Assembly: GCA_905178155.1 (NCBI GenBank)
Contig: CAJINV010000002.1
Location: forward strand, 2,312,998 to 2,376,997
Direction of reading: 5' to 3'
DNA: 64,000 nt
DNA from: Amoebophrya sp. A120
Lineage: Eukaryota; Protista; Dinoflagellata
Part shown: positions 1-64,000 of the stretch, piece after piece
How positions within the stretch are numbered: position 1 is the stretch's first letter
Layout: every line of letters starts with the position of its first letter
The notes under the pieces: generated by a model
The model's database searches: none
What the model was told of the DNA's origin: nothing
The model's input: the letters and a program-made list of their open reading frames with translations, nothing else
Made by a program: the position numbers and the translations under genes

Positions 1-165
1 CTCGTGGCTTGGCACGGAACAAAACCAACTGATCCACCCCAGCTGCACGTCTTCCGAACCGGAGGATTGCGATTTGTCATCCTCATCCTGCTCCATATTT
101 CCGTCTATCAGGCTGTCCTTCTGGTTACCCCCAGCATTGTTATTCCCACTGTTCGGGTCCGCCAT
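1..165 (-). CDS. CSNK2B: Casein kinase II beta subunit, 5' part (runs off window start; true start may be further upstream)
   Basis: Minus-strand translation MADPNSG...SSGSEDVQLGWISWFCSVPSHE matches the CK2-beta N-terminal WISWFC motif preceded by an acidic/Ser stretch. Confidence 0.75.
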   Translation of the reverse strand, partial: MADPNSGNNNAGGNQKDSLIDGNMEQDEDDKSQSSGSEDVQLGWISWFCSVPSHE

Positions 166-1517
166 TTCGGTGTCGTGTCTCAAGAGGCTTCTGTGTTGCT
201 GCTGGGATGATGAGGCACTACTGCGGAGATGGTTTCTAGAGGTGCTCGGGGACGATCCGGTTCCTGCAGTAGATCCGACTCCACCGGGGGAGCGCTTGGT
301 CAACAAAATCCTTCGCGAGGTCCTGGCTGCGACGTTGCGGGGTCTTAGTTGCAATGCGTAAGCAGTTATGGTGGAGGGAGGTCGTGATGTGGTGACTACT
401 TTATTGTCGCTTAAACGTGAAAAATTTTCGTGGTAATTGTCGCGTTGTAAAATGTCAAAAAAAGATGCGGGGAAAAGGTCAAATATTACTCTTGTGAAAA
501 GGAAAACGTATACCGTCCTCTTCGAGACAAATGTACTCATTCAGGTGGAGCAACAGGATGCATAGAGAACGAAAATAAAGTATCTATCACCTAGTAGCGC
601 TATGAAAAAACTCTTTCTGAGGTCGGCCGTAATTCGGATGCGACTAAAAAGTATGTTTGAAGCACCTACTACTGAAGCAATATGAAGAGAGAGCTTCTGT
701 CACACGTCGCTAGGCAAATCCCATTTCCGTTTCGCTGAATGTCGCTGGTAAATTCATATGAGTCACGGCAAGTACTACTTAAAAACTTTGTTGTGGTTGT
801 GGTTGTAGTACTGTTTCAAACCGCTGCAACATGATCGGAACTGACGGCTATTCGATCCTCTATGTAATGGATTGATGAATATCGGTTCTGAGATCCTTTT
901 CAGTCTGTTTCAAAAAATACACGGAAAGCAAAAAGATAGACAGGGAGATCCATCGACTTCACGTCATCTAGTACGACCTCAGCTGCCGTTGAAAACAAGA
1001 ATCATCGCAGGGATGCTACCGCGCCGGCTGATAGAACAGAGCCAACAATCCCTGCTGCTACTTCTAGTAGCGGAGCAGGAAATAGATAGAGATGACCGTC
1101 TTCACGTCAAATCCATACATGAAGCAGATCTTTTTCGCGGAGTTGCGCTTCTTGTACTCATGTCACTGGGTAGGCTCACGGTCTGTGGTGGTTGGTGCAA
1201 TAAGCATGGGCTGCAAGTGTCTGATGTTGTGATACAAACAACTCTCTACTGATTTAGGTACTTGAAAAGAGGACTCAAAAAGAACTAGAGTTGCCTTTAC
1301 TTCAGGGGTGATGAGTGAGATAAAACAGGTTCTTCAGCTGCGGTGTGGTTGAAAAAATCGTTACAAGAAATCAAGTCACGAGATTTCCCGCACTGGAAGA
1401 TCAAGCGGAAAGAACTCTTTGTCGCATGTATGCAGTCCTGTTTCATCCCACGAAGACGTCGACTCGGAAGTGAAGAAGACGCATCGGAAAATTTCAAATG
1501 CTGTTGATGCATTCTTT

Positions 1518-3922
1518 TTACTTCTTCTTCGTCTGATTCTTCACTTTCTCAATCGCGGCCGCGACCGTCGCTTCATCGCCCAGAAACTGCATGGAGACCA
1601 CCGGTTTCAAATCCGCGTCCAACTCGTACACGAACGGGATTCCGGTGGGGAGTATGAACTGCAAATATGTTGTCTGGGTCTGGAAACTTGTGTTGCTGAT
1701 GCTCGCATCCTAGGGCATGTTCCTGCACGGCATAACAGCATCAGAAGTTTTGCAAGGCTTGTCGTAGATTCTTTCATTCGTAAAACGCATGACGTTTCAC
1801 AGCATGACAGAGAAAGAAAAACTGCCCGCCAAGGGCATTCATTCGTTCGTTCGTTGTGGATCGGCTCTGCCGACCGGGTAACCCAACGCCTTGCATACAA
1901 GTGACCGACTTAGGCGAACCCCGTTGCGGGACATACAAATTGGCCGCACGGAAGGGCCCTAAGCGCTACATACATAGTTCACCCTAAGCGCCTACCACTT
2001 CGGTCTGGGACCTCGTCTACCTGATCCTGGGGGTCCACAGCGCACTAGCCCTTTGCTAGCATAAACAGTTTGGGTGCTACAGAGTGATCTAGCTCTCTCC
2101 TTTTAACAGTAAGGCCATCATAAATGTGCGCTAAAACGGGCTCGGGGCGCTCCGTACGGAAGGGAGCCTTACAGATCCCATTGTCCTTCTTACTTACTCG
2201 ATTCATGCATTACAGATTCCATTGTCCTTCAAATTTCGCATCACAAATCCAGAGGACCAAAACATATTTGCAATGCATAAGGAGATTCAATTCCATGATT
2301 TCCTCATTCGACATCTTGTCCAGGTGGCACCCATATCCTGTGCAAAAGTATCGTACTCGTATAAATGCGAATCTTGCATTACGAATCTTGTTCCCAAGGC
2401 AAATCTGCATTACAAATTTCATTTCTCATGCTGAGGAAATTTGTCATGCGATTTATACTAGTACGATACTTTTGCAGTCCATAAGACAATCCCGCGGAGA
2501 CTGTTTCCGTGGGCGGCGACCAGGATGGTTTTACCTTTAAAAAAATTGTAAAGGAAAGTTGGTTTTGGCACCATCCTAGACAGCAATATTCATGTCGACT
2601 CCGCAAGACAAACTCATCTTCACAACGAGATAGAAACCGGTTTGAGTTGTGTATGCATGTTACAAAAACCATTTTCACTATACCTTCCTTCAAGGCCGGC
2701 ACGATCGTGTTTTCCCAGAACGGCATGGTGCGCTTGATCGTCAATTCTAAAGACTCACACTTCGGAAACTCTTCCTCCTTCAGGTCCGCATACCGGGGGT
2801 CCTGCCGAATGGCCTCGAAGTACTCGTGTCCTTCCTCCATCGGCGGCGGTGGGGTGTCGAAGGACCGACGCCAGATCTGCACCTGGTCGGCTCCGTACTT
2901 TTCGACTGTCGCGGCCTTGTCGAGACCTGATAGATAAGTAGCTCTTAACAATTTGTCATGCGATCATGTGGGAATCATCGAGAAGACCATCTGTCATGCA
3001 AGACTCGCATGTCACAAACAAAACAAGCAGAGAAATAGATGACCCATTGACAACATACTTATTTGTATACCGGTCAGCCCGCCATAGTGCCGCTCGTTCA
3101 ACCGCCAGGTCTTTTCAATCGGCGGGGTTTGTCCCGCTTCGGAAAGAATAATGTCTATCCTGAGTAAAAACGTCCCCACCCCAAAGTCAAGTTGCGAACT
3201 CTGCAGCACAAATCCAGCAGTTTTGGAAGCCATGCATGACAAGTTCGTCTTTGTAGTGTAGTGCAGGTTAGCCAGGACAGTCGCATGACAAGCCCATCTC
3301 CTCATATTGTTTACAGCACTACAAATGCCAAAACACGACCGGAAATGCCTCTCATGTAGATGCGCATTGCAAATGTTCCTGTCGTTGCAAATCTGCATGA
3401 CAACTCTGGGGTGGGGACGTTTTTGCTCAGGATAATGTCCAGGGTTTTGTTTGCGCGGAGCAGGACGGAACTGTATGGATCGCAAATATGTCTGGGTCTG
3501 GCAGGGTGCCAACTTGTGATGCTGCCTTTGAATTCTACGCAGAATTTGTGTTGCATGAACAGCAAAAGAGGTCAAGTTTTTGCTAAGCGGAGACGGCATT
3601 TCTCATGCAGTATGGGCATCAGAAAGCCCTCAAAAGATCTGTGGTGCTAGGGCATGCATCACAGACGCCATGGCCTATGCAAAGTGAGCATGGCAAACAC
3701 CTGCATTCATGCAGACCCAGACATAAAAGTATTTGCATTCCATAAACTGTACGCCTGGTCGAATTTCAAGCCGGATTCCTTGATCGCAATCCCGCCCTTC
3801 TTCGCTTCCTCGAGCCCCGCTTCGGACAAATCCGCGTCGAACCAGCCGCAGAAGAGATTTTTCAAGTTCCATTCCGATTCCCCGTGGCGGACAAAAACGA
3901 TTTTGTACTTGGACTCCGGCAT
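1518..3922 (-). CDS. gpmA: 2,3-bisphosphoglycerate-dependent phosphoglycerate mutase, 7 exons
   Basis: Exons give [61 protein letters not shown] and [14 protein letters not shown]. Four introners plus two GT-AG introns (2535-2683, 2927-3070). The junction across 2334-2483 is not resolved exactly. Confidence 0.95.
1653..2279. mobile_element. Introner family A with nested ~380-bp insert
   Basis: TATGAACTGCAAATATG...CATATTTGCAATGCATA ends; flanks GGGAG/AGGAG; removal restores ELNLPTG. Confidence 0.85.
2334..2483. mobile_element. Introner family B
   Basis: TATCCTGTGCAAAAGTATCGTACT...AGTACGATACTTTTGCAGTCCATA inverted ends; TSD not recognisable. Confidence 0.8.
3156..3434. mobile_element. Introner family C (279 bp)
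   Basis: TATCCTGAGTAAAAACGTCCCCACCCC...GGGGTGGGGACGTTTTTGCTCAGGATA; TSD ATGTC; removal restores LDIILSE. Confidence 0.92.
3474..3744. mobile_element. Introner family A
   Basis: TGTCTGGGTCTG/CAGACCCAGACA inverted repeat; TSD AACTG; removal restores AYSSVLL. Confidence 0.9.
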
Positions 3923-4698
3923 TTTGTTTTTGGGTGGAAGTTTTTGTGGACGAAGTAAAGTTCGTGGCGTTCGACAAAGAAACTGAAACGTCGAGCAGGA
4001 GAAGGGCCTTCTTGTAAAGTATCCAATTGTGATGTCGTTGAAGAAAAGGTTGTTGATGCTCGGTCGTACTAGTTCTCAAAAAATCTCAAAGTCAAACTAC
4101 TCTACTGGTGATCTATAATAAACAGTTGAACTCTGAATATATGTATCGTTGCTGGTACTAGCGATAGTAAAAGTGCAGTTGAACTGAAAATAACAGGCTC
4201 CGGTGACCACCGAAATCGCGTAGTAGCAAACCGTTGCTTTGATCGTGATCGCGTCAATCTCATGAGATCTTTGGTGCTGATCGTGATTTTTTCAGTCGGA
4301 ATACCACGTAGTCTCGTATGGTTTGAACACAGCGGCAGATGAGTTCGTTTCGCCGACAAAAGCCGACCGATAGGCGACGTGACATGATTGAGATAAAACG
4401 TCTCAGCCTCTTGTCTCCGTTTGTTAATATACTGGGGTGCTAATAATTCATGGGGTTTCATTCGTTCTGGTAAATAAGATTGAAAAGCTGTTGTGGTTCG
4501 TGGTTATGTCGCTGGTGATGAAGAATACTTCTGCTTTTTGATGGGATCATCATGACGGGTACTTACATTCACCTTCAAAAAGTTGTTGCTCATGTGTTCA
4601 TCGTGGCTCAAGAAGTACACCGCTAGGTGGAGTCTGAGTGCTGCTATAATGACGAGCGTGCAGCTGGGAAAAGAAGAAAACTACTCACCAATTCACTT

Positions 4699-7236
4699 TC
4701 ACATCGCCACTTCCGCCTGTCCCATCTTGTGCCCACCCCCGGTCGCATAAGCGTCTAACTCCTCTTCCGTCAAAAACTGCGCTACTAACTGTTATCAAAT
4801 GTAAAAGTGTCTGGGTCCGGAAGAAAAAGAATGCAACTTGTGATGCTGTATTTGGATTCCAAAAAAATCTGTATTGCATGAGTACCAAAAGGAACGTAAT
4901 TTTTGCTACGCGGAGAGGGAATTTGTCATGCGGAATAGGCATCAAGAAGCTCTCAAAAAATCTGTGATGCTAGGGCATGCATCACAGACATCAGGGCTCA
5001 TGCAAAACGTGCATGACAAGTGTCAGAATCTCCCAGACCCAGACATTTTTGCAATCCATAACTGTCCCGGGTCGACGATGCCCAGGTCTGGTTTCAAATT
5101 TTTCGTGAACTCCGCGAAGGACGGTATCCGAAGGAAAGTTGATACCGCACACAAGCAAACGCTAACCATGCAACACAGGATTAATAAATGCTACCTCAGA
5201 CAGCAATACAAATCTCACTTTGCTTTGGGTATGTCATCAAAATTTGCCATCTGCGACGTGTGCGGCAATAAATCTGTATTGCATATCCGGGTCTAGTATC
5301 GAGCTCTTCTTCGTCGGGCCGTTTCCCTTTGAATCGGGCGAGCAGTACTGCGGCCATTTTTTCTCCATCTCTATCCCACGAAAAAACTGCTTCACTGTGA
5401 TGATTCTGTACGTTTTGCATCACAAGTTTGCTCTACATCACGGAGGAAGTTTGCCATGCGAGCTTCCTATGGGAAAGCTCGCCTACAAATGCATTATCTT
5501 GCATGTGTAGCAACACAAACACGCTTGCGATACATTTTCTGCATCACAAGTTCATTAGTGAAACAGTTTCCTCTTGCGATAATTTCCTCACTGACTTCAA
5601 TTTTCAAATCCTTCAACTCCGTCTTGATCAAATGGTCGTACCGCTGCTATGAATTGCAAAAGTATCGCACCTCTCGTAGCATTGTATGCAATACAAATTA
5701 GCTCAGCATGACAAATCCAAATGGAACTTGTCATGCGGATTCAGCTTCAGAGAGAGAGATCTGTAATGCATAAACGCAAGTACTACGAGTACGATACTTT
5801 TGCACAGGATAGCTGCAACCGGAAGTTGATTTCGATCTGGTCCACGCACTGCGGGGTTTGACCTAAATCCAGAAATCGCATCGACGCCGAGTTCACGAGT
5901 GTTTCTAACGCTTCTTCTAGCGAATTCTGCCCCGTAGCGGAAACAGGGTACAACGATCCGTCCCCGTCTTGCTGCAATAGCCCGGAATTTTCCAAGTACG
6001 CGTATAACCGCTGGTCGTCCGTTTCATCGCTGTCCGGGTCGTTCGGGTTTTTGTTCGCGTTTGATGTCCCATCGGTTGAAATAGAAGACCCGAGGTTGTG
6101 GTTCGGACTGTAATTCGGGTTCGGCGGGTAGCCGGCAAGCGCGGGAGGTTGCTGGTTTTGATTCGCATTCGCTGCTGCAGTATTCATTCCTTGTTGTGAA
6201 GGTTTCAAAGCGCTGAGTTGCTCTGGACTGGCTGGCGGCGGTTGATCCGGATTTGAATTTTGTTGATCTGTGGATGCCTGCTGGTCATTATTCTGCTGTG
6301 TTCTCACCACCGGCGGGCCGGAACTTGTCACCCCCGCGCCCTGGGTCACTGCGTTGGCGATACCAGATGCTCCTTGTTGCGCAGCAGCAGTATTTGATGT
6401 TCCGGGATTACCTGGACCTGTCCCCACTCCCCCTACGCTGTCGGAGTGGACTAATTTGCTGCCGTCGGAGCTTGGTACCAGTTCCAGAAACTCCGCGACA
6501 GCCAGCGTGCGGCAGTCGGTATCAAATGCAAATATGTCTGGGTCTGGAAACTTGTGATGCTGGTTGCGAAAGACGAGGACGCCTCAATTGACTGGCAAGC
6601 ATGACAAGTTTCGGAGGTGCTACAGTCTTGCCTTTTCTGCATGACAAAGCGACCTTCTGCACGACAGAAAAGTGGTGCCTTTGGGTAATGTGCATGACAG
6701 ACTTGAGAGTCATGTCCGACAAGCATGACAAACCTTGGATCTTTCCAGACCCAGACGTGTTTGCAGTTCATAATCGGGCTCGAGGATCAATACCCCGTTG
6801 AGGTAATGCTGTAGCTGCATCTGCCGCTGGTTGATAAACGCCTGGTCGTTGTTGCCGAACAGTCTTTTGCCGGGAAAATGGGGAAGTTGCACCGGGTACT
6901 TCTGCTTCAGCGTCTCGTTTAGCTCATGGAAGTGGCTATACCTGGAGGAAAATTGAAGATATATGAACTTGCAGTCGGCGTCCGCGTCGGGCTTCTTTTA
7001 TGCATGACAGACGGCTGCTCTGCTTTCTCTTTGAGCTGTATACATGGCGAAGTGTGATGCAAAAAGGCCAATAGTACTTACCTTTTCCCAATGTCCCACG
7101 ACTGTCCGTCCGGTGACATGACCCGCAAATGGTAAATCGTGTGCCCGGAAACGTTTGTGTTCTGGTAAATCATTGCCGTGTACGGGATCAAGGGGCTCTC
7201 CGGATCCGGAGAAAGATGCGCAGGATGGTCCGACAT
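4699..7236 (-). CDS. PX (phox homology) domain protein, multi-exon
   Basis: Spliced translation MSDHPAHL...GHTIYHLRVMSPDGQSWDIGKR|YSHFHELNETLKQKYPVQLPHFPGKRLFGNNDQAFINQRQMQLQHYLNGVL...EFL is typical PX (RYS-F, P-FP-K, R...L..YL). GT-AG intron about 6942-7081. Exon structure at 5070-5290 is uncertain. Confidence 0.8.
4793..5060. mobile_element. Introner family A
   Basis: Family-A TIR; TSD ACTGT. Confidence 0.9.
5372..5581. mobile_element. Introner family D
   Basis: TATCCCACGAAAAAACTGCTTCACT...AGTGAAACAGTTTCCTCTTGCGATA; flanks ATCTC/ATTTC. Confidence 0.8.
5648..5811. mobile_element. Introner family B
   Basis: Family-B TIR; TSD GCTGC. Confidence 0.9.
6520..6772. mobile_element. Introner family A
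   Basis: Family-A TIR; flanks GTCGG/ATCGG; interrupts the end of the PX domain. Confidence 0.88.
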
Positions 7237-7759
7237 GGTTCGCCAGGGCGTCAATATAGTCGTGCTCGAAACTAAAAGACTTTCTACTTCTTTGGCAACA
7301 CAAGAGGCGTTTTCAATGCCGGAAGTGCTTTATGTTCAACATTGTAGTTCACAAGGAGGTTAGTGGTGCGCCTCTTCTTGCGCCAAAAAATAATTCGCAC
7401 GTTCATATATAGATCTTATAAATATCATGTAGTTCTTGTTCATAAGAGACGGCTTGATGGCACTGTCATCAGCAAATAATGACCTGACGTTTTACTTGAT
7501 GTAATCAAGTACACATCATGGAATCAATTCATGTAGGATCAATAGGAATCTCGGTCACAAAATACTGACTCATTTGGAAAGACGATATGGAGAGACGAAA
7601 CAAGAAGACGACGAAATGCAAGCCACGAGAGGGCCGGCGACACCCACGCAGCAGAACACATCGGCGTAGCAAAGAGTGCCGGCAATGCGCCCATCGTGTC
7701 CATGGGCCGCTGCCTTCTCGGCCGGCGATGTCAAACAATCGAATTCATGTCCGACCCGC

Positions 7760-9290
7760 CTCGGGGAGACGGGGCGCGCCTCACGCACAACGCGGGGAGC
7801 CGACTGCACATGCGTCGGGGCTGCAAGCAGGAGGGGGTGGGAGGCCTGCGCGCGTCCTGCTTCTCATCTTGATTGACCAGGGCGCCGTATGGTTTCGCCC
7901 GGGCGCGCCAAGCGGGGCCGGGGCGCGCGCACAGAAGGGCGACGGAACTAGTTGCCCAAACACGCACCGGGCGCCGGCCCGGTGGCTGCCACAACCGGGG
8001 GAAGAGAGCACGGCTCCGGAGCGAGTCTGCGTGCAGGCACCCCGCGCGGCGGCATAGAGCCGGCAAACCCGCCAGGGCAACAATTCTAGCAGGCGCGCCG
8101 GCAAGGGGCGCGCGCTCCACGCCTCGCGCGAAGCCGCCGACCGGACTCACAGCAGGGAGGGGGAACAGAGAGGGGGCCGGGGACAATCTCGCGGCGCACG
8201 CTTTTGATGCGGTGACCCGCCGGCCTCGCGCGCCCGACGCGCCTGCCGGCCCCCTTGCGGCCCCATTTTCTCCCATTTATAAATGGGCACGCTCGCACCC
8301 CACCAAAGCGGCCGCCGCCCCCGCGCTGCCAATTTCTTGCGGGCTGCAGACCGCGCCGCGCCTCCAGGGTATCCGGCGGGCTCGGCCAATGTGCGGCGGA
8401 GCAACCAACCCCAGGCCCCCCGGCGCTCTTTGTACTCCTGGCGCCCGTCGTTCATTTTCGCCAAAACCGGGAAAGCCTCAAGCAACTGCGGGGCCGCGCG
8501 CCTGGGGCGGCACACAAGACCGGGCCGCGCGCCACCGGCAAAGCGCCTGCGCCTGCCAGGGCGCGTAGATGGCTCGCCCGGTGAGATCGGTCGCGCGCCG
8601 GTGCATGCCCATCGCGATCCACTGCCAGACCAGCCGGGCCAGGCCGGTTGACCCTGTTGCCGTGCTTGAAAACCCCGCCTGCGAAGCCACTCGGTGCAGG
8701 CGTCTCCTCATACGAAAAGAACCTCGCACGATACGCCCCTACTACCAAGCGTCTTGATGTCTTCCAACCTGTTTTGCACCAAGTTGGCGCTGTCGTATCT
8801 TTCCTGTAATCCTGCGCAGGTGTGAGAGGTATGCGCGACGCGTTCAGCCTAATCTCGCCGCTGACATACACCGTCTTCCCGCCGTTGTGGTATTGCGGAC
8901 AAGCCTTCCCCGCTTGCGGCGCGTCGGCGAAGTGGGGCATCGATCCAAAGTGGGCACGATCGCGCTCGGCGCCACTGAAGAGCTTGCTGCACCCCGGACA
9001 AGGTCACGGGCGGCGGGCGCGCGCCGAAGCCCGGCAAATGGCTGCGGGCATGCTCCGACCGCCGCCCCACCAATGGCGGCGATGGCTCGGGTCGCTGGCT
9101 CCGGAGCCTACCCGCTCCCGGTAGCTACGATGCCCCCACGACGCCCGCCCCCGCTGCAAGGGAAGGCCGGCGCCTCAGGCTGCACGCACGGCACCGCGGC
9201 AGACGGGCGCGGCGTCTCCGGCCCCCAGTACCGGCCGGCGGCTGTCGCCTTTCACGCGCGAAATCTGGCCCAGCCGACAGAATGCAGGCG
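7760..9290. repeat. GC-rich intergenic island
   Basis: Abrupt switch to GCGC/GGCC/CCCC-rich sequence with stop-poor overlapping ORFs in several frames; boundaries approximate. Confidence 0.6.
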
Positions 9291-9704
9291 GTGAAAGGTC
9301 AAGGGGGTAAAACAAGCGGCGGAGCCCTAACCAGCCTGCAGTCCATGCGCAAACACAATAACGCGAGCCGCCGCACTGCAGCGCAGCTGCTGTCATCGAC
9401 GTCTGCTGCAAGAGCCTGGGAACACAGTGTTCAAAACTTTCAACTGCCACCTCCTTCGTCATTTTCTCTTTCGTCTAGTATTTGATTCGTTCGACATACA
9501 ACTAGTACTACGCTGCCGCTGCTGATCAATTGCGCGGCCAAAACAAATTCGCAGCTGCCCATCACGAGGCATTTACTCATTCAACGCACATTGCATGTCT
9601 ATGATCGCTTCGACATTCTTGATTCAATTGCCCTGCATCCGGTTCATTTCGAATCTTGATGTTGTTCATTCTCTAATTATGCTTCTCAGCGATAACTCGT
9701 TTGC

Positions 9705-12326
9705 TCACCAAGTATGATCTTCAAACTGTGGCACAGTTGGAAATGAAATTGGCACTTTTTTCGTAGCGACGCCATCACCGCCCGAAACCCGGCTCAACAA
9801 CACCCCGGCATCTTCAACAGCTCCATTATTTCCGCCATTCCTCCGTGCAGATCCCTTGAAACGCGGCGTAGTCATGGCTGTTTCCCGCAAAAACGTCTCA
9901 AACGGAACCGGCGGTCGGGGTGTAGGAACTACAACTTGCTCCACATCACGTCGGGAGGTTCTGCCCGACAGCACAGCATCCACATCCCGATTGCTCGCGA
10001 AGCTCGCATCGGGGGACACGCAGCTCCGCACGTACTGTTTTGTCAGCGGAGGAACTACAAGCAGGTCTGTGTCTACTTTGGCGGCGTGACTGGTAGATGA
10101 GAATCCAGCTGCAGAACCAGACTTACCAACTGGACGCTTCCGTGCATACATGCGGTCCATGTTGAGCGGAGGGACGGAAAGGAATTGATGCTGTTGATGA
10201 AAGTGCTTGTTTGTCGTGACAAAACTCCCGTCGTTTTGCAGTTTTTGTTCCGCGTCAGTTGTAGTAGTTCCACTTCTTCTGGTGCCCAAGTTTGCAGTCT
10301 TCGATGCAGGAGATCTGGACCACCCTGTTGATGATCTTCGGAAGTCGCAAGAAAGGTCACTCGACGCACTACCCCCAACGGGCGTCGAGCACACGCTGGC
10401 GGTTAAAACCTGATCTAGTTGTTCTTCATCTTCCAGAGCATCGACATCGTCCTTTGCTTGACACAAATGATCCGCTTGCAGCTCCACGTCCTCCGCCCGT
10501 TCTATCTCCTCCTCCACCCCTTTGAAGCTCCGCACGCACGACAAATCGCCCTGGCTGGGGCATATCAAGTGTAAAAATGTCTGGGTCTGGAGGGTTCTGA
10601 GACTTGTCATGCACATTTTGCATGAGTCATGATGTCTGTGATGCATGCCATGGCAACACAGATTCTTTGTGGGCTTCTTCATGCCTAGTCCGCATGACAA
10701 ATGCCCTCTCCCCGAAGCAAAAAATAGACTCATTGTGCTGCTCATGCAATACAGATTTCTTTGGAATCCAAATGCAGCATCACAAGTTGCATTTTTTTTC
10801 TTCCAGACGCAGACCTAGACATTTTTACATTTGGTAGGGCACCGGAACAAGCAAGTGGTGGAAATTTCGTCCTGCGACAGATGCGCGTCCAGCTCTTCGA
10901 GGAGCACGGAGGCTTTTTCAATTTGCTCGTCCAAAATTTCGTGCAAATTTTTCTTCTCGCGGTGGTCTTGCTTCGTGTCGGACGCGGGGGTGTTGTTTGC
11001 AAGAAAAAAAGTTCCTGTGTGGTGGTTTATTCCGTTTCTGGCACTGGCAACCGTCGACGGCGTTGAAGACAGAGGATGAAGAGCAGGCAATTTTGAAGGT
11101 TTAGAGACCATTTTTCGGTGTAGTTGCTGCTCCCGCACTTCATCTACCTGCACGCAACACAAAATTTGGGTCGTGGTGTAAACTTTCTTGTTGGCGCTGG
11201 TTTCCTGTTCACCGACAGTGGTCTTTTCTTCTACCAGCCTTTCAGCTTGTCGAGTTTCACCTCCACCTCCTCCCCTCCCAGTGCAACACAACACGCCACG
11301 GGCGCCTCTGGCTTGCGAAAATTTCTTCAAAATCATCTTCCGACCGTAGGAGACCGGGGCTTTCGAAGATTTGCTCGTCCCGACGAGAGGAACAAACCTC
11401 TTCCCAAAAAAGTCGTGCCATGATTTGGGCAGGAGTTTTTGCTGCTTGGAGGTAGTTGGCGTCGGAGGGGAAGTAGCGCGTGAAGATGCTAAGGCGAAGT
11501 CTTTGTCGACGTTTTTCATCATCTTCCCTTGATCTTCAACAACTTGCGGAGGTTCCGTTGTAGTCGTGGTCCTCTCCAGCCTTTCCACCTCCTCCACTGG
11601 GACAAGCCGTGTGAACGGTAAACGAAGGCGCGGTGATGTTCTTGTGCAACAAGAACGACTTTTGTCAACCTCATTTGCTGCAGCGTCCTGCTTCCGACAC
11701 AGCGACACCGAAAAACAACACTGTTGCGCGCCATGACAGTTTTCTTCGTTTGTTGTCCATCTGGCTCCCTCAGTTTCACCATCATCAGCCCAAACTCCTA
11801 TACCACCCTTTCTGTGCGCCACAAGAAACAGCTCGATCGCCGTGTGTGGCTGCTGTGCTGTGAAAATTCTCAAATTGTACAGAACGTCGTGCAATATATC
11901 ATGGTGTTCGCCCACGACCAGGCCCGGTGAAAAATCTAGCGCCGGTTTCTCAACAACCTCGACCCGCTGAATTTCGGAAGAATTGTGCTCAACTTCGAGT
12001 TTCCATGTTTTCAACGCGTTGTACGATTCTTCCACGGCGGAATTATGCGGGCGTGACACTAAGTCGGAGGTGAAGCGCGGGCTTCTTGGGTCGACGTCAA
12101 ATTCCAGCTTGAGCAGGAGAAGCGCGTCCGCCTCGCTCAGGGAATTCTTTTGCTGTGGTGAGCACGGCGGTCTTCTTGGGGAAGTTGTGGAGGTCCTCGG
12201 GCCACCCGGAGCTCCAGCAGTGGCGTGATCATTGGGCGTCTTCTGCCCTAGCGAGGCTTTATCTTTGTTCGATCCATCTTGCTGAAAAACCACGGTCCAG
12301 CAAGTTCGTTGCGAGCGTGGCAACAT
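9705..12326 (-). CDS. Hypothetical protein, 2 exons
   Basis: Two long ORFs join in frame (LFRCP|SQGDL) when the introner at 10563-10836 plus one TSD is removed; start codon uncertain. Confidence 0.6.
10563..10836. mobile_element. Introner family A
   Basis: Family-A TIR; TSD GGGCA. Confidence 0.9.
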
Positions 12327-12799
12327 GTTTCGTTCATTACGGGGGATAATTTTCGGCACGTCTATGTGCAAAAGCAACTCCGGAGAGTAAGCCCCAGGGA
12401 AAAAACAAGATAAGGGCTCTTACTGTGTCACGTTGTGTGTTTTTGTAAGTCAGCAGCTATTCACTCTAGGCTCGCACGCTTCAAACAAAGAAGCCAGGAA
12501 ACAAATCTGCGACCAAGTCTTGTCAACAACATATACAAACACACCATCGACACTGACGCATCGCAAGAAGCAAGTCGCGATGGACGGCTCCTGATGACGA
12601 GGATGCTGGGACGCGAACCACAGATGATGAGCCGGCGCCGCCAAACGCGAGCGGAGAGCAGAACAAAGCTAGCAATGCTCTCCGTGGACTGGACAAGGCG
12701 CAGGGCCCACACGGTGCGCCACGAATTGACAAAAATGAAAATCACAAAGCCCCGGCCAAACCTATACGACATAGCTGCAGGCAACTGGGAGCCGCTTTT

Positions 12800-13840
12800 G
12801 CAGTCAGACAAGGCCCGACGGCGCGGGGCCGGCCCCCCGCCGCTACGCGCGGCGCGCCCGTCGAGGTAGGGCAGCCTGCCAGCCTACCGGGCGCGGATGG
12901 AAGACCGCGCCTTTTGGGGCGTTTTTTCGCCTTGCCTAGGGCAAAGGCGCGGGCGCACCGCCGGGGGCGCGCGGCCTTACTGCCAAGGGGGTGGGCTAAC
13001 AAACACACAAAGCAGGCGGCGCGCCCGCCCGGGGCCACGCGAAAGGCCTAGGCCGCGAGCGGCCGGGTGGGGACAATGCCGGGCGGCGGCCATTTCGTCG
13101 CTGTCGGGTTCCGTCATGAATCCCCTCCCCAAATGTGTCGCAACACAGCTCCGAAGTCGCTGGCGAATTTGCTGCGCTGAGCTCGATATCTGCCGCCCCT
13201 GGCCAACGGCGCGCCCCCCCGCGGGCCACCGGGTGGCCCAGAACCCTGCCGGCCGGTGTCGTCCACAAAGACCCTCCCGAACGCCGTCGCGCCGTCTTGG
13301 GTTTCCACTGCGCGCGCGAACGGAGGGGGGAGCGGCCTAAAGTCCAGCGCGTGCGTTACTGCGGGCCCCGGCCGGCACCCCAGCCAGGGCACGGCAACAC
13401 TGCGCCGCTGACTTTCGAAAGGGGCGCGGGAAGCTTCCCAACTGTGGCGGCGATAGGGCGCGGGTGATGATCAAAACCGCGAGCAGCATCCGCGCAAGAT
13501 TCGGCCTGGGCGGTGGGCTGGCTTTATTTCTTCCGGCGGCACGGCCCCCGCTGGGCATCCGAGGACAGCCGGGCCCAAGAATGAGTGGCCGACGCCGAGC
13601 GGGTTCCGCGCCGCGCCGTTGCGCCGCGCCGTCACGGGCAAACACCCAGCACACCACGAGGGGGCGGCCGCAGTTCCTTCAAGGTGCGGCAGGCTTCTGG
13701 GGCCCTCGGCGCGGAACTACGTACCCGGGCCAAGCTCATTGCCATGGAATACAAACAAAGCCACGCGGATACAAACCGACGCAGCTCCAAATCCAGAGCG
13801 AAGGCGCGCATGAATCCAAGCGCATGCACGGGTGAACACT
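12800..13840. repeat. GC-rich intergenic island
   Basis: Same composition as the other GC islands; boundaries approximate. Confidence 0.6.
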
Positions 13841-14145
13841 TGCCTTTTCAAGTCGCCTTGATGCTACTGAGCTTTCTACTGGTCTTGTTGGTGTTCACAA
13901 AAACAAGCAAAGCCACTCTGTGTATCTGTTACATTTTCTGCCACTCGTGCTACTTCCGCAGCAGCTTCACATGAGTTCATTGCCAGATCATGTTTTCCGC
14001 ATTTCCTTGTAACTTTGGTTAGACCTCTCGCAGCAGTGGGAAGCGTGGAGCTAGTGGTGCTAAGTAGTAAAAGATACAACGAGCAATGTAGAGCACGCAA
14101 CCACACTACTTCTTTTCACGCTCGCGCTCGCCCTTCCTCACATAC

Positions 14146-17100
14146 TCAACCCCCTGCGACAGCACTCTCCGCCAGCATCACTTGCAACTCCTTGCACAAT
14201 GCTCCGAGCCGTTCCCGCTGTTTGCGCAAGTTCTCATGGTCCGCTTCGCAACCCACCAATTGTTGCCCCGTCGGCGGTACTATTTTCGATCCTAACACTG
14301 CCTTATCCGCTATCTGCTCCGGGTTGAAGAGAATACGAAGCCGAACCCAATCGCTCAGCGTCGAGTTATCTGGCATGGAAGCGACGCTGGTGGTTGTCGC
14401 AGGGTCCTGATAGATGTAGGTCATCGTGTTTGGCATGCACAGTTTTAAGTGATCACGCGACACAAATTTGTTTTGTTTCCCTGCTGATACAGCACGACAG
14501 ACAGACAACAAGCAAAACAACACTACAGTCGTATGTATCCAAAGTACCTTTTCCACACTCAGCCCCGCTTCGAACTGCGCAAGGTGATCCAAGAACCCGT
14601 GCGCTTGCTTCGTCCATTTCAACTGCAGTTTCTTCAACAAAACTCGCCGGATTTTGATTTTCCGTTTTATTTTTGACAGAGAACTTGTTCTTTGCTGTAT
14701 CCTGCGCGGCCCGAGGACCTGGCCTCTCGTCGTCGTAGACAGCGTCGCCATACCACTTCGCGCTCGACCGGAAGCTGCTGCAAGCGTCTTTATCTGATAG
14801 GGTTTTAGGATTTTGAAAGTTATGTTACCCTTTACCACTTGATCACGAGTGAAAGATGTTCCTCGCTAATTCAATTAGAGCAATGCAAAACAGAACCTCA
14901 ACCTGCATGCTGCATCACAAATTTTACATCATTTAGAAGTACCTCCTCAGCCGATTGATTCCTTTTCCTTCTCCTGGCGGCTGCTTCTCCTTTCCCTGTC
15001 GCGTTTTCCGCGTCGCGCATCCGCTTTCCCGATTTTGCGCGGGAGTTTCTGTTTTTGATTTTCGTGATAAATGGTTTTGGATGTTGAAACCGCACATCAA
15101 CGCACAACTCAACTAACACGACCAAAACCGACCGCACAAAATAACTCCATGCCTACCAAAGCTACCTGAAGTACTCGCAACAACTTCCACCTACCTGGGC
15201 CCTGGTCTACTGCTTGTCCCTCCATCCGCCCCGTTTCTGCCCTGCGCGTTATCTTCTGAAAGCGAGGAATTTGAATTCGTGTTGTTCAACATCCCCGTAT
15301 CCACTTCCATCGGATCCACAATATTCATCATCTCCCCCTCCGGTTGTAATGCTGAATTCGCAGGATGTACCAAGCTGGGATTCGCCGTCATGTCAGATGC
15401 GCCACTTGCAGTAGCGGCAATTGGAGGCTCATCTTGTTCTACCACGACCCCCATGTCGTCATCCTCATCTTCGAGGTTGTCATAATTTTCGCCATTTTGA
15501 AGATCCTCGTTATCGTTATTTCCATCAGAACTGTCTAGCAACTCCTCGTCGTTGCCGACGTCCTCCTCATCGACAACCCGACGCGCTCCTTCGTTTTCAT
15601 TCTGCATCACCTCTTCTTCCGGAACTCTAACATTCCGCTTCTCAAAATTCCTGCGCGGTGGTGTGGACATCCTCCCATCAGCGAAGATCATCTGTTGGTT
15701 GTTCCCGATTTGCTGTTTCTTACCCGGTGAATTGGAGTTTTTACTACTCCCCGGACTGTCTTTGTTCCCTGCTTGTTCAGGCTGCTCTGGTTCCCCTCCC
15801 GGTGCAGCTGGTGCAACAGCGGAGCTGCTAGAAGAAGACGCTGCAGCAGACCCTGTAGCTTCTTGGTTTCGCTCATCCTGCTGTAGTTGCTGACCAGAAC
15901 CGGCACTGCCTCCTCCTCGGGAAAACAAATTTGTGATGGCGGAGGGGAAAAGGCTGGACGAGCTGCCAGTTCCTTTCTTCGAGTTTTTATTTACGTCCCT
16001 CAAATCCGTTCCCGGGGAAGATTTCAGCACCGAATTTTTCGCCGCTAATTTACCATTCTCACCCGCAGAACTTCCGTTATTTTCCTCCTCGCCAGCACCA
16101 CACAAGCTTTCATTCGCCTTCAGCACAAACCGCACCGAATTCTGTATTCCTTTAAACCGCCTCCCAACGATCGCGATCTTCCTGGCTACGTGGATCCGAA
16201 CCGAGCAGGATTCGTAGATGAAAGCGAGGAGGTAGCAAACGAAGGTCCGGGATTTCTCGATCAAAGCTTCTAAAATGACTGTTAGTGCTTTTGGTATTCC
16301 ATGCACCACCCGGATCAATTTGTGGAAATGGTCACAATACTTGGCGAAAATCATGTGACAGAGCTGCTCGATTTCCCACGGGTACTCAAAGAGCTCCTCG
16401 AGCTTTTGGTAGAAATTGATGGTGGAGAGAGAACTTGAACTACTGCCGTCTCCTTTCGTGGCGTTATTACCTTCTTGCTGCTGTTGTGTAGAAGTTCCGT
16501 CAACATTATTGTTCCCAGCTGCTGAAGACCCAGCACCTTGTCCTCCGCTGGTAGAACCCGGCACTCCGGGTGGGCCCATTCTAGTACTGTTATTCCCAGT
16601 GCCTCTTTTCCCCCTTCCCTTTTCACGAGCGCTGTCCGGTCTGTCTCTACTATTCCCAGTTGGGCTCCAGTCTCTGTTTCTTCTGTCATTCTTCTCCCTG
16701 ATAGAAGTACTTTGCGCACCAGCAGCTCCGGAGCCGAATCTTGCCGCCGACCGTCCCATCATCCCGCTGTACCAGGACTGCTGCTTAAATGACTCCTCCT
16801 CGTGGTCTCGCAGCCCGTAAGTACCTCCGTACGGAGGTGGACCACCTGGTGCCCCGCGGTCCTTGTTCTGCTTGTTTCCCGAACCTCCTGCATTGTTTCC
16901 CTTCGCACCGTTAGTGTTCCCCGTATTATTCGTCGTACCATACACGATCTTCAGCATCCACAGCAAATTTGGGTTTTTTGAAATCGAGTTCCCTATGCTG
17001 ATTTTCATGTGCGGAATGAGGCTGAGGTGGAGTTGTTCGGGTTCTTTTTTCTTCTTTTTACCCTTCGAGGAGGAGGAAGACGAAAAGGAAGAACTTTTCA

Positions 17101-18922
17101 TGATTCCAGCACTACTGCTGTTATTATTCACGACCATATCCGCAGCTGCCTGCTTCGCCCCCCGTTTCGCCGCTTTCTGGTAAAACGTGTCAACCAACAC
17201 CGATCCAGTCGAAGAATTTGCGGAAGCGCTAGCGACTGTCGTTGCCTTCGCTGCTTTCGCCTTCCTTTTCCTCTTTTTCGATTTGTCATCAGAAGAAGCT
17301 GCAGCAGCTCCTGCTATTTTATTCGCTTTTCTATCTGCCATAAACTGCTTTCGCTCCGACAAGAATTTGGAAAACAGCAAGCGAAAGTCCAAATTCACTA
17401 ACTGCAACAGCCAGAACTTCAGCAACGCGTCTTCCGCTAAATGGCCGACCGAGAAGGGACTGTTTACGGCAGCTCCCGGTGGGACATCGGGAGCAGGACC
17501 TCCACTCCCGTCATTCCTTTTCGATCGTACGCCAGTCGTGGTCTCTGGGTTGTTGCTAGTGGTATTTTTCGTTGATCCACTAGATCCCCCAAACCCGAAT
17601 AACGAGCCCGCGGTTTGGAACAACGACGAGGACGCAGACTGCTTCTTCGAAGTCTTTCGGATTGCACCGGACTTGCTGTTTGTTGCATTTGCATTTCCAT
17701 TCGACGCATTTTTCCCGTCTTTTGTCCCGCTACTTCCTCCGATCATCCCTCGGTTGTAAAAACTACTTGGCGAAAACCCGCTATCGGAGAAAAATGACTT
17801 CCCGTTGTTTCCACCGCCTAGTCTCCCGGAGAGCATCCCGGAAGACAACTGACACGACTGCATCAAATGCCGAAACATCACCTCCGCGCGTTCGAAGTTT
17901 TTCAGCAACAGATAGCAGTTCCCGGCGTAGTAGTGGTAGAGAAAGTAATCGACCGCGTGGACGAAAGTGTTTGTGGGTTGTTCTGCTGCAAGATTGTTCG
18001 CATTCCTTCCGGATGACATCAAACTCATCCCACACAAAGCTGTGAATTTGTTCGGTGCTTCTCTTTCGATGTGATCTGAGACAATGTTTGGCATGTTCTG
18101 CTTCAGCGCTAATCGGGCCAACTGTGCAGACGCGATGAAGGAAATTTGGTAAAGATACTGCACCGCGGGTGGGAGGAGGTACGAAGCGGTGGTTGGTTTT
18201 GCTCGTGCTAAAGTTGTTGCATTTGTTGCATTGTTACCTGCATTCATTCCGGCCTGGTCCATGTTGACGTCCCCAGCACCTGCGGGCTGCTCACCAGCGT
18301 TATTATTCACTTCCCCACCAGCAGCAGAATTCATCTCCCTACTACACGCTTGAAACACCACCTTCCTGAAATTTACCAATGCCGCAATCGCCAACCTCCC
18401 CTCAACTCTCGTTGCAGCAAAGGCGTAGTTGCCGAACCACCGGGTCAATTCGGTTAACTGCTCGATGAATTGGAAAAACTGCTGCTGTCCCGGGCCGCGG
18501 GGATCTTTTGTTGCGGTGATGAGGAGTTGTGGTAATATTGTGGTTGTGGTGAAAAGCTTGAGAATTTCTTGGAAGGCCTTCTTGTCAGATTCCACATCCC
18601 GGGGGGAGGGGGTGGTCGCGAAAGTAGTATTATCGCGCGCAGGATTTGTTGTATTACCTCCTGCCAGGAGATCCCGCTGCTGCTGCTGCTGCTGTCCTCG
18701 TCTGTTCGTGACAGCCGGGGGAATCAACGCCGCGTTGTTCGCAGTGGTTCTCCCTCTCCGCGCATTGCGGCCGGTGAAGTGGGTCTGGTGGATCTTGGCC
18801 ACTTTGTCGACGTTCAGCTCGACGGGCGTTGTGGTGTGCGCCGGCAAGATCGAAGGTCCTCCGGACGTCGAGCTGGTCGCAGCCTGTGCTGCGGACGGGC
18901 CGCGCGAAAAGAAATTGACCAT
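14146..18922 (-). CDS. COP9 signalosome subunit 3-like PCI protein with long low-complexity insertions
   Basis: DYFLYHYYAGNCYLLLKNFERAEVMF resembles the conserved CSN3 helix-pair motif (YYYYGGMIY..LKNFERA). 3.7-kb first exon, GT donor at 15194, further small 3' exons whose boundaries are approximate. Confidence 0.55.
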
Positions 18923-19439
18923 GGTGGTTTTGCACTACTACATACAAGCGCGGGGAATTCTGCTTCCGGGAAAAGTAAGCTACTACATGTCGCTTCTTTC
19001 TTTTTATGCTGCGGAGGTACGAATGTGGCTGTGGTTGTCTTGTGGACCGCTTAAGCTGCGAAAAATCAAAATCAAAGCAATCGCAATCGAGGCGGCAACT
19101 GTTGCTGTGCGACATCTATTTGTACTTTTTTGCTTCGATAGATACACAGCAAATGGCTTCCAGAATCGATGTTGGAACCTCTGTTCAACGTGGCAAGCAC
19201 TTGAGGCGTGAATGGGGGAAAAAGCGAAAACCGCGAAGCGGCGTTCGGCGAACAATACCTATGAACACACTAAGCACAATCCGGATCGGGGGAAGAGCAG
19301 ATCAGGAAAACCCGACGGGAGCCAAGTATGTTCGCCGAACAACGACACATAGGACAAGGAACCGGTTGCCGCAGCAGCTCTGGTTATCCGCCCCGGGTTA
19401 ATAGCTCTAGCGGGCTAGCCAAAATAAGTATACTTACCG

Positions 19440-21470
19440 ACCCGGGGAAAAAGCACACCGGCCGTCATGGGGCTACCCGCAGGTGGGGCCACGTCGCGCC
19501 ACCAACGCTCGGGGCGCCGCGGGGCGGCCTCACGCCCTGTGGCGCGGGCAACCAATTCTCCTTGTCAGCCGAACGGGCACCGGCGGCGAGGCCATGCAAA
19601 GACAGCTACCTATACAATGGCTGGGCCAAGTGGGGGCAGGCCAACCAAACAAGCAAGGGGCGGCGCCCCGGCGAAGCAGGGCCGCCCCGGCCCGGGGCGG
19701 GCAAGCCCCCGCCTTCGGAACACACCAAAACCAGACGGCGCGGCGCGCAAAGGCACGAAGGCGCCGCCGGCCCGCCCTGTCGCCTTCTCCGGCCGGGCGG
19801 GGGCGGGGGCCGCCGAGCCACGGCATGGGGAAACGGGGCGGGCGCGCTGCCCGCCCGCCGGCACCCCCATCCCAAAGGCGCCGCCCGGTGCGGGAACGCG
19901 CGGGGCGCGGTCGACTCCGTCGGTGAGGTTGGCCCTGTGCTGCGTTGTCGTCGCCCAACAGGGGCGCTTTCGTTCCTCGCCCTGGCGCCCCACCCTTTCC
20001 TGTTTTCTTCTCAGCCTTACGGGATGTAGAGCGCCCGATTATCGCCGAGAGCACCGGCAGCGTTCCCGGAACGGCTTGCCAGATTGTAGCACCACTTGTG
20101 ATTTCCATCCAACACCACAACCCCGAGCAAAGCCCTGGCCAATGTGGTGGTCAGCGAGTGGAAGAAACGGTCGATGGGCGCGCGGGTCGGGGCCGCCGTG
20201 TTGATAATCGCTTGTAGATCATTCGACAGCCCGACGAAAGGGTCTCCCATAGGGAGCCTCCCGTTACCCCCGAGTGCCCGAAGCGGAGCGAAGTTGTAGG
20301 TGTCGGCCCCGGCTCCGCCCGGACGATGCCGAAGCACGATCATCCTGCTAAGGTCCTCCGGAGTGATCTCCGGCGGAACCCAGTAGATGTTCTCTTCGCC
20401 ACCGTAGTTCAGAAAGAAACCCCAGGCAGTGCGGAGGATGTGGCCATTGCGAATGCCGTCCACCATTTCTCCTGGACCAACAGCCGCCAGCAGTTTGTGC
20501 ATAGACGCGATGCGGCGGAGGGTGGTCTCTGCAACCATATCGGCATCAGCCATTCCGGACAGAGTCCGGACGATCTGCTTCGAGTTTTGCAGGACCCAGT
20601 TCACGGCCTTGATCGGCAGGAGCATCACGGCCGCTTCGGGCCCTTTTTTTTCTGCGACATGGGTGCCAACGCACGGCCCCCGCCCGGCAAGCGGCATACG
20701 CGCGGGGGCCGCCTTCGCCTCGCATGGCCCCCGGCGCGAAGGGGCGGGTGCTCCGGAGTCACGCAGGGCATGCGGGGGCGCCGGCGCGCGGCCGCGGGCG
20801 ACGGAGCGCCCCCGCCCCCCCCCCGGAACGACGGCCGCCAACGCTCCGAGCCCCAAGCCCGCGCGCGGGCTTGCGTGGCGCGCCCGCTGTCTGTCCCAAT
20901 GGCGCGGCGGCGCGCTCTGTGGCCAATGGCTGCGACCCCCCGGGGGCCCGCTCCGCAAGGTAGGGGAGAAGGGCCCGCGGTCGCATGGCGCGCCGCGCCA
21001 CCAGTCAAGATCCGGGACGCGTTGGTCTAATCACCAAAGTAAACCGCGCGCGTGCGCTCGGGTATCCGGAGGAGCATGCACGCGACACGGCCCCGGCGCT
21101 CCCGCGCCGTCGCGCGCGGGCGCTGGGTCCCATCCTGATCCTGTGCGGCGATCACTTCGACCATTTGAACCAATGCGCCTGCTAAATGTCCAAGCGTGTA
21201 GCCCGTTTGGCCTTCTCGACATGGCCGCGCGTATGCAAGGGCCGTGCTCGCGTGCGTGGCAACTTTACGACATTGAAGAAAGGCGCGCCGCGACAGCTTC
21301 GCCAAGTTCATGGGGTGCTTGAGATAGCCCCAGCCGTCACACAGGGAGATCGCAAGCGCCTGGCCTTTTCCGGAGGGTCCTGCGGCGCGCGCAGCCCCCT
21401 TACTCTTGCGCTGCATCATCGCCACAAGGGCGGCGGACGAATGCCAGAAACGCGCCGAGGGCCGGCCGTG
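19440..21470. repeat. GC-rich intergenic island with a normal-composition core
   Basis: GC-rich arms (about 19440-20000 and 20630-21470) around a core of ordinary composition. Confidence 0.6.
20017..20625 (-). CDS. Intronless ~200-aa orphan ORF (gene or gene remnant) inside the GC island
   Basis: MLLPIKAVNWVLQNSKQIVR...RALYIP has globular-protein composition, unlike the Arg/Pro/Gly/Ala flanking ORFs; no family recognised. Confidence 0.4.
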   Translation of the reverse strand: MLLPIKAVNWVLQNSKQIVRTLSGMADADMVAETTLRRIASMHKLLAAVGPGEMVDGIRNGHILRTAWGFFLNYGGEENIYWVPPEITPEDLSRMIVLRHRPGGAGADTYNFAPLRALGGNGRLPMGDPFVGLSNDLQAIINTAAPTRAPIDRFFHSLTTTLARALLGVVVLDGNHKWCYNLASRSGNAAGALGDNRALYIP

Positions 21471-22134
21471 CCAGTGTGTCTTTGAAAATAGTTGGCATTG
21501 CAGCGAGAAAAGAGGCATATAGCTATTGCCCGACGCCAGCTTTGCGGAACACATACCTTGAAGTTTCCGCCACAGAAACAACACACCTTCGTCGAGGCGC
21601 CTGGTTCGTAAAACGTCGCCCTTTGGTGCTATTCCAACTTCGATGTGAGTCTCAAATTTACTGCTTACATTTGCTTGCGCCGTTGTTCTTCTTGGCTTTC
21701 ATTTTGTACAAAATTCAATCGTGACACTCCGCGTTGACCCTTATTTACCTACCAAAACTGATTTCTCCGCACTATAACTGTGCGGGCCTTTGCTGTGCAG
21801 CGGCTACAGCTTTTTGTTAATTGACGACCTATAATGGAATGGCTCTGGCTTTAGGTTTAGTGAAAAAGATAAAGAACGAAAATAAATTGTACAGAAGTAT
21901 AATCACGCTACTATTTTGACCTCGGGACAGGGAGGATTCAATTTTGGTATAATTTGTTTTCATCGCTTTGTACAGGATGGCATCTTTGCGTTTGGAAACC
22001 TAGCATCTGCAACTCTGTCTTCTACATGATTATCCTGGTGTTGATTCTGCTCTACAGTACAAGAAAAATTCCACCACAGCACCAATCTTCACCGCCTTGT
22101 TGATTGTGATTCCACCCGCAAATATGAATATCCT

Positions 22135-24200
22135 TCACTTAAACGTCCCCACCAAGTTTAAGCTGCTGGTATCCCGCGCTTTGAACAATTCCCGGTACAG
22201 CGTTGCTTCCGGCATCTTTTGTGTGCCTTGCTGCGTTATGCTCCCCCCGGAGTACGCACGGTGGTCCTCTTGCTCCTTGCCGCGCCTGTTTTAGGTTTTT
22301 GCAAAATCACGTGTTTGTGCTACGAGCTCCGCAACACAGATCTACTTCACTCCCCCACACGTAAACATGCGTTCTAGGTCGGATGTGCATGACAACGACA
22401 AGTTTCAAATTCCAAATAGAAAAATGCACATATTAGCAATACATGAATTGCGGCGCCGGTTTCCCAATCACGATTTCTCCAGGCCGGTACCCCCTCTGGT
22501 TCAACACGTCCTGATTTGTCTCCACCTCCGGCCACTGGCCCTCCATGCTATGAACTGCAAAAGTATCGCACTCGTATAAATGCATGACAAATTCCCTCAG
22601 CATGAGAAATAAAATTTGTAATGCGGATTTACCTTGAGAAAAAAATTTGTAATGCATGATTGCAGTACGAGTACGATACTTTTGCACAGGATACATGCAG
22701 GTTGAATCCCATTTTCCGTGGATGTCTTGGTGGTTGGTTTGAAACTGTAGTTGTGAACTCTGGTCAACATCCCCGCCTCCTGCACCTGGTTCTTGTCCAC
22801 TATTTTGCAACACGACCTTGTAGTTCAAGACATCCGACCCCTGCATCTTCCCCTGCTTCTCCCGCTTCACCGGCGAAACCGGTACCAATTCTCCGTTGCT
22901 ATTGTACATGCCATCCGCGGATTTCGCGTTCGACCTACCGTAGGTGCCGGACTTGTCTATCTGGTCTAACGTCTTCCTCCGCATGCCGGTGAAGTTGATT
23001 TCTGACAATGTTGTCCGATTGAATTTCTTTCATATTCATGTAGGTACGCATGACAATTACTGTTGATCGTGCGAAAACACCAGCATTTGATGAAAAAAAC
23101 GAGGTACTAGAACTGGTATTGTATCGTATGTATCTCTGTATACCATGCAGCTCCTTCTCGTCCCCTATCAAATCTTCATCCGTCGGACTGTGTCCCGGCC
23201 ACTGCACCCCCAAACACCCAGCCACTCCCCTCCCTCGGTAGTTCTGCTTCCGTAACTGCGCTGCGTTCGCGTTCGGCATGACGTTCGGATTGACTTTCCC
23301 GTGGGGGTAAAAATTGTTGTTTCCCTGCACGGCACCAGATGCTGTTGCGTGGCCGCCGTAGGTGCAGGCGATGTTGTTTGCGTGATTCGTGCGAGAGCCC
23401 GAAAGGATGTGGTTGTAACTGTGGTGGGAGCTGGATCCGTTGCTGGAGTTCTTAGAGTTATTTCCGTTATTTGCTCGGGGTGAAAATTCCGCCATCCTGT
23501 CGCTCAAATTCTTCTGCAAAACCGTCGTTCCGCCTAAAACCACGCCGCCGGACCGGTCTGCAAACCGCTGCGAGTCGATGATCGGAATAATTTCGGAATT
23601 TTTACTCGGCACTCCCGCTGCTGGAGGGGAAGCTGCTGCGCCCTCTGGTCTATTCCGACTACTGAAGCCTTTTATCCTCACCGTGGAATTGACCACGGAA
23701 GACCGGCTGGTGCCGGAGCCGTTATGTTGCATCATTCCTGGTTCGCTTGCAAAGTAGTGCTGGACGTTTTCTGTTCCGGTACTAGTCTGTGATGCACCGT
23801 TGTTTCGCGGTGAACTACCGCTACCCCGTGGCGACCTCGGGTTCTCCAAACCAAGCCCGTTTTGCAGGTGCGGTGGCTGCTCGTTGAGCTGTTTTTGTTT
23901 TGAAAAATTTAGAGACTATAATTCGGGATGAAGTTGTTCATTTAGCTTGGCATGCTATGTTCACACGCAATTGGTACATGTTCATCAATTTGTGATGCTA
24001 TCACAGAACTAACAGCATGTCATAAAAACAAACAAAAATACGCTGCCTCTCGTGTTCTGTATGTCGTCGCCTAACACCAAAAGGCCTCTGTGGTCGACCG
24101 GCACTGGTCCGCTGCCATTGCCGCCATACAACCCGTTTTCGGCAGCAAGCACGTGTTGGGTCACAATGCGTTTTCCGGGCTCTTTGGGGTAGGCGAGCAT
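22135..24200 (-). CDS. Hypothetical protein, multi-exon
   Basis: Successive minus-strand ORFs (24009-24200, 22935-23849, 22433-23008) linked by apparent GT-AG introns and one introner; both ends uncertain. Confidence 0.5.
22549..22693. mobile_element. Introner family B
   Basis: Family-B TIR; TSD CATGC. Confidence 0.9.
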
Positions 24201-24826
24201 CTTGGGGATAGTTGTGATGTGGTGTGCTTCTCACAAGGACGTTTTGCAACTGAATCTGCGTACAACGTGCGAGCAAGTGGTATGGTGTTGGTGCTGGTCG
24301 TGCCCGTCCCGATTGTAGGCAGTCAACAAAAAATTTGATGTTCACTATACGGTCGCAAACGCAATGATCTACACCAGAAAATTACGAAGAAAGCCAACAG
24401 ATTCCTCGGGTCCCGAACAAAAAACGAAATGAGATCTTCTTGTTTATGCCCAGACCCAAACGCCAAGAAAAAGGATCGTTTTCTAGCAGTAGACGCTAGT
24501 GCAGCTGAACTTTATCAACGGATGTATGAAGATCGTGGTGGTCGTTACAAAATTCGTGCGAATCAATGACAAAGACACACAGGAACAAAACAGGAAGTAG
24601 TATAGTAGACACGATAATCATCTGGAGTGCCGATGTTTCTAGCAAGTCGTTGTATTTTTGTCGCGCTATTTCGTGGTTGCAAAACAATGAGTCGTTATCG
24701 TAAAATCTAAATGACCCACAAAGAATAAGCTCGTCACAGGATCAAGATGTCCTCGAGATTGGAAATCTGTCCAAGACAGCTTGCTCATCTCATTACAAAC
24801 AAAGGTTACTCAATCTGTGCCTAATC

Positions 24827-25378
24827 TCAGCCCATCGGGTTCGCATTTTGCATCGCCTGCGCCAACTCCTTCCCGACAATCTGGTGGACGTCTAAGTACT
24901 TTGACACACACCTGTCGACACAACTTTGCTCCCCCGCTGACAGCGTTGGCTCCTTCACGTTCGGTTATCAAATGTAAAAGTGTCTGGGTCTGGAAGGTTG
25001 GAACTTGTCATGCTGTTTTTGGAGTCTAAAAAAATTTGTATTGCATGACCAGCAAGAGGGGTACAGTTTGTGCTACACGGACAGGGCATTTCTCATGCGG
25101 AGGGTGCATGATCAGGAAGCCCTCTAAAAGTCTGTGATGCTAGTTCATGCATTACAGGCATCATGGTTCATAAGAAATCTGCATGACAAATCTTGCATTC
25201 TTCCAGACACAGACATTTTTACATTTGATATCGGTATGCACTTCGCGTAACAGCTGGACTGGAGTTTTGAGAAGCAATCTGCCATGCCCTTCATTTCCGC
25301 TACTGCAATTTCCGCTTGAGAAAGCTGCGGGCCCGCTGCAGCCCCCTGCATGCCGCCGCCGGGTGCAGCTGCTTGCAT
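24827..25378 (-). CDS. TIM10: Mitochondrial small Tim chaperone Tim10, 2 exons
   Basis: Spliced: EMKGMADCFSKLQSSCYAKCIP|NVKEPTLSAGEQSCVDRCVSKYLDVHQIVGKEL, a twin CX3C motif with the Tim10-type GE..C.DRCV.KY. Confidence 0.9.
24966..25230. mobile_element. Introner family A
   Basis: Family-A TIR; TSD TCGGT; lies between the two CX3C motifs of Tim10. Confidence 0.93.
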
Positions 25379-26047
25379 GATTTGTTATTTTAGAAGCGCA
25401 ATGAAAGAACGAGGTGCCGCTGTGGTTCCTAGTCAGGTACTGATACGTCGTGGTATAATCTTGAAACGCACACTGTTTACACTTTTCATTCACCAAACAA
25501 GCGAAACGGCAACAGCTCTACTTTCGTCATACTATGTTTACGTTTTTCGTCGCTGTTACAACATCGTTCTGCAAAGATTTTTGCCCACTTCTGGGTTGCA
25601 CGAGGAAGAGAATGACAATGAGTTTGTTGGTTCCGAAAAAAAAAATCGCTTTGCGCACCGCTTGGATCTTGTTTACATCATCATCGTTATCGTCTTCAGA
25701 TGAGAGTGGATCTTTCGTTTCGCGATGAGGACACGTGCTGAACACCATGGACCTTTAGAAAAGACTGACAACGGTGTGTCTGCTCCGTGTCCTACCACAT
25801 GCACGCCTCCTCACAAGGGGCAATCGTCAAAGTTGTTTCTTTCAAAGACGAAGATTTCTTAGTGTAACAAGAGAAGTCCTTAAGGACTCAGATTCGTCGT
25901 GGGGACCAAGTATGGGGATGAAGTCGCTAATTGTACTTAAAGGGTGAGGTGGTTTTTCAATTTCATGTTGGAACGAAAACAAGGTAGGAATAAAGAAGCG
26001 ATAAGATTCCTTTAGTCAAAGGACGTAGGCCTAGGCTCACCCGACTA

Positions 26048-29000
26048 TCACTTCTTCCCCCCTTTGTTCACGCTGCTCATCCTCGGTCCTTTCAAAGAAC
26101 CAGGCACAGCAGCTCCCTCCCCCTTCACTCGTCCTTTCGCACCAGCTCCGCCTGTGCTGATCCTTGCCGGACCATCTTCTTCATCAATAGCGCTCATCAT
26201 TGCCAAAGCACCCATCTTCCCCGCCGCGGGCGTCGCTGCCCGTGCGATTGACGGTCTGTCGCGCGGCTGTCCTGGTTTTTTCTCTACTTCCGGCTGTATC
26301 TTCAGCTCCCCTTGCGATAATTGTTGAAAAGACACCACTTTCTTCGGCGTGGCGGTGGCCGCAGAGGGGCGCGGCTCTGGTCTGAAATTAGTTGGTGCAG
26401 AAGAGACCATGCCAGGGGAAAGCTTATCAAATGTAAAAATGTCTGGGTCTGGAAACTTGTGATGCTGGGTGGCATAGCATGAGGAGGCCACAAGTGCTGG
26501 CTCAGCATGACAAATTTCTGACCTTGTAGGTGTTGCCTATTCTGCATGACAAACTGCGTCTCCGTATGACAGAAAAAAGCGTCTCTTGGGCAATGTGCAT
26601 GACAGATCTAAGAGTCATGCCAGACAAGCATGACAAGCATGCAATCTTCCAGACCCAGACACTTTTGCATTTGATAAAGCTGTCGCTCAAACATTTGTCT
26701 AGCGGCCGTGAAGGAAGCGTTAGGTGGAGATTGGGAACGGGACCGGGCGGGACCTTTCTTGGCTGCTTGAGTTGCAGTTTCCGTTTCCGCGTGGTTCGAA
26801 CTGCTGTTATTTATTCCTGCCTCCACCGGCAACACCGTCGCCCGAGTTGTTTTCCTTTCAGATTTTCGGGCAGCAGCTCCTCCTTCGCTCCTCCTCTCAT
26901 TCTCACTCGACTGCTGGTCATTGGTAGAAGAGCTACCTGATTTATTGTTGCTTTTCGACGCCCTTCCGGATTTCGAGGACTTCCGCATCCTGCTTTCAAT
27001 TTTTGCCTTTGCACTCGCTCTGATGTTCGTCGACTTCCGCCCCGAAGAACTAACGCTTTTGTTCAACTTCTTTGGGTTGTCCCCGTATTTCTGCGCAATC
27101 TCCGCCATTTTGTCTAATTCCGTTTTGTTGTCGAAGACCGTCTCGTTCGCCTGAAAAGTGTCGGCAGCGGTTATGGAGTTTTTGACATCACTTTGCTCTG
27201 GTTGACTCGTCACTATCGCGGTTTGCCTTTCGATCGCGGTTTTTCGTGGCTCCAGCACCGTTTGCCTTTCGGCGGCTGATTGTATTGTGGCAGCACCAGC
27301 GGAAACATCTTTCGTCTCCAACGCGCTGGCCCGCGCCGCGGCGGCTTTCGCTTCACTCTCCCTTTCGATGCGGGTCACGGCTTTCGGGACCATCTGATTC
27401 GTCACGGTGGTTGCGGATGGGAAAAGAACAGTGTCAGGCTTCACCTTCTTCGGCATCGTACCTAGTTTCCCGTGCGCCTGCGTGAATTCGGCGGACGCAC
27501 CGACTTCTCTCGACTTCCTGGCGACATTTACGTCGACCGCCCCCGCTTTGATGGGCTGTTTCAAGCTGTTCAAGTTCGCCCCGTCAACCGCAGAGGATGA
27601 ATCCACGTGGGACAAAACCTCAACTGTGTGCCGTTCTTGTGGTCTAAACTCCGGAAACGTGGCGGAAATGTTTCTCTTGTGGCTACTATGTGTGGAAATC
27701 ACCACTTTTTTCAAAGACTGCTCATCCACAGACGCGACAGACTCATTCCCTTCGGACCTAACACTGCTATCCCTCTGCGCAGCGGATTTCCGGGCACGGG
27801 TCCTGGCGGAATGATGATCTACTCTTGGGTCGTGCTTAGTGTTGTTTTCGGTGGAAGTCGTGCCTGATGTTGCGCGAATAATTTTCGTCGTACTGTCGTG
27901 TCCCTTTTCCCTATCCCTGGAAGTAGAATTTTTCTTCAAATTCTTCTCCGAAGTCAATTCCAAGGTTTTCGATAAGTGATCCAAGCCCTCAAAAAACACC
28001 GTTCGGAAAACGTCCTTTTCCAAATCGAGCGTTTTATTCTTGCTACCCGGTAGAGTCTCAATCTCTTCGTTCTGCAGTAACTTCGCGAGTAGCTGCATGG
28101 CGGACAGGTTTTTCAAATTGTAATCCCCAGACAAATCCAGGAAATTTCCGGATTTGAACTCATGCAATTTCTGGTCAAATTTGTTGAAGTTTTTCGGGTT
28201 GCGACGGATGAGGTAGGCGTCGTCCGGGTCGGAAGGCTTGTTGGGGTCGTCAACATGCTGTCCGGCTTCGTCTGGTTGCCTAACGCTATCTCCCTGTAGT
28301 TGTACTTCGCTCTGGTCAACCACGACAGAAGCCTGACCGACGCTCGCATTCACCCGTTGGAACTGATTTGTAGCTCCCATGCCCGCATCTCCTGCCGCTG
28401 CTCTATTCGGTGGAAACAGCTCATTCGCGATCATTTTCTTGTACATCGGGGAGTTCTGCCAGTCTTCCGGTAGGAATTCATTTTGGTTATTCGTCGGCAT
28501 ATTGTTGTTTAGCATGATTCCTCCCTGTCCTATCACATCCGCGGTCTTCCGCTGCTCCTGCTTCCCGCTTCTGTTGTCGATCATGATCGGCGCTTTCTCC
28601 TCCATGTTTTTGTTCAGGAATAAAGACCAGGGGACGAAGAGCACACGATATTTCTCTTCGTCGAGGTTTTTCAAATCGGAAGCTTTGATTGTCGCGCCAG
28701 CTTTTTCGGAAAGTAGCGCCACCGCCGGGACGACGTCCGGGATGAGTTTGGGACTACTTGGATCATTGTCATCCAGCACGGAGTCCTGCCCTTTCGCGAA
28801 GTATTGAAACTGCTCTTCCTCATCTTTATCCACGACGATCGGGACTAGAGTTGTCGCGCTCATATGTTCATCTGGTACTACCGCTGTTGCAGCTGCGCCG
28901 CCAGCTACTGCACTTCCACCGCGGCCCGTAGTCGCATAGTTCATCAAGCTGCTCCGCGTGAAATCTTGCAACTGCACATTATTACTCCCCGTCTGTACCA

Positions 29001-32000
29001 CTACCTTCCCATGCGTATTTGCGTTGTAGATCCCGAAGCCGAACTGACTACCCAGTTCATACCGCACCTCCTCCAGCCTCTTCGTGAATTCCAACACCGA
29101 CCCGGCCTCGCAAACGCACAACATCCGTAAAGTATCTGGTAGTTCCGTGAAATTCGCCTGCATGGCCCAAAACCCGTGTTCCTCCGCCTCAATGCAGTTG
29201 TGCTCTTGATCATCTATCAATATCGATTCGATCAAATTGTACACCCGAAACTGCTCTTTCTCCTCAATCAGCAGCTTCATGCGCTTCCCTTTATTCATGG
29301 AAAAGGGGAAGGAATCTCCACCGCAAATTTGGTCGAAGAGAGAAAGTAAATAGTTCTTCCGCAGAACCTCCGTAACGAATTCCGTGTAATTTCCCGACAG
29401 CAAAACTATCACATACTCCTGCTTCAACACCGCCAAAGACTCTCTGATGTACTGGATCCGGTGGGAATTCCCCAGGTTCGTGACATTTTTCGTCGCCGTC
29501 ATCCCGTGGCCACTCTCGTTGTTCGTCGTGTAATTCGCAAGGCAATTGTCGAAGTCGACACAGAGGAGTTTCGACTTCTGCTTGCTGTATCCACGGAATA
29601 AGCGGTCACCGCTTGTTCCACCGGTTGCAGTCGTATACAGGTTCTTAAAAGACCCGGACTGGGCTAATTCCCTCGTTGTTTGTAAAAATCTCCGTTCATT
29701 CGCCGCGACGTTCTTCCTCAATTCCCGGAGCTCGTGTAAGTGCGATTTGTCCGCCTCGGTTAAATTTAGCAAGTTGTCACTGTCGGTTGTGGACGTAACC
29801 GCGGCCAAGGCGTTGTGACTTGTGAAATCCTGGAGATTATCTGCAGCCAGCAGATTGTTTGCATTCTTCCCTTCCCGCCCAGCGGACTTCTTCCCGATAG
29901 TAGTCGTCCCTCTCGGTGTCGTCATCACGTATTCCCCCTGAATGCTGTACCGGTTGCGTTTTTTCGATTTCTTCGGCTCTAGGCCCTCTTTCAGGTTTAG
30001 CTGCTTTTTAGTTGCTGTCGTACTGTTCCGGGAAAGCGCGATGTTCATCCCAGAAGCGGTTGAAAAGCGTTGATCCTCTCCGGGTAAAGCCAAGTCTGCT
30101 GCAAGGTTGTAGCTATTCCGGTTATTCAGCAAAGCCGCCATGGCTCCCCGCCGGACTTGCTGCTGCTTTTCCTGGAAAACCTGGGTTGGTAACCGCGCGG
30201 GCGCATTTGATCTAGTTGTTCCATCTGCACTGGTACTATCCCTTTGGTATTGCATCGGATTGTAGTCTTTGTCATAGACAGACGCTTTTCTCTTCAACCG
30301 TTCTAATTCCTCCCTTGCGATGATAACCACATCCGCCGGGAGAACCGATGTGTTCGCCGCTTGTCCTCCTGTGACGTTCGCATTCGTCGAAATGGATTTT
30401 TTCGTCCTGCGAGCACGAAGCGGACTAGTGGTTGTTGTGTCCGCACCAGCAAGAACCGCGGACGAGCTACTATCCGCACCAATCGCATTTACATCATTGA
30501 CCGGCGCGCCGGTAAGCTGCTGCTTTTGGTTTTGTTGCTGCTGACTCTTCGTTGCAAAAGAGTTATTTCCAAACACACTCGCTTGCACCTGCTGCCTCAA
30601 CATCCTCGCCCGTTGCTGGTCGGTCATGCCGTTATCCGTTAAGTCTAACGCGTTCAAGGCGATTTGGTTCACTTCTTTCGTCTCTTCCAGTCTTTCCAGC
30701 GTCTCTCGAGAATCGGATAAGCCTGAACTATCGCCGAGACTTGGCTTTCGTTTCTTTTTACTGGCTCTCGGCCGCATCTGTGGCTGGACAAGCGGCTGCT
30801 GGTTGAATTCGCTCTCCGGATCCAGTTTTTCCCGGATCTCGGTCGGTCGCTGGGGTTTGATGCGCTGCAAAGAAGGGGGCTGATCGGCGGTTGATGTCGG
30901 TGTTGCAGCCACTGTACTAGAAGACTTCTTCTTGCGCTGCGCTTTAGATTCTGGTGCTACTTCTTGCCGTCTTTCGTCGGAGCTGGAAATGATTTGTGTC
31001 GTCACATTGCTAGCGGACAACGCGGACTGAGATTTTCTCGACGACCGCCGAACCAGGGAACTCGTGGTGTCGGCGACAATTGATGCAGAAGTCCTATTTC
31101 TTGTCCCTCGATTAGAATCCTCCTCCTTCTGCTCCAAAGTCGACGACTTGCTCTCCGCAGAAGATTGCAACGGTGCGCCACCGAAACCGGTATTGTCGTC
31201 CGCTAGGATGACACCAGGAGCAGCACTTTTCCTTGATTTCCTAGAGGGAGGCTGGAATTGCACTGGAGAACCAGCTTGTAGTTGAGAAGCTCGTCCTGGT
31301 GCTGGCCCCCCGTTCTCCTGCGATATCCGTTTCATGAACTCCTGCTCCACCTGCTGGACATCGGGCGCGAGATGAGCGTTGTCCCAATTATACTCTTCAA
31401 CCGGGCCGTAGTCTCTATCCAAAATCTCGACCTGATTGTAGTCTTTACCCAAAATCTCGATCCCGTTGTCTTCCTGAACATTCTTGCTTGATCGTCCCAT
31501 CTCCATCTGCTTTTCCTTCCGGCTCAATCTTTGACTCAATTCGTTGATCCTTTCCTGGTCCGCGATAGTCAACTGTGAATCTCGAGAGTCAACAGCGGCT
31601 GAATCTCTCGGCAACAGTACAACGGAGGTTGTTGATGCTGTTGGCAGCTCCCTAGTACTTGTTCCACGTGGCATCAGACTTTCCCCGGACGCGCGACTGA
31701 TCAACGCAATCGAGCCCTCGGTTTGGGGGATGAAGTTTGACCCGCGGATGCCGGTTTTGGTTTGCCGGGAGGGGTTGATGGATGGACGTGGACCACGCTT
31801 TAAAGCAGATTTTTTCGACGTTCCGGAGAAGGAGAAATTGCTGTTATCTCCCACATCGGAAGAAATAACGTCATCTACGCTCGTTCTTCGCACCGACGTG
31901 GTTCCGCGGTAGAGGTTGACAGACCCGGTTGCTCTGTTCGTTCCTTGTTGGATCGTATCGTGATTGTCGTCTTCGAAACTAGAGCTGAGGGCGAGCTTGA

Positions 32001-32202
32001 TCGCCTGGTCACGGTCACTGTCCCTGTCGGAAGCATTTGCATTTCCGGCTGATATTATCGCATTGTCGGCCATGCTGTTTGCATTTGCTTCTCCCTCAGG
32101 TTGTCTCATGCTTCTTCCGGATGAAGATGTTGTTGATTTATTAGGCGCTTTGTTCCTCTTCTCCTCCTTCTCCTTCGCCTTGCGCAGCGAGTGGCGGAGC
32201 AT
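26048..32202 (-). CDS. Large (~1,960 aa) mostly low-complexity protein with a central HAD-superfamily hydrolase domain
   Basis: About 29150-29580 encodes LLCVDFDNCL (motif I), IVLLSGN (II), NKGK (III) and ILIDD..HN (IV); one introner near the 3' end. Confidence 0.75.
26425..26676. mobile_element. Introner family A
   Basis: ~30-bp TIR TATCAAATGTAAAAATGTCTGGGTCTGGAA; TSD AAGCT. Confidence 0.93.
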
Positions 32203-33288
32203 GGTCGCTTAGGTGATAAGGACGCGGCTCTGCCAAAAAGAAGGCTTTTTTCAGAATAGGAGAAAGATTTTTTCTGCTGCCACGCACCTGTGCCTTTTCC
32301 TACACACGTGGAACTTATCGCTGAGATGCATTCGTAGCAAAGAACAGGCGAATAAAGCCGATACATTCAAGGGGAACGGGGGATAGGTTTGTCGAATTCA
32401 AAACATTTTCGTTGTCATATGAACACGTGGGGGGGAGGCATGGCATGCTAGTTGGGGTACAAATTTGAAATCATCGGGGCTGTGCTTTTTTGTTGAGAGT
32501 GAAAAAAGTTGATTAATACACGAGGAGTACGAAGGTAAAGTTACGGCCTCGAGAAGTGAATTTCAGTATCAGTACTCTATTCGAATACATTCTTGTACGA
32601 AGCCACAGTGGCCTATGTTGGTAAGTATGAACGAAATTAATGATCCGACGTGACAGTGAGGACGACTACGACGTACCGACAGGAGCACGATGGTTGGACA
32701 TCAAGCACGAACCGACAAGTCATCTTCCAAGCTGTACTTGCAATGAAAGGAACGGCAGACCGAAATCTTTACTTGGAGCCCTAGTACCATCACAGACAGT
32801 AGTAGAGGCACGAAAACCGAGACGTTTCTTTTAGCAGAAAAAGATATCCTTCAGAAAATCTGCTGCGCGAACGATGCACAGTCGCACCGGCTGGTGGACA
32901 ACTGGAGGTGTTCTTAATCTCTGCTCGGATGGATAGGGTAGCGCTTTATTTCGGAGGTTGTCAATGTGAATTCAACGAATCATGCTGGGTAAAAATTTGT
33001 TGAAATCTTCTTCGTCGCAAATTCGTAGGTAGAAGTACTCATCGAGATATTCGAGTTGTCCACCTTTTCATCGCCTAGCCACGAAGCAGCAACCAACACA
33101 TCAAACTCCGACGGCTCAGAATCTAACGTGCAGCTTCAGATAAGCATGAGTAGCTTCCCGTTTAAAAAAATCTTCGTTCTCCTCCCTGTTTTGAAAATCC
33201 GCAAGGTTGTTGAAACAAACACCACACGCACTTAATCCTGCTCGTGAATCGCGGTCAAGTGGTCGTCAATTTCCGCCGCGGAGAGCAA

Positions 33289-33496
33289 TATCCAAGAAAA
33301 AAACTGTGTCAATGTAGGTGTCTTGGGGTAACGGCATGACAAATCTGTTCTGCATGACAGACAAAGCCTGTCATGCGCAGCTGGTAAGTGAAAACACAAA
33401 TGAAATAGGACTCAATGGCTGGCTAGCATGACAAGTGTAACAGTGTTGCATGCTTTGCATCACAGACTTCCACTTACACAGTTTTTTTCTTGCATA
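33289..33496. mobile_element. Introner, family D-like
   Basis: TATCCAAGAAAAAAACTGTGT...ACACAGTTTTTTTCTTGCATA; flanks AGCAA/AGCAG. Confidence 0.88.
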
Positions 33497-33566
33497 AGCA
33501 GGCGGAAGGGTTCGTTTTCCGACACCACCCCAACCTCCAAATCCTGGGCCTTCAAATCCTGCGCGA

Positions 33567-33716
33567 TATGCACTGCAAAAGCATCGCACTAGTAAAAATT
33601 GCATTACAAATTAGCCCAGCAATACAAATTAAATTTGTAGTGCTGATTTACCTTGAGAAAGAGATTTGTAATGCATAAATGCAATTACTACGAGTACGAT
33701 ACCTTTGCACAGGATA
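33567..33716. mobile_element. Introner family B
   Basis: Family-B TIR; flanks CGCGA/CGCTA. Confidence 0.88.
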
Positions 33717-33888
33717 CGCTAAGACCTGGCACAAAACGTCCATGCACTTCCTAATCGTCTGCTCCTTCGTCAAAGTCGTTTCGTGCGGGTTTGTACTGGA
33801 CTCGGCGTTCTTCACGACCTTCTCCAAAGCGTTCATGCCCTCCTGATCCTTTGGTCCGGTGGCCAGCGCCTTCCACCCAAAGTAGTGC

Positions 33889-34266
33889 TATGAACTGCAA
33901 AAGTATCGTACTCGTAGTATTGCAATACAAATTGGCTCAGCATGACACATGAAATTTGTCATGCTGATTTAGCTTGAAAGAGAAATTTGTAATGCGTAAC
34001 GCCAACCTCCAAATCCTGGGCCTTCAAATCCTGCGCCAAGATCCTGCATGACCCACGATGCCTGTAGTGCATGACTTAGCATCACAGATTTTTGGAAGAC
34101 TTCCTGATGCCTATTCCGCATGACAAATGCCCTCTCCGCGTAGCACAATCTGGGCTCCTCTTGCTGGTCATGCTGCAATACAGATTTTCATTTTTTTAGA
34201 ATCCAAAGACAGCATGACAAGTTTGGATCCTTCCTGACGCTGACCCAGACATATTTGCAATGCATA
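33889..34266. mobile_element. Chimeric introner (family-B left part + 35-bp exon copy + family-A right part) at the duplication junction
   Basis: Starts TATGAACTGCAAAAGTATCG and ends CCCAGACATATTTGCAATGCATA; 34001-34035 repeats about 33530-33565. Confidence 0.85.
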
Positions 34267-34421
34267 TTATCGTCTTCGAAACTAGAGTTCCTCGCGAGCT
34301 GGTCACTGTCGGAAGCATTCCTCGCGAGCTTGATCGGTTGGTCACTGTCGGAAGCATTTGCTTTGTTATTGTTTCTCTTCTCCTCCTTCTCCTTCGCCTT
34401 GCGCAGCGAGTGGCGAAGCAT
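34267..34421 (-). pseudogene. Truncated duplicate of the HAD-gene 5' end
   Basis: MLRHSLRKAKEKEEKRN...SSFEDDN matches the N-terminus starting at 32202, with deletions and a short internal duplication. Confidence 0.8.
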
Positions 34422-35423
34422 GGTCGCTTAAGTGACAGGACGCTGTCGCGACGATAAGACGCCTTTTTGCTTTTCAGAATAGGAGAAGGACTGCTGCTGC
34501 AGTTACGCGCCGGCAATGCCCTGCGCTACACACGGGTAACTCGTCGCGGATATGCATCGGAAAAGAGTAGGCGGAAGCTGCCCGATACATTTAAGTAAAT
34601 TAGGGGGAGCGGGGGATAGTTTTTTCGAATTCAAAACATGCTCGTAGTCATACGAAAACATGGGGGGATATGGCATGCTAGTTGGGGTACAAATTTTAAC
34701 TGGTCGGGGCTGTTTTTTTCGTTGCATGTGAAAAAAATATGTGGTGGTCAAAGTATTGAAACTTCAGTACATACTCTATTCACCTGCATTCTTGCACGAA
34801 GACCACGCCGCAGCCTATGATGGGCAATGTCCTGAACGAAATCATCCGACGCGAAGGAGAGAACGATATACCGAGGAAGGTGAGGTTGCCGATGCAAGAG
34901 ATTCAAAACATAAAGCACGAACCGAAAAGTCAGCTTCCAAGCTGTCCTTGCAATGGACGGAACGGCACACCGAGATTTGATTTTCACGTCAAGTGCCAAG
35001 ATGATCGAAAGTACAGACACTAAAAATACCGAGCAGACGCTTCTTTTTTTTACCGAAAAAAGGAATCTTTATAGACAAACAGCATGCGCGTGCGTTGCAC
35101 AGTCGCACCGGCTGGTGGACACTTGCTCGCATGGATCATTGGGGAGCGCTTTTCGGAAATCAATGTGAATGTAACAAATGGTGGGTAAAAATTTGTTGAA
35201 ATCTTCCTCGTCGCAAATTCGCAGGTAGTACTATCGAAATATTCAAGTTGTCCTCCTTTTCATCGCCTAGCCACGAAGCAGCAACCAACACATCAAACTC
35301 CGACGGCTCAGAATCTAACGTGCAGCTTCAGATAAGCATGAGTAGCTTCCCGTTTAAAAAAATCTTCGTTCTCCTCCCTGTTTTGAAAATCCGCAAGGTT
35401 GTTGAAACAAACACCACACGCAC

Positions 35424-37813
35424 TTAATCCTGCTCGTGAATCGCGGTCAAGTGGTCGTCAATTTCCGCCGCGGAGAGCAATATCCAAGAAAAAAACTGTG
35501 TCAATGTAGGTGTCTTGGGGTAACGGCATGACAAATCTGTTCTGCATGACAGACAAAGCCTGTCATGCGCAGCTGGTAAGTGAAAACACAAATGAAATAG
35601 GACTCAATGGCTGGCTAGCATGACAAGTGTAACAGTGTTGCATGCTTTGCATCACAGACTTCCACTTACACAGTTTTTTTCTTGCATAAGCAAGCGGAAG
35701 GGGTCGTTTTCCGACACCACCCCAACCTCCAAATCCTGGGCCTTCAAATCCTGCGCGATATGCACTGCAAAAGCATCGTCCTAGTAAAAATTGCATTACA
35801 AATTATCCCAGCAATACAAATTAAATTTGTCATGCTGATTTACCTTGAGAAAGAGATTTGTAATGCATAAATGCAATTTTTACTACGAGTACGATACCTT
35901 TGCACAGGATACGCTAAGACCTGGCACAAAACGTCCATGCACTTCCTAATCGTCTGCTCCTTCGTCAAAGTCGTTTCGTTATGCGTTGCAAATATGTCTG
36001 GGTCTGGAAGGATGGAACTTGTGATGCGTCCTCTGGATCACACAAAAATCTGTCTTGCGTGATCAACATCAAAAGACGCCCTTTTCTGACCACCAGGAGA
36101 GGGAGTTTCTCATGGAGATCAGGCATGATAGAGACCTCGCAGCGTCTGTCATGCTATGGCCTGCATAGCAGACCCCATGGGCAGGGGAAACCTGCATGAC
36201 AAGTTTACATTCTTCCAGACCCACCAGACATATTTGCATTCCATATTCGTGCGGGTTTGTACTGGACTCTGCGTTCTTCACGACCTTCTCCAAAGCGTTC
36301 ATGTATTACGATGAAAAATGCCCCCAACCCGGAATTTGCAGAAGTTTGTCATGCAAAGTTTCCAAATGAAAGTTTTTTATCTTGCATAAAAGGATTGCGA
36401 GCGTTTCTGATGCAGAATCTGGGTGCGCAAGGTGCCTTGCGCATAACAGATCCGGCTGCTGTTGGGCTACTTCGCAACACAAATTTGACCTATTCAGCAT
36501 GGCAAATTTGTGATGCTGAGATATGCAAGACGGGGAATGTTTCTGTTGGAAAGGTTTGCAATACAAATGCTGCCAAGCTGGGGGTGGGGGCATTTTTCAT
36601 TGTAATATCATGCCCTCCTGATCCTTCGGTCCGGTTGCCAACGCCTTCCACCCAAAGTAGTGCCCGGACGGGTCGATCTTCCACCTGATAGTTTCAACGC
36701 GATTTATGCTTGCAATATGAACGTTTGTTTGTTATGCAAGCGTTGCATGAGCAGTCAGGAATAGAGTCAACAATGCTGGATTCTCTATCATGCGAAAATC
36801 AAAGAGAAAATCTAATACAATTGCGGTCCCTTCTCATCATCCACGCCCAACAGGTGAATCACGGTTCCCAACGGCCTCACCCCGGCGTGCTGCGTGAAAA
36901 TCTGGGCTTTCTTCCCAACCTTCGAAGCCAGAAAGTGCACCGGGATCTCGTACCCTATCCTGAGTAAAAACGTCCCCACCCCATAGTTGTCATGCAGCTT
37001 TGCAATCACAGGAAGATCTGTAATGCGCATCCCGATGAGAAGCATTTCCAATCGCGTTTTGGACTTTGTGATGCAGTAAACCGGATGAGCAGATGGCTTT
37101 GTGATGCGGCTGCACCTGCTGAAGTGCACTACAATACAGAGAGGAACTTGTCATGCGTGATTCCCAAAACTTCTCGACCTGTGTTGCGAGATCCCCATCT
37201 TGACTCTGGGGTGGGGACGTTTTTGCCCAGGATATACCCGTTCTGGTCCTTAAATTTCGCTGCGATCTGGCGGGTATCAAATGCAAATATGTCTGGGTCT
37301 GGGAGGATGCAACTTGTCATGCTATCTTTGGACTCTACATAAAACCTGTAATGCATGAACAGCAAAAGAGGTCCAGTTTTTGCCACGCGAAGGCGACATT
37401 TCTCATGCGGTATGAGCATCAGAAAAGTCTCGACGCAGAATGTGTGATGCTCGGGCACGCGTCACAGACTCCATGGGTCATGGAAAATGTGCATGACAAA
37501 CTTGGTCCTTTTCCAGACCCAGACATATTTGCAATGCATAGCGGGCCTGGGTGATAACCACCTTGCAGTCCGGAACGGAACCGATGGCCAAGCAGCCGAT
37601 GTTGGGGGTAATGTTGTACATGTTGGTGATGCAGGAAGGATCGAGCAATTTGTCCGGAACCTTCCGCTGCGCTACCGTGCACACCGTGTCCTTCCCCCGG
37701 AGGCAGATCCCGAGAATACCCTGGTTCTGGATGGATTTCAACGCGTACTCAATCTGATACAACTTCCCCTCCGGGGAGAAAATTGTGATCTGCCGGTCGT
37801 GGTTGCGAGACAT
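35424..37813 (-). CDS. PSMA6: 20S proteasome subunit alpha type-6 (alpha1), 8 exons
   Basis: HDRQITIFSPEGKLYQIEYA, VPDKLLDP, GYEIPV, TQHAGVRPLG, DDEKGPQLWKIDPSGHY and EIDDHL. Six introners plus one GT-AG intron (36685-36818). Confidence 0.95.
35481..35688. mobile_element. Introner, family D-like
   Basis: TSD AGCAA; paralogous to 33289-33496. Confidence 0.9.
35759..35911. mobile_element. Introner family B
   Basis: Paralogous to 33567-33716. Confidence 0.88.
35980..36245. mobile_element. Introner family A
   Basis: TSD TTCGT; empty site in the duplicate at 33780-33784. Confidence 0.95.
36304..36607. mobile_element. Introner family E
   Basis: TATTACGATGAAAAATGCCCCCA...TGGGGGCATTTTTCATTGTAATA; TSD TCATG; empty site at 33833-33837. 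Confidence 0.95.
36956..37234. mobile_element. Introner family C (279 bp)
   Basis: Family-C TIR; TSD TACCC; internal sequence reversed relative to 3156-3434. Confidence 0.92.
37275..37540. mobile_element. Introner family A
   Basis: Family-A TIR; TSD GCGGG. Confidence 0.92.
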
Positions 37814-38991
37814 CTTGGTTGCTGTCGGTTTCTGATGCTAAACAAGTGAGAGTACAACTCCTGTAGATGAAGGAAGTGAAGTTCTATCTTCAACGGAAAA
37901 GTTTACTAGTCGTCGTCTCGTGGATGAAAGGTGAAAATGAAATTGAGTGTCGCTATTCTAGAGTAAATTCGTAGGTGATTTCAGTGACACAAAAATTCCA
38001 TGCGGTGAAACATTTTTTGGTACAGCCTGATGTTACAAGTAATACAGAAGTCGTGCAAAGGTAACGGACAATAAGTGCTTGTTCAGATTGATAGAATAGT
38101 TGTGATCTCGTGCTGGTGCTAGCTTGCGCAGCTGAGGCAGGGCAGAAAGTACTATGTGTTAGTTATCGTTGTTGGGATCTTCTTGCAGTTGCGCAATAGA
38201 AGAAAACTATCTGCAAATTAGGTTGATCTTCAGTGCATCATCTGTAAATTGAAATCTAACGCGAGCTGGAGATGAAAGGAACACCACGAGTCATCCATGC
38301 GCTCCTCTGACAGCTTTGAAAGAGAAAAAATCGCATCGATGAGCGGGAGCGCCGCGATGCGGAGAGCGATGGTCGGAGCTAGTGGATGTTGGCCAGGTGT
38401 ACTTTATCGTTCAAGATGAAGTTTGAGTTTCTGGTGTTTTCCACTTGAACTCCTTTTTCTTCTCAACAAGTATACGAAGTTCATTTGCGATTCTGACATG
38501 ATAACAGCGTCGTCGTATGTTGTACAGTTGCAGTTTCTAATGTGTTGCGCTACAACAGGCTCGATGCACTATGTCATTTTTTTCTTTGAAACGAGCATCA
38601 CGCTTTTTGCTCTGTATTCCTTGAGAAACTATCTGCGTCCTCCGCCGAGATGAAGGGCCATCTTACTTTGTATTGAAATTCTTGGTTGTAAAAAAGCTAA
38701 AATTCAAAACTGAGTACGCAATTCGTAAAAATATTGACTGTGCTAGGTTATAGAAGTTGCAATTGTTTTCTACTGCTCTAGGTTTGTGATTTTTGATCTC
38801 TACCTGAGACTTGCACGTTGTCTACTTCGCTAGATTTGAAAACGAGAACTACTGTAAAACCGCTCTGCTGAAAGTAGAGAGGTGTCCTGGTTTCCGTGTT
38901 CTTTGTCTTCTTCTGAAATGTTGAAGTGAAAAAACTGAGCATCTGACCCGCTACGATTTCTTTTAGTCAATTTATTTTCACCCCAGCACTA

Positions 38992-41900
38992 CTACGCCCC
39001 ACCGTTCTCGTTCCTCGCGGCGATCGCAGTCGCCTTTTTCATTTGCAGCATCAAGAACGCTTTCGCTTTCTCTTCGCTTGTATGAACTGCAAATGTATCG
39101 TACTCGTGTAAATGCATTACAAATTTTCTCAGCATGAGAAATGAAATTTGTAATGCTGATTTGCCTTGACAAAGAAATTTGTAATGCAAGACCTGCATTT
39201 ATACGAGTACGATACTTTTGCACAGCATAGCTTGTCTTCTCCTGCGCGAAAAACTTCTCTTGTAACTTTTTCGGCAGAGACTTCCAGGCGCCGGCCTTCT
39301 TGTGCGGGTTCGGGGCTTTCAATATTCTACTACTTTTACTAGTGGCCTTTGACGACGCGCTCTCCGGTTTCTTTACTTTTTGTTCCCCCGTGCTTTTCTC
39401 CTCGTTGTTCTTAGCAGTTTTTGTAACTAGTACTCCCGTTTTTTTCTGCAGCGCCGACCTCATTTCTTGCACTGCATCAGCCCGCGACGCGGTTTTTTCC
39501 AGGTGGCTGTGCACCGCTTCGCCGCAGATGTCGACACAAGTTTCATTTTCGCAGTACTTTTTGCATGGCGTCTTCTCGACGCTGGTCGACGTACTGCTAT
39601 CCGGACTCGCAGTTACTACCCCTTCTTCTGCGGTGGTTTTTGCTGCGCTATTGGTGGAGGTTTCTGATGCTGCACTACCGGTAGTTCCGCAGAGGTTCAC
39701 GCAGTTGTCGCCCTCGCAATACTTTTTGCATCCGGTGTTCCTCGTGGTCTCTGCACCCGCCTGGTTATTTGCAGCCTTGGCTGTTTCAACCTTGCTCTTG
39801 TCTACTAGTTTTGATGTCATTTTCTCCGCGTATGCTGCTGTGTTCGCAACCAGCTCCTTCTTCTTCTCATCCATGGCTGCCGTGTCATCCTCGCTGTTCT
39901 TGGCTAGCAAATCCTTCTTTTTCCTTTGTTCCAGAGCGGTTTCGGAACTGTGTAGCTGGTGTGTGTCTTCAGCACATAAGTGTACGCAGTTGTCCCCCTC
40001 GCAGTACAGTTTGCAACCGGCTTTGGAATTTACCTTCTTCTTCCTCTCTTCCAGCGCTGCCGGGGAATCAACCGCTGCAGGAGTTTCGTCTTTTTCTACA
40101 TGCGCTTCCTGCTTCGTAGAGGTTGTAGCGGGAACACGAGCAGCGGGTGTAGTTGCTGCTGCCTCAGCATCGTGACAGAGGTGCACACAATTGTCACCGT
40201 CGCAGTACATCTTGCAGCCTGCTTTTTTGTGTAATGTCGCACTTGGACTTGTTTCCGCGGCTTCTGGTTTTGTTGATGGTGCTACATCACTGACAGTAGG
40301 TTCCTTATCTTCACTGGTATTGTCAACAGTCATCTTCTTCTTCTGTTCCAACGCTGGAGTTGCATCTACCACTGCTTCTTCCGGCGATTCTTCTTCTTCT
40401 TTTTCCCCATCACAAATGTTCACGTGTACACAGTTGTCTCCTTCACAGTACAACTTCCGAGGACACGGGCTTGCTTTTTCGAAAGAATCATGCTCCTGCG
40501 CAACTGATTTCTTCTTTCTCTCCTCGAGCGCCGGCGTGCCAGTTGATTTTGGTCTTGGTTTCGCCGCAGATGAAGTGCTACTTTCTCCACGACCTGCCGG
40601 AACAAGCAGGTGCACGCAGTTGTCGCCCTCACAGTAGAGCTTGCCACCCTGGGAAGAGGATGAAGAAGCGTAGTCCGCGGACGCAGCAGCGACATCGATT
40701 TCAACGGGGGCCGATGTCTTGGAGCTGCTAGTACTCGTAGTAGAATCGAGATCGACAGATTTCTTCTTTTTTTCTTCCAACGCCGCTGGCGCAGCTGCGG
40801 AGGAGGAGTCAACATCTTCACTAGCAGCAGGAGTTGGTTTCCCAAGCTGCACACAGTTATCGCCTTCGCAGTAAAGTTTCGTAGCTCCTTCGTCGGACGA
40901 AGAGGACGATGATGACGTCGCAGTAACTTCGCTATCCACCGATGATTTGCTGCTGACTTCATCTTCCGTCTCTGCCCCCTTCAATCCGGCCGGGACGGAG
41001 ACCCACCCGCCTTTGCTTTCCTTCCTCTTTTCCAGCGCTGCTGGCGCTGCATTTTTCGGTTCTTCACCAGTTGTGTCTTCACTTGATGGTGGTCGAATGT
41101 GCACACAGCTGTCACCCTCGCAATAGAGTTTTGTAACTTGTTCGTGAGAGGAACTACTATCAGGTGCTGTGCTAACACCATCGGATGATGTGGCGTCCCC
41201 GTCCTCTTCAGAAGCTAATTTTTCAGGCACGCTGGTCCATGATGTACTTGTGCTGGTGGTCTTTTTCTTCTCTTCTAATGCTGCAGGCGGCGCTGTGTCG
41301 GTTGGCAACTGGATGTGCACACAATTGTCACCCTCGCAGTACAGACGCTCTTTCGACGGTTGTGCAGGAGCTTGTTCTGCGGCATCGTCGCTTGCTGTCG
41401 TTGCATCGGTATGCTCTGGCGCAGTTTTCTTCTTTCTCTCTTCCAGTTCTGTTTCTGCTCCTGCTGAAGCTGAAGAAGGAAGATCTTGATCTACTACTTC
41501 CTCAGCCGGTGCTTCTTTTTCATTGCTACCGTTTTTACTCACCCTCACACAATTGTCACCCTCACAGTAAAGGCCTGAAGTACCACTTGTAAAAGAAGTT
41601 CTTGCCACCGTAGAAGTTGTCGCGGAGCTGCTGCTGCTGGCAGCATCGGTTTTTTTACCTTTTGAGGAAGCTGCCGGCGCACTGGCTTTTGTTTTATCGC
41701 TGGTTGAAGTAGATGATGTGCTTGTGCAAGAAAGGTTCACACAATTATCCCCCTCGCAGTATTTGCAGGACGTCTTTTCCTTTAAAGCTGAAGCGGAAGT
41801 AGCGCTACTACTTTTCGCATTGAAAACCGTAGTTTTTGGTGCAGTAGAAGAAGATGCAACCGCGGCGCTTTTCTTCTCTTTTCCTTCCTGCTTCATCTCC

Positions 41901-44425
41901 TTCGCTAGATTCTTGGGCAACGAAACCCAGCCAGACGGACTGGTGTTTTTGCTCGCGATGCTTTTCTTGTCTTTCAACACTGATGTTTTTGCTTCCGACG
42001 CAGTAGAGGATGTAGCTGTGGTCTTCTTTTTCTCTACTTCCACCTTCCTCTGTTGATGGTGAAGCTGCTCGTCCTCCTTCCGCACGAGTCTCTTCGCCGA
42101 CACCGCGGAAAAGTGATCGTTTTCTTCGTTGTCTACTTTATTCTTCGCCCCCTTCAACATTTCCGGTTTATTCGAAGATGAAAGTTCCGCTTTGAGTTCT
42201 TGCTTCAAGTCCTCTGTTATCTCCTTTTTCAACGCTTCTTTCAGCTCGTCTTTCATCTCTTCCTTCAACTCTTCCTGCACTTGTTCCTTCATTTCTGCAA
42301 CCTCTTTCTCGGACCACCCAGCGTCAAGGACAGCATGATGTTCCGCGGCCGTGGAAGACGATTTCTTCCTCGTCAGTGTCGCCACCGGTAGCGGCTCTTC
42401 GATATCTTCGCCGGAAAGGGTTTCGACCTGATCCACTGTTGTGCTATCCTCCTCCTCTACTTCTTCTTGTGCAGGCTCTGCAGCGTCATCAGGCTTGGAG
42501 GTTGCTACGAGTGGCTTCTCATTAACAGTGCTGCTTGATGGTCCGCTCGCCGCCCCAGTTCCGGCCGCAGGACCAGAAGGCGCAGTAACCCCTTCCTCTT
42601 CCTTTCCCTTTACTACTTCTACCTGCAATTTCTTCCCCTCAGTCTCATCCGGCGCAATATCGAACTTCGCGGTCGCTGTTTTCCCTGCAACGGAAACTTT
42701 CGCCTTTTCCGTTTGGGATGCAATTTCGGTGGAGAACTTTTTGGAAGTAGCTTTCGCTTCTTCTTTTTCCTCTCCTCTTTCCGACACTGTTTTCCCCGCT
42801 GCGTTCTTTTTTCTAAGACCGAGAAATTCATCGTCGTTGTCCGAAGCAAGAGAATCTTCGTCAGGTTTTTTAGGATCCGCATTTTTGTCGTGGACAGCCA
42901 CTGCAAAGTGAAGCGTTTCATCTGCAGCACCCCCGTCGTCCTGATCCACCAGGGGCATATTATCCTCGTCTTCAAACGCTTCTAGTTCATCGGCCTGGAA
43001 TGATCCCCCTGTATCTCCTCCTTCCAAGTCTTCGGCTCCTCTCCGAAACAGGCCGCTCGAGTTCGTGTCAGCTGTCTATCGAAAGAAAAAAAGTAGTTCC
43101 ACTGTAGCCTTGTTGTAATTATGTAGAAAAAGTATCTCAGAAGTGTTTGTCTTGCAGCTACACATGCAAGACAATGAATTTTTAGATGTGTTTTGCCTTA
43201 GGAGCTGCCCATCCAAGGGGCAAATTTTCTCTGTCTTCATGTAGATCAAACTCGTGATGCAAAACTTACAAAATCTCTACAGCGAAACTACCCTTTTTTC
43301 GTACGATACTGTCTCGTTTGTAGTTGTTGCTGTCTCGTTCGTTGTTGCTGTCTCGTTCGTTGTTGCTGTCTCGTTCGCTGTTGCTGTCTCGTTCGCTGTT
43401 GCTGTTTCGTTGCTGTCGGTGTTGTTAGTTGGCAGCGAGGTTGTTTCCTCGGGGGTGACATGCATTGCAAAAGTATCGTACTAATTGCAGTACAGCATGA
43501 CAAAGAAATCTTCTGGTATTTTTCTTTATATTACAGAATGACAAATCTGGTTTATAGCCAATGCAGCATTGCAAATTCCGCTCTTCCTTCTGGAAAGATT
43601 TGCAATGCTAGTTCTAGTTCTACAACTGACACGATAACGATGCATTTGCAACGCATAACCGAGCCCGAGCATGTTTCCGATGAAGTTGAAAAAGTCAAAA
43701 AACCCGTCAAAAATCCCGAACTGCAATGTCTTGGTGACCAAAACCATCTTCTGTTTCTGCTTTTGCTTCTTCTTCTTCCCATGCTGGTGTAGTTTCTTCC
43801 CCGAAGAGGCTACTGCTGCTGCATCTTCCTCCGTTTCGATCAGCTCTCTTCCCTTTTCCGCTAGCATTTCGACGTGGTCCTGTGATAGTTTCTTCTTCCG
43901 GTCCTCTGTCTCGAAGTACCTCCGGACAGCCTCCCGCTGTTCTTCGACCGAGTAATTGAAGACCTCGTTCTCGTCCTGAACGACGCTGGGAGGTAAAAAT
44001 TCTTCTCCATTTTCTGGCTCTGGAAGCGGACCCAGCGCTTGTGCATCATGGGTCGTGTCCTCGTCACCAGTCGTCGAGTGCTGCAGCTTCAGAAACTTGT
44101 TATCTTTATGCTTTCCCTTGACATTCGTTGTTCGTTTCGCCGATGTCGTGCTATCGTGATCTACTGCTTCACGTTCCTTTTCTTTCGCGTGATTTCGATT
44201 TCCTGTTGTGGTCTTTGCTGCACCTATGTTACTCTTTCTGTCGACGTAATTCTTCTGTTTTCCCGTCTGCCACTCGAACTGCAAAGTCGTGGTAGAGGCT
44301 CTTCGCAGCGCCGCTACGTGAGTGGTCTTCGGGTCGTAAAAACTAAAAACTGCGAAAAGAAATAAACACCGTGGTCGGCAGCCCCACTGCCAAAAGGGGA
44401 AAGATGTGCGACAGGAAGCCTTCAT
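38992..44425 (-). CDS. Large putatively secreted protein with 11 YCEGDNCV-type repeats
   Basis: N-terminal hydrophobic stretch (CLFLFAVFSF), NET repeats and a 3.8-kb exon carrying the Cys repeats. Three introners. Linkage of the first exon across 43459-43657 is inferred. Confidence 0.7.
39081..39229. mobile_element. Introner family B
   Basis: Family-B TIR; TSD GCTTG. Confidence 0.9.
43077..43308. mobile_element. Introner family D
   Basis: TATCGAAAGAAAAAAAGTAGTT...AACTACCCTTTTTTCGTACGATA; TSD CTGTC. Confidence 0.85.
43309..43415 (-). repeat. 18-bp coding tandem repeat (NETATA/T), N-glycosylation sequons
   Basis: About 6 units of GTTGCTGTCTCGTTC(GTT/GCT). Confidence 0.85.
43459..43657. mobile_element. 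Degenerate family-B-like introner
   Basis: (C)ATGCATTGCAAAAGTATCG...CGATGCATTTGCAACGCATA; TSD decayed. Confidence 0.65.
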
Positions 44426-44939
44426 TTCATCATCGTTTAGTCCTGTGCCGAAGAAGTAGCCCTAGATAAAAATCTGTGTCAAACTTTGTGATTTGTGGTG
44501 CTGCTCGTGAATTATCTACAGCAGGACCCTATTGCTCTCTCGTTTTCGCTTGGTGTTCAAACCCTGCTTTGTCCCATTATTATTTCACTCGCAATGTGCT
44601 ATCAGGAGGAGTGCCGCTGGCGCAGGCACCTATTTTTCTGATATGTCATGTCGCTCTTATCAGGTACCGCTCGCACGATGAATGGTGATAGGCGATTCCT
44701 CAGCACCTTCTACTACTCCCAGCTGAGTAGAACAGGCGTGGGTCCTCAGAGCAATCGAAAACGAAAACTAGCTGCTGAAGGTTACAAGCATATCCCCCCT
44801 CGGGGACGATATTTCTGTTGCTTGACCAGCATCGCCAAACGAAACCGGGGGCAGGCAGAGCTTTCGAGACCGGCCACTAGATTGTTTGATACCCCGAAAG
44901 GAGGAAACTGCACTAGCTTGCTGCGCCGCTGCAATAAAA

Positions 44940-45820
44940 GCGCCGCCGCTTCGGGGGGGCAATGCAGCCACAAGGACCTGCGCGGCGCAAATGGGCTGTG
45001 GCTGAACGCGGAACCAGCAGCGCCCTGCCGCCCCGGGGCAACTAACAAAAAGCCCCGCCCGGGGAGGCGGGTATGGCAAGGAGCGGGGCCAGCGCGCGCG
45101 GCCGGCGCACGGGGTGCCTACACAAGGGCGGGCGCCGCCGTCCCACGCCCGCGCCCCCTTCCGATGGGAGGGGCGCGCGGCGGCCGGGCGCGCGCATGGC
45201 GGCGCCCGAAAACTCTGCGCCACAGTGCGGGCGGGCGCTGGCAGGAGGCCCGCGGCGCTGGGCAGGGCCCTGAATGGCCGGCCCACGGTTGGGGGTGCTG
45301 CGCACACTGCCAGCCCGTTAACCTTCTGCGCAAGGTCGCCACGCATCTTCGTCTCCTTCCTCCAGGGGCGGGGCGTCGTCAGTGAAAGGAATCCACCAAA
45401 GGCGGCACGCAGACGCCAAAACACACGAACGCGCGCGCCGCCCCGCATCGGCGAAGAGGCACAAAGGAAACGGGGGCGAGCGGGACGGAAGTCCCGGGAA
45501 ATGCCATGGAGAGCCGCCCACCACCCTCAGTCTTCGCACGCCTTCGCACCGCCTGCGAGATCAGAGACGTCGGGGGCCCACATTGTTAAGTAGCCAGTCA
45601 CTAACTTTCCTGCTTCACTAAATTGACAAAAGAGGCGGGCCGCTTCAGGTCCTTACCTGCACTGTTCTCTCGTCTGTGGTGGCCTCAGTACACTTTACGC
45701 CGTCCTCTCTGACTCTGTCCCGTCCAGCCACTCTGATCTCTAGGGCACAACTAGCGGCACTCTGCGCTCGCACTGCTCCCGGCGCCGGCTACTACGAAAT
45801 TATGCAATCACGTCACTGGG
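44940..45820. repeat. GC-rich island plus shared right-hand repeat
   Basis: GC-rich to about 45580; about 45500-45820 is similar to about 54100-54400. Confidence 0.6.
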
Positions 45821-46136
45821 AGCAGAAAGTCGCACGAAAGCCATCGCAACTTCTCGTCGGGAAGCAGACCGTGATGTGTAGGGATACTTACGTACGTAAG
45901 TATCTCCTTCACTTCCGCAAGGAAACATGAATTTTTCGTTCGGAACTAAAGGTCTTTTTCTAGGAAACTGAAACAATTAGAGACATCTTCAGGTAAAACT
46001 GTTTTGGTTTCGATCAAAAAAATCTTCATCCTCACGAAGCTCCAAACAGGAAAAACCCGTGGTCGTTAGATGTGAGTTGAAAAATCCTTCAGTAGCCAGA
46101 AACCAGGCATGAGAAAATTCAGCTTCTTTGACATCA

Positions 46137-49100
46137 CTATGTTACAGCCTCACCGACATAACCCCTCCTCTTCTGAACATCGTCTTCTTCTCCACCTCCT
46201 CCTCCAGCGTTCTTTCCATTTTCCTTTCGCTTTTCCTTTTCCCGAACAAACAGCCCAGTCCCATTACTAGGTCCTTTTCCGTCGATCCCTATTAAAGTCC
46301 CGTGTTGTCGGTCCACCGGGTGCATCACCGGCGTTCCTCCGCTGGTGTCGTTAAAAGGTGCCCCGGATCCGTTTGTTCCGTAGTAATCAACACCTTCTCG
46401 ATAAACCCCGTCTAGACTTTCCTCTAACCCAGTCCCGTTATCAAAAGTAAAAATGTCTGGGTCTGGAAGAGTGCGCGATTTGTCATGCTGCTTTTCCATG
46501 ACCCATGGGGTCTGGAATGCAGGACCTAGCATGTGAGATTCTGCGAGACCTTTCTAATGCCTATCCTGCATGAGAAACTCGCTCCCGACTTGGTCAAAAC
46601 TGGACGACTTTTGGTAATCATGCAACACAGATTCAGATTTTTGCATGCTGCAGATTTAGCATAACAAGTTGCAATCTTCCAGACCCAGACATTTTTATAT
46701 TTGATACCCATCCACGTTTCCCGATTCCTCCGGGGTTGCCGCGTCTTCGCTACTTGTATCAAATGTAAAAATGTCTGGGTCTGGAAGAGTGCAAGTTTGT
46801 CATGCTTGTCTAGCATAACTCTTAAATCTGTTATGCACGTTACCCAAGAGCTCCATTTTTCTGTGATGCAGAAACGCAGTTTGTCATGCAGAATAGGCAA
46901 CACCTGGAATCTCAGAAACTTGTCATGCTGAGCCAGCATTTGTGGCCTCATCATGAGACGCCACCCAGCATCACAAGTTTCCAGACCCAGACATTTTTGC
47001 ATTTGATAACTTGCCGCCGAATCGTAAGCTGTTTCGTTGGTCTCGTTTTTGTTTTGATTTCTCCTCCGCCCCCGCCTGGAAGAAGTAGAAAGAGACTTCT
47101 TCTCATTTTGCAAAAGCAGCGCCGCCTCGTGCATCACCACTTGACTCTCGCCAAACTCCTCATCCTGCGGGTTCTCCGCGTCAACATTCCCGGAGAGCCA
47201 GTCCAAAGTTGCGTTTGCGATTGGGTGAATGCCCGCGATTTTATCGTATGCGTAGTTGATGGCAAGTTCGACAAGTTGCAGAACTGGATCTTGGGACGTA
47301 TCGAGTTTGGGGACCTCGTCAGCAGAAGAAGATTTCTTTTCATCTGCAGAAGCGCTATCTCCTTCAGAGCCTGCTGCTGTTTTCTCTTTATCGTCTTCTG
47401 CTTCTGATTTCTTTTTCTTCGGTTTTATTTCGCTACCCTCGCTTTCATCTTTTTCAGACGACGCAGGCGCAGCAGCTTCTTTGTCATCTTTTTTCGACGT
47501 TTTTTTATCTGCTGTGTCCACTTCATTTGCTCCGTTTTCCTTCTCCGTTGCGGCTAGCTTTTCCACCTCTACGTGTACGTCCTCCCCCTCGCCCCAGGTT
47601 GCGGATACATTAATAGCGGCTGTAGCATTACTATTTTCCTCGAAAGCTGCGCCGGCTGCTGCTGTGTCATTCGAAGGTGCACCCCCGCCGTCGAGGTCAA
47701 AGGACGCAGTCGCAGTTACGTTCTGTTGAAGGTCAAAGGATGCAGTCGCAGCACTTGAAGCGGCAGCCTCTGCGGTTGCGTTGCTGTCGACAGACGCTGT
47801 GTCGCCTTCGGTGCTGTTGGAAGCTTCTGCAGCTGTGTCTGCTGCTGCTGTTGGGTTCGTTGCGTTTGCAGCTTCAGTTTCTTCCGCTTTATCGTCATCA
47901 GTTTGAACACTCGTCGTTTTCTTTTCCTTGTTCTCACTACTTCGCCTAGAAAGCTGTGAAGCTTCTGCGTCGTTCTTGACGAGCACCTTCTTTTCGTTCA
48001 GAGATGACGATGAGCTATGGTCGTTTTCTTGCTGTTTCAGCGGAGTGCTGACCTTATGGTGGAGGTGGTCTTTTCCGCGGCTAAAGCCGTCTTCTACCTC
48101 TTCTGGATTCTGCCGTTTCAGTTCGTCACGCGAAGAAGGAGATGCTGTTGCTTTTGCTGTGTCAACAGGTGATGAGATTGCTTCTCGTGCTGGTGCAACT
48201 CCAACGCCAACCTCCTTAGCTGCCTTATTCTCCGTACTTCTCAGCCGGATGACCCCCGCTTGCGGATCCGGATTACTAAAATGCGGAGGGCGACGTATTT
48301 CTTCTGGAGCTGCTGCTGCTGTAGCATCGGGTTGCTGTGGTTTTCTGCTTGTTTTCGCAGCAACATCTCGCATTTTTCCTGATCCTGCGCCACGCTTTCT
48401 CGCGAACAAATACCCCTCGGTACTGTTGTCCGCAGCTTCTTCGCTCCCACCGCCTTCTGCTGTCTCCGTTTCGTTTCCACCACTACCCCCTTCTGTCGCA
48501 TTGCCACCATCCCCACCACCTTCCGTCGCATTATTTCCACCCCCTCCGTCACCACCTTCTGTGGCATTTTCCCCAGAACCTGCTTCCGAGCCTTCTTCCT
48601 CTGCTCCCGTCTCCACCGCCGCCTCTCCCGGCGCAGCGGTCGTGGTAAAATTCGCCAGTGCCGGGTATGACCCGCTCAAACGTTACAATCTCAAACGTTA
48701 CACTAGAATTATGGAAATCTGTGATGCAGGAGTGCACGATCTAGCCGACTCTCATAGGATTGCGCATGACAAGTTCCGGAGCCCCAAACCCCACTACAAA
48801 AATCCGGCAAAATTTGTATTGCAGAAAGTGGAACGCTGTGCGACTCTGTCATGCTCATCATGCAAGACAGGTCTCAGATTCTATTGTAACGTTTGAGATT
48901 GTAACACCTGAGCGGGTTATACCGGAATGGTTTCGACCGGGCGCATCGCCACGAGCATCGCCTCCATTTCCTCGTCTAACGCCGTGAATTTTTCCGTGTC
49001 CTCCGCCACCTCATCGCAATACAGCTGGCCAAACCCGGTTATGCTCCCCTTGTTGCACAACAACCGCGTTTCCTTGTATTTCAGCTGCACCCCGTTATCA

Positions 49101-52100
49101 CAGCTCGCACGCGGCTTCTTCACATCCCAGGCCGGCGCAACCATGCTCCCGCTCATGAAATCCAGCCCTGCCGCTGTCAACGCCGCGTCATCCTCCATGT
49201 CCGTGAGCTCGTCTGCGCAATCCGGGGACTCCTCGGGCAATTTTGTGCCCAACGGCGCTTCCAACTTTGCTTCCTCGTACATGTTATGCAGTGCAAATAT
49301 GTCTGGGTCTGCCGGGTTGCAACTTGTCATGCTGACTCTGGACTGTGAAAAAATCTGTGTTGCATTGTTGCCAAAACTTGTCCACTTTTGACCAATTTGC
49401 GAGGAAGTTTCTCATGGGGGCTAGGCATGAGAAAGATCTCACAGAATCTGTCATGCTATGCGCTGCACGCCAGACCTCATGGGTCATGGAAAACCTGCAT
49501 GACAAGTTCCCCAATCTTCCAGACCAAGACATATTTGCATGGGATACATGTAGTGGCAAACGCGATACCGCAGACAATCCGACGCGTACCCCACCACCCC
49601 ACCGTTGTGCTCCGCACACCCGGGTATGCATTGTAAATAGGTCATCTGGGTCTGAAAGAATGCGAACCTGTGATGCGCATTTCACAACTACGCACTCAAA
49701 TTTTTAATGCATAGGCAGCAAAAGATGCCCATTTCCTACCACTAAAATGGGGCGGGATTTGTCATGCGGATTAAGTAGGCAATGCGAAAGATTCTCGAAA
49801 TCTGTGATGCTAGGGCTTCCATGACAGACCTTCTGCGTCATGCAAAAACAGCATGACTTCCAGACCCAGACATATTTGCATTGGATACCGGGTGCCGTGC
49901 CACAAGTACCCATGCAGTCGTACGTTCTGGCCAACTTCGCATCTTCAGAATGATCGGGCGAGTCCTTATCCAGTGCAAAAGCACCGTGCTCGTAGTAATT
50001 GCAGTCATGCAACACAGATCCACCCTTTCGTTCCTACGCTAAACCAGCATGACAGATTCCATTTGTTGTAAATGCTGACGCAAAAATTGTATTGCAATTA
50101 CTACTATTTACGCTGCTTTTGCAATCCATAGTCCTCGCCGCCGGACAAAACCAGTTGTGCTTCTCCCCAGCACTCGCCCGCGTACATCAAAATTTCGTAG
50201 CACTTGCTCTCGCACTTCGTGAATTCCGTCCGCTCGCACTTTCCGTCGGATTCATCGTAAAAAGAATTCGCCTCAAACCCCTCCTGACTCGTCGGCATCC
50301 CGAGCTGCGCCCCGTCAAACTGTACAATGTACTCCACACCTTCGTGGTAATCCCGGTGCGGGTCAATGTAGCCATTCATCGCGCTGCAAACGTTATTCCC
50401 CGCGAGAAGTTTCCTATGTAGCGCGTTGTGCTCGTAAAAACCGCAGGGTTTTATCCGGGTTAGGTCGCAGTTGTCCGACTTCCCCTCTTCAATATTACTG
50501 ATGGAACAGGGCGGCTTTCTTCTCAAACACGTGCCCGCCGGATCCCGTTTGCCGTCGTCATCCTTGCCGTCCGCATGCAGTTCCCCGATACTACGAAGCT
50601 CGTCGTACTTTTGCTTCACCATATCCGCGCTCGGCTCGGTACGATTCACACTGCGTGGCGTGGGAACTACGGACTTCTCCTCTGATGTGCCAGCACCGGC
50701 TGATGTGTTGTTACCCCCAGCTCCTTGTTCCTCGTCGGAAGCTCCTGCTAGTTCAGTGCCGTTGCCAGCACCGGAGAGGACATCAGCATCTTCTGTGCCA
50801 TTGGCACTCCCGTCTGTACCGTTTGTGGCGTTGTTCCCGCCATCAGGTGTGGCAGCCGCGTCTCCTTCTTCAACACCATCTGCGGCACCAGCGGCGGTGT
50901 CGGTGCCTGCTTCTGCGTCGGTGCCCCCTTCCGCATCGGTGCCTCCTTCCGTATCGGCGCCTCCTTCCGCATCGGTGCCTCCTTCCGCGTCGGCGCCTCC
51001 TGCTGCGTCGGCGACTGCTTCTTCGCCGTCGGCGCCTGCTTCCGCCTCGGCGCCTGCTTCCGCCCCGGCGCCTGCTTCCGCCTCGGCGCCTGCTTCCGCC
51101 TCGGCGCCTGCTTCTGCGTCGGTGCCTGCTTCTGCGTCGGTGCCTGCTTCCCCCTCGGCGCCTGCTTCTGCGTTGGTGCCTGCTTCCGCATCGGCGCCTC
51201 CTTCCGCATCGGCGCCTGCTTCTGCGTCGGTGCCTGCTGCGTCTTCTACTTCTTCCGTCGCTTTTTCAACGTCTTTTCCTACCTCAAACGCCAGCTCCTC
51301 GCTATTCTTTATCTTTTCCCCAACTTGAAATCCTAACTTCTCCGTCTTCTCCTCGCCACTTGACACTGCAAAATTCGCTTTGCCGACAACCGGTTGGATT
51401 TTGATGTGACTTTTTCTGACGTCCGGCACTATTTTCACGGTCGCCCCCGGATCGTTCATTTGGTTCTTCGGGTAGATTTGAAACTCCCGTCGGTCGGTCG
51501 GTGCGTTCTTCGGCCGGGAGACCCATCCAGATGATGAATCCGTATGCTTTTTTAAGTTCGGGTCGTGAACCTTCACTTTTGAACTTTTCCTATTCGGCTT
51601 TACTCTAATCCCGTTGTTCTTCTGATCCGGAGAGATGTTGAAGATTTTATTCTCCTCCGCAGCGCGGATCTTCACCTTGCTGTTTCTTTCCCTCGGAGCG
51701 ACGGTGAATTCGAAATTTTGTTGTTGTTTTGGCCTGTCCGAGTCTGGTTCCGGGTCTGGTTCGGCTTCATCTTTCCGACGGGCGGCCATGATTTGCACTG
51801 GGATGTTGTCGTCGTCGTCGTCCGCGAGAAAAGAGGAGGCGGAGGACTCGGTTGTTGTTTTACTCCTATGTTCCCGAAGATGAGAACTCGTAGTTCTTCG
51901 TGTGCTGGTGGCCAATCGTCGCGCAGCTGCGGCGGTGCTGTCCAACCGCTCTGCAGTAGTCAACTTTGGATGATCTTCAAGTTCAACGTAGGCGCTCAGG
52001 AAGAAATAGAAGTAGGAAAACGTCGTGCAAACGTGGCGGACAATGTTCTTCGTTTGTGAGGATCGTAGCCGTAGCAGTCGAGCACGACGGAGGAGTGATG

Positions 52101-52164
52101 GTGGCATCTTCGACCTGACGCAGATCAAATAGCTTCCCTTTCCCTTGTAGTTAGAGGAGACCAC
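46137..52164 (-). CDS. Large putatively secreted acidic glycoprotein with a central Cys-rich domain, 7 exons
   Basis: Hydrophobic N-terminal segment (FSYFYFFLSAY), AEAG/TDAE repeats, many NxT/S sequons and a Cys-rich region at about 48920-50540. Frame restored across the introner junctions I checked. Start codon 52164 or 52107. Confidence 0.72.
46439..46706. mobile_element. Introner family A
   Basis: Family-A TIR; flanks CCCGT/CCCAT. Confidence 0.9.
46757..47008. mobile_element. Introner family A (reverse orientation of the 26425/62907 subfamily)
   Basis: Family-A TIR; TSD ACTTG. Confidence 0.92.
48666..48921. mobile_element. Introner family G
   Basis: TATGACCCGCTCAAACGTTACAATCTCAAACGTTAC...GTAACGTTTGAGATTGTAACACCTGAGCGGGTTATA; flanks CCGGG/CCGGA. 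Confidence 0.88.
49285..49546. mobile_element. Introner family A
   Basis: Family-A TIR; TSD CATGT. Confidence 0.9.
49625..49887. mobile_element. Introner family A
   Basis: Family-A TIR; TSD CCGGG. Confidence 0.88.
49967..50130. mobile_element. Introner family B (diverged)
   Basis: TATCCAGTGCAAAAGCA...TGCTTTTGCAATCCATA; TSD GTCCT. Confidence 0.85.
50895..51245 (-). repeat. 18-bp coding tandem repeat ((A/T)(D/E)AE(A/G)G)
   Basis: Repeated TCGG(T/C)GCCTGCTTC(T/C)GC units. Confidence 0.85.
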
Positions 52165-52499
52165 CTTGGCCAGTCGTGCGCTCTATCTTGCGCGGGAAAT
52201 CATGGCAGAAAAGAATAGAAAAGCAATGGCGTGTCTGTATACACGAAAGAAATGACAAGCATCGAAAGGCGGCGACGGCCCGCACATGCTTGCCCCTTGC
52301 TCTCATCCACAGTAAACACTATCTCTCGACGAAGCTGGCACCAGGTGTGTATCCAAGAAGCGCTCTCCATGGAAAGGACAGCTACTCACTGCAGACGGAC
52401 ACACGGCATCAGGCTTTGACTTTGAGCCCAACCTTAGGGTTGGAAGCACAACATTTTTGCTTTGTCTGCATAAAGGACAGAGAGAAATGAAACTCAGAG

Positions 52500-54400
52500 G
52501 TGAGGCCGGCCGCTACTTGGCTAGGCAAATGGCCATGGCGCCAAGTGCGGCGCGCGGAGTGCGTCTGCGGGCCCAGTGCCGCGGCGCCGAAAATAAATCA
52601 ATGCTCAGGCAGGCCCGGCCGGCCGGCCGGCGCACTACGGCCGGCCCGGGGCCGTGAAACAGGCCGCGCCCGGGCCTGCCACACATACGGGCGCGAAAGC
52701 CTTGCGGGGCCCGCCCGCCGCGCGGGCCGACGCGCCAGCCGGGCGGCGGGGATGCATGGGGCGGGCGGCCCGGCGGGAGAAGGGGCGCGCGCGGCGTCGC
52801 AATGTCTGGCAGACACGCACAAAGCAAGCAGGCAGAGCGCTCGCCGGCCCGGGCGGGCGCTTGGATCCATGCGAGCGGGGCGCTTTGGCCGGCGACGGTG
52901 TTCCTTCGGCGGCCGTCATTTCGGGTCGAGTCTTTCACCGGCAAAAGCACGCCGATGAGCCGGCTCGGCGAGGCGCGCGGCCCCGAATATGCCCCGGGCC
53001 CCCCCGCCCGTTTGGGTGGGATCGCCGGCAACCTCGCCGGCACAGCCATCCTGCCCCGACCGGCGAAGCAAGAGCAGGCCAAGGCCTGCGCGACGGACGC
53101 CGACAAGCGAAGGCCCGCCCACGCGATCTTTCCGCCGCCATCTTTTTTCGCAAACTACACAGGGCGAACGCGCGAAAAAGCGCCAGCGCGTTCATTTTCT
53201 TTGCACACACTCAAGCTGCCCCAGAAAGATTGACATTGCAAAAAAGCCGCTCTCTTCTGCCTCTCTTTCCAGAAATGGCATCACGTAGAGACTGTGCAGG
53301 AGAATGACATGGCCGCACGGCGTTTCTGCGCCCTCATTCTCACTCAAAACTAGCTCTCGACACTGCAACACATGACCACCTCAGCTCCTTTGTACGTATC
53401 ATGAGAAGGAAAAAACTGCAGACAGACGACCACACACAATTCAGATCCTCCTCGGGAACGCAACCTCTGTTGCTTAGCCGGTTGGGATGCACTTTTGAAT
53501 GAGCCACAGCAGCCACACAGATTGACAGCACGGCCGCTAACTTCATAAGTAGTTCCGGCGGCGGTGGCGGTGGCTGCGCGCCGAGTGTGCGGGAGGGCCG
53601 CCCGCTGCGCCGCCGAAGGTGCTCCCGCTTGTTGGGAGGGCCCACACATCCATGAATGGGGGCCCGGCGCAAACCTAACCGGCTAGGGCCCACTGGCCAC
53701 CAGGGCGACAGCCGTGCCGGCCTTACGACAGGCAAACCCCGCGGATACATGCAGAGGGCGCGCGGCGGCGGCGCCGCGGCCCGGGGGACACGCGCACGCG
53801 ACTAGGCCGGGGCGCCCAGGGAAGAAAGCCAGCGGCAACCGAGGGGCGGGCGGGGCAAGCGGGGCTTCCTCTTTCGGCTAATTTCGACTTTAGCGCCAGC
53901 TTTCGCGGCCGCGCCCGGTGTAATGTCCGTATCCGGCGCCGTGCTTCCGGAGGCGGTGACACTGCCACCAGGCTCGCTGTGGGCTGCCTGCAACCTCCAG
54001 GGGCGTGGCGCAGTCGCGCAAGCTTGCGGCTCCTGTCCTGCGGAGACGGACAGAAGAGAGCAGCGCGAGGGCAGAGACCAAGGCGGCAGCCCCGGTCGAC
54101 GCTGTGCAGAGCCACCCCCGCCACAGTCTTCGTCTGCCTTGTTCGCGTCGGTCGGCGTTATTGAATACTAGCCAGACACTTGCAGTTTCCCTGCTTCACA
54201 CACTAGATCGACGCAAATCTATGTCGGTCAACCTCAAGCCCTTACTTGCGCTTGTCCCTCGTCCGTCTCAGTACACTTTACACTTTGCCCCGTCTCTGTC
54301 CCGTCTACTCTCTCTGCTCTCTACGGCAAAAATGCCTGCAGATTACGGGACCGGCACCGGCTACTATGGAAGTAGCAAGCTGCGATCACTTGGCCAGCGG
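52500..54400. repeat. GC-rich island with normal-composition core and shared right-hand repeat
   Basis: GC arms at about 52500-53130 and 53560-54160; right flank similar to 45500-45820. Confidence 0.6.
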
Positions 54401-54847
54401 TTGCTTATTTCGCACACCTGGCTAGCGTGCTGCTGATTTATCCTCATGAAAGTAGACGTTCATGTTCATTTATTGAAAAAAACTGAAACGCAATGTGACG
54501 CAGTTACCATTCCGAACCATCTCACAATACAAAGCAACTGCTCCGCTCTGCGTAGCGTAGCTGTGCTCATGTGTGGCTTTTTCGTGGTGTCGCATGACAA
54601 ACATATAAAATTTGATCCTGTATTCTCGGCTATTGAAATCCTACATGAAAATTGTATACGATTCGAACTTGGTGTGACTACAAGCATTCTTCTTGAAAAT
54701 CTAAATGATTGCGAGTTGTAAAATAAGTGTATCTATTCCTATTGAGACCCCTTAACCCCTCTATTGAAAAAAGTGTACAAAAACCCCTCCTTCTCTCCTC
54801 CTCTTTCTCCGTCCCACCACCCTACCTCCACCGGCCCAGTAGCTACT

Positions 54848-57800
54848 CTACAGCCCCGTCTCCACCTGAAAAGTGAGCACCTCCGTCTTGTTTTCCCCCA
54901 TGTAAAACGAGAATTTCTGCGCCATGTCCTTCGGGTTTCTTGCTAAGGAAAACGGTTTCAAAGCCGGTCGCTTCGGGTCGAAGTTCTTGATGTAGTACCA
55001 TATGAACTGCAAAAGTATCGCACTAGTATAAACCAGCCATGCTCCGGCTGCCGCCGGAGCGCAAGGCTGTTGGGCCGGGGCAAGACTGTTTACCGATCGG
55101 ACCACAACCCCGCGGGCCTATGCACAACGAAACATATTGCGCCGCGCCAGCCCGCAGGACCACTTGCGCGCTTCCCGCGCCTGTGGGCGCTCTGCGCAGG
55201 GAGCAGCTGCAAAGAACACCGGGGGCGAACAGAAGCCGCCCGGCGGGAGAGGGTAGCGCGAGAGGGTGGCGCGAGAGGGTGCGCGAGAGGGTGGCGCGAG
55301 AGGGTGGCGCGAGAGGGTGCGCGAGAGGGTGGCGCGAGAGGGTGGCGCGAGAGGGTGCGCGAGAGGGTGGCGCGGCAAGGCGCCGAACAAAACAGCTCCG
55401 CGAATGGCCTGCAGTGCCAAATATGGGTAGTGCCATGCGGATTCGCGCCCGCTTCTTTGTGTTTTACCCTCTCGCAGACCTCTCGCAGAGCCTCTCTTTG
55501 ACCTCTTTTGGGGGTCCCCGCTAATAATCCGGCTATACTCGCAGGTAGAGGTCGACAGAGGTGGCCGAGAGGTGGCCAAGAGGGTCCGCGAGAGGTCGCC
55601 CCTTATTCGCGCCACCTCTCGCCACCTCTGTCGACCTCTCGCGCCCCCTCTTTTTGACCTCTCTGCGCCCTCTGTGCCACTTAGGCGGCGCCTAAGGGTG
55701 GGCCCTTACTGCGGGCCTTATTCGCGCACCCTCTCGCGGACCCTCTCGAACGGGGTTCCGCGCCACCTCTCCACCTCTGTCGACCTCATTTCTACCTCTG
55801 TCGACCTCTTTTTTACCTCTCGGCCACCTCTCTGGGACCCTCTGTCTACCTCTTTTTTCGCATTAATATAATGTATAAGTAATCGCATGACAAATTAGCT
55901 CAGCATGACAAATGGGATTTGTCATGCTGTTTTACCTTGGGATGAAGATTTGTAATGCATGACTGCGATTACTACGAGTGCGATACTTTTGCACAGGATA
56001 TACCAGTTAAAAGCGCAAAACTCAGGCTGCGGGTCCACCTGGTCGCACCGTTTTTTCCTTTTGCACTCGTACGCCAGCGACTTGTCCCGGTTGATGAAGA
56101 CCCCCCGGCAAAATTTGTTTTGCGTAGTGTCCCACGGGTTGATAAGTTTCGGGGCATCCGCGTCAGACAGTGCTAGTTCTCTGGTTTGATGTTTCTTGGA
56201 AAGCAGTGTGGCGGGCGCAGCTTCTTCTGTAATTCCTCCATCTTCCGTGGAGCTTCCAGTCGTCGTTTCTGTTTTGCTCGAAGCAGAGCCTCCTCCCCTC
56301 CCCCGTAAAAAACACTTTTGCAATGTCCCGATTACATCTTGACTCTGCCGGATCGCCAAACCCCCCGAATCGCCACTATCATCCTCACAGAAATATTCGT
56401 TTTGCACGGCTTCTAAATCCGCGAACAAATCGTCGATCAACTGCCCCTTCCAGGATTCCACCTTGGCGATGAACTTGTCTTGCTGTTTCGGCGTAGCTAA
56501 ATGTTCTTTCTCCACAATCTCCTCCCCCTCTTTTTCCACTTCCTTCTCCGCCGGACCGCGGTTCAATAGCTCCTGGTACGCGAGTTCCAACTTCTCCTGG
56601 TAAGACAAAGTCGAAGTGGTGGTCGTGGTAGTTGTCGTGGTTGTTGTGTTCATCTGTAGTTCCGCGTCCAGCATTTCCGACGGGTCTTTGATCTCCCTGG
56701 GCGTGGTATCGCAAGAAAAAACTGCTTCACTGTAAACTTGTAAAAATGCAGAAAATGCATCGCAGCAGTGTTTGTGTTGCTACACATGTTGCAAGACAAG
56801 TGATTTTTAGCCGTGTTTTCCCTTGGCATCCTCGCATGGCAAGTTTTCTTCGTCACGTGTAACGAACTTGTGATGCAAAACTTGCAAAATCATCACAGTG
56901 AAACACTGTTTTCGTACGATACGTGGCCAAGGACTCCGTTCCTTCCTCCGTTGTTTTCCGTACCAAAAACCACTTCTGCTTGCAGTCCGGCTGCTGCGCC
57001 CCGTATTCTAATTCGTACATCGCGCACTTCTTTATCCCTGGGGAGACAACCTCATCCAGTCCGTTTCCGCACTTGTAGCCGAGGGTCTTTTCTGGATTGA
57101 CGAAAACCCCGCTGCAACCACTCTCGTCCAATAGACATTCGTGCATGAGAGCGCGAATGTTGGTAAAGAGGCTGGGGGCTGTACTGCCGAAGACAAAAGG
57201 CTTTTCGCAGTAGTATTCGCCCGTACTCGCGCCGGTGATGTTCAGTAAAGTTTCCACGTTGGCGAAGGAGGGAAGCTTGGAGGTTAAGTTGTTTGCCGTC
57301 ACTGTGACGTTGATTTGCTGCTGGGGAGAAATACTGGGAGAACTGTCAGGATCGGAGTCAGCTTCTGATGCTTCATCTGGAGACGCTTTATTTTCTGCCG
57401 GTTCTGTTCCAGCTTCCGCCGGTTCCTCTCCCGCCGCAGCGGGCGGGTCTTGCTTGCTCTTCTGGAGTTGCAGAAGTTTCGTGTTTGCTAATGTTCTACT
57501 TGATTTTCGTGTAGTTCTCTTTTTCCTTTCTAACTTTATCGCCTCTTCCCTATCTGCCTGCAGCAAGCTCAGCAATTCCTTTCTCCTTTTTTCCAAAGTG
57601 GCCACTTGGAACCGCAATGTCTCGGTTTTGTTTTGTTGGGCTGCTCCTCCTTGGGCGTCTGTAGGTGACTGTTGATCTGTTTTAATATTTCCTGAAGTTT
57701 CGTCATTTTTCGAAGCTGCAATCGCGGCTTTCTCCGCCTTTTCCCTCCTCTCCGCAGCGGCCTTTCTTGCGCTCTTCACAATGTCGTTCACCGCATCACG

Positions 57801-60800
57801 AAAACTGGCCCAGGCTTGCGACTTTTGCAACTCCTTTTCACTTTTTTTATTTGTCGCGAACCCCTTCGCGTCCGGGTCCGAGCCAGAGCCACTATCACCG
57901 TCCCCCATAGAACTCATCTGCTCCAACTGCCCCGCTAAATCCGGGTTATCGAGCATGATCCCCGGGAGAAGAGTATTCCAAAACTGGTACTGCGCGTTGT
58001 GCGGCTCGAGCTTCGTGCCCGTTTCGGTGTCCAGGAGCACTTGCAGGTTGTTTTCGTCGTAGTCCATGGTTAGAATGGTCGCTTGTTTACTATCTTTGAA
58101 AGTTATAGGAGGACCACCTGGGTCGTCGGACACCATCGTGAGGATTTTCGGGACTAAGAATTCGAAACCGCGGAATTGTTCGTTGAGATCCAGAGCCGTA
58201 GAGGTAGAAATTTTATCTCCGATATTTTGTCCTGGCTGTATCCTCTGCACCGCCGCCCGGAGAATGACCGTCAAGATGCTGCGCAACCGCGAGACGTGCA
58301 ACACGATCTCGGTCGGGGGTTTATTTCCAGTAGTTGGTTCCGCGGTACTTCTTTGCCGATCAGTTTTTCTCGCGGCGAGTAAAGCAGTTGTTATCGGGTC
58401 GTCGGTACTCGAAGCCGATACGTCGCTTATCTCATCTCCTGCATCCTGCTCACCGGATATCGCTGTAGTTTCTGAATCTGAACCACTAGCACTCCTCGTC
58501 GCATTACTGACCGCCGCGGTTGAAGATGACGATGAGCTTTCGTTTCTTCCCATAAACCCGTGCTTTTTCAGATAGTCCTCCATTTTCGTGTAAAAAGGTT
58601 GGTACAGCTCCATCATTTTACTCCCAATGTTCCGCTCTCCCGCGACAATCATTTGGTGCCGGTGCCGGTACACATGCACGTTGATCACCCGGTGATCTGG
58701 GATCGCCGTCGCTTTCACGGCGGAAAGAACCGAGTTTCGCAGGTGCTCGTTGACGCACGTGTTGAACTGTTCCAGCTGAATCGCTTGCGTGAAAAGGGCT
58801 AGTTGCTGCGTAGAAGAAGATTCTGCTTTACTACTACCAGGAGCAGGCGGGAGATCACGACTGTTTTCTTCTACATCACCCCCTTCCAGGCTGTCCACAT
58901 CATGATCCTCTTCTTCATCAAACCCCGTTATCCGGTAGCAAATGTCCACATCCAAATCCCGCCCAAAGCCGTCGTTCCCCAGCCCCACCCGCGCGAACGC
59001 CGACTCGATGGCCTGCGCGGTGAGTTGTGTGGCCGGAGCGGAGTTCGCGGTGGCACTCCCGTCGATTTTTCGGCTGTACCCGAATAAGGGGTTCGGGTAC
59101 ATAGAATCCGGCGTGGGAATCAAGCCTGTCAAAGCGTTGCTGCCGCTGAACGTACCGCTTCCGGGAGCGGTTAGTGTACTGGGGAACACCTGACTCGGGT
59201 ACCAGTCGGTACCAACCGAAGTTAGTCGCGCTGGCAACCCTTGCACACCGGCGATACTGGGGGGTAAATCCGCGCGAATGGAATCATATGCACTGCAAAA
59301 GTATCGTACTAGTAGTAAGCGCAATACAAATTAACTCAGCATGACAAATGGAATTTGTCATGCTGTTTTGCCTTGTGATGGAGATTTGTAGTGCATGACT
59401 GCGATTACTACGAGTACGATACTTTTGCACAGGATAAGTCCCCGTCGGAGCTGCTGTACGCTTCTTCGGAAAAGGGGCCCGGGAGTTCGTCGAGATCGGC
59501 TTTGGAGGTGGAAACTGGGGAGAGAAGACCGTCGGTGAAATCGAAATCGGATTTTGAAGCGGTGGAGGATGAGCTAGAGCTTCTGCCTAAGCCTATCTCA
59601 CTCCCAAATTGCGTTTGCATCTGCATCTGCAGAAATTGCAAGTACTCCGCGGGTGGTGGCTGGCCTGCAGCTGTCCCTGTTGCACCCACATCACTAGTAT
59701 CTCCAGATGCGCCGGCCGACACCGACGCGTCATTTGGTGCTCCTGCACTGCCATCACCATCGCCACTGTTTGTTTTCTCCAGCGTCTCGCTTGCCACCAC
59801 CGGCTCTTTGTCACCGTTGTCATTTTTGGACATCTCCACCCCACAAACCGCCTGACCAATGCGGATTCTAGGACCGCCGGGGTTGTTGAGGGTGCTACTA
59901 CTTTTCGTGCTGCCTCTTGATGTGCTCCCACGAAACTCCTGTTGCCTCGCATCAAACATCTGCATCAAAGCTGCTGGCGCGCCAGCAGCTGGATCTTGTT
60001 GATTTGTTTCCGGGAACCCAAAACTCGTTTTCAAAACCGGTTTTGCCGGCTCCAGCTGCAACTATTGAGAGGAAAAATCCTCCCTCCCCATATCGAAAGT
60101 GTATGTTTCCGAAAATTTGTCTTGCTGATTTGAGACCACAAATCACGTCTGTCTTGCAAGAAGACAACTCTACAGGCTCTGCCGCATTATGCAGGCGGTT
60201 TGTGATGTTGTTGGGCCTACAGCATAGACGTTTCTCTTGCTAAGCGCCTAGGCCGAAACCTCTCTACTCAGGCTTCGCAGGAGCTTGTAGTCCTCTACTG
60301 CAAGACAAGCCTGATTTGTATACGCAAATCCAGCATCAGAAACTTCCGTTTGATATGGGGAGGGGGGATTTTTCCTTGTGATAGCAACCCTAACTTCTTC
60401 GACGGAGGTTTTTTACTTGCTGATCCGTTTTCGTTGTCCCCATTCCCCTTCTCCTGTTGCTCTTGGTAGTGCTGTGACAGAAACTTCTGCATCTCTTCCT
60501 GCTTTATTGCCCGATCGAAGTTCTTCTCCATAATGGATCGGTGATTCACGTATGCATTGCAAATATGTCAGTCTGGGTCTGGAAGAGAGCGCTTGTTTGG
60601 CATGCATGTTTTGCATGACCCATGATGTCTGTGATGCATGCCCTAGCATCACAGATGTTTTGAGGGCTTCCTCATCCCTAATCCGCATGACAAATGCCCT
60701 CGTCTACTCCGCGTAGCAAGAACAGGACTTCGCTTGCTGCTCATGCAATACAGTTGTTCTTTGGAATCGAAACGCAGCATCACAAGTTGTATCCTTCCAG

Positions 60801-63318
60801 ACCCAGACATATTTGCAATGCATATCACGTGCGTGCTGTTGATTTGGTTTTCGTTTTGGGTAAAATCAATCATCAGATCCCCCGTGATTATGACCTGCAA
60901 AAGTATCGTATTCGTATAAATGCATTACAAATTTCCTCAGCATGAGAAATAAAATTTGTAATGCGGATCCGGATTTGCCTTGAGAACAAGATTTGTAATG
61001 CATGATTGCAATACGAGTGCGATACTTTTGCACAGGATAGTGATCTCGTCCGCACGATGTACGTCGTAGGAGCAGAAATCCACGATCGCACGGGGCTGTC
61101 GATTTGTAGCACTGCGCTGCATCGGTTCTCTCTGTACAAAAGCGTCCAACGCAAATTGCACCGCGAGAGAGATTATCAAATGTAAAAATGTCTGGGTCTG
61201 GAAAAGTGTAGACTTGTCATGCACATTTTCCATGACCCATGAGGTCTGGAATGCGGGACTTAGCATGACAGACTCTGCGGAGTCTCTGTCATGTCTATCC
61301 TGCATGAGAAACTCCCTTCCAACTTGGTCAAAAGTGTACAGCTTTTGGCACTCATGCAACAGAGATTTTTGCATGCTTCAGATTTACCATGACAAGTTGC
61401 AATCTTCCAGACATCCAGACATTTTTGCAATTCATAGAGATTTTTTCGCAGAAAATCCTCCTGTCGTTCGGTGCGTATCCTGATTAAAAACGTCCCCACA
61501 CCAGAGTCAAGATGGGGACTTTGCAACACAAACCTAGGAGTTTTGGGAATCACGCATGACAAGTTTCAGTCCGTAAGGTAGTGCAAGTTAGCAAGGAAAG
61601 CCGCATCACAAATCGATCTGCTGATCCTGTTTACAGCATTACAAGTTCCCAAACACGATTGAAAATGCCTGTCATGGGGTTGCGCATCACAACTATTCCT
61701 GTCATGGCAAATCTGCATGACAACTCTGGGGTGGGGACGTTTTTACTCAGGATAGTGCGTCAGCGAGGTTCTGGATTTTCAGGGATAAAGCCCCCGTGAG
61801 CCGGTTTTTCCCGTCGTTTTTTGTGCATTGGTTCAGTTTCCTCTCCAGCGTAATAGCGATTCGGTCAATCGCGGCCTTGCGTTGGTTTTCCAGTCGTTCT
61901 TGCTCGGGGGTCAGGTAGTTGGTGGGGGTGATATTGTCCTGGTCTGACCCTGCCGGCGTCGCGCTCGTGCTTGTGGTAGGTGGTGGAGGGAAAAATATTT
62001 TCAACGACCGGGTGTCGTGTGGTGTTAGTGAGTCTTGCACTGACTTTGTCAACGCGCTTCAGGAAATAAGTACTTCAGCATGATAAAGGCGAAACCCAAC
62101 TTCTCTTCTCCGCCGCACTGAATCTGCAAATTTTTGCAACACATGCAGGTGAAATATTAAACGTGCAACTAGTACTAACCCGCCTGTTGAACAAATTTTC
62201 CCATCCCATACAGGTGTCGTGAAATTCAACAGCAGTGCCTGCGCTGTCACCTGATCGGAGTTCACAGGCATTAACGGGAGCTGCACCGGATACTCCTTCG
62301 CTGTTGTTGACTTTTCTTCTCCTTGTGCACTGGTGTCACTTCCTCCCGCATCCTCTTTTTCACGTCCCAACATCTTCGTCCTCGTGGTCTCCTCTCGCAG
62401 ATTCCGCAGTGCTTCGGTGAAGGAAAGGAGCGCTTGCGGTTCTTTATTCGGGTTAATATTTGGTACCGATGGTCGTACTCTTGATGCAACCTGCGAAGCA
62501 GTAGAATCTGATGCACCTTTCATCGATGCAGTATGAATTTCAGAAGCTTTATCCCCCACGCCCGCACTTGCTGGTATCGTGGTTTTCGTCCTCTTCGCAG
62601 CCAATTTTGCGCCTGCCTTCGGATCTGACACAGCAGCGTCCGTTGGTTGTGGTGGTATTTCGTTGCAAACAAACTCCCCTACCGGTGACACGGCGGAAGA
62701 ATATGTGCTGTCTACCGACGTTTTTGAGCTGTTAGTAATCTTCTCTGCCGTTGCGTTAGTACTGTCGGTGTCGCCCGACGCGCTACCACCGGTACTGCTA
62801 CCCAAAACATCAGTATTCTGTGGTTTAAAGCTGCTACGGTCGAAAAACTGTTGTCTTTTTCTCACCGCGTTTTCCTCCAATTTTGCGTTTACCAGCGCCG
62901 GTTGCATATCAAATGTAAAAATGTCTGGGCCTGGAAACTTGTGATGCTGGGTGGCGTCTCATGATGAGGCCACAAGTGCTGGCTCAGCATGACAAGTTTC
63001 TGAGCTTCTAGGTGTTGCCTACTTATTCTGCATGACAAACTGCGTTTCTGCATCACAGAAAAATGGAGCTCCTGGGTAACGTGCATGACAGACTTAAGAG
63101 TCATGCCAGACAAGCATGACAAACATGCACTCTTCCAGACCCAGACATTTTTGCATTTGATATTGCAACTTCTCGAACAACTCCTCATCCTCAGCACTCG
63201 CGGCTCCGTCTTGCGAGGAGTAGCTGAAGTCCATCCTTTCCTCCAGCTCGCAAGCGCTGCAGACCGCCGCGCTCTTCTGCCAACAAACGTTCTTCGCCCG
63301 TTCCGGGCGCAGGCCGCA
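54848..63318 (-). CDS. Very large protein with two C-terminal Cys-rich (PAN/apple-like?) modules; 5' end not in window
   Basis: Chain of minus-strand exons separated by 9 introners and one apparent GT-AG intron (about 62057-62179); repeated module Y(Y/F)CE...C...C.GVF(V/I)N..K.L.Y.C. Confidence 0.65.
55001..56000. mobile_element. Introner family B with nested ~850-bp GC-rich/minisatellite insert
   Basis: Family-B TIRs at both ends; TSD TACCA; removal restores FNWYYIK. Confidence 0.88.
55248..55372. repeat. Minisatellite (G)GCGCGAGAGGGT, 12-13-bp unit, about 10 copies
   Basis: Directly visible. Confidence 0.9.
56707..56921. mobile_element. Introner family D
   Basis: TATCGCAAGAAAAAACTGCTTCACTGT...ACAGTGAAACACTGTTTTCGTACGATA; TSD CGTGG. 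Confidence 0.9.
59287..59436. mobile_element. Introner family B
   Basis: Family-B TIR; flanks AATCA/AGTCC (decayed TSD). Confidence 0.85.
60063..60383. mobile_element. Introner family F
   Basis: TATTGAGAGGAAAAATCCTCCCTCCCCATATC...GATATGGGGAGGGGGGATTTTTCCTTGTGATA; TSD GCAAC. Confidence 0.9.
60551..60824. mobile_element. Introner family A
   Basis: Family-A TIR; TSD TCACG. Confidence 0.9.
60889..61039. mobile_element. Introner family B
   Basis: Family-B TIR; TSD GTGAT. Confidence 0.9.
61174..61436. mobile_element. Introner family A
   Basis: Family-A TIR; TSD GAGAT. Confidence 0.9.
61476..61754. mobile_element. Introner family C (279 bp)
   Basis: Family-C TIR; TSD GTGCG. Confidence 0.92.
62907..63162. 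mobile_element. Introner family A
   Basis: Family-A TIR; TSD TTGCA. Confidence 0.92.
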
Positions 63319-63371
63319 TATGAAATGTAAAAATGTCTGGGTCTGGAAGATTGCAACTTGTCATGCTAAAT
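63319..63371. mobile_element. Left end of a family-A introner, interrupted by a poly(T)-bounded insert
   Basis: TATGAAATGTAAAAATGTCTGGGTCTGGAAGATTGCAACTTGTCATGCTAAAT followed by a T run; no right TIR in the window. Confidence 0.8.
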
Positions 63372-63411
63372 TTTTTTTTTTTTTGCTAGGCTTCTCGCGT
63401 GTCGATTTGAA

Positions 63412-63560
63412 ATTCTTTTGATTTTTCTTTTGGTTTTCTTTTGATTTTTCTTTTGATTTTTCTTTTCATTTTTCTTTTGATTTTTCTTTTGATTTTTCTC
63501 TTGATTTTTCTCTTGATTTTTCTTTTAATTTTTCTTTTGATTTTTCTTTTTGTTGATATT
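63412..63560. repeat. 12-bp tandem repeat TTGATTTTTCTT
   Basis: About 11-12 copies directly visible. Confidence 0.9.
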
Positions 63561-64000
63561 TTCTTTTGATTTTTTGGTATTTCTTTTCGTTTTTCCTTTG
63601 TCTCGACACACAAAAAGCGGTGGGCGATTCACGAAGAAGTGCGCGGGTGTGCTCGGCGTTCCCGTGGCCTTAGGCCCTACCTTTTGGATAAAAGCTGCCG
63701 CTCCTCCTCCCCACGTCTCTTCCTTTCGCCATTGCCATCACTCCAATCATGGCCGACAGTTCCACTTCTCGCACGTCATCTGCATCCCTCCACAGAGATT
63801 TGTGAATCCTCTTCGGCCTGCGCAGTAGCAACGAAAAAGCAGTGTGCCAACCTGGCGGAGATTTACGCACTGACGCCTGCCCCCACATCTTGTTCTTGGA
63901 AGGATGTCCAATATTTACACTTACATCTTGATATCATGGCAAACATAGAGAAATCAACTATTTATTTCTATGTTGGTAAAAATGAAAGCGGAATAGAATA

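What the first reader, a model, noticed from the sequence alone, without database searches (positions are those of the whole stretch)
1653..63371. About 40 TIR/5-bp-TSD elements act as non-GT-AG introns inside conserved genes (introner system)
Seen: about 40 short elements in at least 7 families sit inside coding sequence, including phosphoglycerate mutase (4), proteasome alpha-6 (6) and Tim10 (1). Almost all start TAT and end ATA, have 20-35-bp inverted ends and are flanked by a 5-bp direct repeat of varied sequence. Deleting the element plus one repeat copy restores conserved protein motifs exactly (AYS|SVL, CIP|NVK, NLP|TG). Most junctions cannot be read as GT...AG wherever the cut is placed within the TSD (e.g. 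sense-strand TSDs ATCTC and ATCAC contain no G). Known: TIR plus TSD is the signature of non-autonomous DNA transposons, and non-canonical inverted-repeat introners are reported in Amoebophrya with the excision mechanism unresolved. Inference: the cell removes these precisely by a route guided by structure or end motifs rather than U2-type splice dinucleotides, either at RNA level or by DNA-level excision.
Basis: partly seen in the sequence, partly recalled or inferred. Interest (0 to 1): 0.93.

Follow-up and report, generated by a model that had tools for sequence, protein, structure and literature searches.

The report
Transposon introns cut at fixed register
These are the already published hairpin-ended transposon introns of the marine parasite Amoebophrya; transcript assemblies show them removed cleanly without normal GT-AG ends, and every informative junction fits one cut position (one base before the left end, four after the right end), which likely points to how the still unknown splicing machinery reads them.

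Summary
Observation confirmed: 39 complete TA...TA elements with imperfect inverted ends and 5-bp target duplications (TSD); 0 of 38 tested read GT-AG at any cut. The system is already known. Window exons are 100% identical to deposited Amoebophrya sp. A120 proteins, and the TAT+7+AAA end motif with 5-bp repeats is that of the introner elements of Farhat et al. 2021. Removal is at RNA level: RNA contigs from one sample skip element+5 nt at 11 of 11 elements in 43000-59700, while DNA contigs keep them. Nine mismatched TSDs all fit one cut: TSD bases 1-4 come from the upstream copy and base 5 from the downstream copy. Two junctions pin this alone. The intron is N-TAT...ATA-NNNN, set by transcription direction, not element orientation. 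The papers call the border variable or unknown, though three rows of a 2025 supplementary table show the same offsets. Likely mechanism (inferred, about 0.55): a relaxed spliceosome reads NTA as a GTA-like donor and measures the acceptor from the stem. A non-spliceosomal cutter-ligase is the main rival. The scan earlier noted similar hairpin introns in two other dinoflagellate genomes.

The parts
1653..2279 (.). Element, 627 bp, with extra internal sequence, in PGAM; sense TSD differs at base 5
   Evidence: RNA piece starts at 1648, the downstream-copy base; P0083 needs k<=4
2334..2483 (.). Element, 150-bp family, in PGAM; TSD differs at sense bases 3 and 4
   Evidence: P0083 and 116 of 117 matched homologs need k>=3
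3156..3434 (.). Element, 279-bp family, in PGAM
3474..3744 (.). Element, 262-274-bp family, in PGAM
4793..5060 (.). Element, 262-274-bp family, in PX-domain gene
5125..5285 (.). Degenerate element, 161 bp, weak inverted ends (8 of 14 pairs); TSD differs at sense bases 4 and 5
   Evidence: needed to fit RNA contig coordinates; only k=4 reproduces P0200
5372..5581 (.). Element, 210-232-bp family, in PX gene; TSD differs at sense base 3 (synonymous, cut not tested)
5648..5811 (.). Element, 150-bp family (164 bp), in PX gene
6520..6772 (.). Element, 252-bp family, in PX gene; TSD differs at sense base 5
   Evidence: RNA pieces start at 6515, the downstream-copy base
10563..10836 (.). Element, 262-274-bp family, one end TAC instead of TAT
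   Evidence: RNA pieces end at 10557, joint itself not listed
22549..22693 (.). Element, 150-bp family
24966..25230 (.). Element in Tim10 gene
26425..26676 (.). Element, 252-bp family
33180..34266 (-). Partial duplicate of the proteasome gene 3' part; holds elements 33289-33496 and 33567-33716, two EMPTY sites (near 33780 and 33833) and two fragments (33889-34004, 34045-34266)
35481..35688 (.). Element, 208 bp, in proteasome alpha gene
35759..35911 (.). Element, 150-bp family, proteasome gene; TSD differs at sense base 2
   Evidence: L in 16 of 16 homologs needs k>=2
35980..36245 (.). Element, proteasome gene; absent from the duplicate (filled/empty pair)
36304..36607 (.). Element, 304 bp, proteasome gene; absent from the duplicate (filled/empty pair)
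36956..37234 (.). Element, 279-bp family, proteasome gene
37275..37540 (.). Element, 262-274-bp family, proteasome gene
39081..39229 (.). Element, 150-bp family
43077..43308 (.). Element, 232 bp
   Evidence: RNA skips 237
43459..43657 (.). Element, 199 bp; TSD differs at sense bases 3, 4, 5; pins the cut alone
   Evidence: RNA joint 43454 to 43659, skips 204, no slide (runs X5 and X6)
46439..46706 (.). Element; TSD differs at sense base 2
   Evidence: RNA skips 273, slide 3, k 2-5
46757..47008 (.). Element, 252-bp family
   Evidence: RNA skips 257
48666..48921 (.). Element, 256 bp, unrelated interior, TCA in place of AAA at both ends; TSD differs at sense base 1
   Evidence: RNA skips 261, slide 4, k 1-5
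49285..49546 (.). Element
   Evidence: RNA skips 267
49625..49887 (.). Element
   Evidence: RNA skips 268
49967..50130 (.). Element, 150-bp family (164 bp)
   Evidence: RNA skips 169
55001..56000 (.). 150-bp-family element carrying an insert of about 850 bp
   Evidence: RNA skips 1005
56707..56921 (.). Element, 210-232-bp family
   Evidence: RNA skips 220
59287..59436 (.). Element, 150-bp family; TSD differs at sense bases 1 and 4
   Evidence: RNA skips 155, slide 1, k 4-5
60063..61754 (.). Five elements in one long ORF: 60063-60383, 60551-60824, 60889-61039, 61174-61436, 61476-61754
   Evidence: no RNA laid here
62907..63162 (.). Element, 252-bp family
63319..63376 (.). Truncated element end running into T-rich low-complexity sequence
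1518..3922 (-). Host gene: phosphoglycerate mutase, 254 aa; 4 elements and 2 GT-AG introns (2927-3070, 2535-2683)
4408..7477 (-). Host gene: PX-domain protein, 438 aa; 5 elements and GT-AG intron 6942-7081
35427..37813 (-). Host gene: proteasome alpha subunit, 249 aa; 6 elements and an inferred GT-AG intron 36685-36818

Best explanation
These are the miniature TA...TA transposon introns of Amoebophrya A120: they sit in coding sequence with a 5-bp target duplication, are removed from the RNA as element plus 5 nt, and fit one cut register (N-TAT...ATA-NNNN), likely carried out by a relaxed spliceosome guided by the paired ends. Shown: insertion duplicates 5 bp; DNA keeps the element; mRNA lacks element+5; TSD bases 1-4 come from the upstream copy and base 5 from the downstream copy. 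Inferred: an integrase-like DDE transposase elsewhere in the genome inserts them. In the transcript, the two ends pair (two near-invariant blocks, positions 1-3 and 11-13) and bring the sites together. The element's first T and A then stand at intron positions +2 and +3, as in the organism's ordinary GTA donors, with +1 free. The acceptor is set by distance, 4 nt past the stem, with no AG. Because both ends carry the same motif, either insertion orientation splices, and the protein is unchanged.
For: RNA contigs skip element+5 at 11 of 11 elements in 43000-59700 (X5 and X6 all 11, X3 8, X4 none covered; one sample). Contig coordinates fit the same loss at 4 PGAM and 5 PX-gene elements together with GT-AG introns, and one contig ends in a poly(A)-like tail. 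Register: 9 of 12 mismatched TSDs could be tested and 9 of 9 fit k=4. Two allow only k=4: 43459 by RNA and 5125 by deposited protein P0200. Chance under independent uniform cuts is 0.0071 for eight, about 0.0012 with the ninth, about 0.007 if the first pin is used to choose k (my arithmetic). Same-family elements in opposite orientation need k>=3 (2334) and k>=4 (59287), so the register does not follow the element. The four ordinary donors examined all start GTA (three GTAT, one GTAA). Farhat 2021 finds nearly all spliceosomal proteins and U2, U4, U5, U6 in A120 but no U1 (passages), and T at +2 in 9 of 9 predominant A120 and 9 of 9 A25 non-canonical pairs (Table S4).
Against: No call tests the enzyme: no lariat, branch point or intermediate was seen. 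Spliceosomal second-step chemistry normally needs the +1G and the 3' AG (own knowledge); both are free here. The inverted ends show no RNA-strand bias (G-U 22 against A-C 29 over 37 elements), so selection for an RNA hairpin is not shown. Element 5125-5285 is spliced although its ends pair at 8 of 14 positions and do not close in the predicted fold. Table S4 is ambiguous: 8 of the 9 A120 pairs also have A at -2, the mirror placement, and Dataset S2 counts are as rich in ag/ac as in gt/at. All RNA evidence is contigs from one sample, which hide minor cut variants. The deposited proteins rest on RNA-guided gene models, so they are independent junctions but not independent data. All host genes lie on the minus strand, so transcription direction cannot be separated from chromosome strand here.
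Confidence: 0.55

Rival explanations
1. Same elements and same register, but a non-spliceosomal route removes them: a structure-reading endonuclease cuts 1 nt before and 4 nt after the stem and an RNA ligase joins the exons, in the manner of tRNA or IRE1-type splicing or the unknown Euglena machinery.
For: Both terminal dinucleotides are free (0 of 38 GT-AG). A fixed stagger around a helix is what such enzymes make (own knowledge). Two paired blocks about one helical turn apart are kept across unrelated families, including 48666 where both ends changed together. Euglena non-conventional introns also have paired ends and are released as circles (passages).
Against: The cut leaves T and A at +2 and +3, exactly as in the ordinary GTA donors. 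A weakly paired element still splices. There is no G-U over A-C bias in the ends. A GTAAA inside the 5' arm is rarer in the sense 5' end than in the mirror end (3 against 11 of 37, post hoc), as if cryptic donors matter.
Confidence: 0.33
2. The elements are spliced at RNA level but the cut slides freely inside the TSD, as the 2021 figure legend says, and the agreement on 4|5 here is chance or reflects only the majority product.
For: Only two junctions pin k=4 alone, and contigs show only the majority form. Published annotations give mixed border dinucleotides and mixed offsets across families.
Against: 9 of 9 tested junctions agree, chance about 0.001-0.007 (and arithmetic). Three Dataset S2 families with a detected 5-bp TSD (fam160, fam56, fam74) show the same 1 and 4 offsets. 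Mixed annotations are expected where perfect TSDs leave the aligner free.
Confidence: 0.09
3. The elements are cut out of the DNA before expression (programmed excision as in ciliates), so transcripts come from element-free copies.
For: TIR plus TSD is a DNA-transposon anatomy, and two empty sites exist in a partial duplicate. Contigs drop rare variants, and 1106 joints were not shown.
Against: DNA contigs of run X1 run unbroken across at least one end of all 10 elements in 1000-11200, and none of the 15 listed joints is an element+5 skip. The cut follows gene direction rather than element orientation, which a symmetric transposase would not give. Farhat 2021 validated such introns by RNA-seq against the genome (passages).
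Confidence: 0.03

Closest known systems
Introner elements (IEs) of Amoebophrya sp. A120 (Farhat et al. 2021, PMC7789003; abstract, sections 11, 12, 16, search passages, supplement part 3 and figure legends read)
   Same: Same organism by protein identity. Same IR start (TAT, seven variable bases, three or more A), direct repeats of 3-5 nt with a 5-bp example, non-canonical ends, RNA-seq support, many families.
   Different: Nothing in kind. The paper calls the splice site variable relative to the hairpin and the border unknown; here it resolves to one register. [quoted passage not shown]
A120 introner families of Gozashti et al. 2025 (PMC12130899; passages and 55 of 58 A120 rows of Dataset S2 read)
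   Same: TIR DNA families of matching sizes. fam38 is noted as Ginger with 5-bp TSD and TA/TA termini. fam160, fam56 and fam74 list the 5' splice point 1 before the element and the 3' point 4 after it.
   Different: Most other rows give other offsets and TSD lengths from automated calls, and the passages read state no general register or excision mechanism.
Euglenid non-conventional introns (Nomura et al. 2025, PMC12501133, passages; review PMC11282704, passages)
   Same: No GT-AG, paired ends that bring the sites together, a short 5' and a longer 3' unpaired tail, suspected MITE origin, unknown machinery.
   Different: Euglena signature is N3CDG...CHGN5-6|R. Here the stem starts at +2 with TAT and ends at -5, with a strict 5-bp TSD and no purine rule shown. 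Circular release is reported in Euglena and untested here.
TIR/TSD introners of Micromonas, Aureococcus, Symbiodinium, Florenciella (Gozashti et al. 2022, PMC9860276, passages)
   Same: Non-autonomous DNA transposons whose splice points fall inside the TSD so that the mRNA is restored.
   Different: Those carry or co-opt GY and AG dinucleotides; these need neither and splice from any target sequence.
IS3EU/GingerRoot and Ginger2 DNA transposons (Kojima and Bao 2023, PMC10045372, passages)
   Same: TA..TA termini (IS3EU, GingerRoot); 4-5-bp TSD (Ginger2).
   Different: IS3EU and GingerRoot usually make 6-bp TSDs; no transposase was found here, so the superfamily is not assigned.

Membership tests
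Amoebophrya A120 introner elements | IR starts TAT, seven variable bases, then three or more A | tested here: met
   TAT at 38 of 39 ends on each side; A at positions 11-13 in 36-39 of 39; motif
Amoebophrya A120 introner elements | Direct repeat of 3-5 nt at the borders | tested here: met
   5 bp at all 39 (27 perfect); two filled/empty pairs
Amoebophrya A120 introner elements | Removed from transcripts without GT-AG | tested here: met
   11 of 11 joints; 0 of 38 GT-AG
Amoebophrya A120 introner elements | Repeated, in families | tested here: met
   5 multi-copy groups among 35 clustered; element sequence draws far more DNA contigs than flanks (not a copy number)
Amoebophrya A120 introner elements | Occurs in that lineage | tested here: met
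   Two window exons 100% identical to deposited A120 proteins P0083 and P0200, reproduced in full in silico
MITE / non-autonomous TIR transposon | TIR, TSD made on insertion, short non-coding body | tested here: met
   37 of 39 are 145-321 bp; empty sites carry one 5-mer
MITE / non-autonomous TIR transposon | An autonomous partner with the same ends | not testable with these tools
   No whole genome held; no transposase family among 23 ORF pieces scanned
IS3EU/GingerRoot | TA..TA termini | tested here: met
IS3EU/GingerRoot | TSD usually 6 bp | tested here: not met
   5 bp; RNA skips element+5 and only +5 gives the full proteasome protein matching homologs
U2-type spliceosomal intron | GT/GC...AG ends | tested here: not met
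   0 of 38 at any cut
U2-type spliceosomal intron | Lariat intermediate, dependence on U2, U5, U6 | not testable with these tools
   Only contigs of this strain's RNA were available
Euglenid non-conventional intron | N3CDG...CHGN5-6|R signature | tested here: not met
   Ends are N-TAT and ATA-N4
Euglenid non-conventional intron | Ends pair into a stem | tested here: met
   Predicted only: terminal register closed in the fold of 36 of 39
Euglenid non-conventional intron | Released as a full-length circle | not testable with these tools
   Needs RNase R or inverse RT-PCR data

The most novel reading that the evidence does not exclude
Amoebophrya runs a second, non-spliceosomal mRNA splicing pathway that recognises a transposon's own terminal inverted repeats as an RNA stem, cuts 1 nt before and 4 nt after it, and ligates the exons. 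This would neutralise any insertion of any family with these ends at any sequence, and would converge on the Euglena route from an unrelated lineage.
Probability: 0.3. Interest if true: 0.9.

Novelty: already known. Interest (0 to 1): 0.45.

Why it matters
The system is published, but how these introns are excised is open. A fixed 1+4 register turns 'highly variable splice sites' into one rule. It would let tens of thousands of A120 intron borders be re-annotated, it predicts the exact ends of the excised RNA, and it gives a direct way to tell a relaxed spliceosome (lariat, T and A at +2 and +3 needed) from a cutter-ligase (linear or circular product, pairing needed). It also explains why the elements are harmless at any target and in either orientation.

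Tried and rejected
No whole genome was held, so no genome-wide count and no search for an autonomous partner. Run X4 covered none of the 11 joints: no evidence either way. Two further joints (46693 to 49285, 46822 to 46968) join element interiors and were set aside as repeat effects. Rfam found nothing in the window. Pfam found no transposase in 23 ORF pieces. The G-U versus A-C test for RNA-level hairpin selection was negative (22 against 29; 4 against 1 in the two invariant blocks, not significant). TSD bases show no AG or GT preference in 38 elements. A guess that 5230-5285 was a 56-bp mini-element was dropped: the real element is 5125-5285. The inserts in 1653-2279 and 55001-56000 have no second copy in the window. 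IS3EU membership was rejected on TSD length. Cuts at 5372, 33289 and 33567 could not be tested. Searches of earlier scan notes by place and by sequence returned nothing.
Full report
Observation. Scans for inverted ends with a flanking direct repeat and a self-BLAST give 38 complete elements (list). RNA contig arithmetic revealed a 39th, degenerate one at 5125-5285. Three fragments lie at 33889-34004, 34045-34266 and 63319-63376. A strict scan finds 36 end pairs in the window and 1 in all of 20 shuffles. All 39 start T-A or pair at positions 1-2; position 3 pairs in 38 of 39 and positions 11-13 in 39 of 39, while positions 4-7 pair in 18-27 of 39. The TSD is 5 bp, perfect in 27 of 39. A partial duplicate of the proteasome gene (33180-33888) lacks the elements at 35980 and 36304 and shows one copy of each 5-mer, so the duplication arises on insertion, or is lost on precise excision. 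Clustering of 35 elements gives 5 multi-copy groups and 6 singletons, with both orientations in every group. Deleting element+5 leaves an open minus-strand frame across each junction (with the start of 43459 corrected). GT-AG is impossible at all 6 cut positions in 38 of 38; GA-AG is possible in 1.

Host genes. Pfam gives phosphoglycerate mutase, a PX domain, Tim10 and proteasome alpha among 23 ORF pieces. In-silico splicing reproduces the deposited proteins P0083 (254 aa) and P0200 (438 aa) without a difference; both are named as Amoebophrya sp. A120 by their source. For the proteasome gene, removal of element+5 gives 249 aa with 188 identities to the 242-aa A25 protein P0004; other lengths give 96-143 aa, or 243 aa for +8, which drops a residue at each site.

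RNA or DNA. One search listed 11 runs, 8 holding the stretch. In one search, X1 behaves as DNA: long contigs cross genes and intergenic sequence and run unbroken across at least one end of all 10 elements in 1000-11200; none of the 15 joints shown is an element+5 skip, but 1106 joints were not shown and X1 may be the window's source. X3 and X4 behave as RNA: their contigs skip elements and GT-AG introns, and predicted record positions match the observed ones exactly for PGAM (526, 866, 1376) and the PX gene (565, 1472, 1849). In one search (X3-X6, one sample, 43000-59700) all 11 elements are skipped as element+5: 237, 204, 273, 257, 261, 267, 268, 169, 1005, 220 and 155 nt. X5 and X6 show all 11, X3 shows 8, X4 covers none. 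An X5 contig ends in a T run at 54436, a poly(A)-like tail for a minus-strand gene. The 1000-bp element with an 850-bp insert is removed as exactly as the short ones, so only the ends matter.

The register. Let k be the number of TSD bases taken from the upstream copy in the sense strand. Twelve TSDs have mismatches and nine could be tested. By RNA: 43459 allows only k=4 (joint 43454 to 43659, no slide), 59287 allows 4-5, 46439 allows 2-5, 48666 allows 1-5; 1653 and 6520 allow 0-4, read from piece starts at 1648 and 6515. By deposited protein: 5125 allows only k=4 (A390) and 2334 needs 3 or more (V195; V in 116 of 117 homologs matching the motif, of 120). By conservation: 35759 needs 2 or more (L in 16 of 16). 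The only shared value is k=4. Under independent uniform cuts the chance is 0.0071 for eight, about 0.0012 with 5125, about 0.007 if the first pin is spent on choosing k. The excised piece is N-TAT...ATA-NNNN. Elements 2334 and 59287 belong to one family in opposite orientations; a cut fixed to the element would give k of 1 or less at 2334, which is excluded. So the register follows the gene, though all genes here share one strand. Limits: one RNA sample, contigs only, and gene models that rest on RNA alignments.

Mechanism. The register places the element's invariant T and A at intron +2 and +3. The four ordinary donors examined start GTAT (three) or GTAA (one) (the fourth inferred from homolog alignment). 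Farhat et al. report most spliceosomal proteins and U2, U4, U5, U6 in A120, but no U1 (passages). I therefore rank first a relaxed spliceosome that takes NTA as donor and sets the acceptor 4 nt past the stem (inferred, about 0.55). Table S4 fits (T at +2 in 9 of 9 predominant pairs in each strain; A25 repeats start TTA), but 8 of 9 A120 pairs also fit the mirror placement, so it is weak support. Against a simple hairpin model: no G-U over A-C bias (22 against 29), and 5125-5285 splices with 8 of 14 pairs and no closure in the predicted fold. A post hoc hint for sequence reading: at position 10 all 8 C/T-discordant elements have C in the sense 5' end and T in the mirror end, in both orientations, and GTAAA occurs in 3 sense 5' ends against 11 mirror ends of 37; this is one of 20 positions examined. 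The main rival is a structure-reading endonuclease plus ligase (0.33), favoured by the freedom of both terminal dinucleotides. DNA excision is unlikely (0.03).

Comparison with print. Farhat et al. 2021 (PMC7789003; abstract, sections 11, 12, 16, passages, supplement part 3 and legends) describe A120 introners with this end motif, 3-5-nt repeats and RNA-seq support, and call the border variable or unknown. Gozashti et al. 2025 (PMC12130899; passages, 55 of 58 A120 rows of Dataset S2) note fam38 as Ginger with 5-bp TSD and TA/TA termini. Three rows (fam160, fam56, fam74) carry the same 1 and 4 offsets from an automated call; most rows differ. I found no statement of a general register in five searches of the library. 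Not seen, and able to bear on this: the figure images S19-S25 of Farhat, the SI Appendix and files 13-14 of Gozashti 2025, three Dataset S2 rows, and Roy et al. 2023 (seen only in reference lists). Euglena non-conventional introns (PMC12501133 and review PMC11282704, passages) work alike but have another signature. IS3EU/GingerRoot share TA..TA ends but usually make 6-bp TSDs (PMC10045372, passages). Other TSD introners co-opt GY and AG (PMC9860276, passages).

Verdict. The system is already known, in this very strain. The fixed register is a small but useful addition that makes the open excision question testable. Interest 0.45.

Noticed in passing
window 33180-34266: Partial, about 98% identical duplicate of the proteasome gene's 3' part with a different set of elements (two empty sites, one extra truncated element at 33889, and a third short copy of the 35759 site without element near 34000-34045). 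Insertions postdate the duplication, or elements were precisely lost.
   Followed up: partly
element position 10, e.g. 26425-26676, 46757-47008, 62907-63162: All 8 C/T-discordant elements have C at the sense 5' end and T at the mirror end, whatever the element orientation. This removes a cryptic GTAAA from the 5' arm or makes TTTAC in the 3' arm. Post hoc, one of 20 positions.
   Followed up: partly
window 55033-55880: GC-rich insert of about 850 bp with short tandem units and internal inverted repeats, nested in a 150-bp-family element; no second copy in the window, no Rfam hit; spliced out with its host.
   Followed up: partly
window 1700-2230: Unrelated interior of the 627-bp element; many DNA contigs and a 329-nt RNA contig (1935-2263) match it, so it is likely a repeat of its own.
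   Followed up: no
all elements: A short internal motif (GCA-W-B-AC-M, both strands) occurs 148 times in 9,749 element bases against 37 times in 53,497 other bases; possible transposase-binding subterminal repeats shared across families.
   Followed up: no
whole window: All identified genes lie on the minus strand, and every complete element falls in a reading frame or the gene duplicate; none was found in the GC-rich intergenic stretches.
   Followed up: no
P0087: A 628-aa protein from another assembly joins a PX domain and PGAM, the two neighbouring genes of this window; probably conserved synteny with a fused gene model.
   Followed up: no
window 63376-63600: T-rich low-complexity tract directly after a truncated element end; possible assembly break or rearrangement.
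   Followed up: no

Follow-up and report, generated by a model that had tools for sequence, protein, structure and literature searches.

The window analysed here, a 64-kb stretch of the genome of the marine parasite Amoebophrya sp. A120, contains 39 complete TIR elements in the curated set (Table 1), of which 34 came from the automatic catalogue and five were added by hand; a composite element and a left end standing alone were counted separately. Window elements are non-coding and span 145–321 nt, except for two longer ones that carry cargo. With TIRs, TSDs, short non-coding sequences and multiple copies they have the features of MITEs, that is, TIR DNA transposons of the non-autonomous kind. 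The DNA contig depth summed on elements reaches ~10^5 versus ~45, a figure that is not a copy number. Insertions into genes occur in both orientations (16/21 for A1 and 12/8 for B). The family-typical lengths described earlier were confirmed in the window (B, 145–164 nt; D, 208–232 nt; A, 252–274 nt; C, 279 nt in all three copies), but with outside loci included, family C comprises 22 copies of 264–298 nt.

All six 15-nt end strings listed in the earlier note (families A–F) were located at element ends. TAT occupies 76 of the 78 ends in the window, the ends reading TAT[C/G], and a search not requiring TAT gave 367 symmetric matches, 239 of them with TAT at each end. The A-run of the proposed common grammar TAT-N7-AAAA is not universal. 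TAT-N7-AAA is present at 74 of 81 window ends and the stricter AAAA at only 52; in the catalogue (window and outside loci) TAT, seven nucleotides and at least three As are found at 693 of 810 ends. The A-run at positions 11–13 is absent in 34 of 405 elements and 4 of 15 families: the family of the element at 48666–48921 and three others have TAT, the 5-bp TSD and the internal motif described below without it. The 5-bp TSD itself stands: when TIR pairs were collected with no filtering for a TSD, 320 of the 499 showed a perfect repeat of 5 bp, while perfect repeats of 2, 3 and 4 bp number 37, 9 and 2, and those of 6–10 bp, none. Of the 39 window elements, 27 have a perfect TSD; in eight, three and one it matches at 4/5, 3/5 and 2/5 positions, respectively.

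The end grammar is already known. Introners of A120 start with TAT, seven variable bases and at least three As, are flanked by direct repeats of 3–5 nt, and form many families of inverted-repeat non-canonical introns of ~240 nt (Farhat 2021, PMC7789003). The window elements are very likely these introners, with the differences that the TSD here equals 5 bp and that the A-run is missing from four families.

Table 1. Elements, introns and related features of the window (empty cells, nothing reported)
Positions	Feature	Strand	Evidence or remark
1653..2279	A-type ends, ~370-nt repeated cargo		spliced 1649-2280, minus-strand gene
2334..2483	family B, TSD 3/5		spliced 2330-2484, register-informative
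2535..2683	GT-AG intron, TIR-less, 1 wider-form motif	-	RNA contigs
2927..3070	GT-AG intron, TIR-less, 2 exact motifs	-	RNA contigs
3156..3434	family C		spliced at element+5
3474..3744	family A1		spliced at element+5
4793..5060	family A1		spliced at element+5
5125..5285	decayed element retaining TAT/ATA but not the TIR stem, motifs 33 nt apart		spliced 5121-5286, unambiguous
5372..5581	family D, TSD 4/5		spliced at element+5, register-informative
5648..5811	family B		spliced at element+5
6520..6772	family A2, TSD 4/5		spliced 6516-6773, register-informative
6942..7081	GT-AG intron, TIR-less, 2 exact motifs	-	RNA contigs
10563..10836	family A1, one end TAC
22549..22693	family B
24966..25230	family A1
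26425..26676	family A2
33289..33496	family D, in duplicated gene fragment
33567..33716	family B, in duplicated gene fragment
33889..34265	composite, left part of B joined to right part of A, TSD absent
35481..35688	family D, proteasome alpha gene
35759..35911	family B, TSD 4/5, proteasome alpha gene
35980..36245	family A1, proteasome alpha gene
36304..36607	family E, proteasome alpha gene
36685..36818	predicted GT-AG intron, GTAT start, one wider-form motif	-	backed by protein model
36956..37234	family C, proteasome alpha gene, orientation opposite to 3156
37275..37540	family A1, proteasome alpha gene
39081..39229	family B
43077..43308	family D, without exact motif
43459..43657	B-like element, decayed, with CAT end and TSD 2/5		element+5 removal restores 1,624-codon frame
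46439..46706	family A1
46757..47008	family A2
48666..48921	family G10, TAT ends, TSD 4/5, motif, no A-run at 11-13
49285..49546	family A1
49625..49887	family A1
49967..50130	B-like element
55001..56000	B ends, ~840-nt GC-rich interior
56707..56921	family D
59287..59436	family B, TSD 3/5
60063..60383	family F, motif in 3 wider-form copies, none exact
60551..60824	family A1
60889..61039	family B
61174..61436	family A1
61476..61754	family C
62907..63162	family A2
63319..63380	A-type left end, then T-rich tandem array		partner end not found in window

RNA contigs of one sample cover the region 1500–7300, where the element plus 5 nt is removed at all nine elements, with 12 full-depth splice joints in four of four contig sets. 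The removed segments have non-GT-AG borders in every case. The sole register common to all nine is N-TAT...ATA-NNNN, with cuts falling 1 nt ahead of TAT and 4 nt past ATA; imperfect TSDs narrow it down, and it rests on five informative junctions in contigs where minority cuts are invisible. Cuts at these positions restore the old exon exactly at any target. Base +1 is unconstrained (G33/A27/C26/T25), AG ends only 14 of 111 elements, and element length plus 5 is distributed as 152/123/130 over the three remainders modulo 3. Removal of the six elements of the proteasome alpha gene at +5 yields a 249-aa subunit that aligns with homologs from end to end, versus only 97–143 aa for removal at +0, +3, +4 or +6; the best named match of its exon is from Amoebophrya sp. 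A25 (78%), which supports the genus and makes A25 itself an unlikely source. DNA contigs cross exon–element borders at a depth of 36–48, against ~45–55 in unique DNA, and hence removal does not occur at the DNA level. Coverage of the window came from assembled contigs, two raw-read runs contributing 1 and 3 reads. The elements lie in exons, are taken out of the RNA and are likely non-autonomous transposons.

The internal motif has the form RYYTGTN[AT]TGC and occurs about once per 45–100 nt. It was the top de novo 8-mer and was found in all 13 classes tested, with a density of ~11.5 per kb in elements versus 0.05–0.1 per kb in exons. The window contains 135 exact matches versus 6.05 ± 2.38 in 100 dinucleotide shuffles. 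Its rarity in exons, noticed earlier, was borne out: 124 matches fall within the 10,546 nt of elements, two in the mostly exonic remainder of 36,754 nt and one in 15,110 nt of intergenic DNA. That every family has several copies facing both ways was too broad a claim. Exact copies in both orientations occur in 25 of 39 elements, the three copies of family C carry the motif in one orientation, and the elements starting at 60063 (the sole F copy), 43077 (family D) and 5125 have no exact motif and are recognized only by the wider form TGTN[AT]TGC.

The core of the motif is conserved ~3–4.5 times better than other interior sequence, deviating from the family majority at 5.4% versus 24.5% of positions. 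In copies with imperfect TSDs the extra decay of motif and interior is alike (+1.9 vs +2.1 points; second estimate, +2.4 vs +1.7), a pattern that selection working chiefly on the mobile lineage should produce. The copies are phased. Direct copies lie 31–33 nt apart, convergent ones 45–49 nt (some pairs, 15–16 nt) and divergent ones 34–35 nt, and the first copy lies 32–34 or 40–45 nt inside the element end. Weighted by family, direct spacings of 30–33 nt number 10.6, whereas the null gives 1.6 ± 1.2 (maximum 5 in 300), and 14.3 of 26 ends follow the end-distance rule, compared with 4.7 ± 1.9; 27 and 35 of the 39 window elements, respectively, follow the two rules. Shared spacing rules point to a protein binding double-stranded DNA, and the 8-base motif is likely the landing site of such a protein. 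The literature searched yielded no report of the motif, its fixed spacings or its presence in TIR-less GT-AG introns, and it is not mentioned in the available part of the text of Farhat 2021 (PMC7789003).

The motif is not confined to the elements: 8 of the 11 exact matches outside them lie in GT-AG introns. RNA-confirmed TIR-less GT-AG introns have four matches in 433 nt, and predicted ones, 16 in 12.4 kb versus 0.8 after shuffling. A residual TIR was sought in GT-AG introns and not found (4–11 of 25 matches; fold z from −0.3 to 0.9), and BLAST of these introns against the elements gave no match. Among GTAT-starting GT-AG introns with the motif, six of ten follow the end-distance rule of the elements versus 1.5 expected (P = 0.0015, post hoc). 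The motif is skewed to the sense strand both in elements (241 vs 173) and in predicted GT-AG introns (21 vs 7), which a purely DNA-level transposase site does not predict.

The earlier note proposed one common trans-acting factor reading all these signals. A common factor is supported by the 13 classes, the conserved core and the retained spacings, but three distinct signals were lumped together. They probably serve different machines: the ends and TSD, insertion; the terminal triplet, the splice register; the motif, phased binding. Our leading model, held tentatively and at slightly less than an even chance, is that non-autonomous elements are moved by an integrase-type DDE transposase acting in trans through the phased motif, and excised from RNA by cuts set from the terminal triplet. 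Insertion with a 5-bp duplication, in either orientation and by many families, is observed; the 5-bp staggered cut would somewhat more probably than otherwise be made by an IS3EU/GingerRoot/Ginger-like enzyme. The distance of about three helical turns between sites, with a one-turn step at the ends, would place an array of proteins along a single face of the DNA; this array might, at nearly even chances, be the mobilising complex. In RNA, the two ends would be brought close by the TIR hairpin, with the cuts set by the terminal triplet. A relaxed spliceosome without U1, reading U+2/A+3 as in GTAT, could with an even chance perform the excision; a separate nuclease-ligase is a less probable candidate. 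All nine top non-canonical splice classes of A120 have T as the second base (Farhat 2021, Table S4, PMC7789003). The element at 5125 is cut in register without a predicted TIR stem, which counts against this model and suggests that the hairpin is perhaps dispensable.

The most serious competitor, less probable but substantial, is a host factor, either a co-transcriptional DNA-binder or a nascent-RNA binder, that reads the motif and marks introns for removal; elements would carry the motif because copies without it would break host genes. The GT-AG introns, lacking both TIRs and similarity to elements, the end-distance rule in GTAT-starting introns, the near absence of the motif from intergenic DNA and the strand skew all favour the host factor, and the first and last of these count against the transposase. 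So does the spread of copies over the whole interior, beyond the subterminal zone, in orientations relative to the ends that vary by family. The decayed element at 5125 has retained phased motifs while losing its TIR, and U1 snRNA was undetected in A120 and A25 (Farhat 2021, PMC7789003); a strain whose introns are canonical is reported to have it. Against a host factor, the motif is missing from most predicted GT-AG introns (exact copy in 13/67, wider form in 19/67; the predictions are noisy), single copies in older insertions decay about like the neighbouring interior, the motif functions in either orientation, and motif-bearing GT-AG introns may be old introners.

The families were called unrelated, which is too strong at the ends and for some pairs. 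A and B are identical over the first 13 nt (for example, one 13-mer at 43 A1 and 16 B ends), and the interiors align for A1/A2 (z 10.6–13) and G3/G5 (z 10.9–11.9). These similarities would suit a single ancestor of all families, with ends and motif as inherited remnants having no shared reader. Most other interiors are only weakly alignable, with z mostly 1–9 between families versus 12–33 within them; the same spacings across such interiors are not explained by simple descent. Moreover, the spacing rules persist though the number, order and orientation of motifs vary by family, and the core is far more conserved than its surroundings. As regards the motif, the single ancestor is already largely refuted, and as a whole it is very improbable. 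A phased motif common to unrelated families, together with one fixed cut position, would make their unexplained movement and splicing testable.

The integrase-type enzyme of the leading model has a partial precedent. A120 family 38 is listed as "Ginger", with a 5-bp TSD, TA/TA termini and a TIR as here, but is ~810 bp long and codes for Copia/Gypsy-integrase-like ORFs; this TA-ended family with 5-bp TSD fits no known Ginger (Gozashti 2025, PMC12130899). The suggestion of an uncharacterised mobiliser is thus weakened by the ORF already tied to such a family and kept alive by the misfit to known Gingers. The earlier statement on IS3EU was correct: IS3EU/GingerRoot share the TA..TA termini with the window elements, and their TAYGG in rust fungi resembles families G3 and G4, but their TSD is usually 6 bp, versus no perfect 6-bp repeat among the 499 pairs. 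Ginger2/TDD elements have TSDs of 4 or 5 bp, and TDD-4/5 make 5-bp TSDs as here, while Ginger ends are TGTNR, unlike the TAT[C/G] of the window. The available portions of the IS3EU/GingerRoot and Ginger2/TDD literature contain no family pairing TAT ends with a 5-bp TSD. Against the transposase model, Pfam detected no transposase or integrase domain in 145 of 191 long ORFs of outside loci or in 33 window ORFs, and the search for long elements with the same ends enclosing a DDE or recombinase ORF found no autonomous element in ~540 kb examined. In Farhat 2021 (PMC7789003), likewise, no transposase turned up in A120, and the authors argued that movement is not generally transposase-mediated. The interior of the long element at 55001–56000 is 74% similar to that of a TAT-ended 1,104-nt element in L026 and has no Pfam domain.

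Exclusion of hAT by its 8-bp TSD was unsafe, because hAT5 families generate 5-bp TSDs, as found here. Enzymes of the hAT class bind short subterminal repeats in either orientation, and a hAT5-like or other non-integrase transposase might read the motif in this way. This is quite improbable, given that the sole enzyme-like ORF tied to TA-ended A120 elements with 5-bp TSD is integrase-like and that the scanned ORFs include no hAT domain. Equally unlikely is a motif acting only via RNA structure, with convergent copies pairing as inner stems that aid hairpin folding: elements do fold strongly (z from −4.0 to −9.6 in 14 of 15 tested; −2.0 in the decayed one) and the 15–16-nt convergent pairs would suit it, but the family C copies, all in one orientation, cannot pair with each other, and pairing demands neither a fixed sequence across families nor the direct spacing of 31–33 nt.

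The register with element+5 removal was not reported in the literature searched. The closest parallel is provided by non-conventional introns of Euglena, of probable transposon origin, where a complementary triplet pair at fixed spacers sets the cuts, the 3' spacer is 2–3 nt longer and direct repeats blur the borders (Nomura 2025, PMC12501133). Complementary triplets at fixed spacers are common to both systems, with N3-CDG...CHG-N5-6 and a purine at the next exon in Euglena versus N1-TAT...ATA-N4 here; the former code was demonstrated by mutagenesis and the latter is inferred. Introns of the Euglena type leave the transcript as full-length circles instead of lariats. The Euglena lineage is unrelated, and hence the likeness is convergence. 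According to a review (PMC11282704), non-canonical introns of Fritillaria borealis also have MITE-derived TIRs and TSDs and non-GT-AG borders; they prefer AG-AC/AG-AT, whereas in the window the first base and last four are target-derived and nearly free.

The 8-mer TGT[C/G/A]ATGC, which the earlier note had placed inside the introner elements and described as rare in exons, is matched 135 times in the window, compared with 6.05 ± 2.38 times in shuffled sequence. There are 124 exact matches in 10,546 nt of elements, four in 433 nt of RNA-confirmed GT-AG introns, four in 1,157 nt of eight predicted GT-AG introns (some of their borders are a few bases off, and two were later corrected), two in the mostly exonic remainder (36,754 nt) and one in hand-drawn intergenic DNA (15,110 nt). 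The same 8-mer is the top word found de novo. It occurs in 13 of 13 classes, with 1.3–5.2 exact copies per element depending on the class and 0–0.2 in dinucleotide shuffles; the consensus of the wider motif is RYYTGTN[AT]TGC. Its density is 11.2–11.6 per kb in elements versus 0.07–0.11 per kb in long ORFs, which confirms the enrichment over exons. The further claim that exact copies are found in both orientations in all families does not hold, as only 25 of 39 elements have both, and three have none. Divergence from the family majority equals 5.4% in the columns of the motif core and 24.5% elsewhere (8.3% and 26.1% in a second comparison). The motif bears a possible resemblance to the apicomplexan TGCATGCA octamer.

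The copies are regularly spaced. In 11 of 13 groups the distance between direct copies is 31–33 nt (family-weighted count 10.6, null 1.6 ± 1.2), convergent pairs cluster at 45–49 nt, and divergent pairs, at 34–35 nt. The first copy is located 32–34 or 40–45 nt from the element end at 14.3 of 26 ends versus 4.7 ± 1.9, a statistic that is optimistic because the distance windows were derived from the data being tested and families A1 and A2 are related. When copies inside the first 13 nt are excluded, the motif is never closer than 32 nt to the end. In the window alone, 27 of 39 elements comply with the direct spacing and 35 of 39 with the end rule. Motif order and orientation vary by family, and the elements are inserted in genes either way round. 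Judging from these distances, direct sites would be separated by three helical turns and the end positions by a step of one turn, the arrangement expected of a protein array on one face of double-stranded DNA.

We give close to an even chance to the reading in which the protein recognizing the motif is the mobiliser of the elements. In its favour are the locking of the motif position to the ends and the near strand symmetry. Moreover, single motif copies show no sign of protection after insertion, which is counted for the mobiliser: in copies with imperfect TSDs the extra divergence was +1.9 points for the motif and +2.1 for the interior in one comparison, which may contain duplicate matches, and +2.4 and +1.7 in the other, TSD mismatches being a weak test of age. 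At TIR positions 11–13 this test gave conflicting values of +2.0 and −0.2 points.

A host factor reading the motif as an intron mark is a more tentative explanation, and the two are not mutually exclusive. GT-AG introns lacking TIRs carry 16 exact motifs in 12.4 kb (67 noisy predictions), where 0.8 would be expected, with one in 16 kb of flanks, and motif-bearing GT-AG introns are without residual TIRs or element homology. The end rule applies to six of ten motif-bearing introns starting with GTAT versus 1.5 expected, a subgroup defined post hoc; across all 30 motif-bearing GT-AG predictions the numbers are 8 and 3.7. The motif is also skewed towards the sense strand, 241 versus 173 in elements and 21 versus 7 in predicted GT-AG introns. 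However, an exact copy is present in only 13 of 67 predicted GT-AG introns, which argues against a required mark. A permissive first ab initio finder (972 calls, many of them GC-rich or antisense) was discarded for a stricter one, itself noisy: of three RNA-confirmed GT-AG introns, one was found exactly, another was assigned to the opposite strand and the third was missed. TA at −6/−5, which had hinted at a feature common to GT-AG introns and elements, failed in the outside set (metagenome contigs). Several minus-strand GT-AG introns in the window have the same seven-base end (see the table), with no such rule in the outside set.

The mobilising enzyme is most likely of the integrase type. Pfam searches of 33 window ORFs and of 145 of the 191 long ORFs in the outside loci found neither a transposase nor an integrase or recombinase. 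In the accessible text of Gozashti et al. 2025 (PMC12130899), A120 family 38 is TIR-flanked, has Copia/Gypsy-integrase-like ORFs unlike known Gingers, and is entered as 'Ginger, 5-bp TSD, TA/TA Termini'. According to the portions available of the respective papers, IS3EU/GingerRoot elements have TA..TA ends but TSDs usually of 6 bp (PMC10045372), unlike the 5 bp here, whereas Ginger2/TDD elements have TSDs of 4–5 bp but TGT ends (PMC2836005) instead of TAT. Since one defining feature failed for each integrase-type family, the elements were filed under none. The TSD of hAT5 is 5 bp long, as in these elements (PMC12730594, available portion).

The 39 complete elements of the window comprise 34 from the automatic catalogue and five added by hand; 27 have a perfect TSD. 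TAT is present at 76 of 78 ends and TAT-N7-AAA at 74 of 81. The grammar proposed earlier, TAT-N7-AAAA, is thus retained in its TAT and AAA parts, but the fourth A is found at only 52 of 81 ends. TAT followed by seven variable positions and at least three A was already described for A120 introners (PMC7789003, accessible text). The family-typical lengths were as claimed in the curated window set. For copies beyond the window, metagenome contigs were scanned with the A-end pattern, resulting in 173 loci (475 kb, non-redundant), a set biased to family A1. No orthologs of window genes were seen in these loci, and viral contigs searched with one A-end and one B-end pattern gave no matches. TAT stands at both ends of 239 of 367 symmetric matches (inverted repeats with a flanking 5-bp repeat, TAT not required), the others being one-end variants or noise-like. 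With no TSD filter, 499 TAT-anchored TIR pairs were obtained; the 5-bp repeat is perfect in 320 of them, and any other length from 2 to 10 occurs at most 37 times; 94 pairs with at most two of five TSD matches were dropped and 405 kept.

Since A1, A2, B and D fell together under single-linkage clustering, the classes were re-split by subterminal pattern; D is heterogeneous. The family-weighted frequency of A at positions 11–14 is 0.71, 0.78, 0.91 and 0.83, and AAA is missing from positions 11–13 in four of 15 families, comprising 34 elements. At positions 4–7 the two ends of the same element match poorly (identity 0.39–0.73). The families had been considered unrelated, and most pairs of interiors do align weakly; however, the 13-nt ends of A and B are identical, and the interiors align within the pairs A1/A2 and G3/G5. 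Given the four families missing the A-run and the partial alignment of interiors, the universal part is reduced to TAT and the 5-bp TSD, and some families are related. A common type of end has a near copy of the internal motif directly after TAT (positions 4–13), and the TIR may hold a degenerate terminal motif site.

For the analysis of splicing, four RNA-like contig sets from one sample were mapped over positions 1500–7300. Twelve of the 13 joints have full depth in all four sets and correspond to nine elements and three GT-AG introns; the thirteenth, with depth 4, is inside a TIR. Each of the nine elements is skipped in RNA as the element plus 5 nt. The position of the cut can be read from the retained bases wherever the two copies of the TSD are not identical. 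The decayed element 5125 (elements are named by their left coordinates) permits only the cut 1 nt before TAT and 4 nt after ATA, register (1,4); 2334, from family B, permits (0,5) or (1,4), and the A-ended 1653 and the A2 element 6520 rule out (0,5). Hence, N-TAT...ATA-NNNN is the sole register common to the nine elements. A figure legend in PMC7789003 presents these border positions as variable and unknown. The register predicts T as the second base, and this is the case in all top nine non-canonical splice classes of A120 listed in the accessible text of that paper. Among 111 elements lying in long ORFs, the four bases are evenly represented at +1, and only 14 elements end in AG. When six elements plus 5 nt each and one GT-AG intron are removed from the proteasome gene, the product has 249 aa and aligns end-to-end with homologs of 242 aa, at 75.5% to A25 and with 7 gap positions. 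It is truncated if other lengths are removed, and with registers of at least 4 a Phe would stand where seven homologs have Leu. Under (1,4) the intron phases in the window and outside loci are distributed as 64:31:34, with phase 0 in excess. TSD mismatches peak at positions 1 and 4 (11 and 11 versus 3, 4 and 4), which are third codon positions in phase 0.

Most elements have strong predicted hairpins. Since 5125 is without a predicted TIR stem and the triplets of 2334 are not predicted to pair, the triplets may, on these folding models, be read as sequence. GTAT is the commonest start of predicted GT-AG introns (14 of 54), and its match to N-TAT speaks for a relaxed spliceosome. According to the accessible text of PMC7789003, no U1 snRNA was detected in either A120 or A25, and U1 is reported in a strain with canonical introns (PMC12005148, available portion). 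The Euglena code (N3-CDG...CHG-N5-6) follows a similar logic, and Euglena non-conventional introns are thought to use other machinery (PMC12501133, available portion); a nuclease-ligase route may operate here. It is improbable, in our estimate, that the borders are defined at the DNA level. In that case a single DNA-binding protein, perhaps derived from a transposase domain by domestication, would form a helically phased array 33 or 42 bp inside the intron ends and guide cutting of nascent RNA at N-TAT and ATA-NNNN, in a host where U1 snRNA was not found. Transposons with such a code would erase themselves wherever they insert, and their old copies would become ordinary GT-AG introns keeping the motif. 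Excision from DNA, as for ciliate IESs, is ruled out by the junction depth, as DNA contigs span the element borders at single-copy depth and removal is thus from RNA. Template switching by reverse transcriptase is ruled out because the joined forms are the dominant contigs, only 0–2 bases are shared at the junctions of 5125, 2334 and 5372 (family D), and frames are broken in the unspliced forms.

According to the accessible text of PMC7789003, non-canonical introns make up about 65% of those in A120, and a transposase was not found; with U1 also undetected, movement and splicing were left open in 2021. The feature is real. Earlier publications already contain the elements with their TAT-N7-AAA ends, as well as the 5-bp/TA hint. 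The motif, its spacing and the register were not found in the literature and supplement text searched, mostly open-access; figures 3 and S19–S25 of PMC7789003 may show the register or the motif, and the part of PMC6482013 available holds the 8-mer once. The phased motif and the fixed splice register therefore appear to be unreported, and they make two open questions testable. The fixed register accounts for the apparent absence of a splice-site consensus, since a random target supplies the first base and the last four, and by applying it, tens of thousands of ambiguous intron borders could be corrected. The phased motif, common to all families, may serve as a pull-down bait and as a filter for the autonomous element. 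The parallel with Euglena suggests two separate origins of triplet-and-ruler splicing from transposon ends.

All gene models built in the window are on the minus strand. By Pfam, the genes include a histidine-phosphatase (phosphoglycerate-mutase-like) and a proteasome alpha subunit, and the top named match of a proteasome alpha exon is from Amoebophrya sp. A25 (78%). With element ends that follow the A120 description, the host is in all likelihood A120 or a near relative. None of the 39 elements is inside the hand-drawn intergenic stretches (28% of non-element DNA); a bias of introners towards genes has been reported generally (PMC9860276, available portion). Other features are listed in the table.

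Additional features of the window and of the outside loci (L002, L022 and L026)
Location	Feature	Details
1830–2200	Cargo inside A-ended element 1653	88% identical over 316 nt to L002:4335–4644; covered by low-depth RNA contigs; a repeat
2927, 14407, 14794, 36685	Minus-strand GT-AG introns	End CTATCAG
7600–9400, 12600–13900, 19200–21700, 44700–45800, 52300–54400	GC-rich intergenic blocks between genes	58–67% GC
45645–45750	Part of GC-rich intergenic block	Similar to 54234–54331
33041–34430	Duplicated 3' part of proteasome alpha gene	Compared with 35233–35960 and 32000–32210; contains the gene's D and B elements as well as a B/A composite; the start of the next gene is also copied
39500–41800	Long ORF	A short unit containing cysteine is repeated at least 11 times, ~55–95 codons apart; no Pfam match
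55030–55870; L026:505–1608	Tandem repeats of 13 nt in a GC-rich interior	Flanked by B ends in the window and by other TAT ends in L026
L022:591–2090	C5 cytosine DNA methylase gene (PF00145)	43% to A25 protein

The GC-rich intergenic blocks contain no motif and no elements and have no matches in the outside loci. Rfam gave no matches to the cargo of 1653 at E≤1 or to the window at the gathering threshold. One GC-rich interior between different ends, in the window and in L026, suggests end swapping between families. The duplicated proteasome alpha sequence has the appearance of a pseudogene fragment that was rearranged.

Follow-up and report, generated by a model that had tools for sequence, protein, structure and literature searches.

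Copies of a partly duplicated proteasome locus in Amoebophrya sp. A120 differ by four transposon-like introns, probably inserted after the copies parted

Introduction

The introner elements of Amoebophrya strains A120 and A25 are non-canonical introns with inverted repeats of 8–20 nt and direct repeats of 3–5 nt (Farhat et al. 2021, PMC7789003). In A120 their ends consist of TAT, seven variable letters and AAA, and the legend to Fig. S19 of the same paper gives a direct repeat of 5 bp. Gozashti et al. (2025, PMC12130899) classed the A120 introners as TIR DNA transposons. The elements discussed below are members of this published class and do not constitute a new system.

We present an analysis of a partial tandem duplication in a window of 64,000 nucleotides of A120 (contig CAJINV010000002.1), where filled and empty intron sites are found 2.3 kb apart in the same genome. 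The copies differ by four transposon-like introns which were probably inserted after the split, each likely doubling a 5-base target that is halved again by splicing.

Results and Discussion

Organization of the locus

The duplication comprises positions 31965-33888 and 34267-36663 (Table 1), each copy being present at single-copy DNA depth. On its left side lie an intact gene, designated X, and a fragment of a proteasome alpha gene (P'); on its right side are a fragment of the former (X') and the intact proteasome gene (P). An earlier note on this DNA had reported the duplication of the proteasome exons, which holds, but the extent is wider since the 5' end of the neighbouring gene X is also duplicated. 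By DNA depth (41-51) the 5' part of P and the 3' part of X each occur only once. A Pfam search placed gene X in no family, and the next introner beyond its first exon is located at 26425-26676.

Table 1. Features of the duplicated locus, in window positions
Feature	Positions	Strand	Remarks
Gene X, intact	26677..32202	-	5.5-kb first exon, zero introners; ORF 26608-32208
Intergenic DNA and promoter of X	32203..33062		Duplicated at 34422-35254; separate single-depth contigs
Identical 438-bp tract	33063..33500 = 35255-35692		0 differences; includes D; contig depth 89.9
P', proteasome 3' fragment	33232..33888	-	Last 95 codons; without A and B
Introner D in P'	33289..33496		Repeat AGCAA/AGCAG
Introner C in P'	33567..33716		Skipped in RNA-like contig (run X3)
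Empty site for A	33780..33784		Single TTCGT in uninterrupted exon
Empty site for B	33833..33837		Single TCATG in uninterrupted exon
C', left ~110 nt of a C-family introner (~150-nt family)	33889..33999		P' only; cut at junction
Exact 35-nt copy of proteasome exon 33530-33564	34002..34036		Inside junction
A', A-family introner without about its first 50 nt	34037..34266		X' only
X', 5' fragment of gene X	34267..34421	-	~52 codons; X frame kept despite 84-nt net deletion
Gene P, 20S proteasome subunit alpha type-6 (alpha1)	35424..37813	-	249 aa; eight coding exons
Introner D in P	35481..35688		Common to P'; AGCAA repeat
Introner C in P	35759..35911		Common to P'; imperfect repeat CGCGA/CGCTA
Introner A	35980..36245		266 bp; TTCGT both sides; in P only
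Introner B	36304..36607		304 bp; TCATG both sides; in P only
Sole canonical GT-AG intron of P	36685..36818	-	Spliced form in X9 (loose contig end behind 33888)
Introner E in P	36956..37234		Outside duplicated part; TACCC repeat
Introner A2 in P (A family)	37275..37540		Outside duplicated part; GCGGG repeat

Intact P is a full-length orthologue containing PF10584 and PF00227 (Proteasome_A_N and Proteasome domains), while the N-terminal 154 codons are missing from P'. Among named proteins, P is closest to one of Amoebophrya sp. A25 (78% over exon 1), and in the comparison with A25 protein P0005, 188 of 249 columns are identical. The complete frame is obtained when six elements, each together with one 5-bp repeat, and the GT-AG intron are removed; it breaks at 143 amino acids if the elements alone are taken out. 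Spliced RNA contigs of P occur in runs X7 and X9, and the element plus one repeat is removed exactly from the mRNA. A and B are adjacent introns 58 nt apart, with C 63 nt further 3'.

The elements

Terminal inverted repeats are present in all paired elements, 19 of 22 terminal positions being complementary in A and 22 of 23 in B. The A120-type motif TAT-N7-AAA is found at the ends of A, B, C' and A', from which it was read off before the motif search; the survey of the window was itself selected on this motif. Among 30 automatically paired elements 21 have a perfect repeat of 5 bp and none one of 3, 4, 6, 7 or 8 bp, and shuffled sequence gave no element pairs in 10 of 10 shuffles. In a set of 31 elements (the automatic pairing minus two mispaired rows, with three re-paired) the 5-bp repeat is perfect in 24, matches at 4/5 positions in five and at 3/5 in two. 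None of the six possible cuts in each of the six elements of P gives GT-AG or GC-AG, though B permits AT-AC at one of them; an introner of the algal GT/GC-AG type was rejected, as canonical splice dinucleotides are neither carried nor co-opted. A composite mobile unit of E plus A was likewise dismissed, the three 39-40-nt spacers being unrelated except for their repeats.

Relatives of A, C and E at 72-87% identity occur in the window (72-76% for the four best relatives of A), and depth in the bins over all elements is well above the ~45 of unique DNA. B has no full-length relative within the window; its bins, with summed depths of 6351-30099 against ~45 for unique DNA, indicate that it is repeated in the genome. 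The window holds no near-identical donor of A or B, the best match for A being 76%. Run X1 contains many short contigs 95-100% alike that are unassignable to whole elements.

Filled and empty sites

The earlier note was exact in describing A and B as filled in P, with 5-bp repeats on both sides, and empty in P', with one target. The chance of a 5-bp match is ~0.001 per element. C and D were confirmed in both copies, as it had stated. The element at 33889 does occur in P' only, P having none at 36663/36664, with the qualification that it is truncated and has no second repeat. To these we add a fourth private element, A' in X', for which the matching site in X (~31964-31968) is empty. The target duplication is consequently seen in two clean filled/empty pairs (A, B) and two one-sided pairs (C', A'); since C' and A' have lost their second repeats, duplication of their targets is deduced from the behaviour of their families. 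The locus defines the element boundaries and the 5-bp target duplication, three different families are involved, and the differences in presence and absence arose after the copies parted, all of which agrees with that note.

Both junction elements are cut internally. C' is 82-87% identical to four C-family elements and lacks the second direct repeat because the duplicate ends there; A' shows 75-80% identity to A-family elements. The 35-nt exon copy between them is likely a templated insertion, and the contig ends of run X3 match the prediction from the 35-nt repeat exactly (34031; 27 letters).

Presence of both copies in genomic DNA

In DNA run X1 one contig covers an empty site (33755-33837; depth 38.9, 0 differences), another extends from 33808 to past 33902 and enters the element at 33889 (depth 45.7, 0 differences), and three cross filled junctions at depths of 37.2, 46.2 and 47.2. 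The copy-unique parts have depths of 43.4 and 46.3, the identical part 89.9 and the flanks 41-47. The earlier note had raised the question of whether genomic reads support the empty copy; DNA contigs cover both empty sites. As these contigs are exact and at full depth, misassembly and cDNA contamination are ruled out. It is extremely unlikely that the empty copy is an artefact of any sort, two haplotypes written in tandem included: the empty-site contigs have letters specific to P' and enter intron C', their depth is that of the flanks and not half of it, introns C and D, which cDNA would be without, are present in P', and the junction is also found in an RNA-like run from another sample with both contig ends exactly as predicted. 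On the other side, run X1 may be the source sample, and so tests the assembly and not a second strain, and the whole 6.3 kb is not spanned by any single contig. Ploidy was argued solely from depth, a term search for ploidy in PMC7789003 having given 0 matches.

Divergence of the copies

The exons of P and P' show six differences, five synonymous and one Glu/Asp, and every one of them falls within the 77 codons before D. The synonymous divergence is ~11% (5/47 sites), and the synonymous bias (5/6) has p=0.0017 against neutrality, a value based on six differences. With five synonymous changes and one conservative one, both copies were likely functional while diverging. The intergenic copies give 636 matches, 128 mismatches and 49 gaps, i.e., 17% of aligned sites differ (128/764). 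The frame of X is kept in X', a weak point since this is expected in 1 in 3 cases by chance. Given these two divergences and the 76% identity of A to its best relative in the window, the "recent" mobility of the earlier note is not fully supported; on sequence comparison the split of the copies is not very recent.

The C copies of P and P' show 145 matches, 5 mismatches and one 3-bp gap and are much closer to each other than the intergenic copies are (p=3e-6), and the D copies are identical (208/208). The 438-bp identical tract is likely a product of gene conversion. The position of D in this tract, together with the low divergence of C, indicates later gene conversion, and C and D need not predate the split.

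Divergence between the copies is patchy (0%, 3%, 11%, 17%), which points to conversion, and the junction resembles one repair event. Both features would suit a duplication that was partial from the start, in which a single break-repair joined C' and A' elements already in place. P' would then never have been functional, and its synonymous bias would be due to chance or to conversion from another allele. We regard such a history as improbable, because an origin from one chromosome predicts C' in P and A' in X, where both are absent, and because of the five synonymous differences out of six.

RNA contigs and the junction unit

An RNA contig of run X3 with P' alleles has the intact C spliced out and the hybrid A'/C' element retained; removal of C keeps the upstream copy of its imperfect repeat. 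The read-through was assembled from contigs of two runs (X7, 34119-34711; X3, 33717-34031) with a gap at 34032-34118, and these contigs carry no strand or single-molecule information. Wild RNA X9 yielded P-type mRNA only, plus two distant fragments, and wild RNA X10 had 0 contigs matching the locus; in the raw-read RNA run X11, 1 of 3,295,382 reads fell on the locus, too few to inform. The comparison covered seven of the 13 listed runs.

The hybrid element is built from two families and has TAT-N7-AAA at both ends; its long stem is weak, and a direct repeat is missing. Over 30 nt the pairing of its ends is -15.4 kcal/mol compared with -23.4 to -51.4 kcal/mol in the 31 intact elements, and over 22 nt it is -14.9, within the intact range of -8.0 to -33.7 kcal/mol. 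Our tentative suggestion, which we would not put forward as the probable case, is that the locus offers a natural experiment on the apparently U1-less splicing of Amoebophrya introners, with C lost from, and the hybrid kept in, one abundant read-through RNA. What decides splicing may then be the long hairpin formed by an element's own ends, neither the common end motif nor a perfect repeat being decisive, and the two blocks may be diverged working haplotypes joined by a cross. As part of the same suggestion, four of the six introners in ~2 kb would represent presence/absence differences between haplotypes.

Removal of exactly 33889-34266 (378 nt) would create an in-frame fusion of the X' exon to the proteasome C-terminus, and the hybrid bears TAT-N7-AAA at either end. 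A working chimeric gene spliced in this manner is nevertheless very unlikely: the normal rule (element plus 5 nt, or 383 nt) puts the fusion out of frame, and the run X3 contig keeps the hybrid element. The X'-to-P' joint is also absent among the joints listed (15 of 650 in tables swamped by repeats), which are no test of the splice.

Gain or loss of the private elements

The earlier note allowed for gain or precise loss after the duplication. A difference arising after the split is upheld, but a single-target site alone is no proof of gain, since its sequence is that of the spliced mRNA and it cannot by itself separate gain from cDNA-mediated loss. We favour gain of the private elements. They occur on both copies and in both genes, so that insertion, a single process known to be active, accounts for all four, against three events if only losses took place. 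Excision by a transposase is expected to leave a two-copy footprint at the site, and the empty sites have one copy of the target. A metagenome scan with the empty-site exon for an outgroup that would polarise A and B produced 325 pattern matches and three loci at 42-61% protein identity, too distant for this purpose. Where A25 and A120 have introns at conserved positions, 98.6% of these are canonical (PMC7789003), which marks introners as lineage-specific gains.

A and B could instead predate the split, with recombination between the P' lineage and a cDNA of spliced mRNA having taken out both at once, and C' and A' being later gains. The spliced mRNA, including that of X9, corresponds exactly to the empty-site sequence, A and B are neighbours in the adjacent-intron pattern expected of such loss, and retroelements have been reported for these genomes (PMC7789003). 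This course of events appears rather unlikely to us, however, as it requires two processes instead of one and leaves C in place only 63 nt from the pair. The exon sequence flanking A and B, with 4 differences over 172 nt, is no more alike than the rest of P and P', and so does not suggest that P cDNA has recently overwritten it. The reciprocal C' and A' also show that gains took place in the same period.

Under the favoured gain, there would once have been two working X-P blocks, as a whole tandem duplicate or as two diverged haplotypes, diverging under purifying selection. Non-autonomous TIR elements would have inserted independently in each: P would have received A and B, P' the element C', and X' the element A'. 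A putative transposase, encoded elsewhere and making a 5-nt staggered cut, would have cut or copied them, and the insertions would have been tolerated because they are spliced out. Error-prone end joining may then have linked a break inside C' to an internal point of A', copying in 35 nt of nearby exon, so that a single intact copy each of X and P remained, and later gene conversion would have homogenised the 3' part of P and P'. Transcription of the X'-junction-P' unit probably starts at the X' promoter and gives a non-coding read-through from which C is spliced and in which the A'/C' hybrid is kept. The data suggest turnover of four out of six introners in a block of 2 kb over a span of ~11% synonymous divergence, with even a proteasome gene affected.

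Comparison with known systems

A search of the open literature found neither filled/empty duplicate pairs nor a splice test reported for Amoebophrya, although subscription papers or supplement rows may hold one. The inverted ends, direct repeat and TAT-N7-AAA motif of the introners of Farhat et al. (PMC7789003) recur here. In the portions of that paper available to us the repeat is variable, the position of the cut is unknown, and gain versus loss between orthologues is left open. What this locus adds are in-genome filled/empty pairs which set the element ends at TAT...ATA and the target length at 5 bp in different families, while one imperfect repeat limits the position of the cut. A 5-bp target common to different families points to a single mobilising enzyme, which should make that enzyme easier to look for. 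A spliced intact element beside an unspliced hybrid also offers a handle on how introns lacking GT-AG are recognised, a matter likewise left open in those portions.

As with the A120 introners of PMC12130899, there are many families of the TIR DNA type, units of ~260 bp and tens of introns per gene; the automated TSD calls there are 4 and 3 bp (2 of 58 A120 rows), compared with 5 bp here. The MITE-like introners of Micromonas and Aureococcus similarly combine TIRs with a TSD and leave the mRNA unchanged by insertion, and the nonconventional introns of euglenids resemble ours in having paired ends and no GT-AG (PMC11282704, PMC9860276). The algal introners described in these papers carry or co-opt GT/GC and AG, whereas the six elements of P offer none. 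Finally, intron polymorphism in Micromonas, fungi and Daphnia also reveals recent gain through filled and empty sites (PMC4540971, PMC4457414, PMC4202315), but those studies compared strains or species, whereas in A120 both states are found in one genome.

Reciprocal broken genes in two tandem blocks

Self-comparison of the window and alignments revealed tandem homologous blocks at about 31965-33888 and 34267-36663, all genes of both lying on the minus strand. Exon 1 of the intact proteasome alpha type-6 gene (P) gave Pfam matches to Proteasome_A_N and Proteasome, and the best named match of P is an Amoebophrya sp. A25 protein (78%). The neighbouring gene (X) had no family match in the Pfam search. 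Since P' and X' are fragments and P and X are complete, each gene is present as one intact and one broken copy, reciprocally arranged. Removal from P of six introner elements, together with a single 5-bp repeat apiece, and of one GT-AG intron yields 249 amino acids, 188 of 249 columns being identical to the A25 protein; the frame breaks at 143 amino acids if the elements are taken out without their repeat. Introner load is very uneven, with none in the 5.5-kb X exon (26677-32202) versus six in the 750-nt coding region of P. X' also holds a short in-frame internal tandem repeat (34290-34360) absent from X. AT and GC skew are strongly negative across most of 22-64 kb, consistent with long runs of minus-strand genes.

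Genes, gene fragments and elements at the two blocks
Feature	Position	Strand	Description
Gene X	ORF 26608-32208	-	intact, long; left block runs into it
P'	left block	-	last 95 codons of P only
X'	start of right block	-	X fragment, about 52 codons
Gene P	35424-37813	-	complete; continuation of right block
Element A	35980-36245		TTCGT on either side
Element B	36304-36607		TCATG on either side

Filled and empty sites

The earlier note described A and B as filled in P and empty in P' with 5-bp repeats, and alignment bears this out: P' has TTCGT once (33780-33784) and TCATG once (33833-33837), in uninterrupted exon and where the note placed them. Elements C and D are, as it also held, common to both copies. 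Its reciprocal case, an element at 33889 in P' (C'), is indeed missing from P, but corresponds only to roughly the leading 110 nt of a family with a length of ~150 nt, the duplicate stopping there. A fourth filled/empty site, overlooked by that note, is an A-family element (A') which ends at 34266 in X' and is empty in X. The block junction reads C' (33889-33999), a 35-nt insert (34002-34036) that is an exact copy of proteasome exon 33530-33564, then A', about the first 50 nt of which are missing.

Paired TAT-N7-AAA ends occur 30 times in the window versus 0 in each of 10 shuffles; a perfect 5-bp repeat was found in 21 of the 30 pairs, a 2-bp repeat in 2, and repeats of 3, 4, 6, 7 or 8 bp in none. 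Two pairs judged mispaired (1653-2279, 49285-49887) were removed and three elements re-paired, all three with perfect 5-bp repeats, giving 24/31, a tally in which C and D each count once per copy. A 5-bp repeat is a general feature of elements in the window. The ends at 1653 and 2279 are 627 bp apart with a 4/5 repeat, through mispairing or as a nested or longer element; imperfect 5-bp repeats also occur at 2334-2483, 6520-6772, 46439-46706 and 59287-59436. At three places (3434/3474, 37234/37275, 61436/61476) E-family and A-family elements stand 39-40 nt apart, the spacers being unrelated, and 11 of 13 neighbour gaps below 200 nt measure 39-79 nt, hinting at a preferred or minimal distance.

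Both copies in genomic DNA

In the DNA run X1, contig depth is 43.4 and 46.3 over the unique block parts, 89.9 over the identical tract and 41-47 over the flanks; therefore two copies are present, each at full single-copy depth. By the same measure, the 5' part of P and the 3' part of X each occur only once. The empty copy is backed by genomic DNA: X1 contigs, none of which covers the whole two-block stretch, match the sequence across both empty sites without a single difference (depth 38.9 and 45.7), one extending into C', and three further contigs hold filled junctions (37.2, 46.2, 47.2). X1 is possibly the source sample, and hence not a second strain. The observation of filled and empty sites is right and real.

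Divergence, probable conversion and proposed history

Over the 77 codons that precede D, 6 sites distinguish P from P': 5 of the changes are synonymous and the remaining one is Glu/Asp (tested against neutrality with 47 synonymous sites and 184 others, p=0.0017). X' retains the X frame over a net deletion of 84 nt. Both features suggest that the broken copies were functional for the greater part of their time apart. The level of divergence varies from patch to patch: 128/764 intergenic, 5/47 synonymous, 5/150 in C and 0/438 in the tract containing D (C versus intergenic, p=3e-6; identical tract versus C, p=0.001). This pattern implies probable later conversion between the copies, so that shared elements need not predate the split. 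D may have been brought into P' by conversion instead of inheritance, because its repeat mismatch there (33497-33501) is the first difference past the 438-bp identical tract.

The simplest history would start with two working X-P blocks, produced by whole tandem duplication or by a cross uniting two haplotypes; the cross is somewhat disfavoured, as passages of PMC7018713 report cryptic species that show little gene flow. Four independent element insertions would have followed, and then a join from within C' to within A' with a templated insert. Such inserts are typical of error-prone end joining. Gain of elements appears favoured over loss, because each of the two copies and each of the two genes carries private elements, and because the exon flanking A and B is no more homogenised than the rest. 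Loss of A and B by cDNA, with which the adjoining position of the two and the identity of the single-target empty site to the mRNA sequence would agree, is unlikely though still worth weighing. No outgroup polarising A and B was found in a metagenome scan and wild RNA. Of the recent gain previously proposed, gain is likely, but it was not very recent.

Splicing of the elements

A GT-AG or GC-AG cut is possible in none of the six elements of P, yet spliced P mRNA is matched by a 1200-nt contig (run X7) and a 506-nt contig (wild RNA run X9). The repeat copies of C differ at one position. Because RNA in X3, a run taken to be RNA by guess, and in X9 retains the upstream copy's letter, which encodes a Leu conserved in relatives, the cut at C lies no earlier than base 2 of the upstream repeat.

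The single X3 contig (342 nt, depth 437) has P' letters at 4/4 diagnostic sites, skips C and continues unspliced into C'. Both of its ends sit exactly where the 35-nt repeat should break the 31-mer graph (34031 and 27 loose letters, predicted and seen), which gives independent support for the junction. X7 contigs at 34119-34234 and 34205-34711 (depth 10-13) run from X' into A'. Together these contigs suggest read-through from the X' promoter, with C spliced and the hybrid element (the joined A'/C' remnants) kept; however, contigs are graph paths, not molecules, those at hand leave out 34032-34118, and X3 also lacks P-type sequence, so rare forms can drop out. The hybrid has two TAT-N7-AAA ends from different families and no direct repeat. 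Also against this lead, the hybrid's stem is weaker than those of all 31 intact elements with 30-nt ends only, not with 22-nt ends. Were the hybrid spliced out under the normal rule, the loss of 383 nt would break the frame; a fusion requires 378 nt to be removed.

Relation to known introners

In searches of the open literature, we found no paper on filled/empty introner pairs or a splice test in Amoebophrya. The locus offers a boundary-defining example of these elements and a ready test of how Amoebophrya introners are recognised. The element class is already known: passages of Farhat et al. 2021 (PMC7789003) describe Amoebophrya introner elements, the A120 end motif and strain-specific spread, with direct repeats of 3-5 nt (the Fig. 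S19 legend gives 5 bp), an apparent absence of U1 and an introner border position given as unknown. Gozashti et al. 2025 (PMC12130899) class many A120 families as TIR DNA elements, and sections of PMC11282704 and PMC9860276 place the Amoebophrya elements among other introners.
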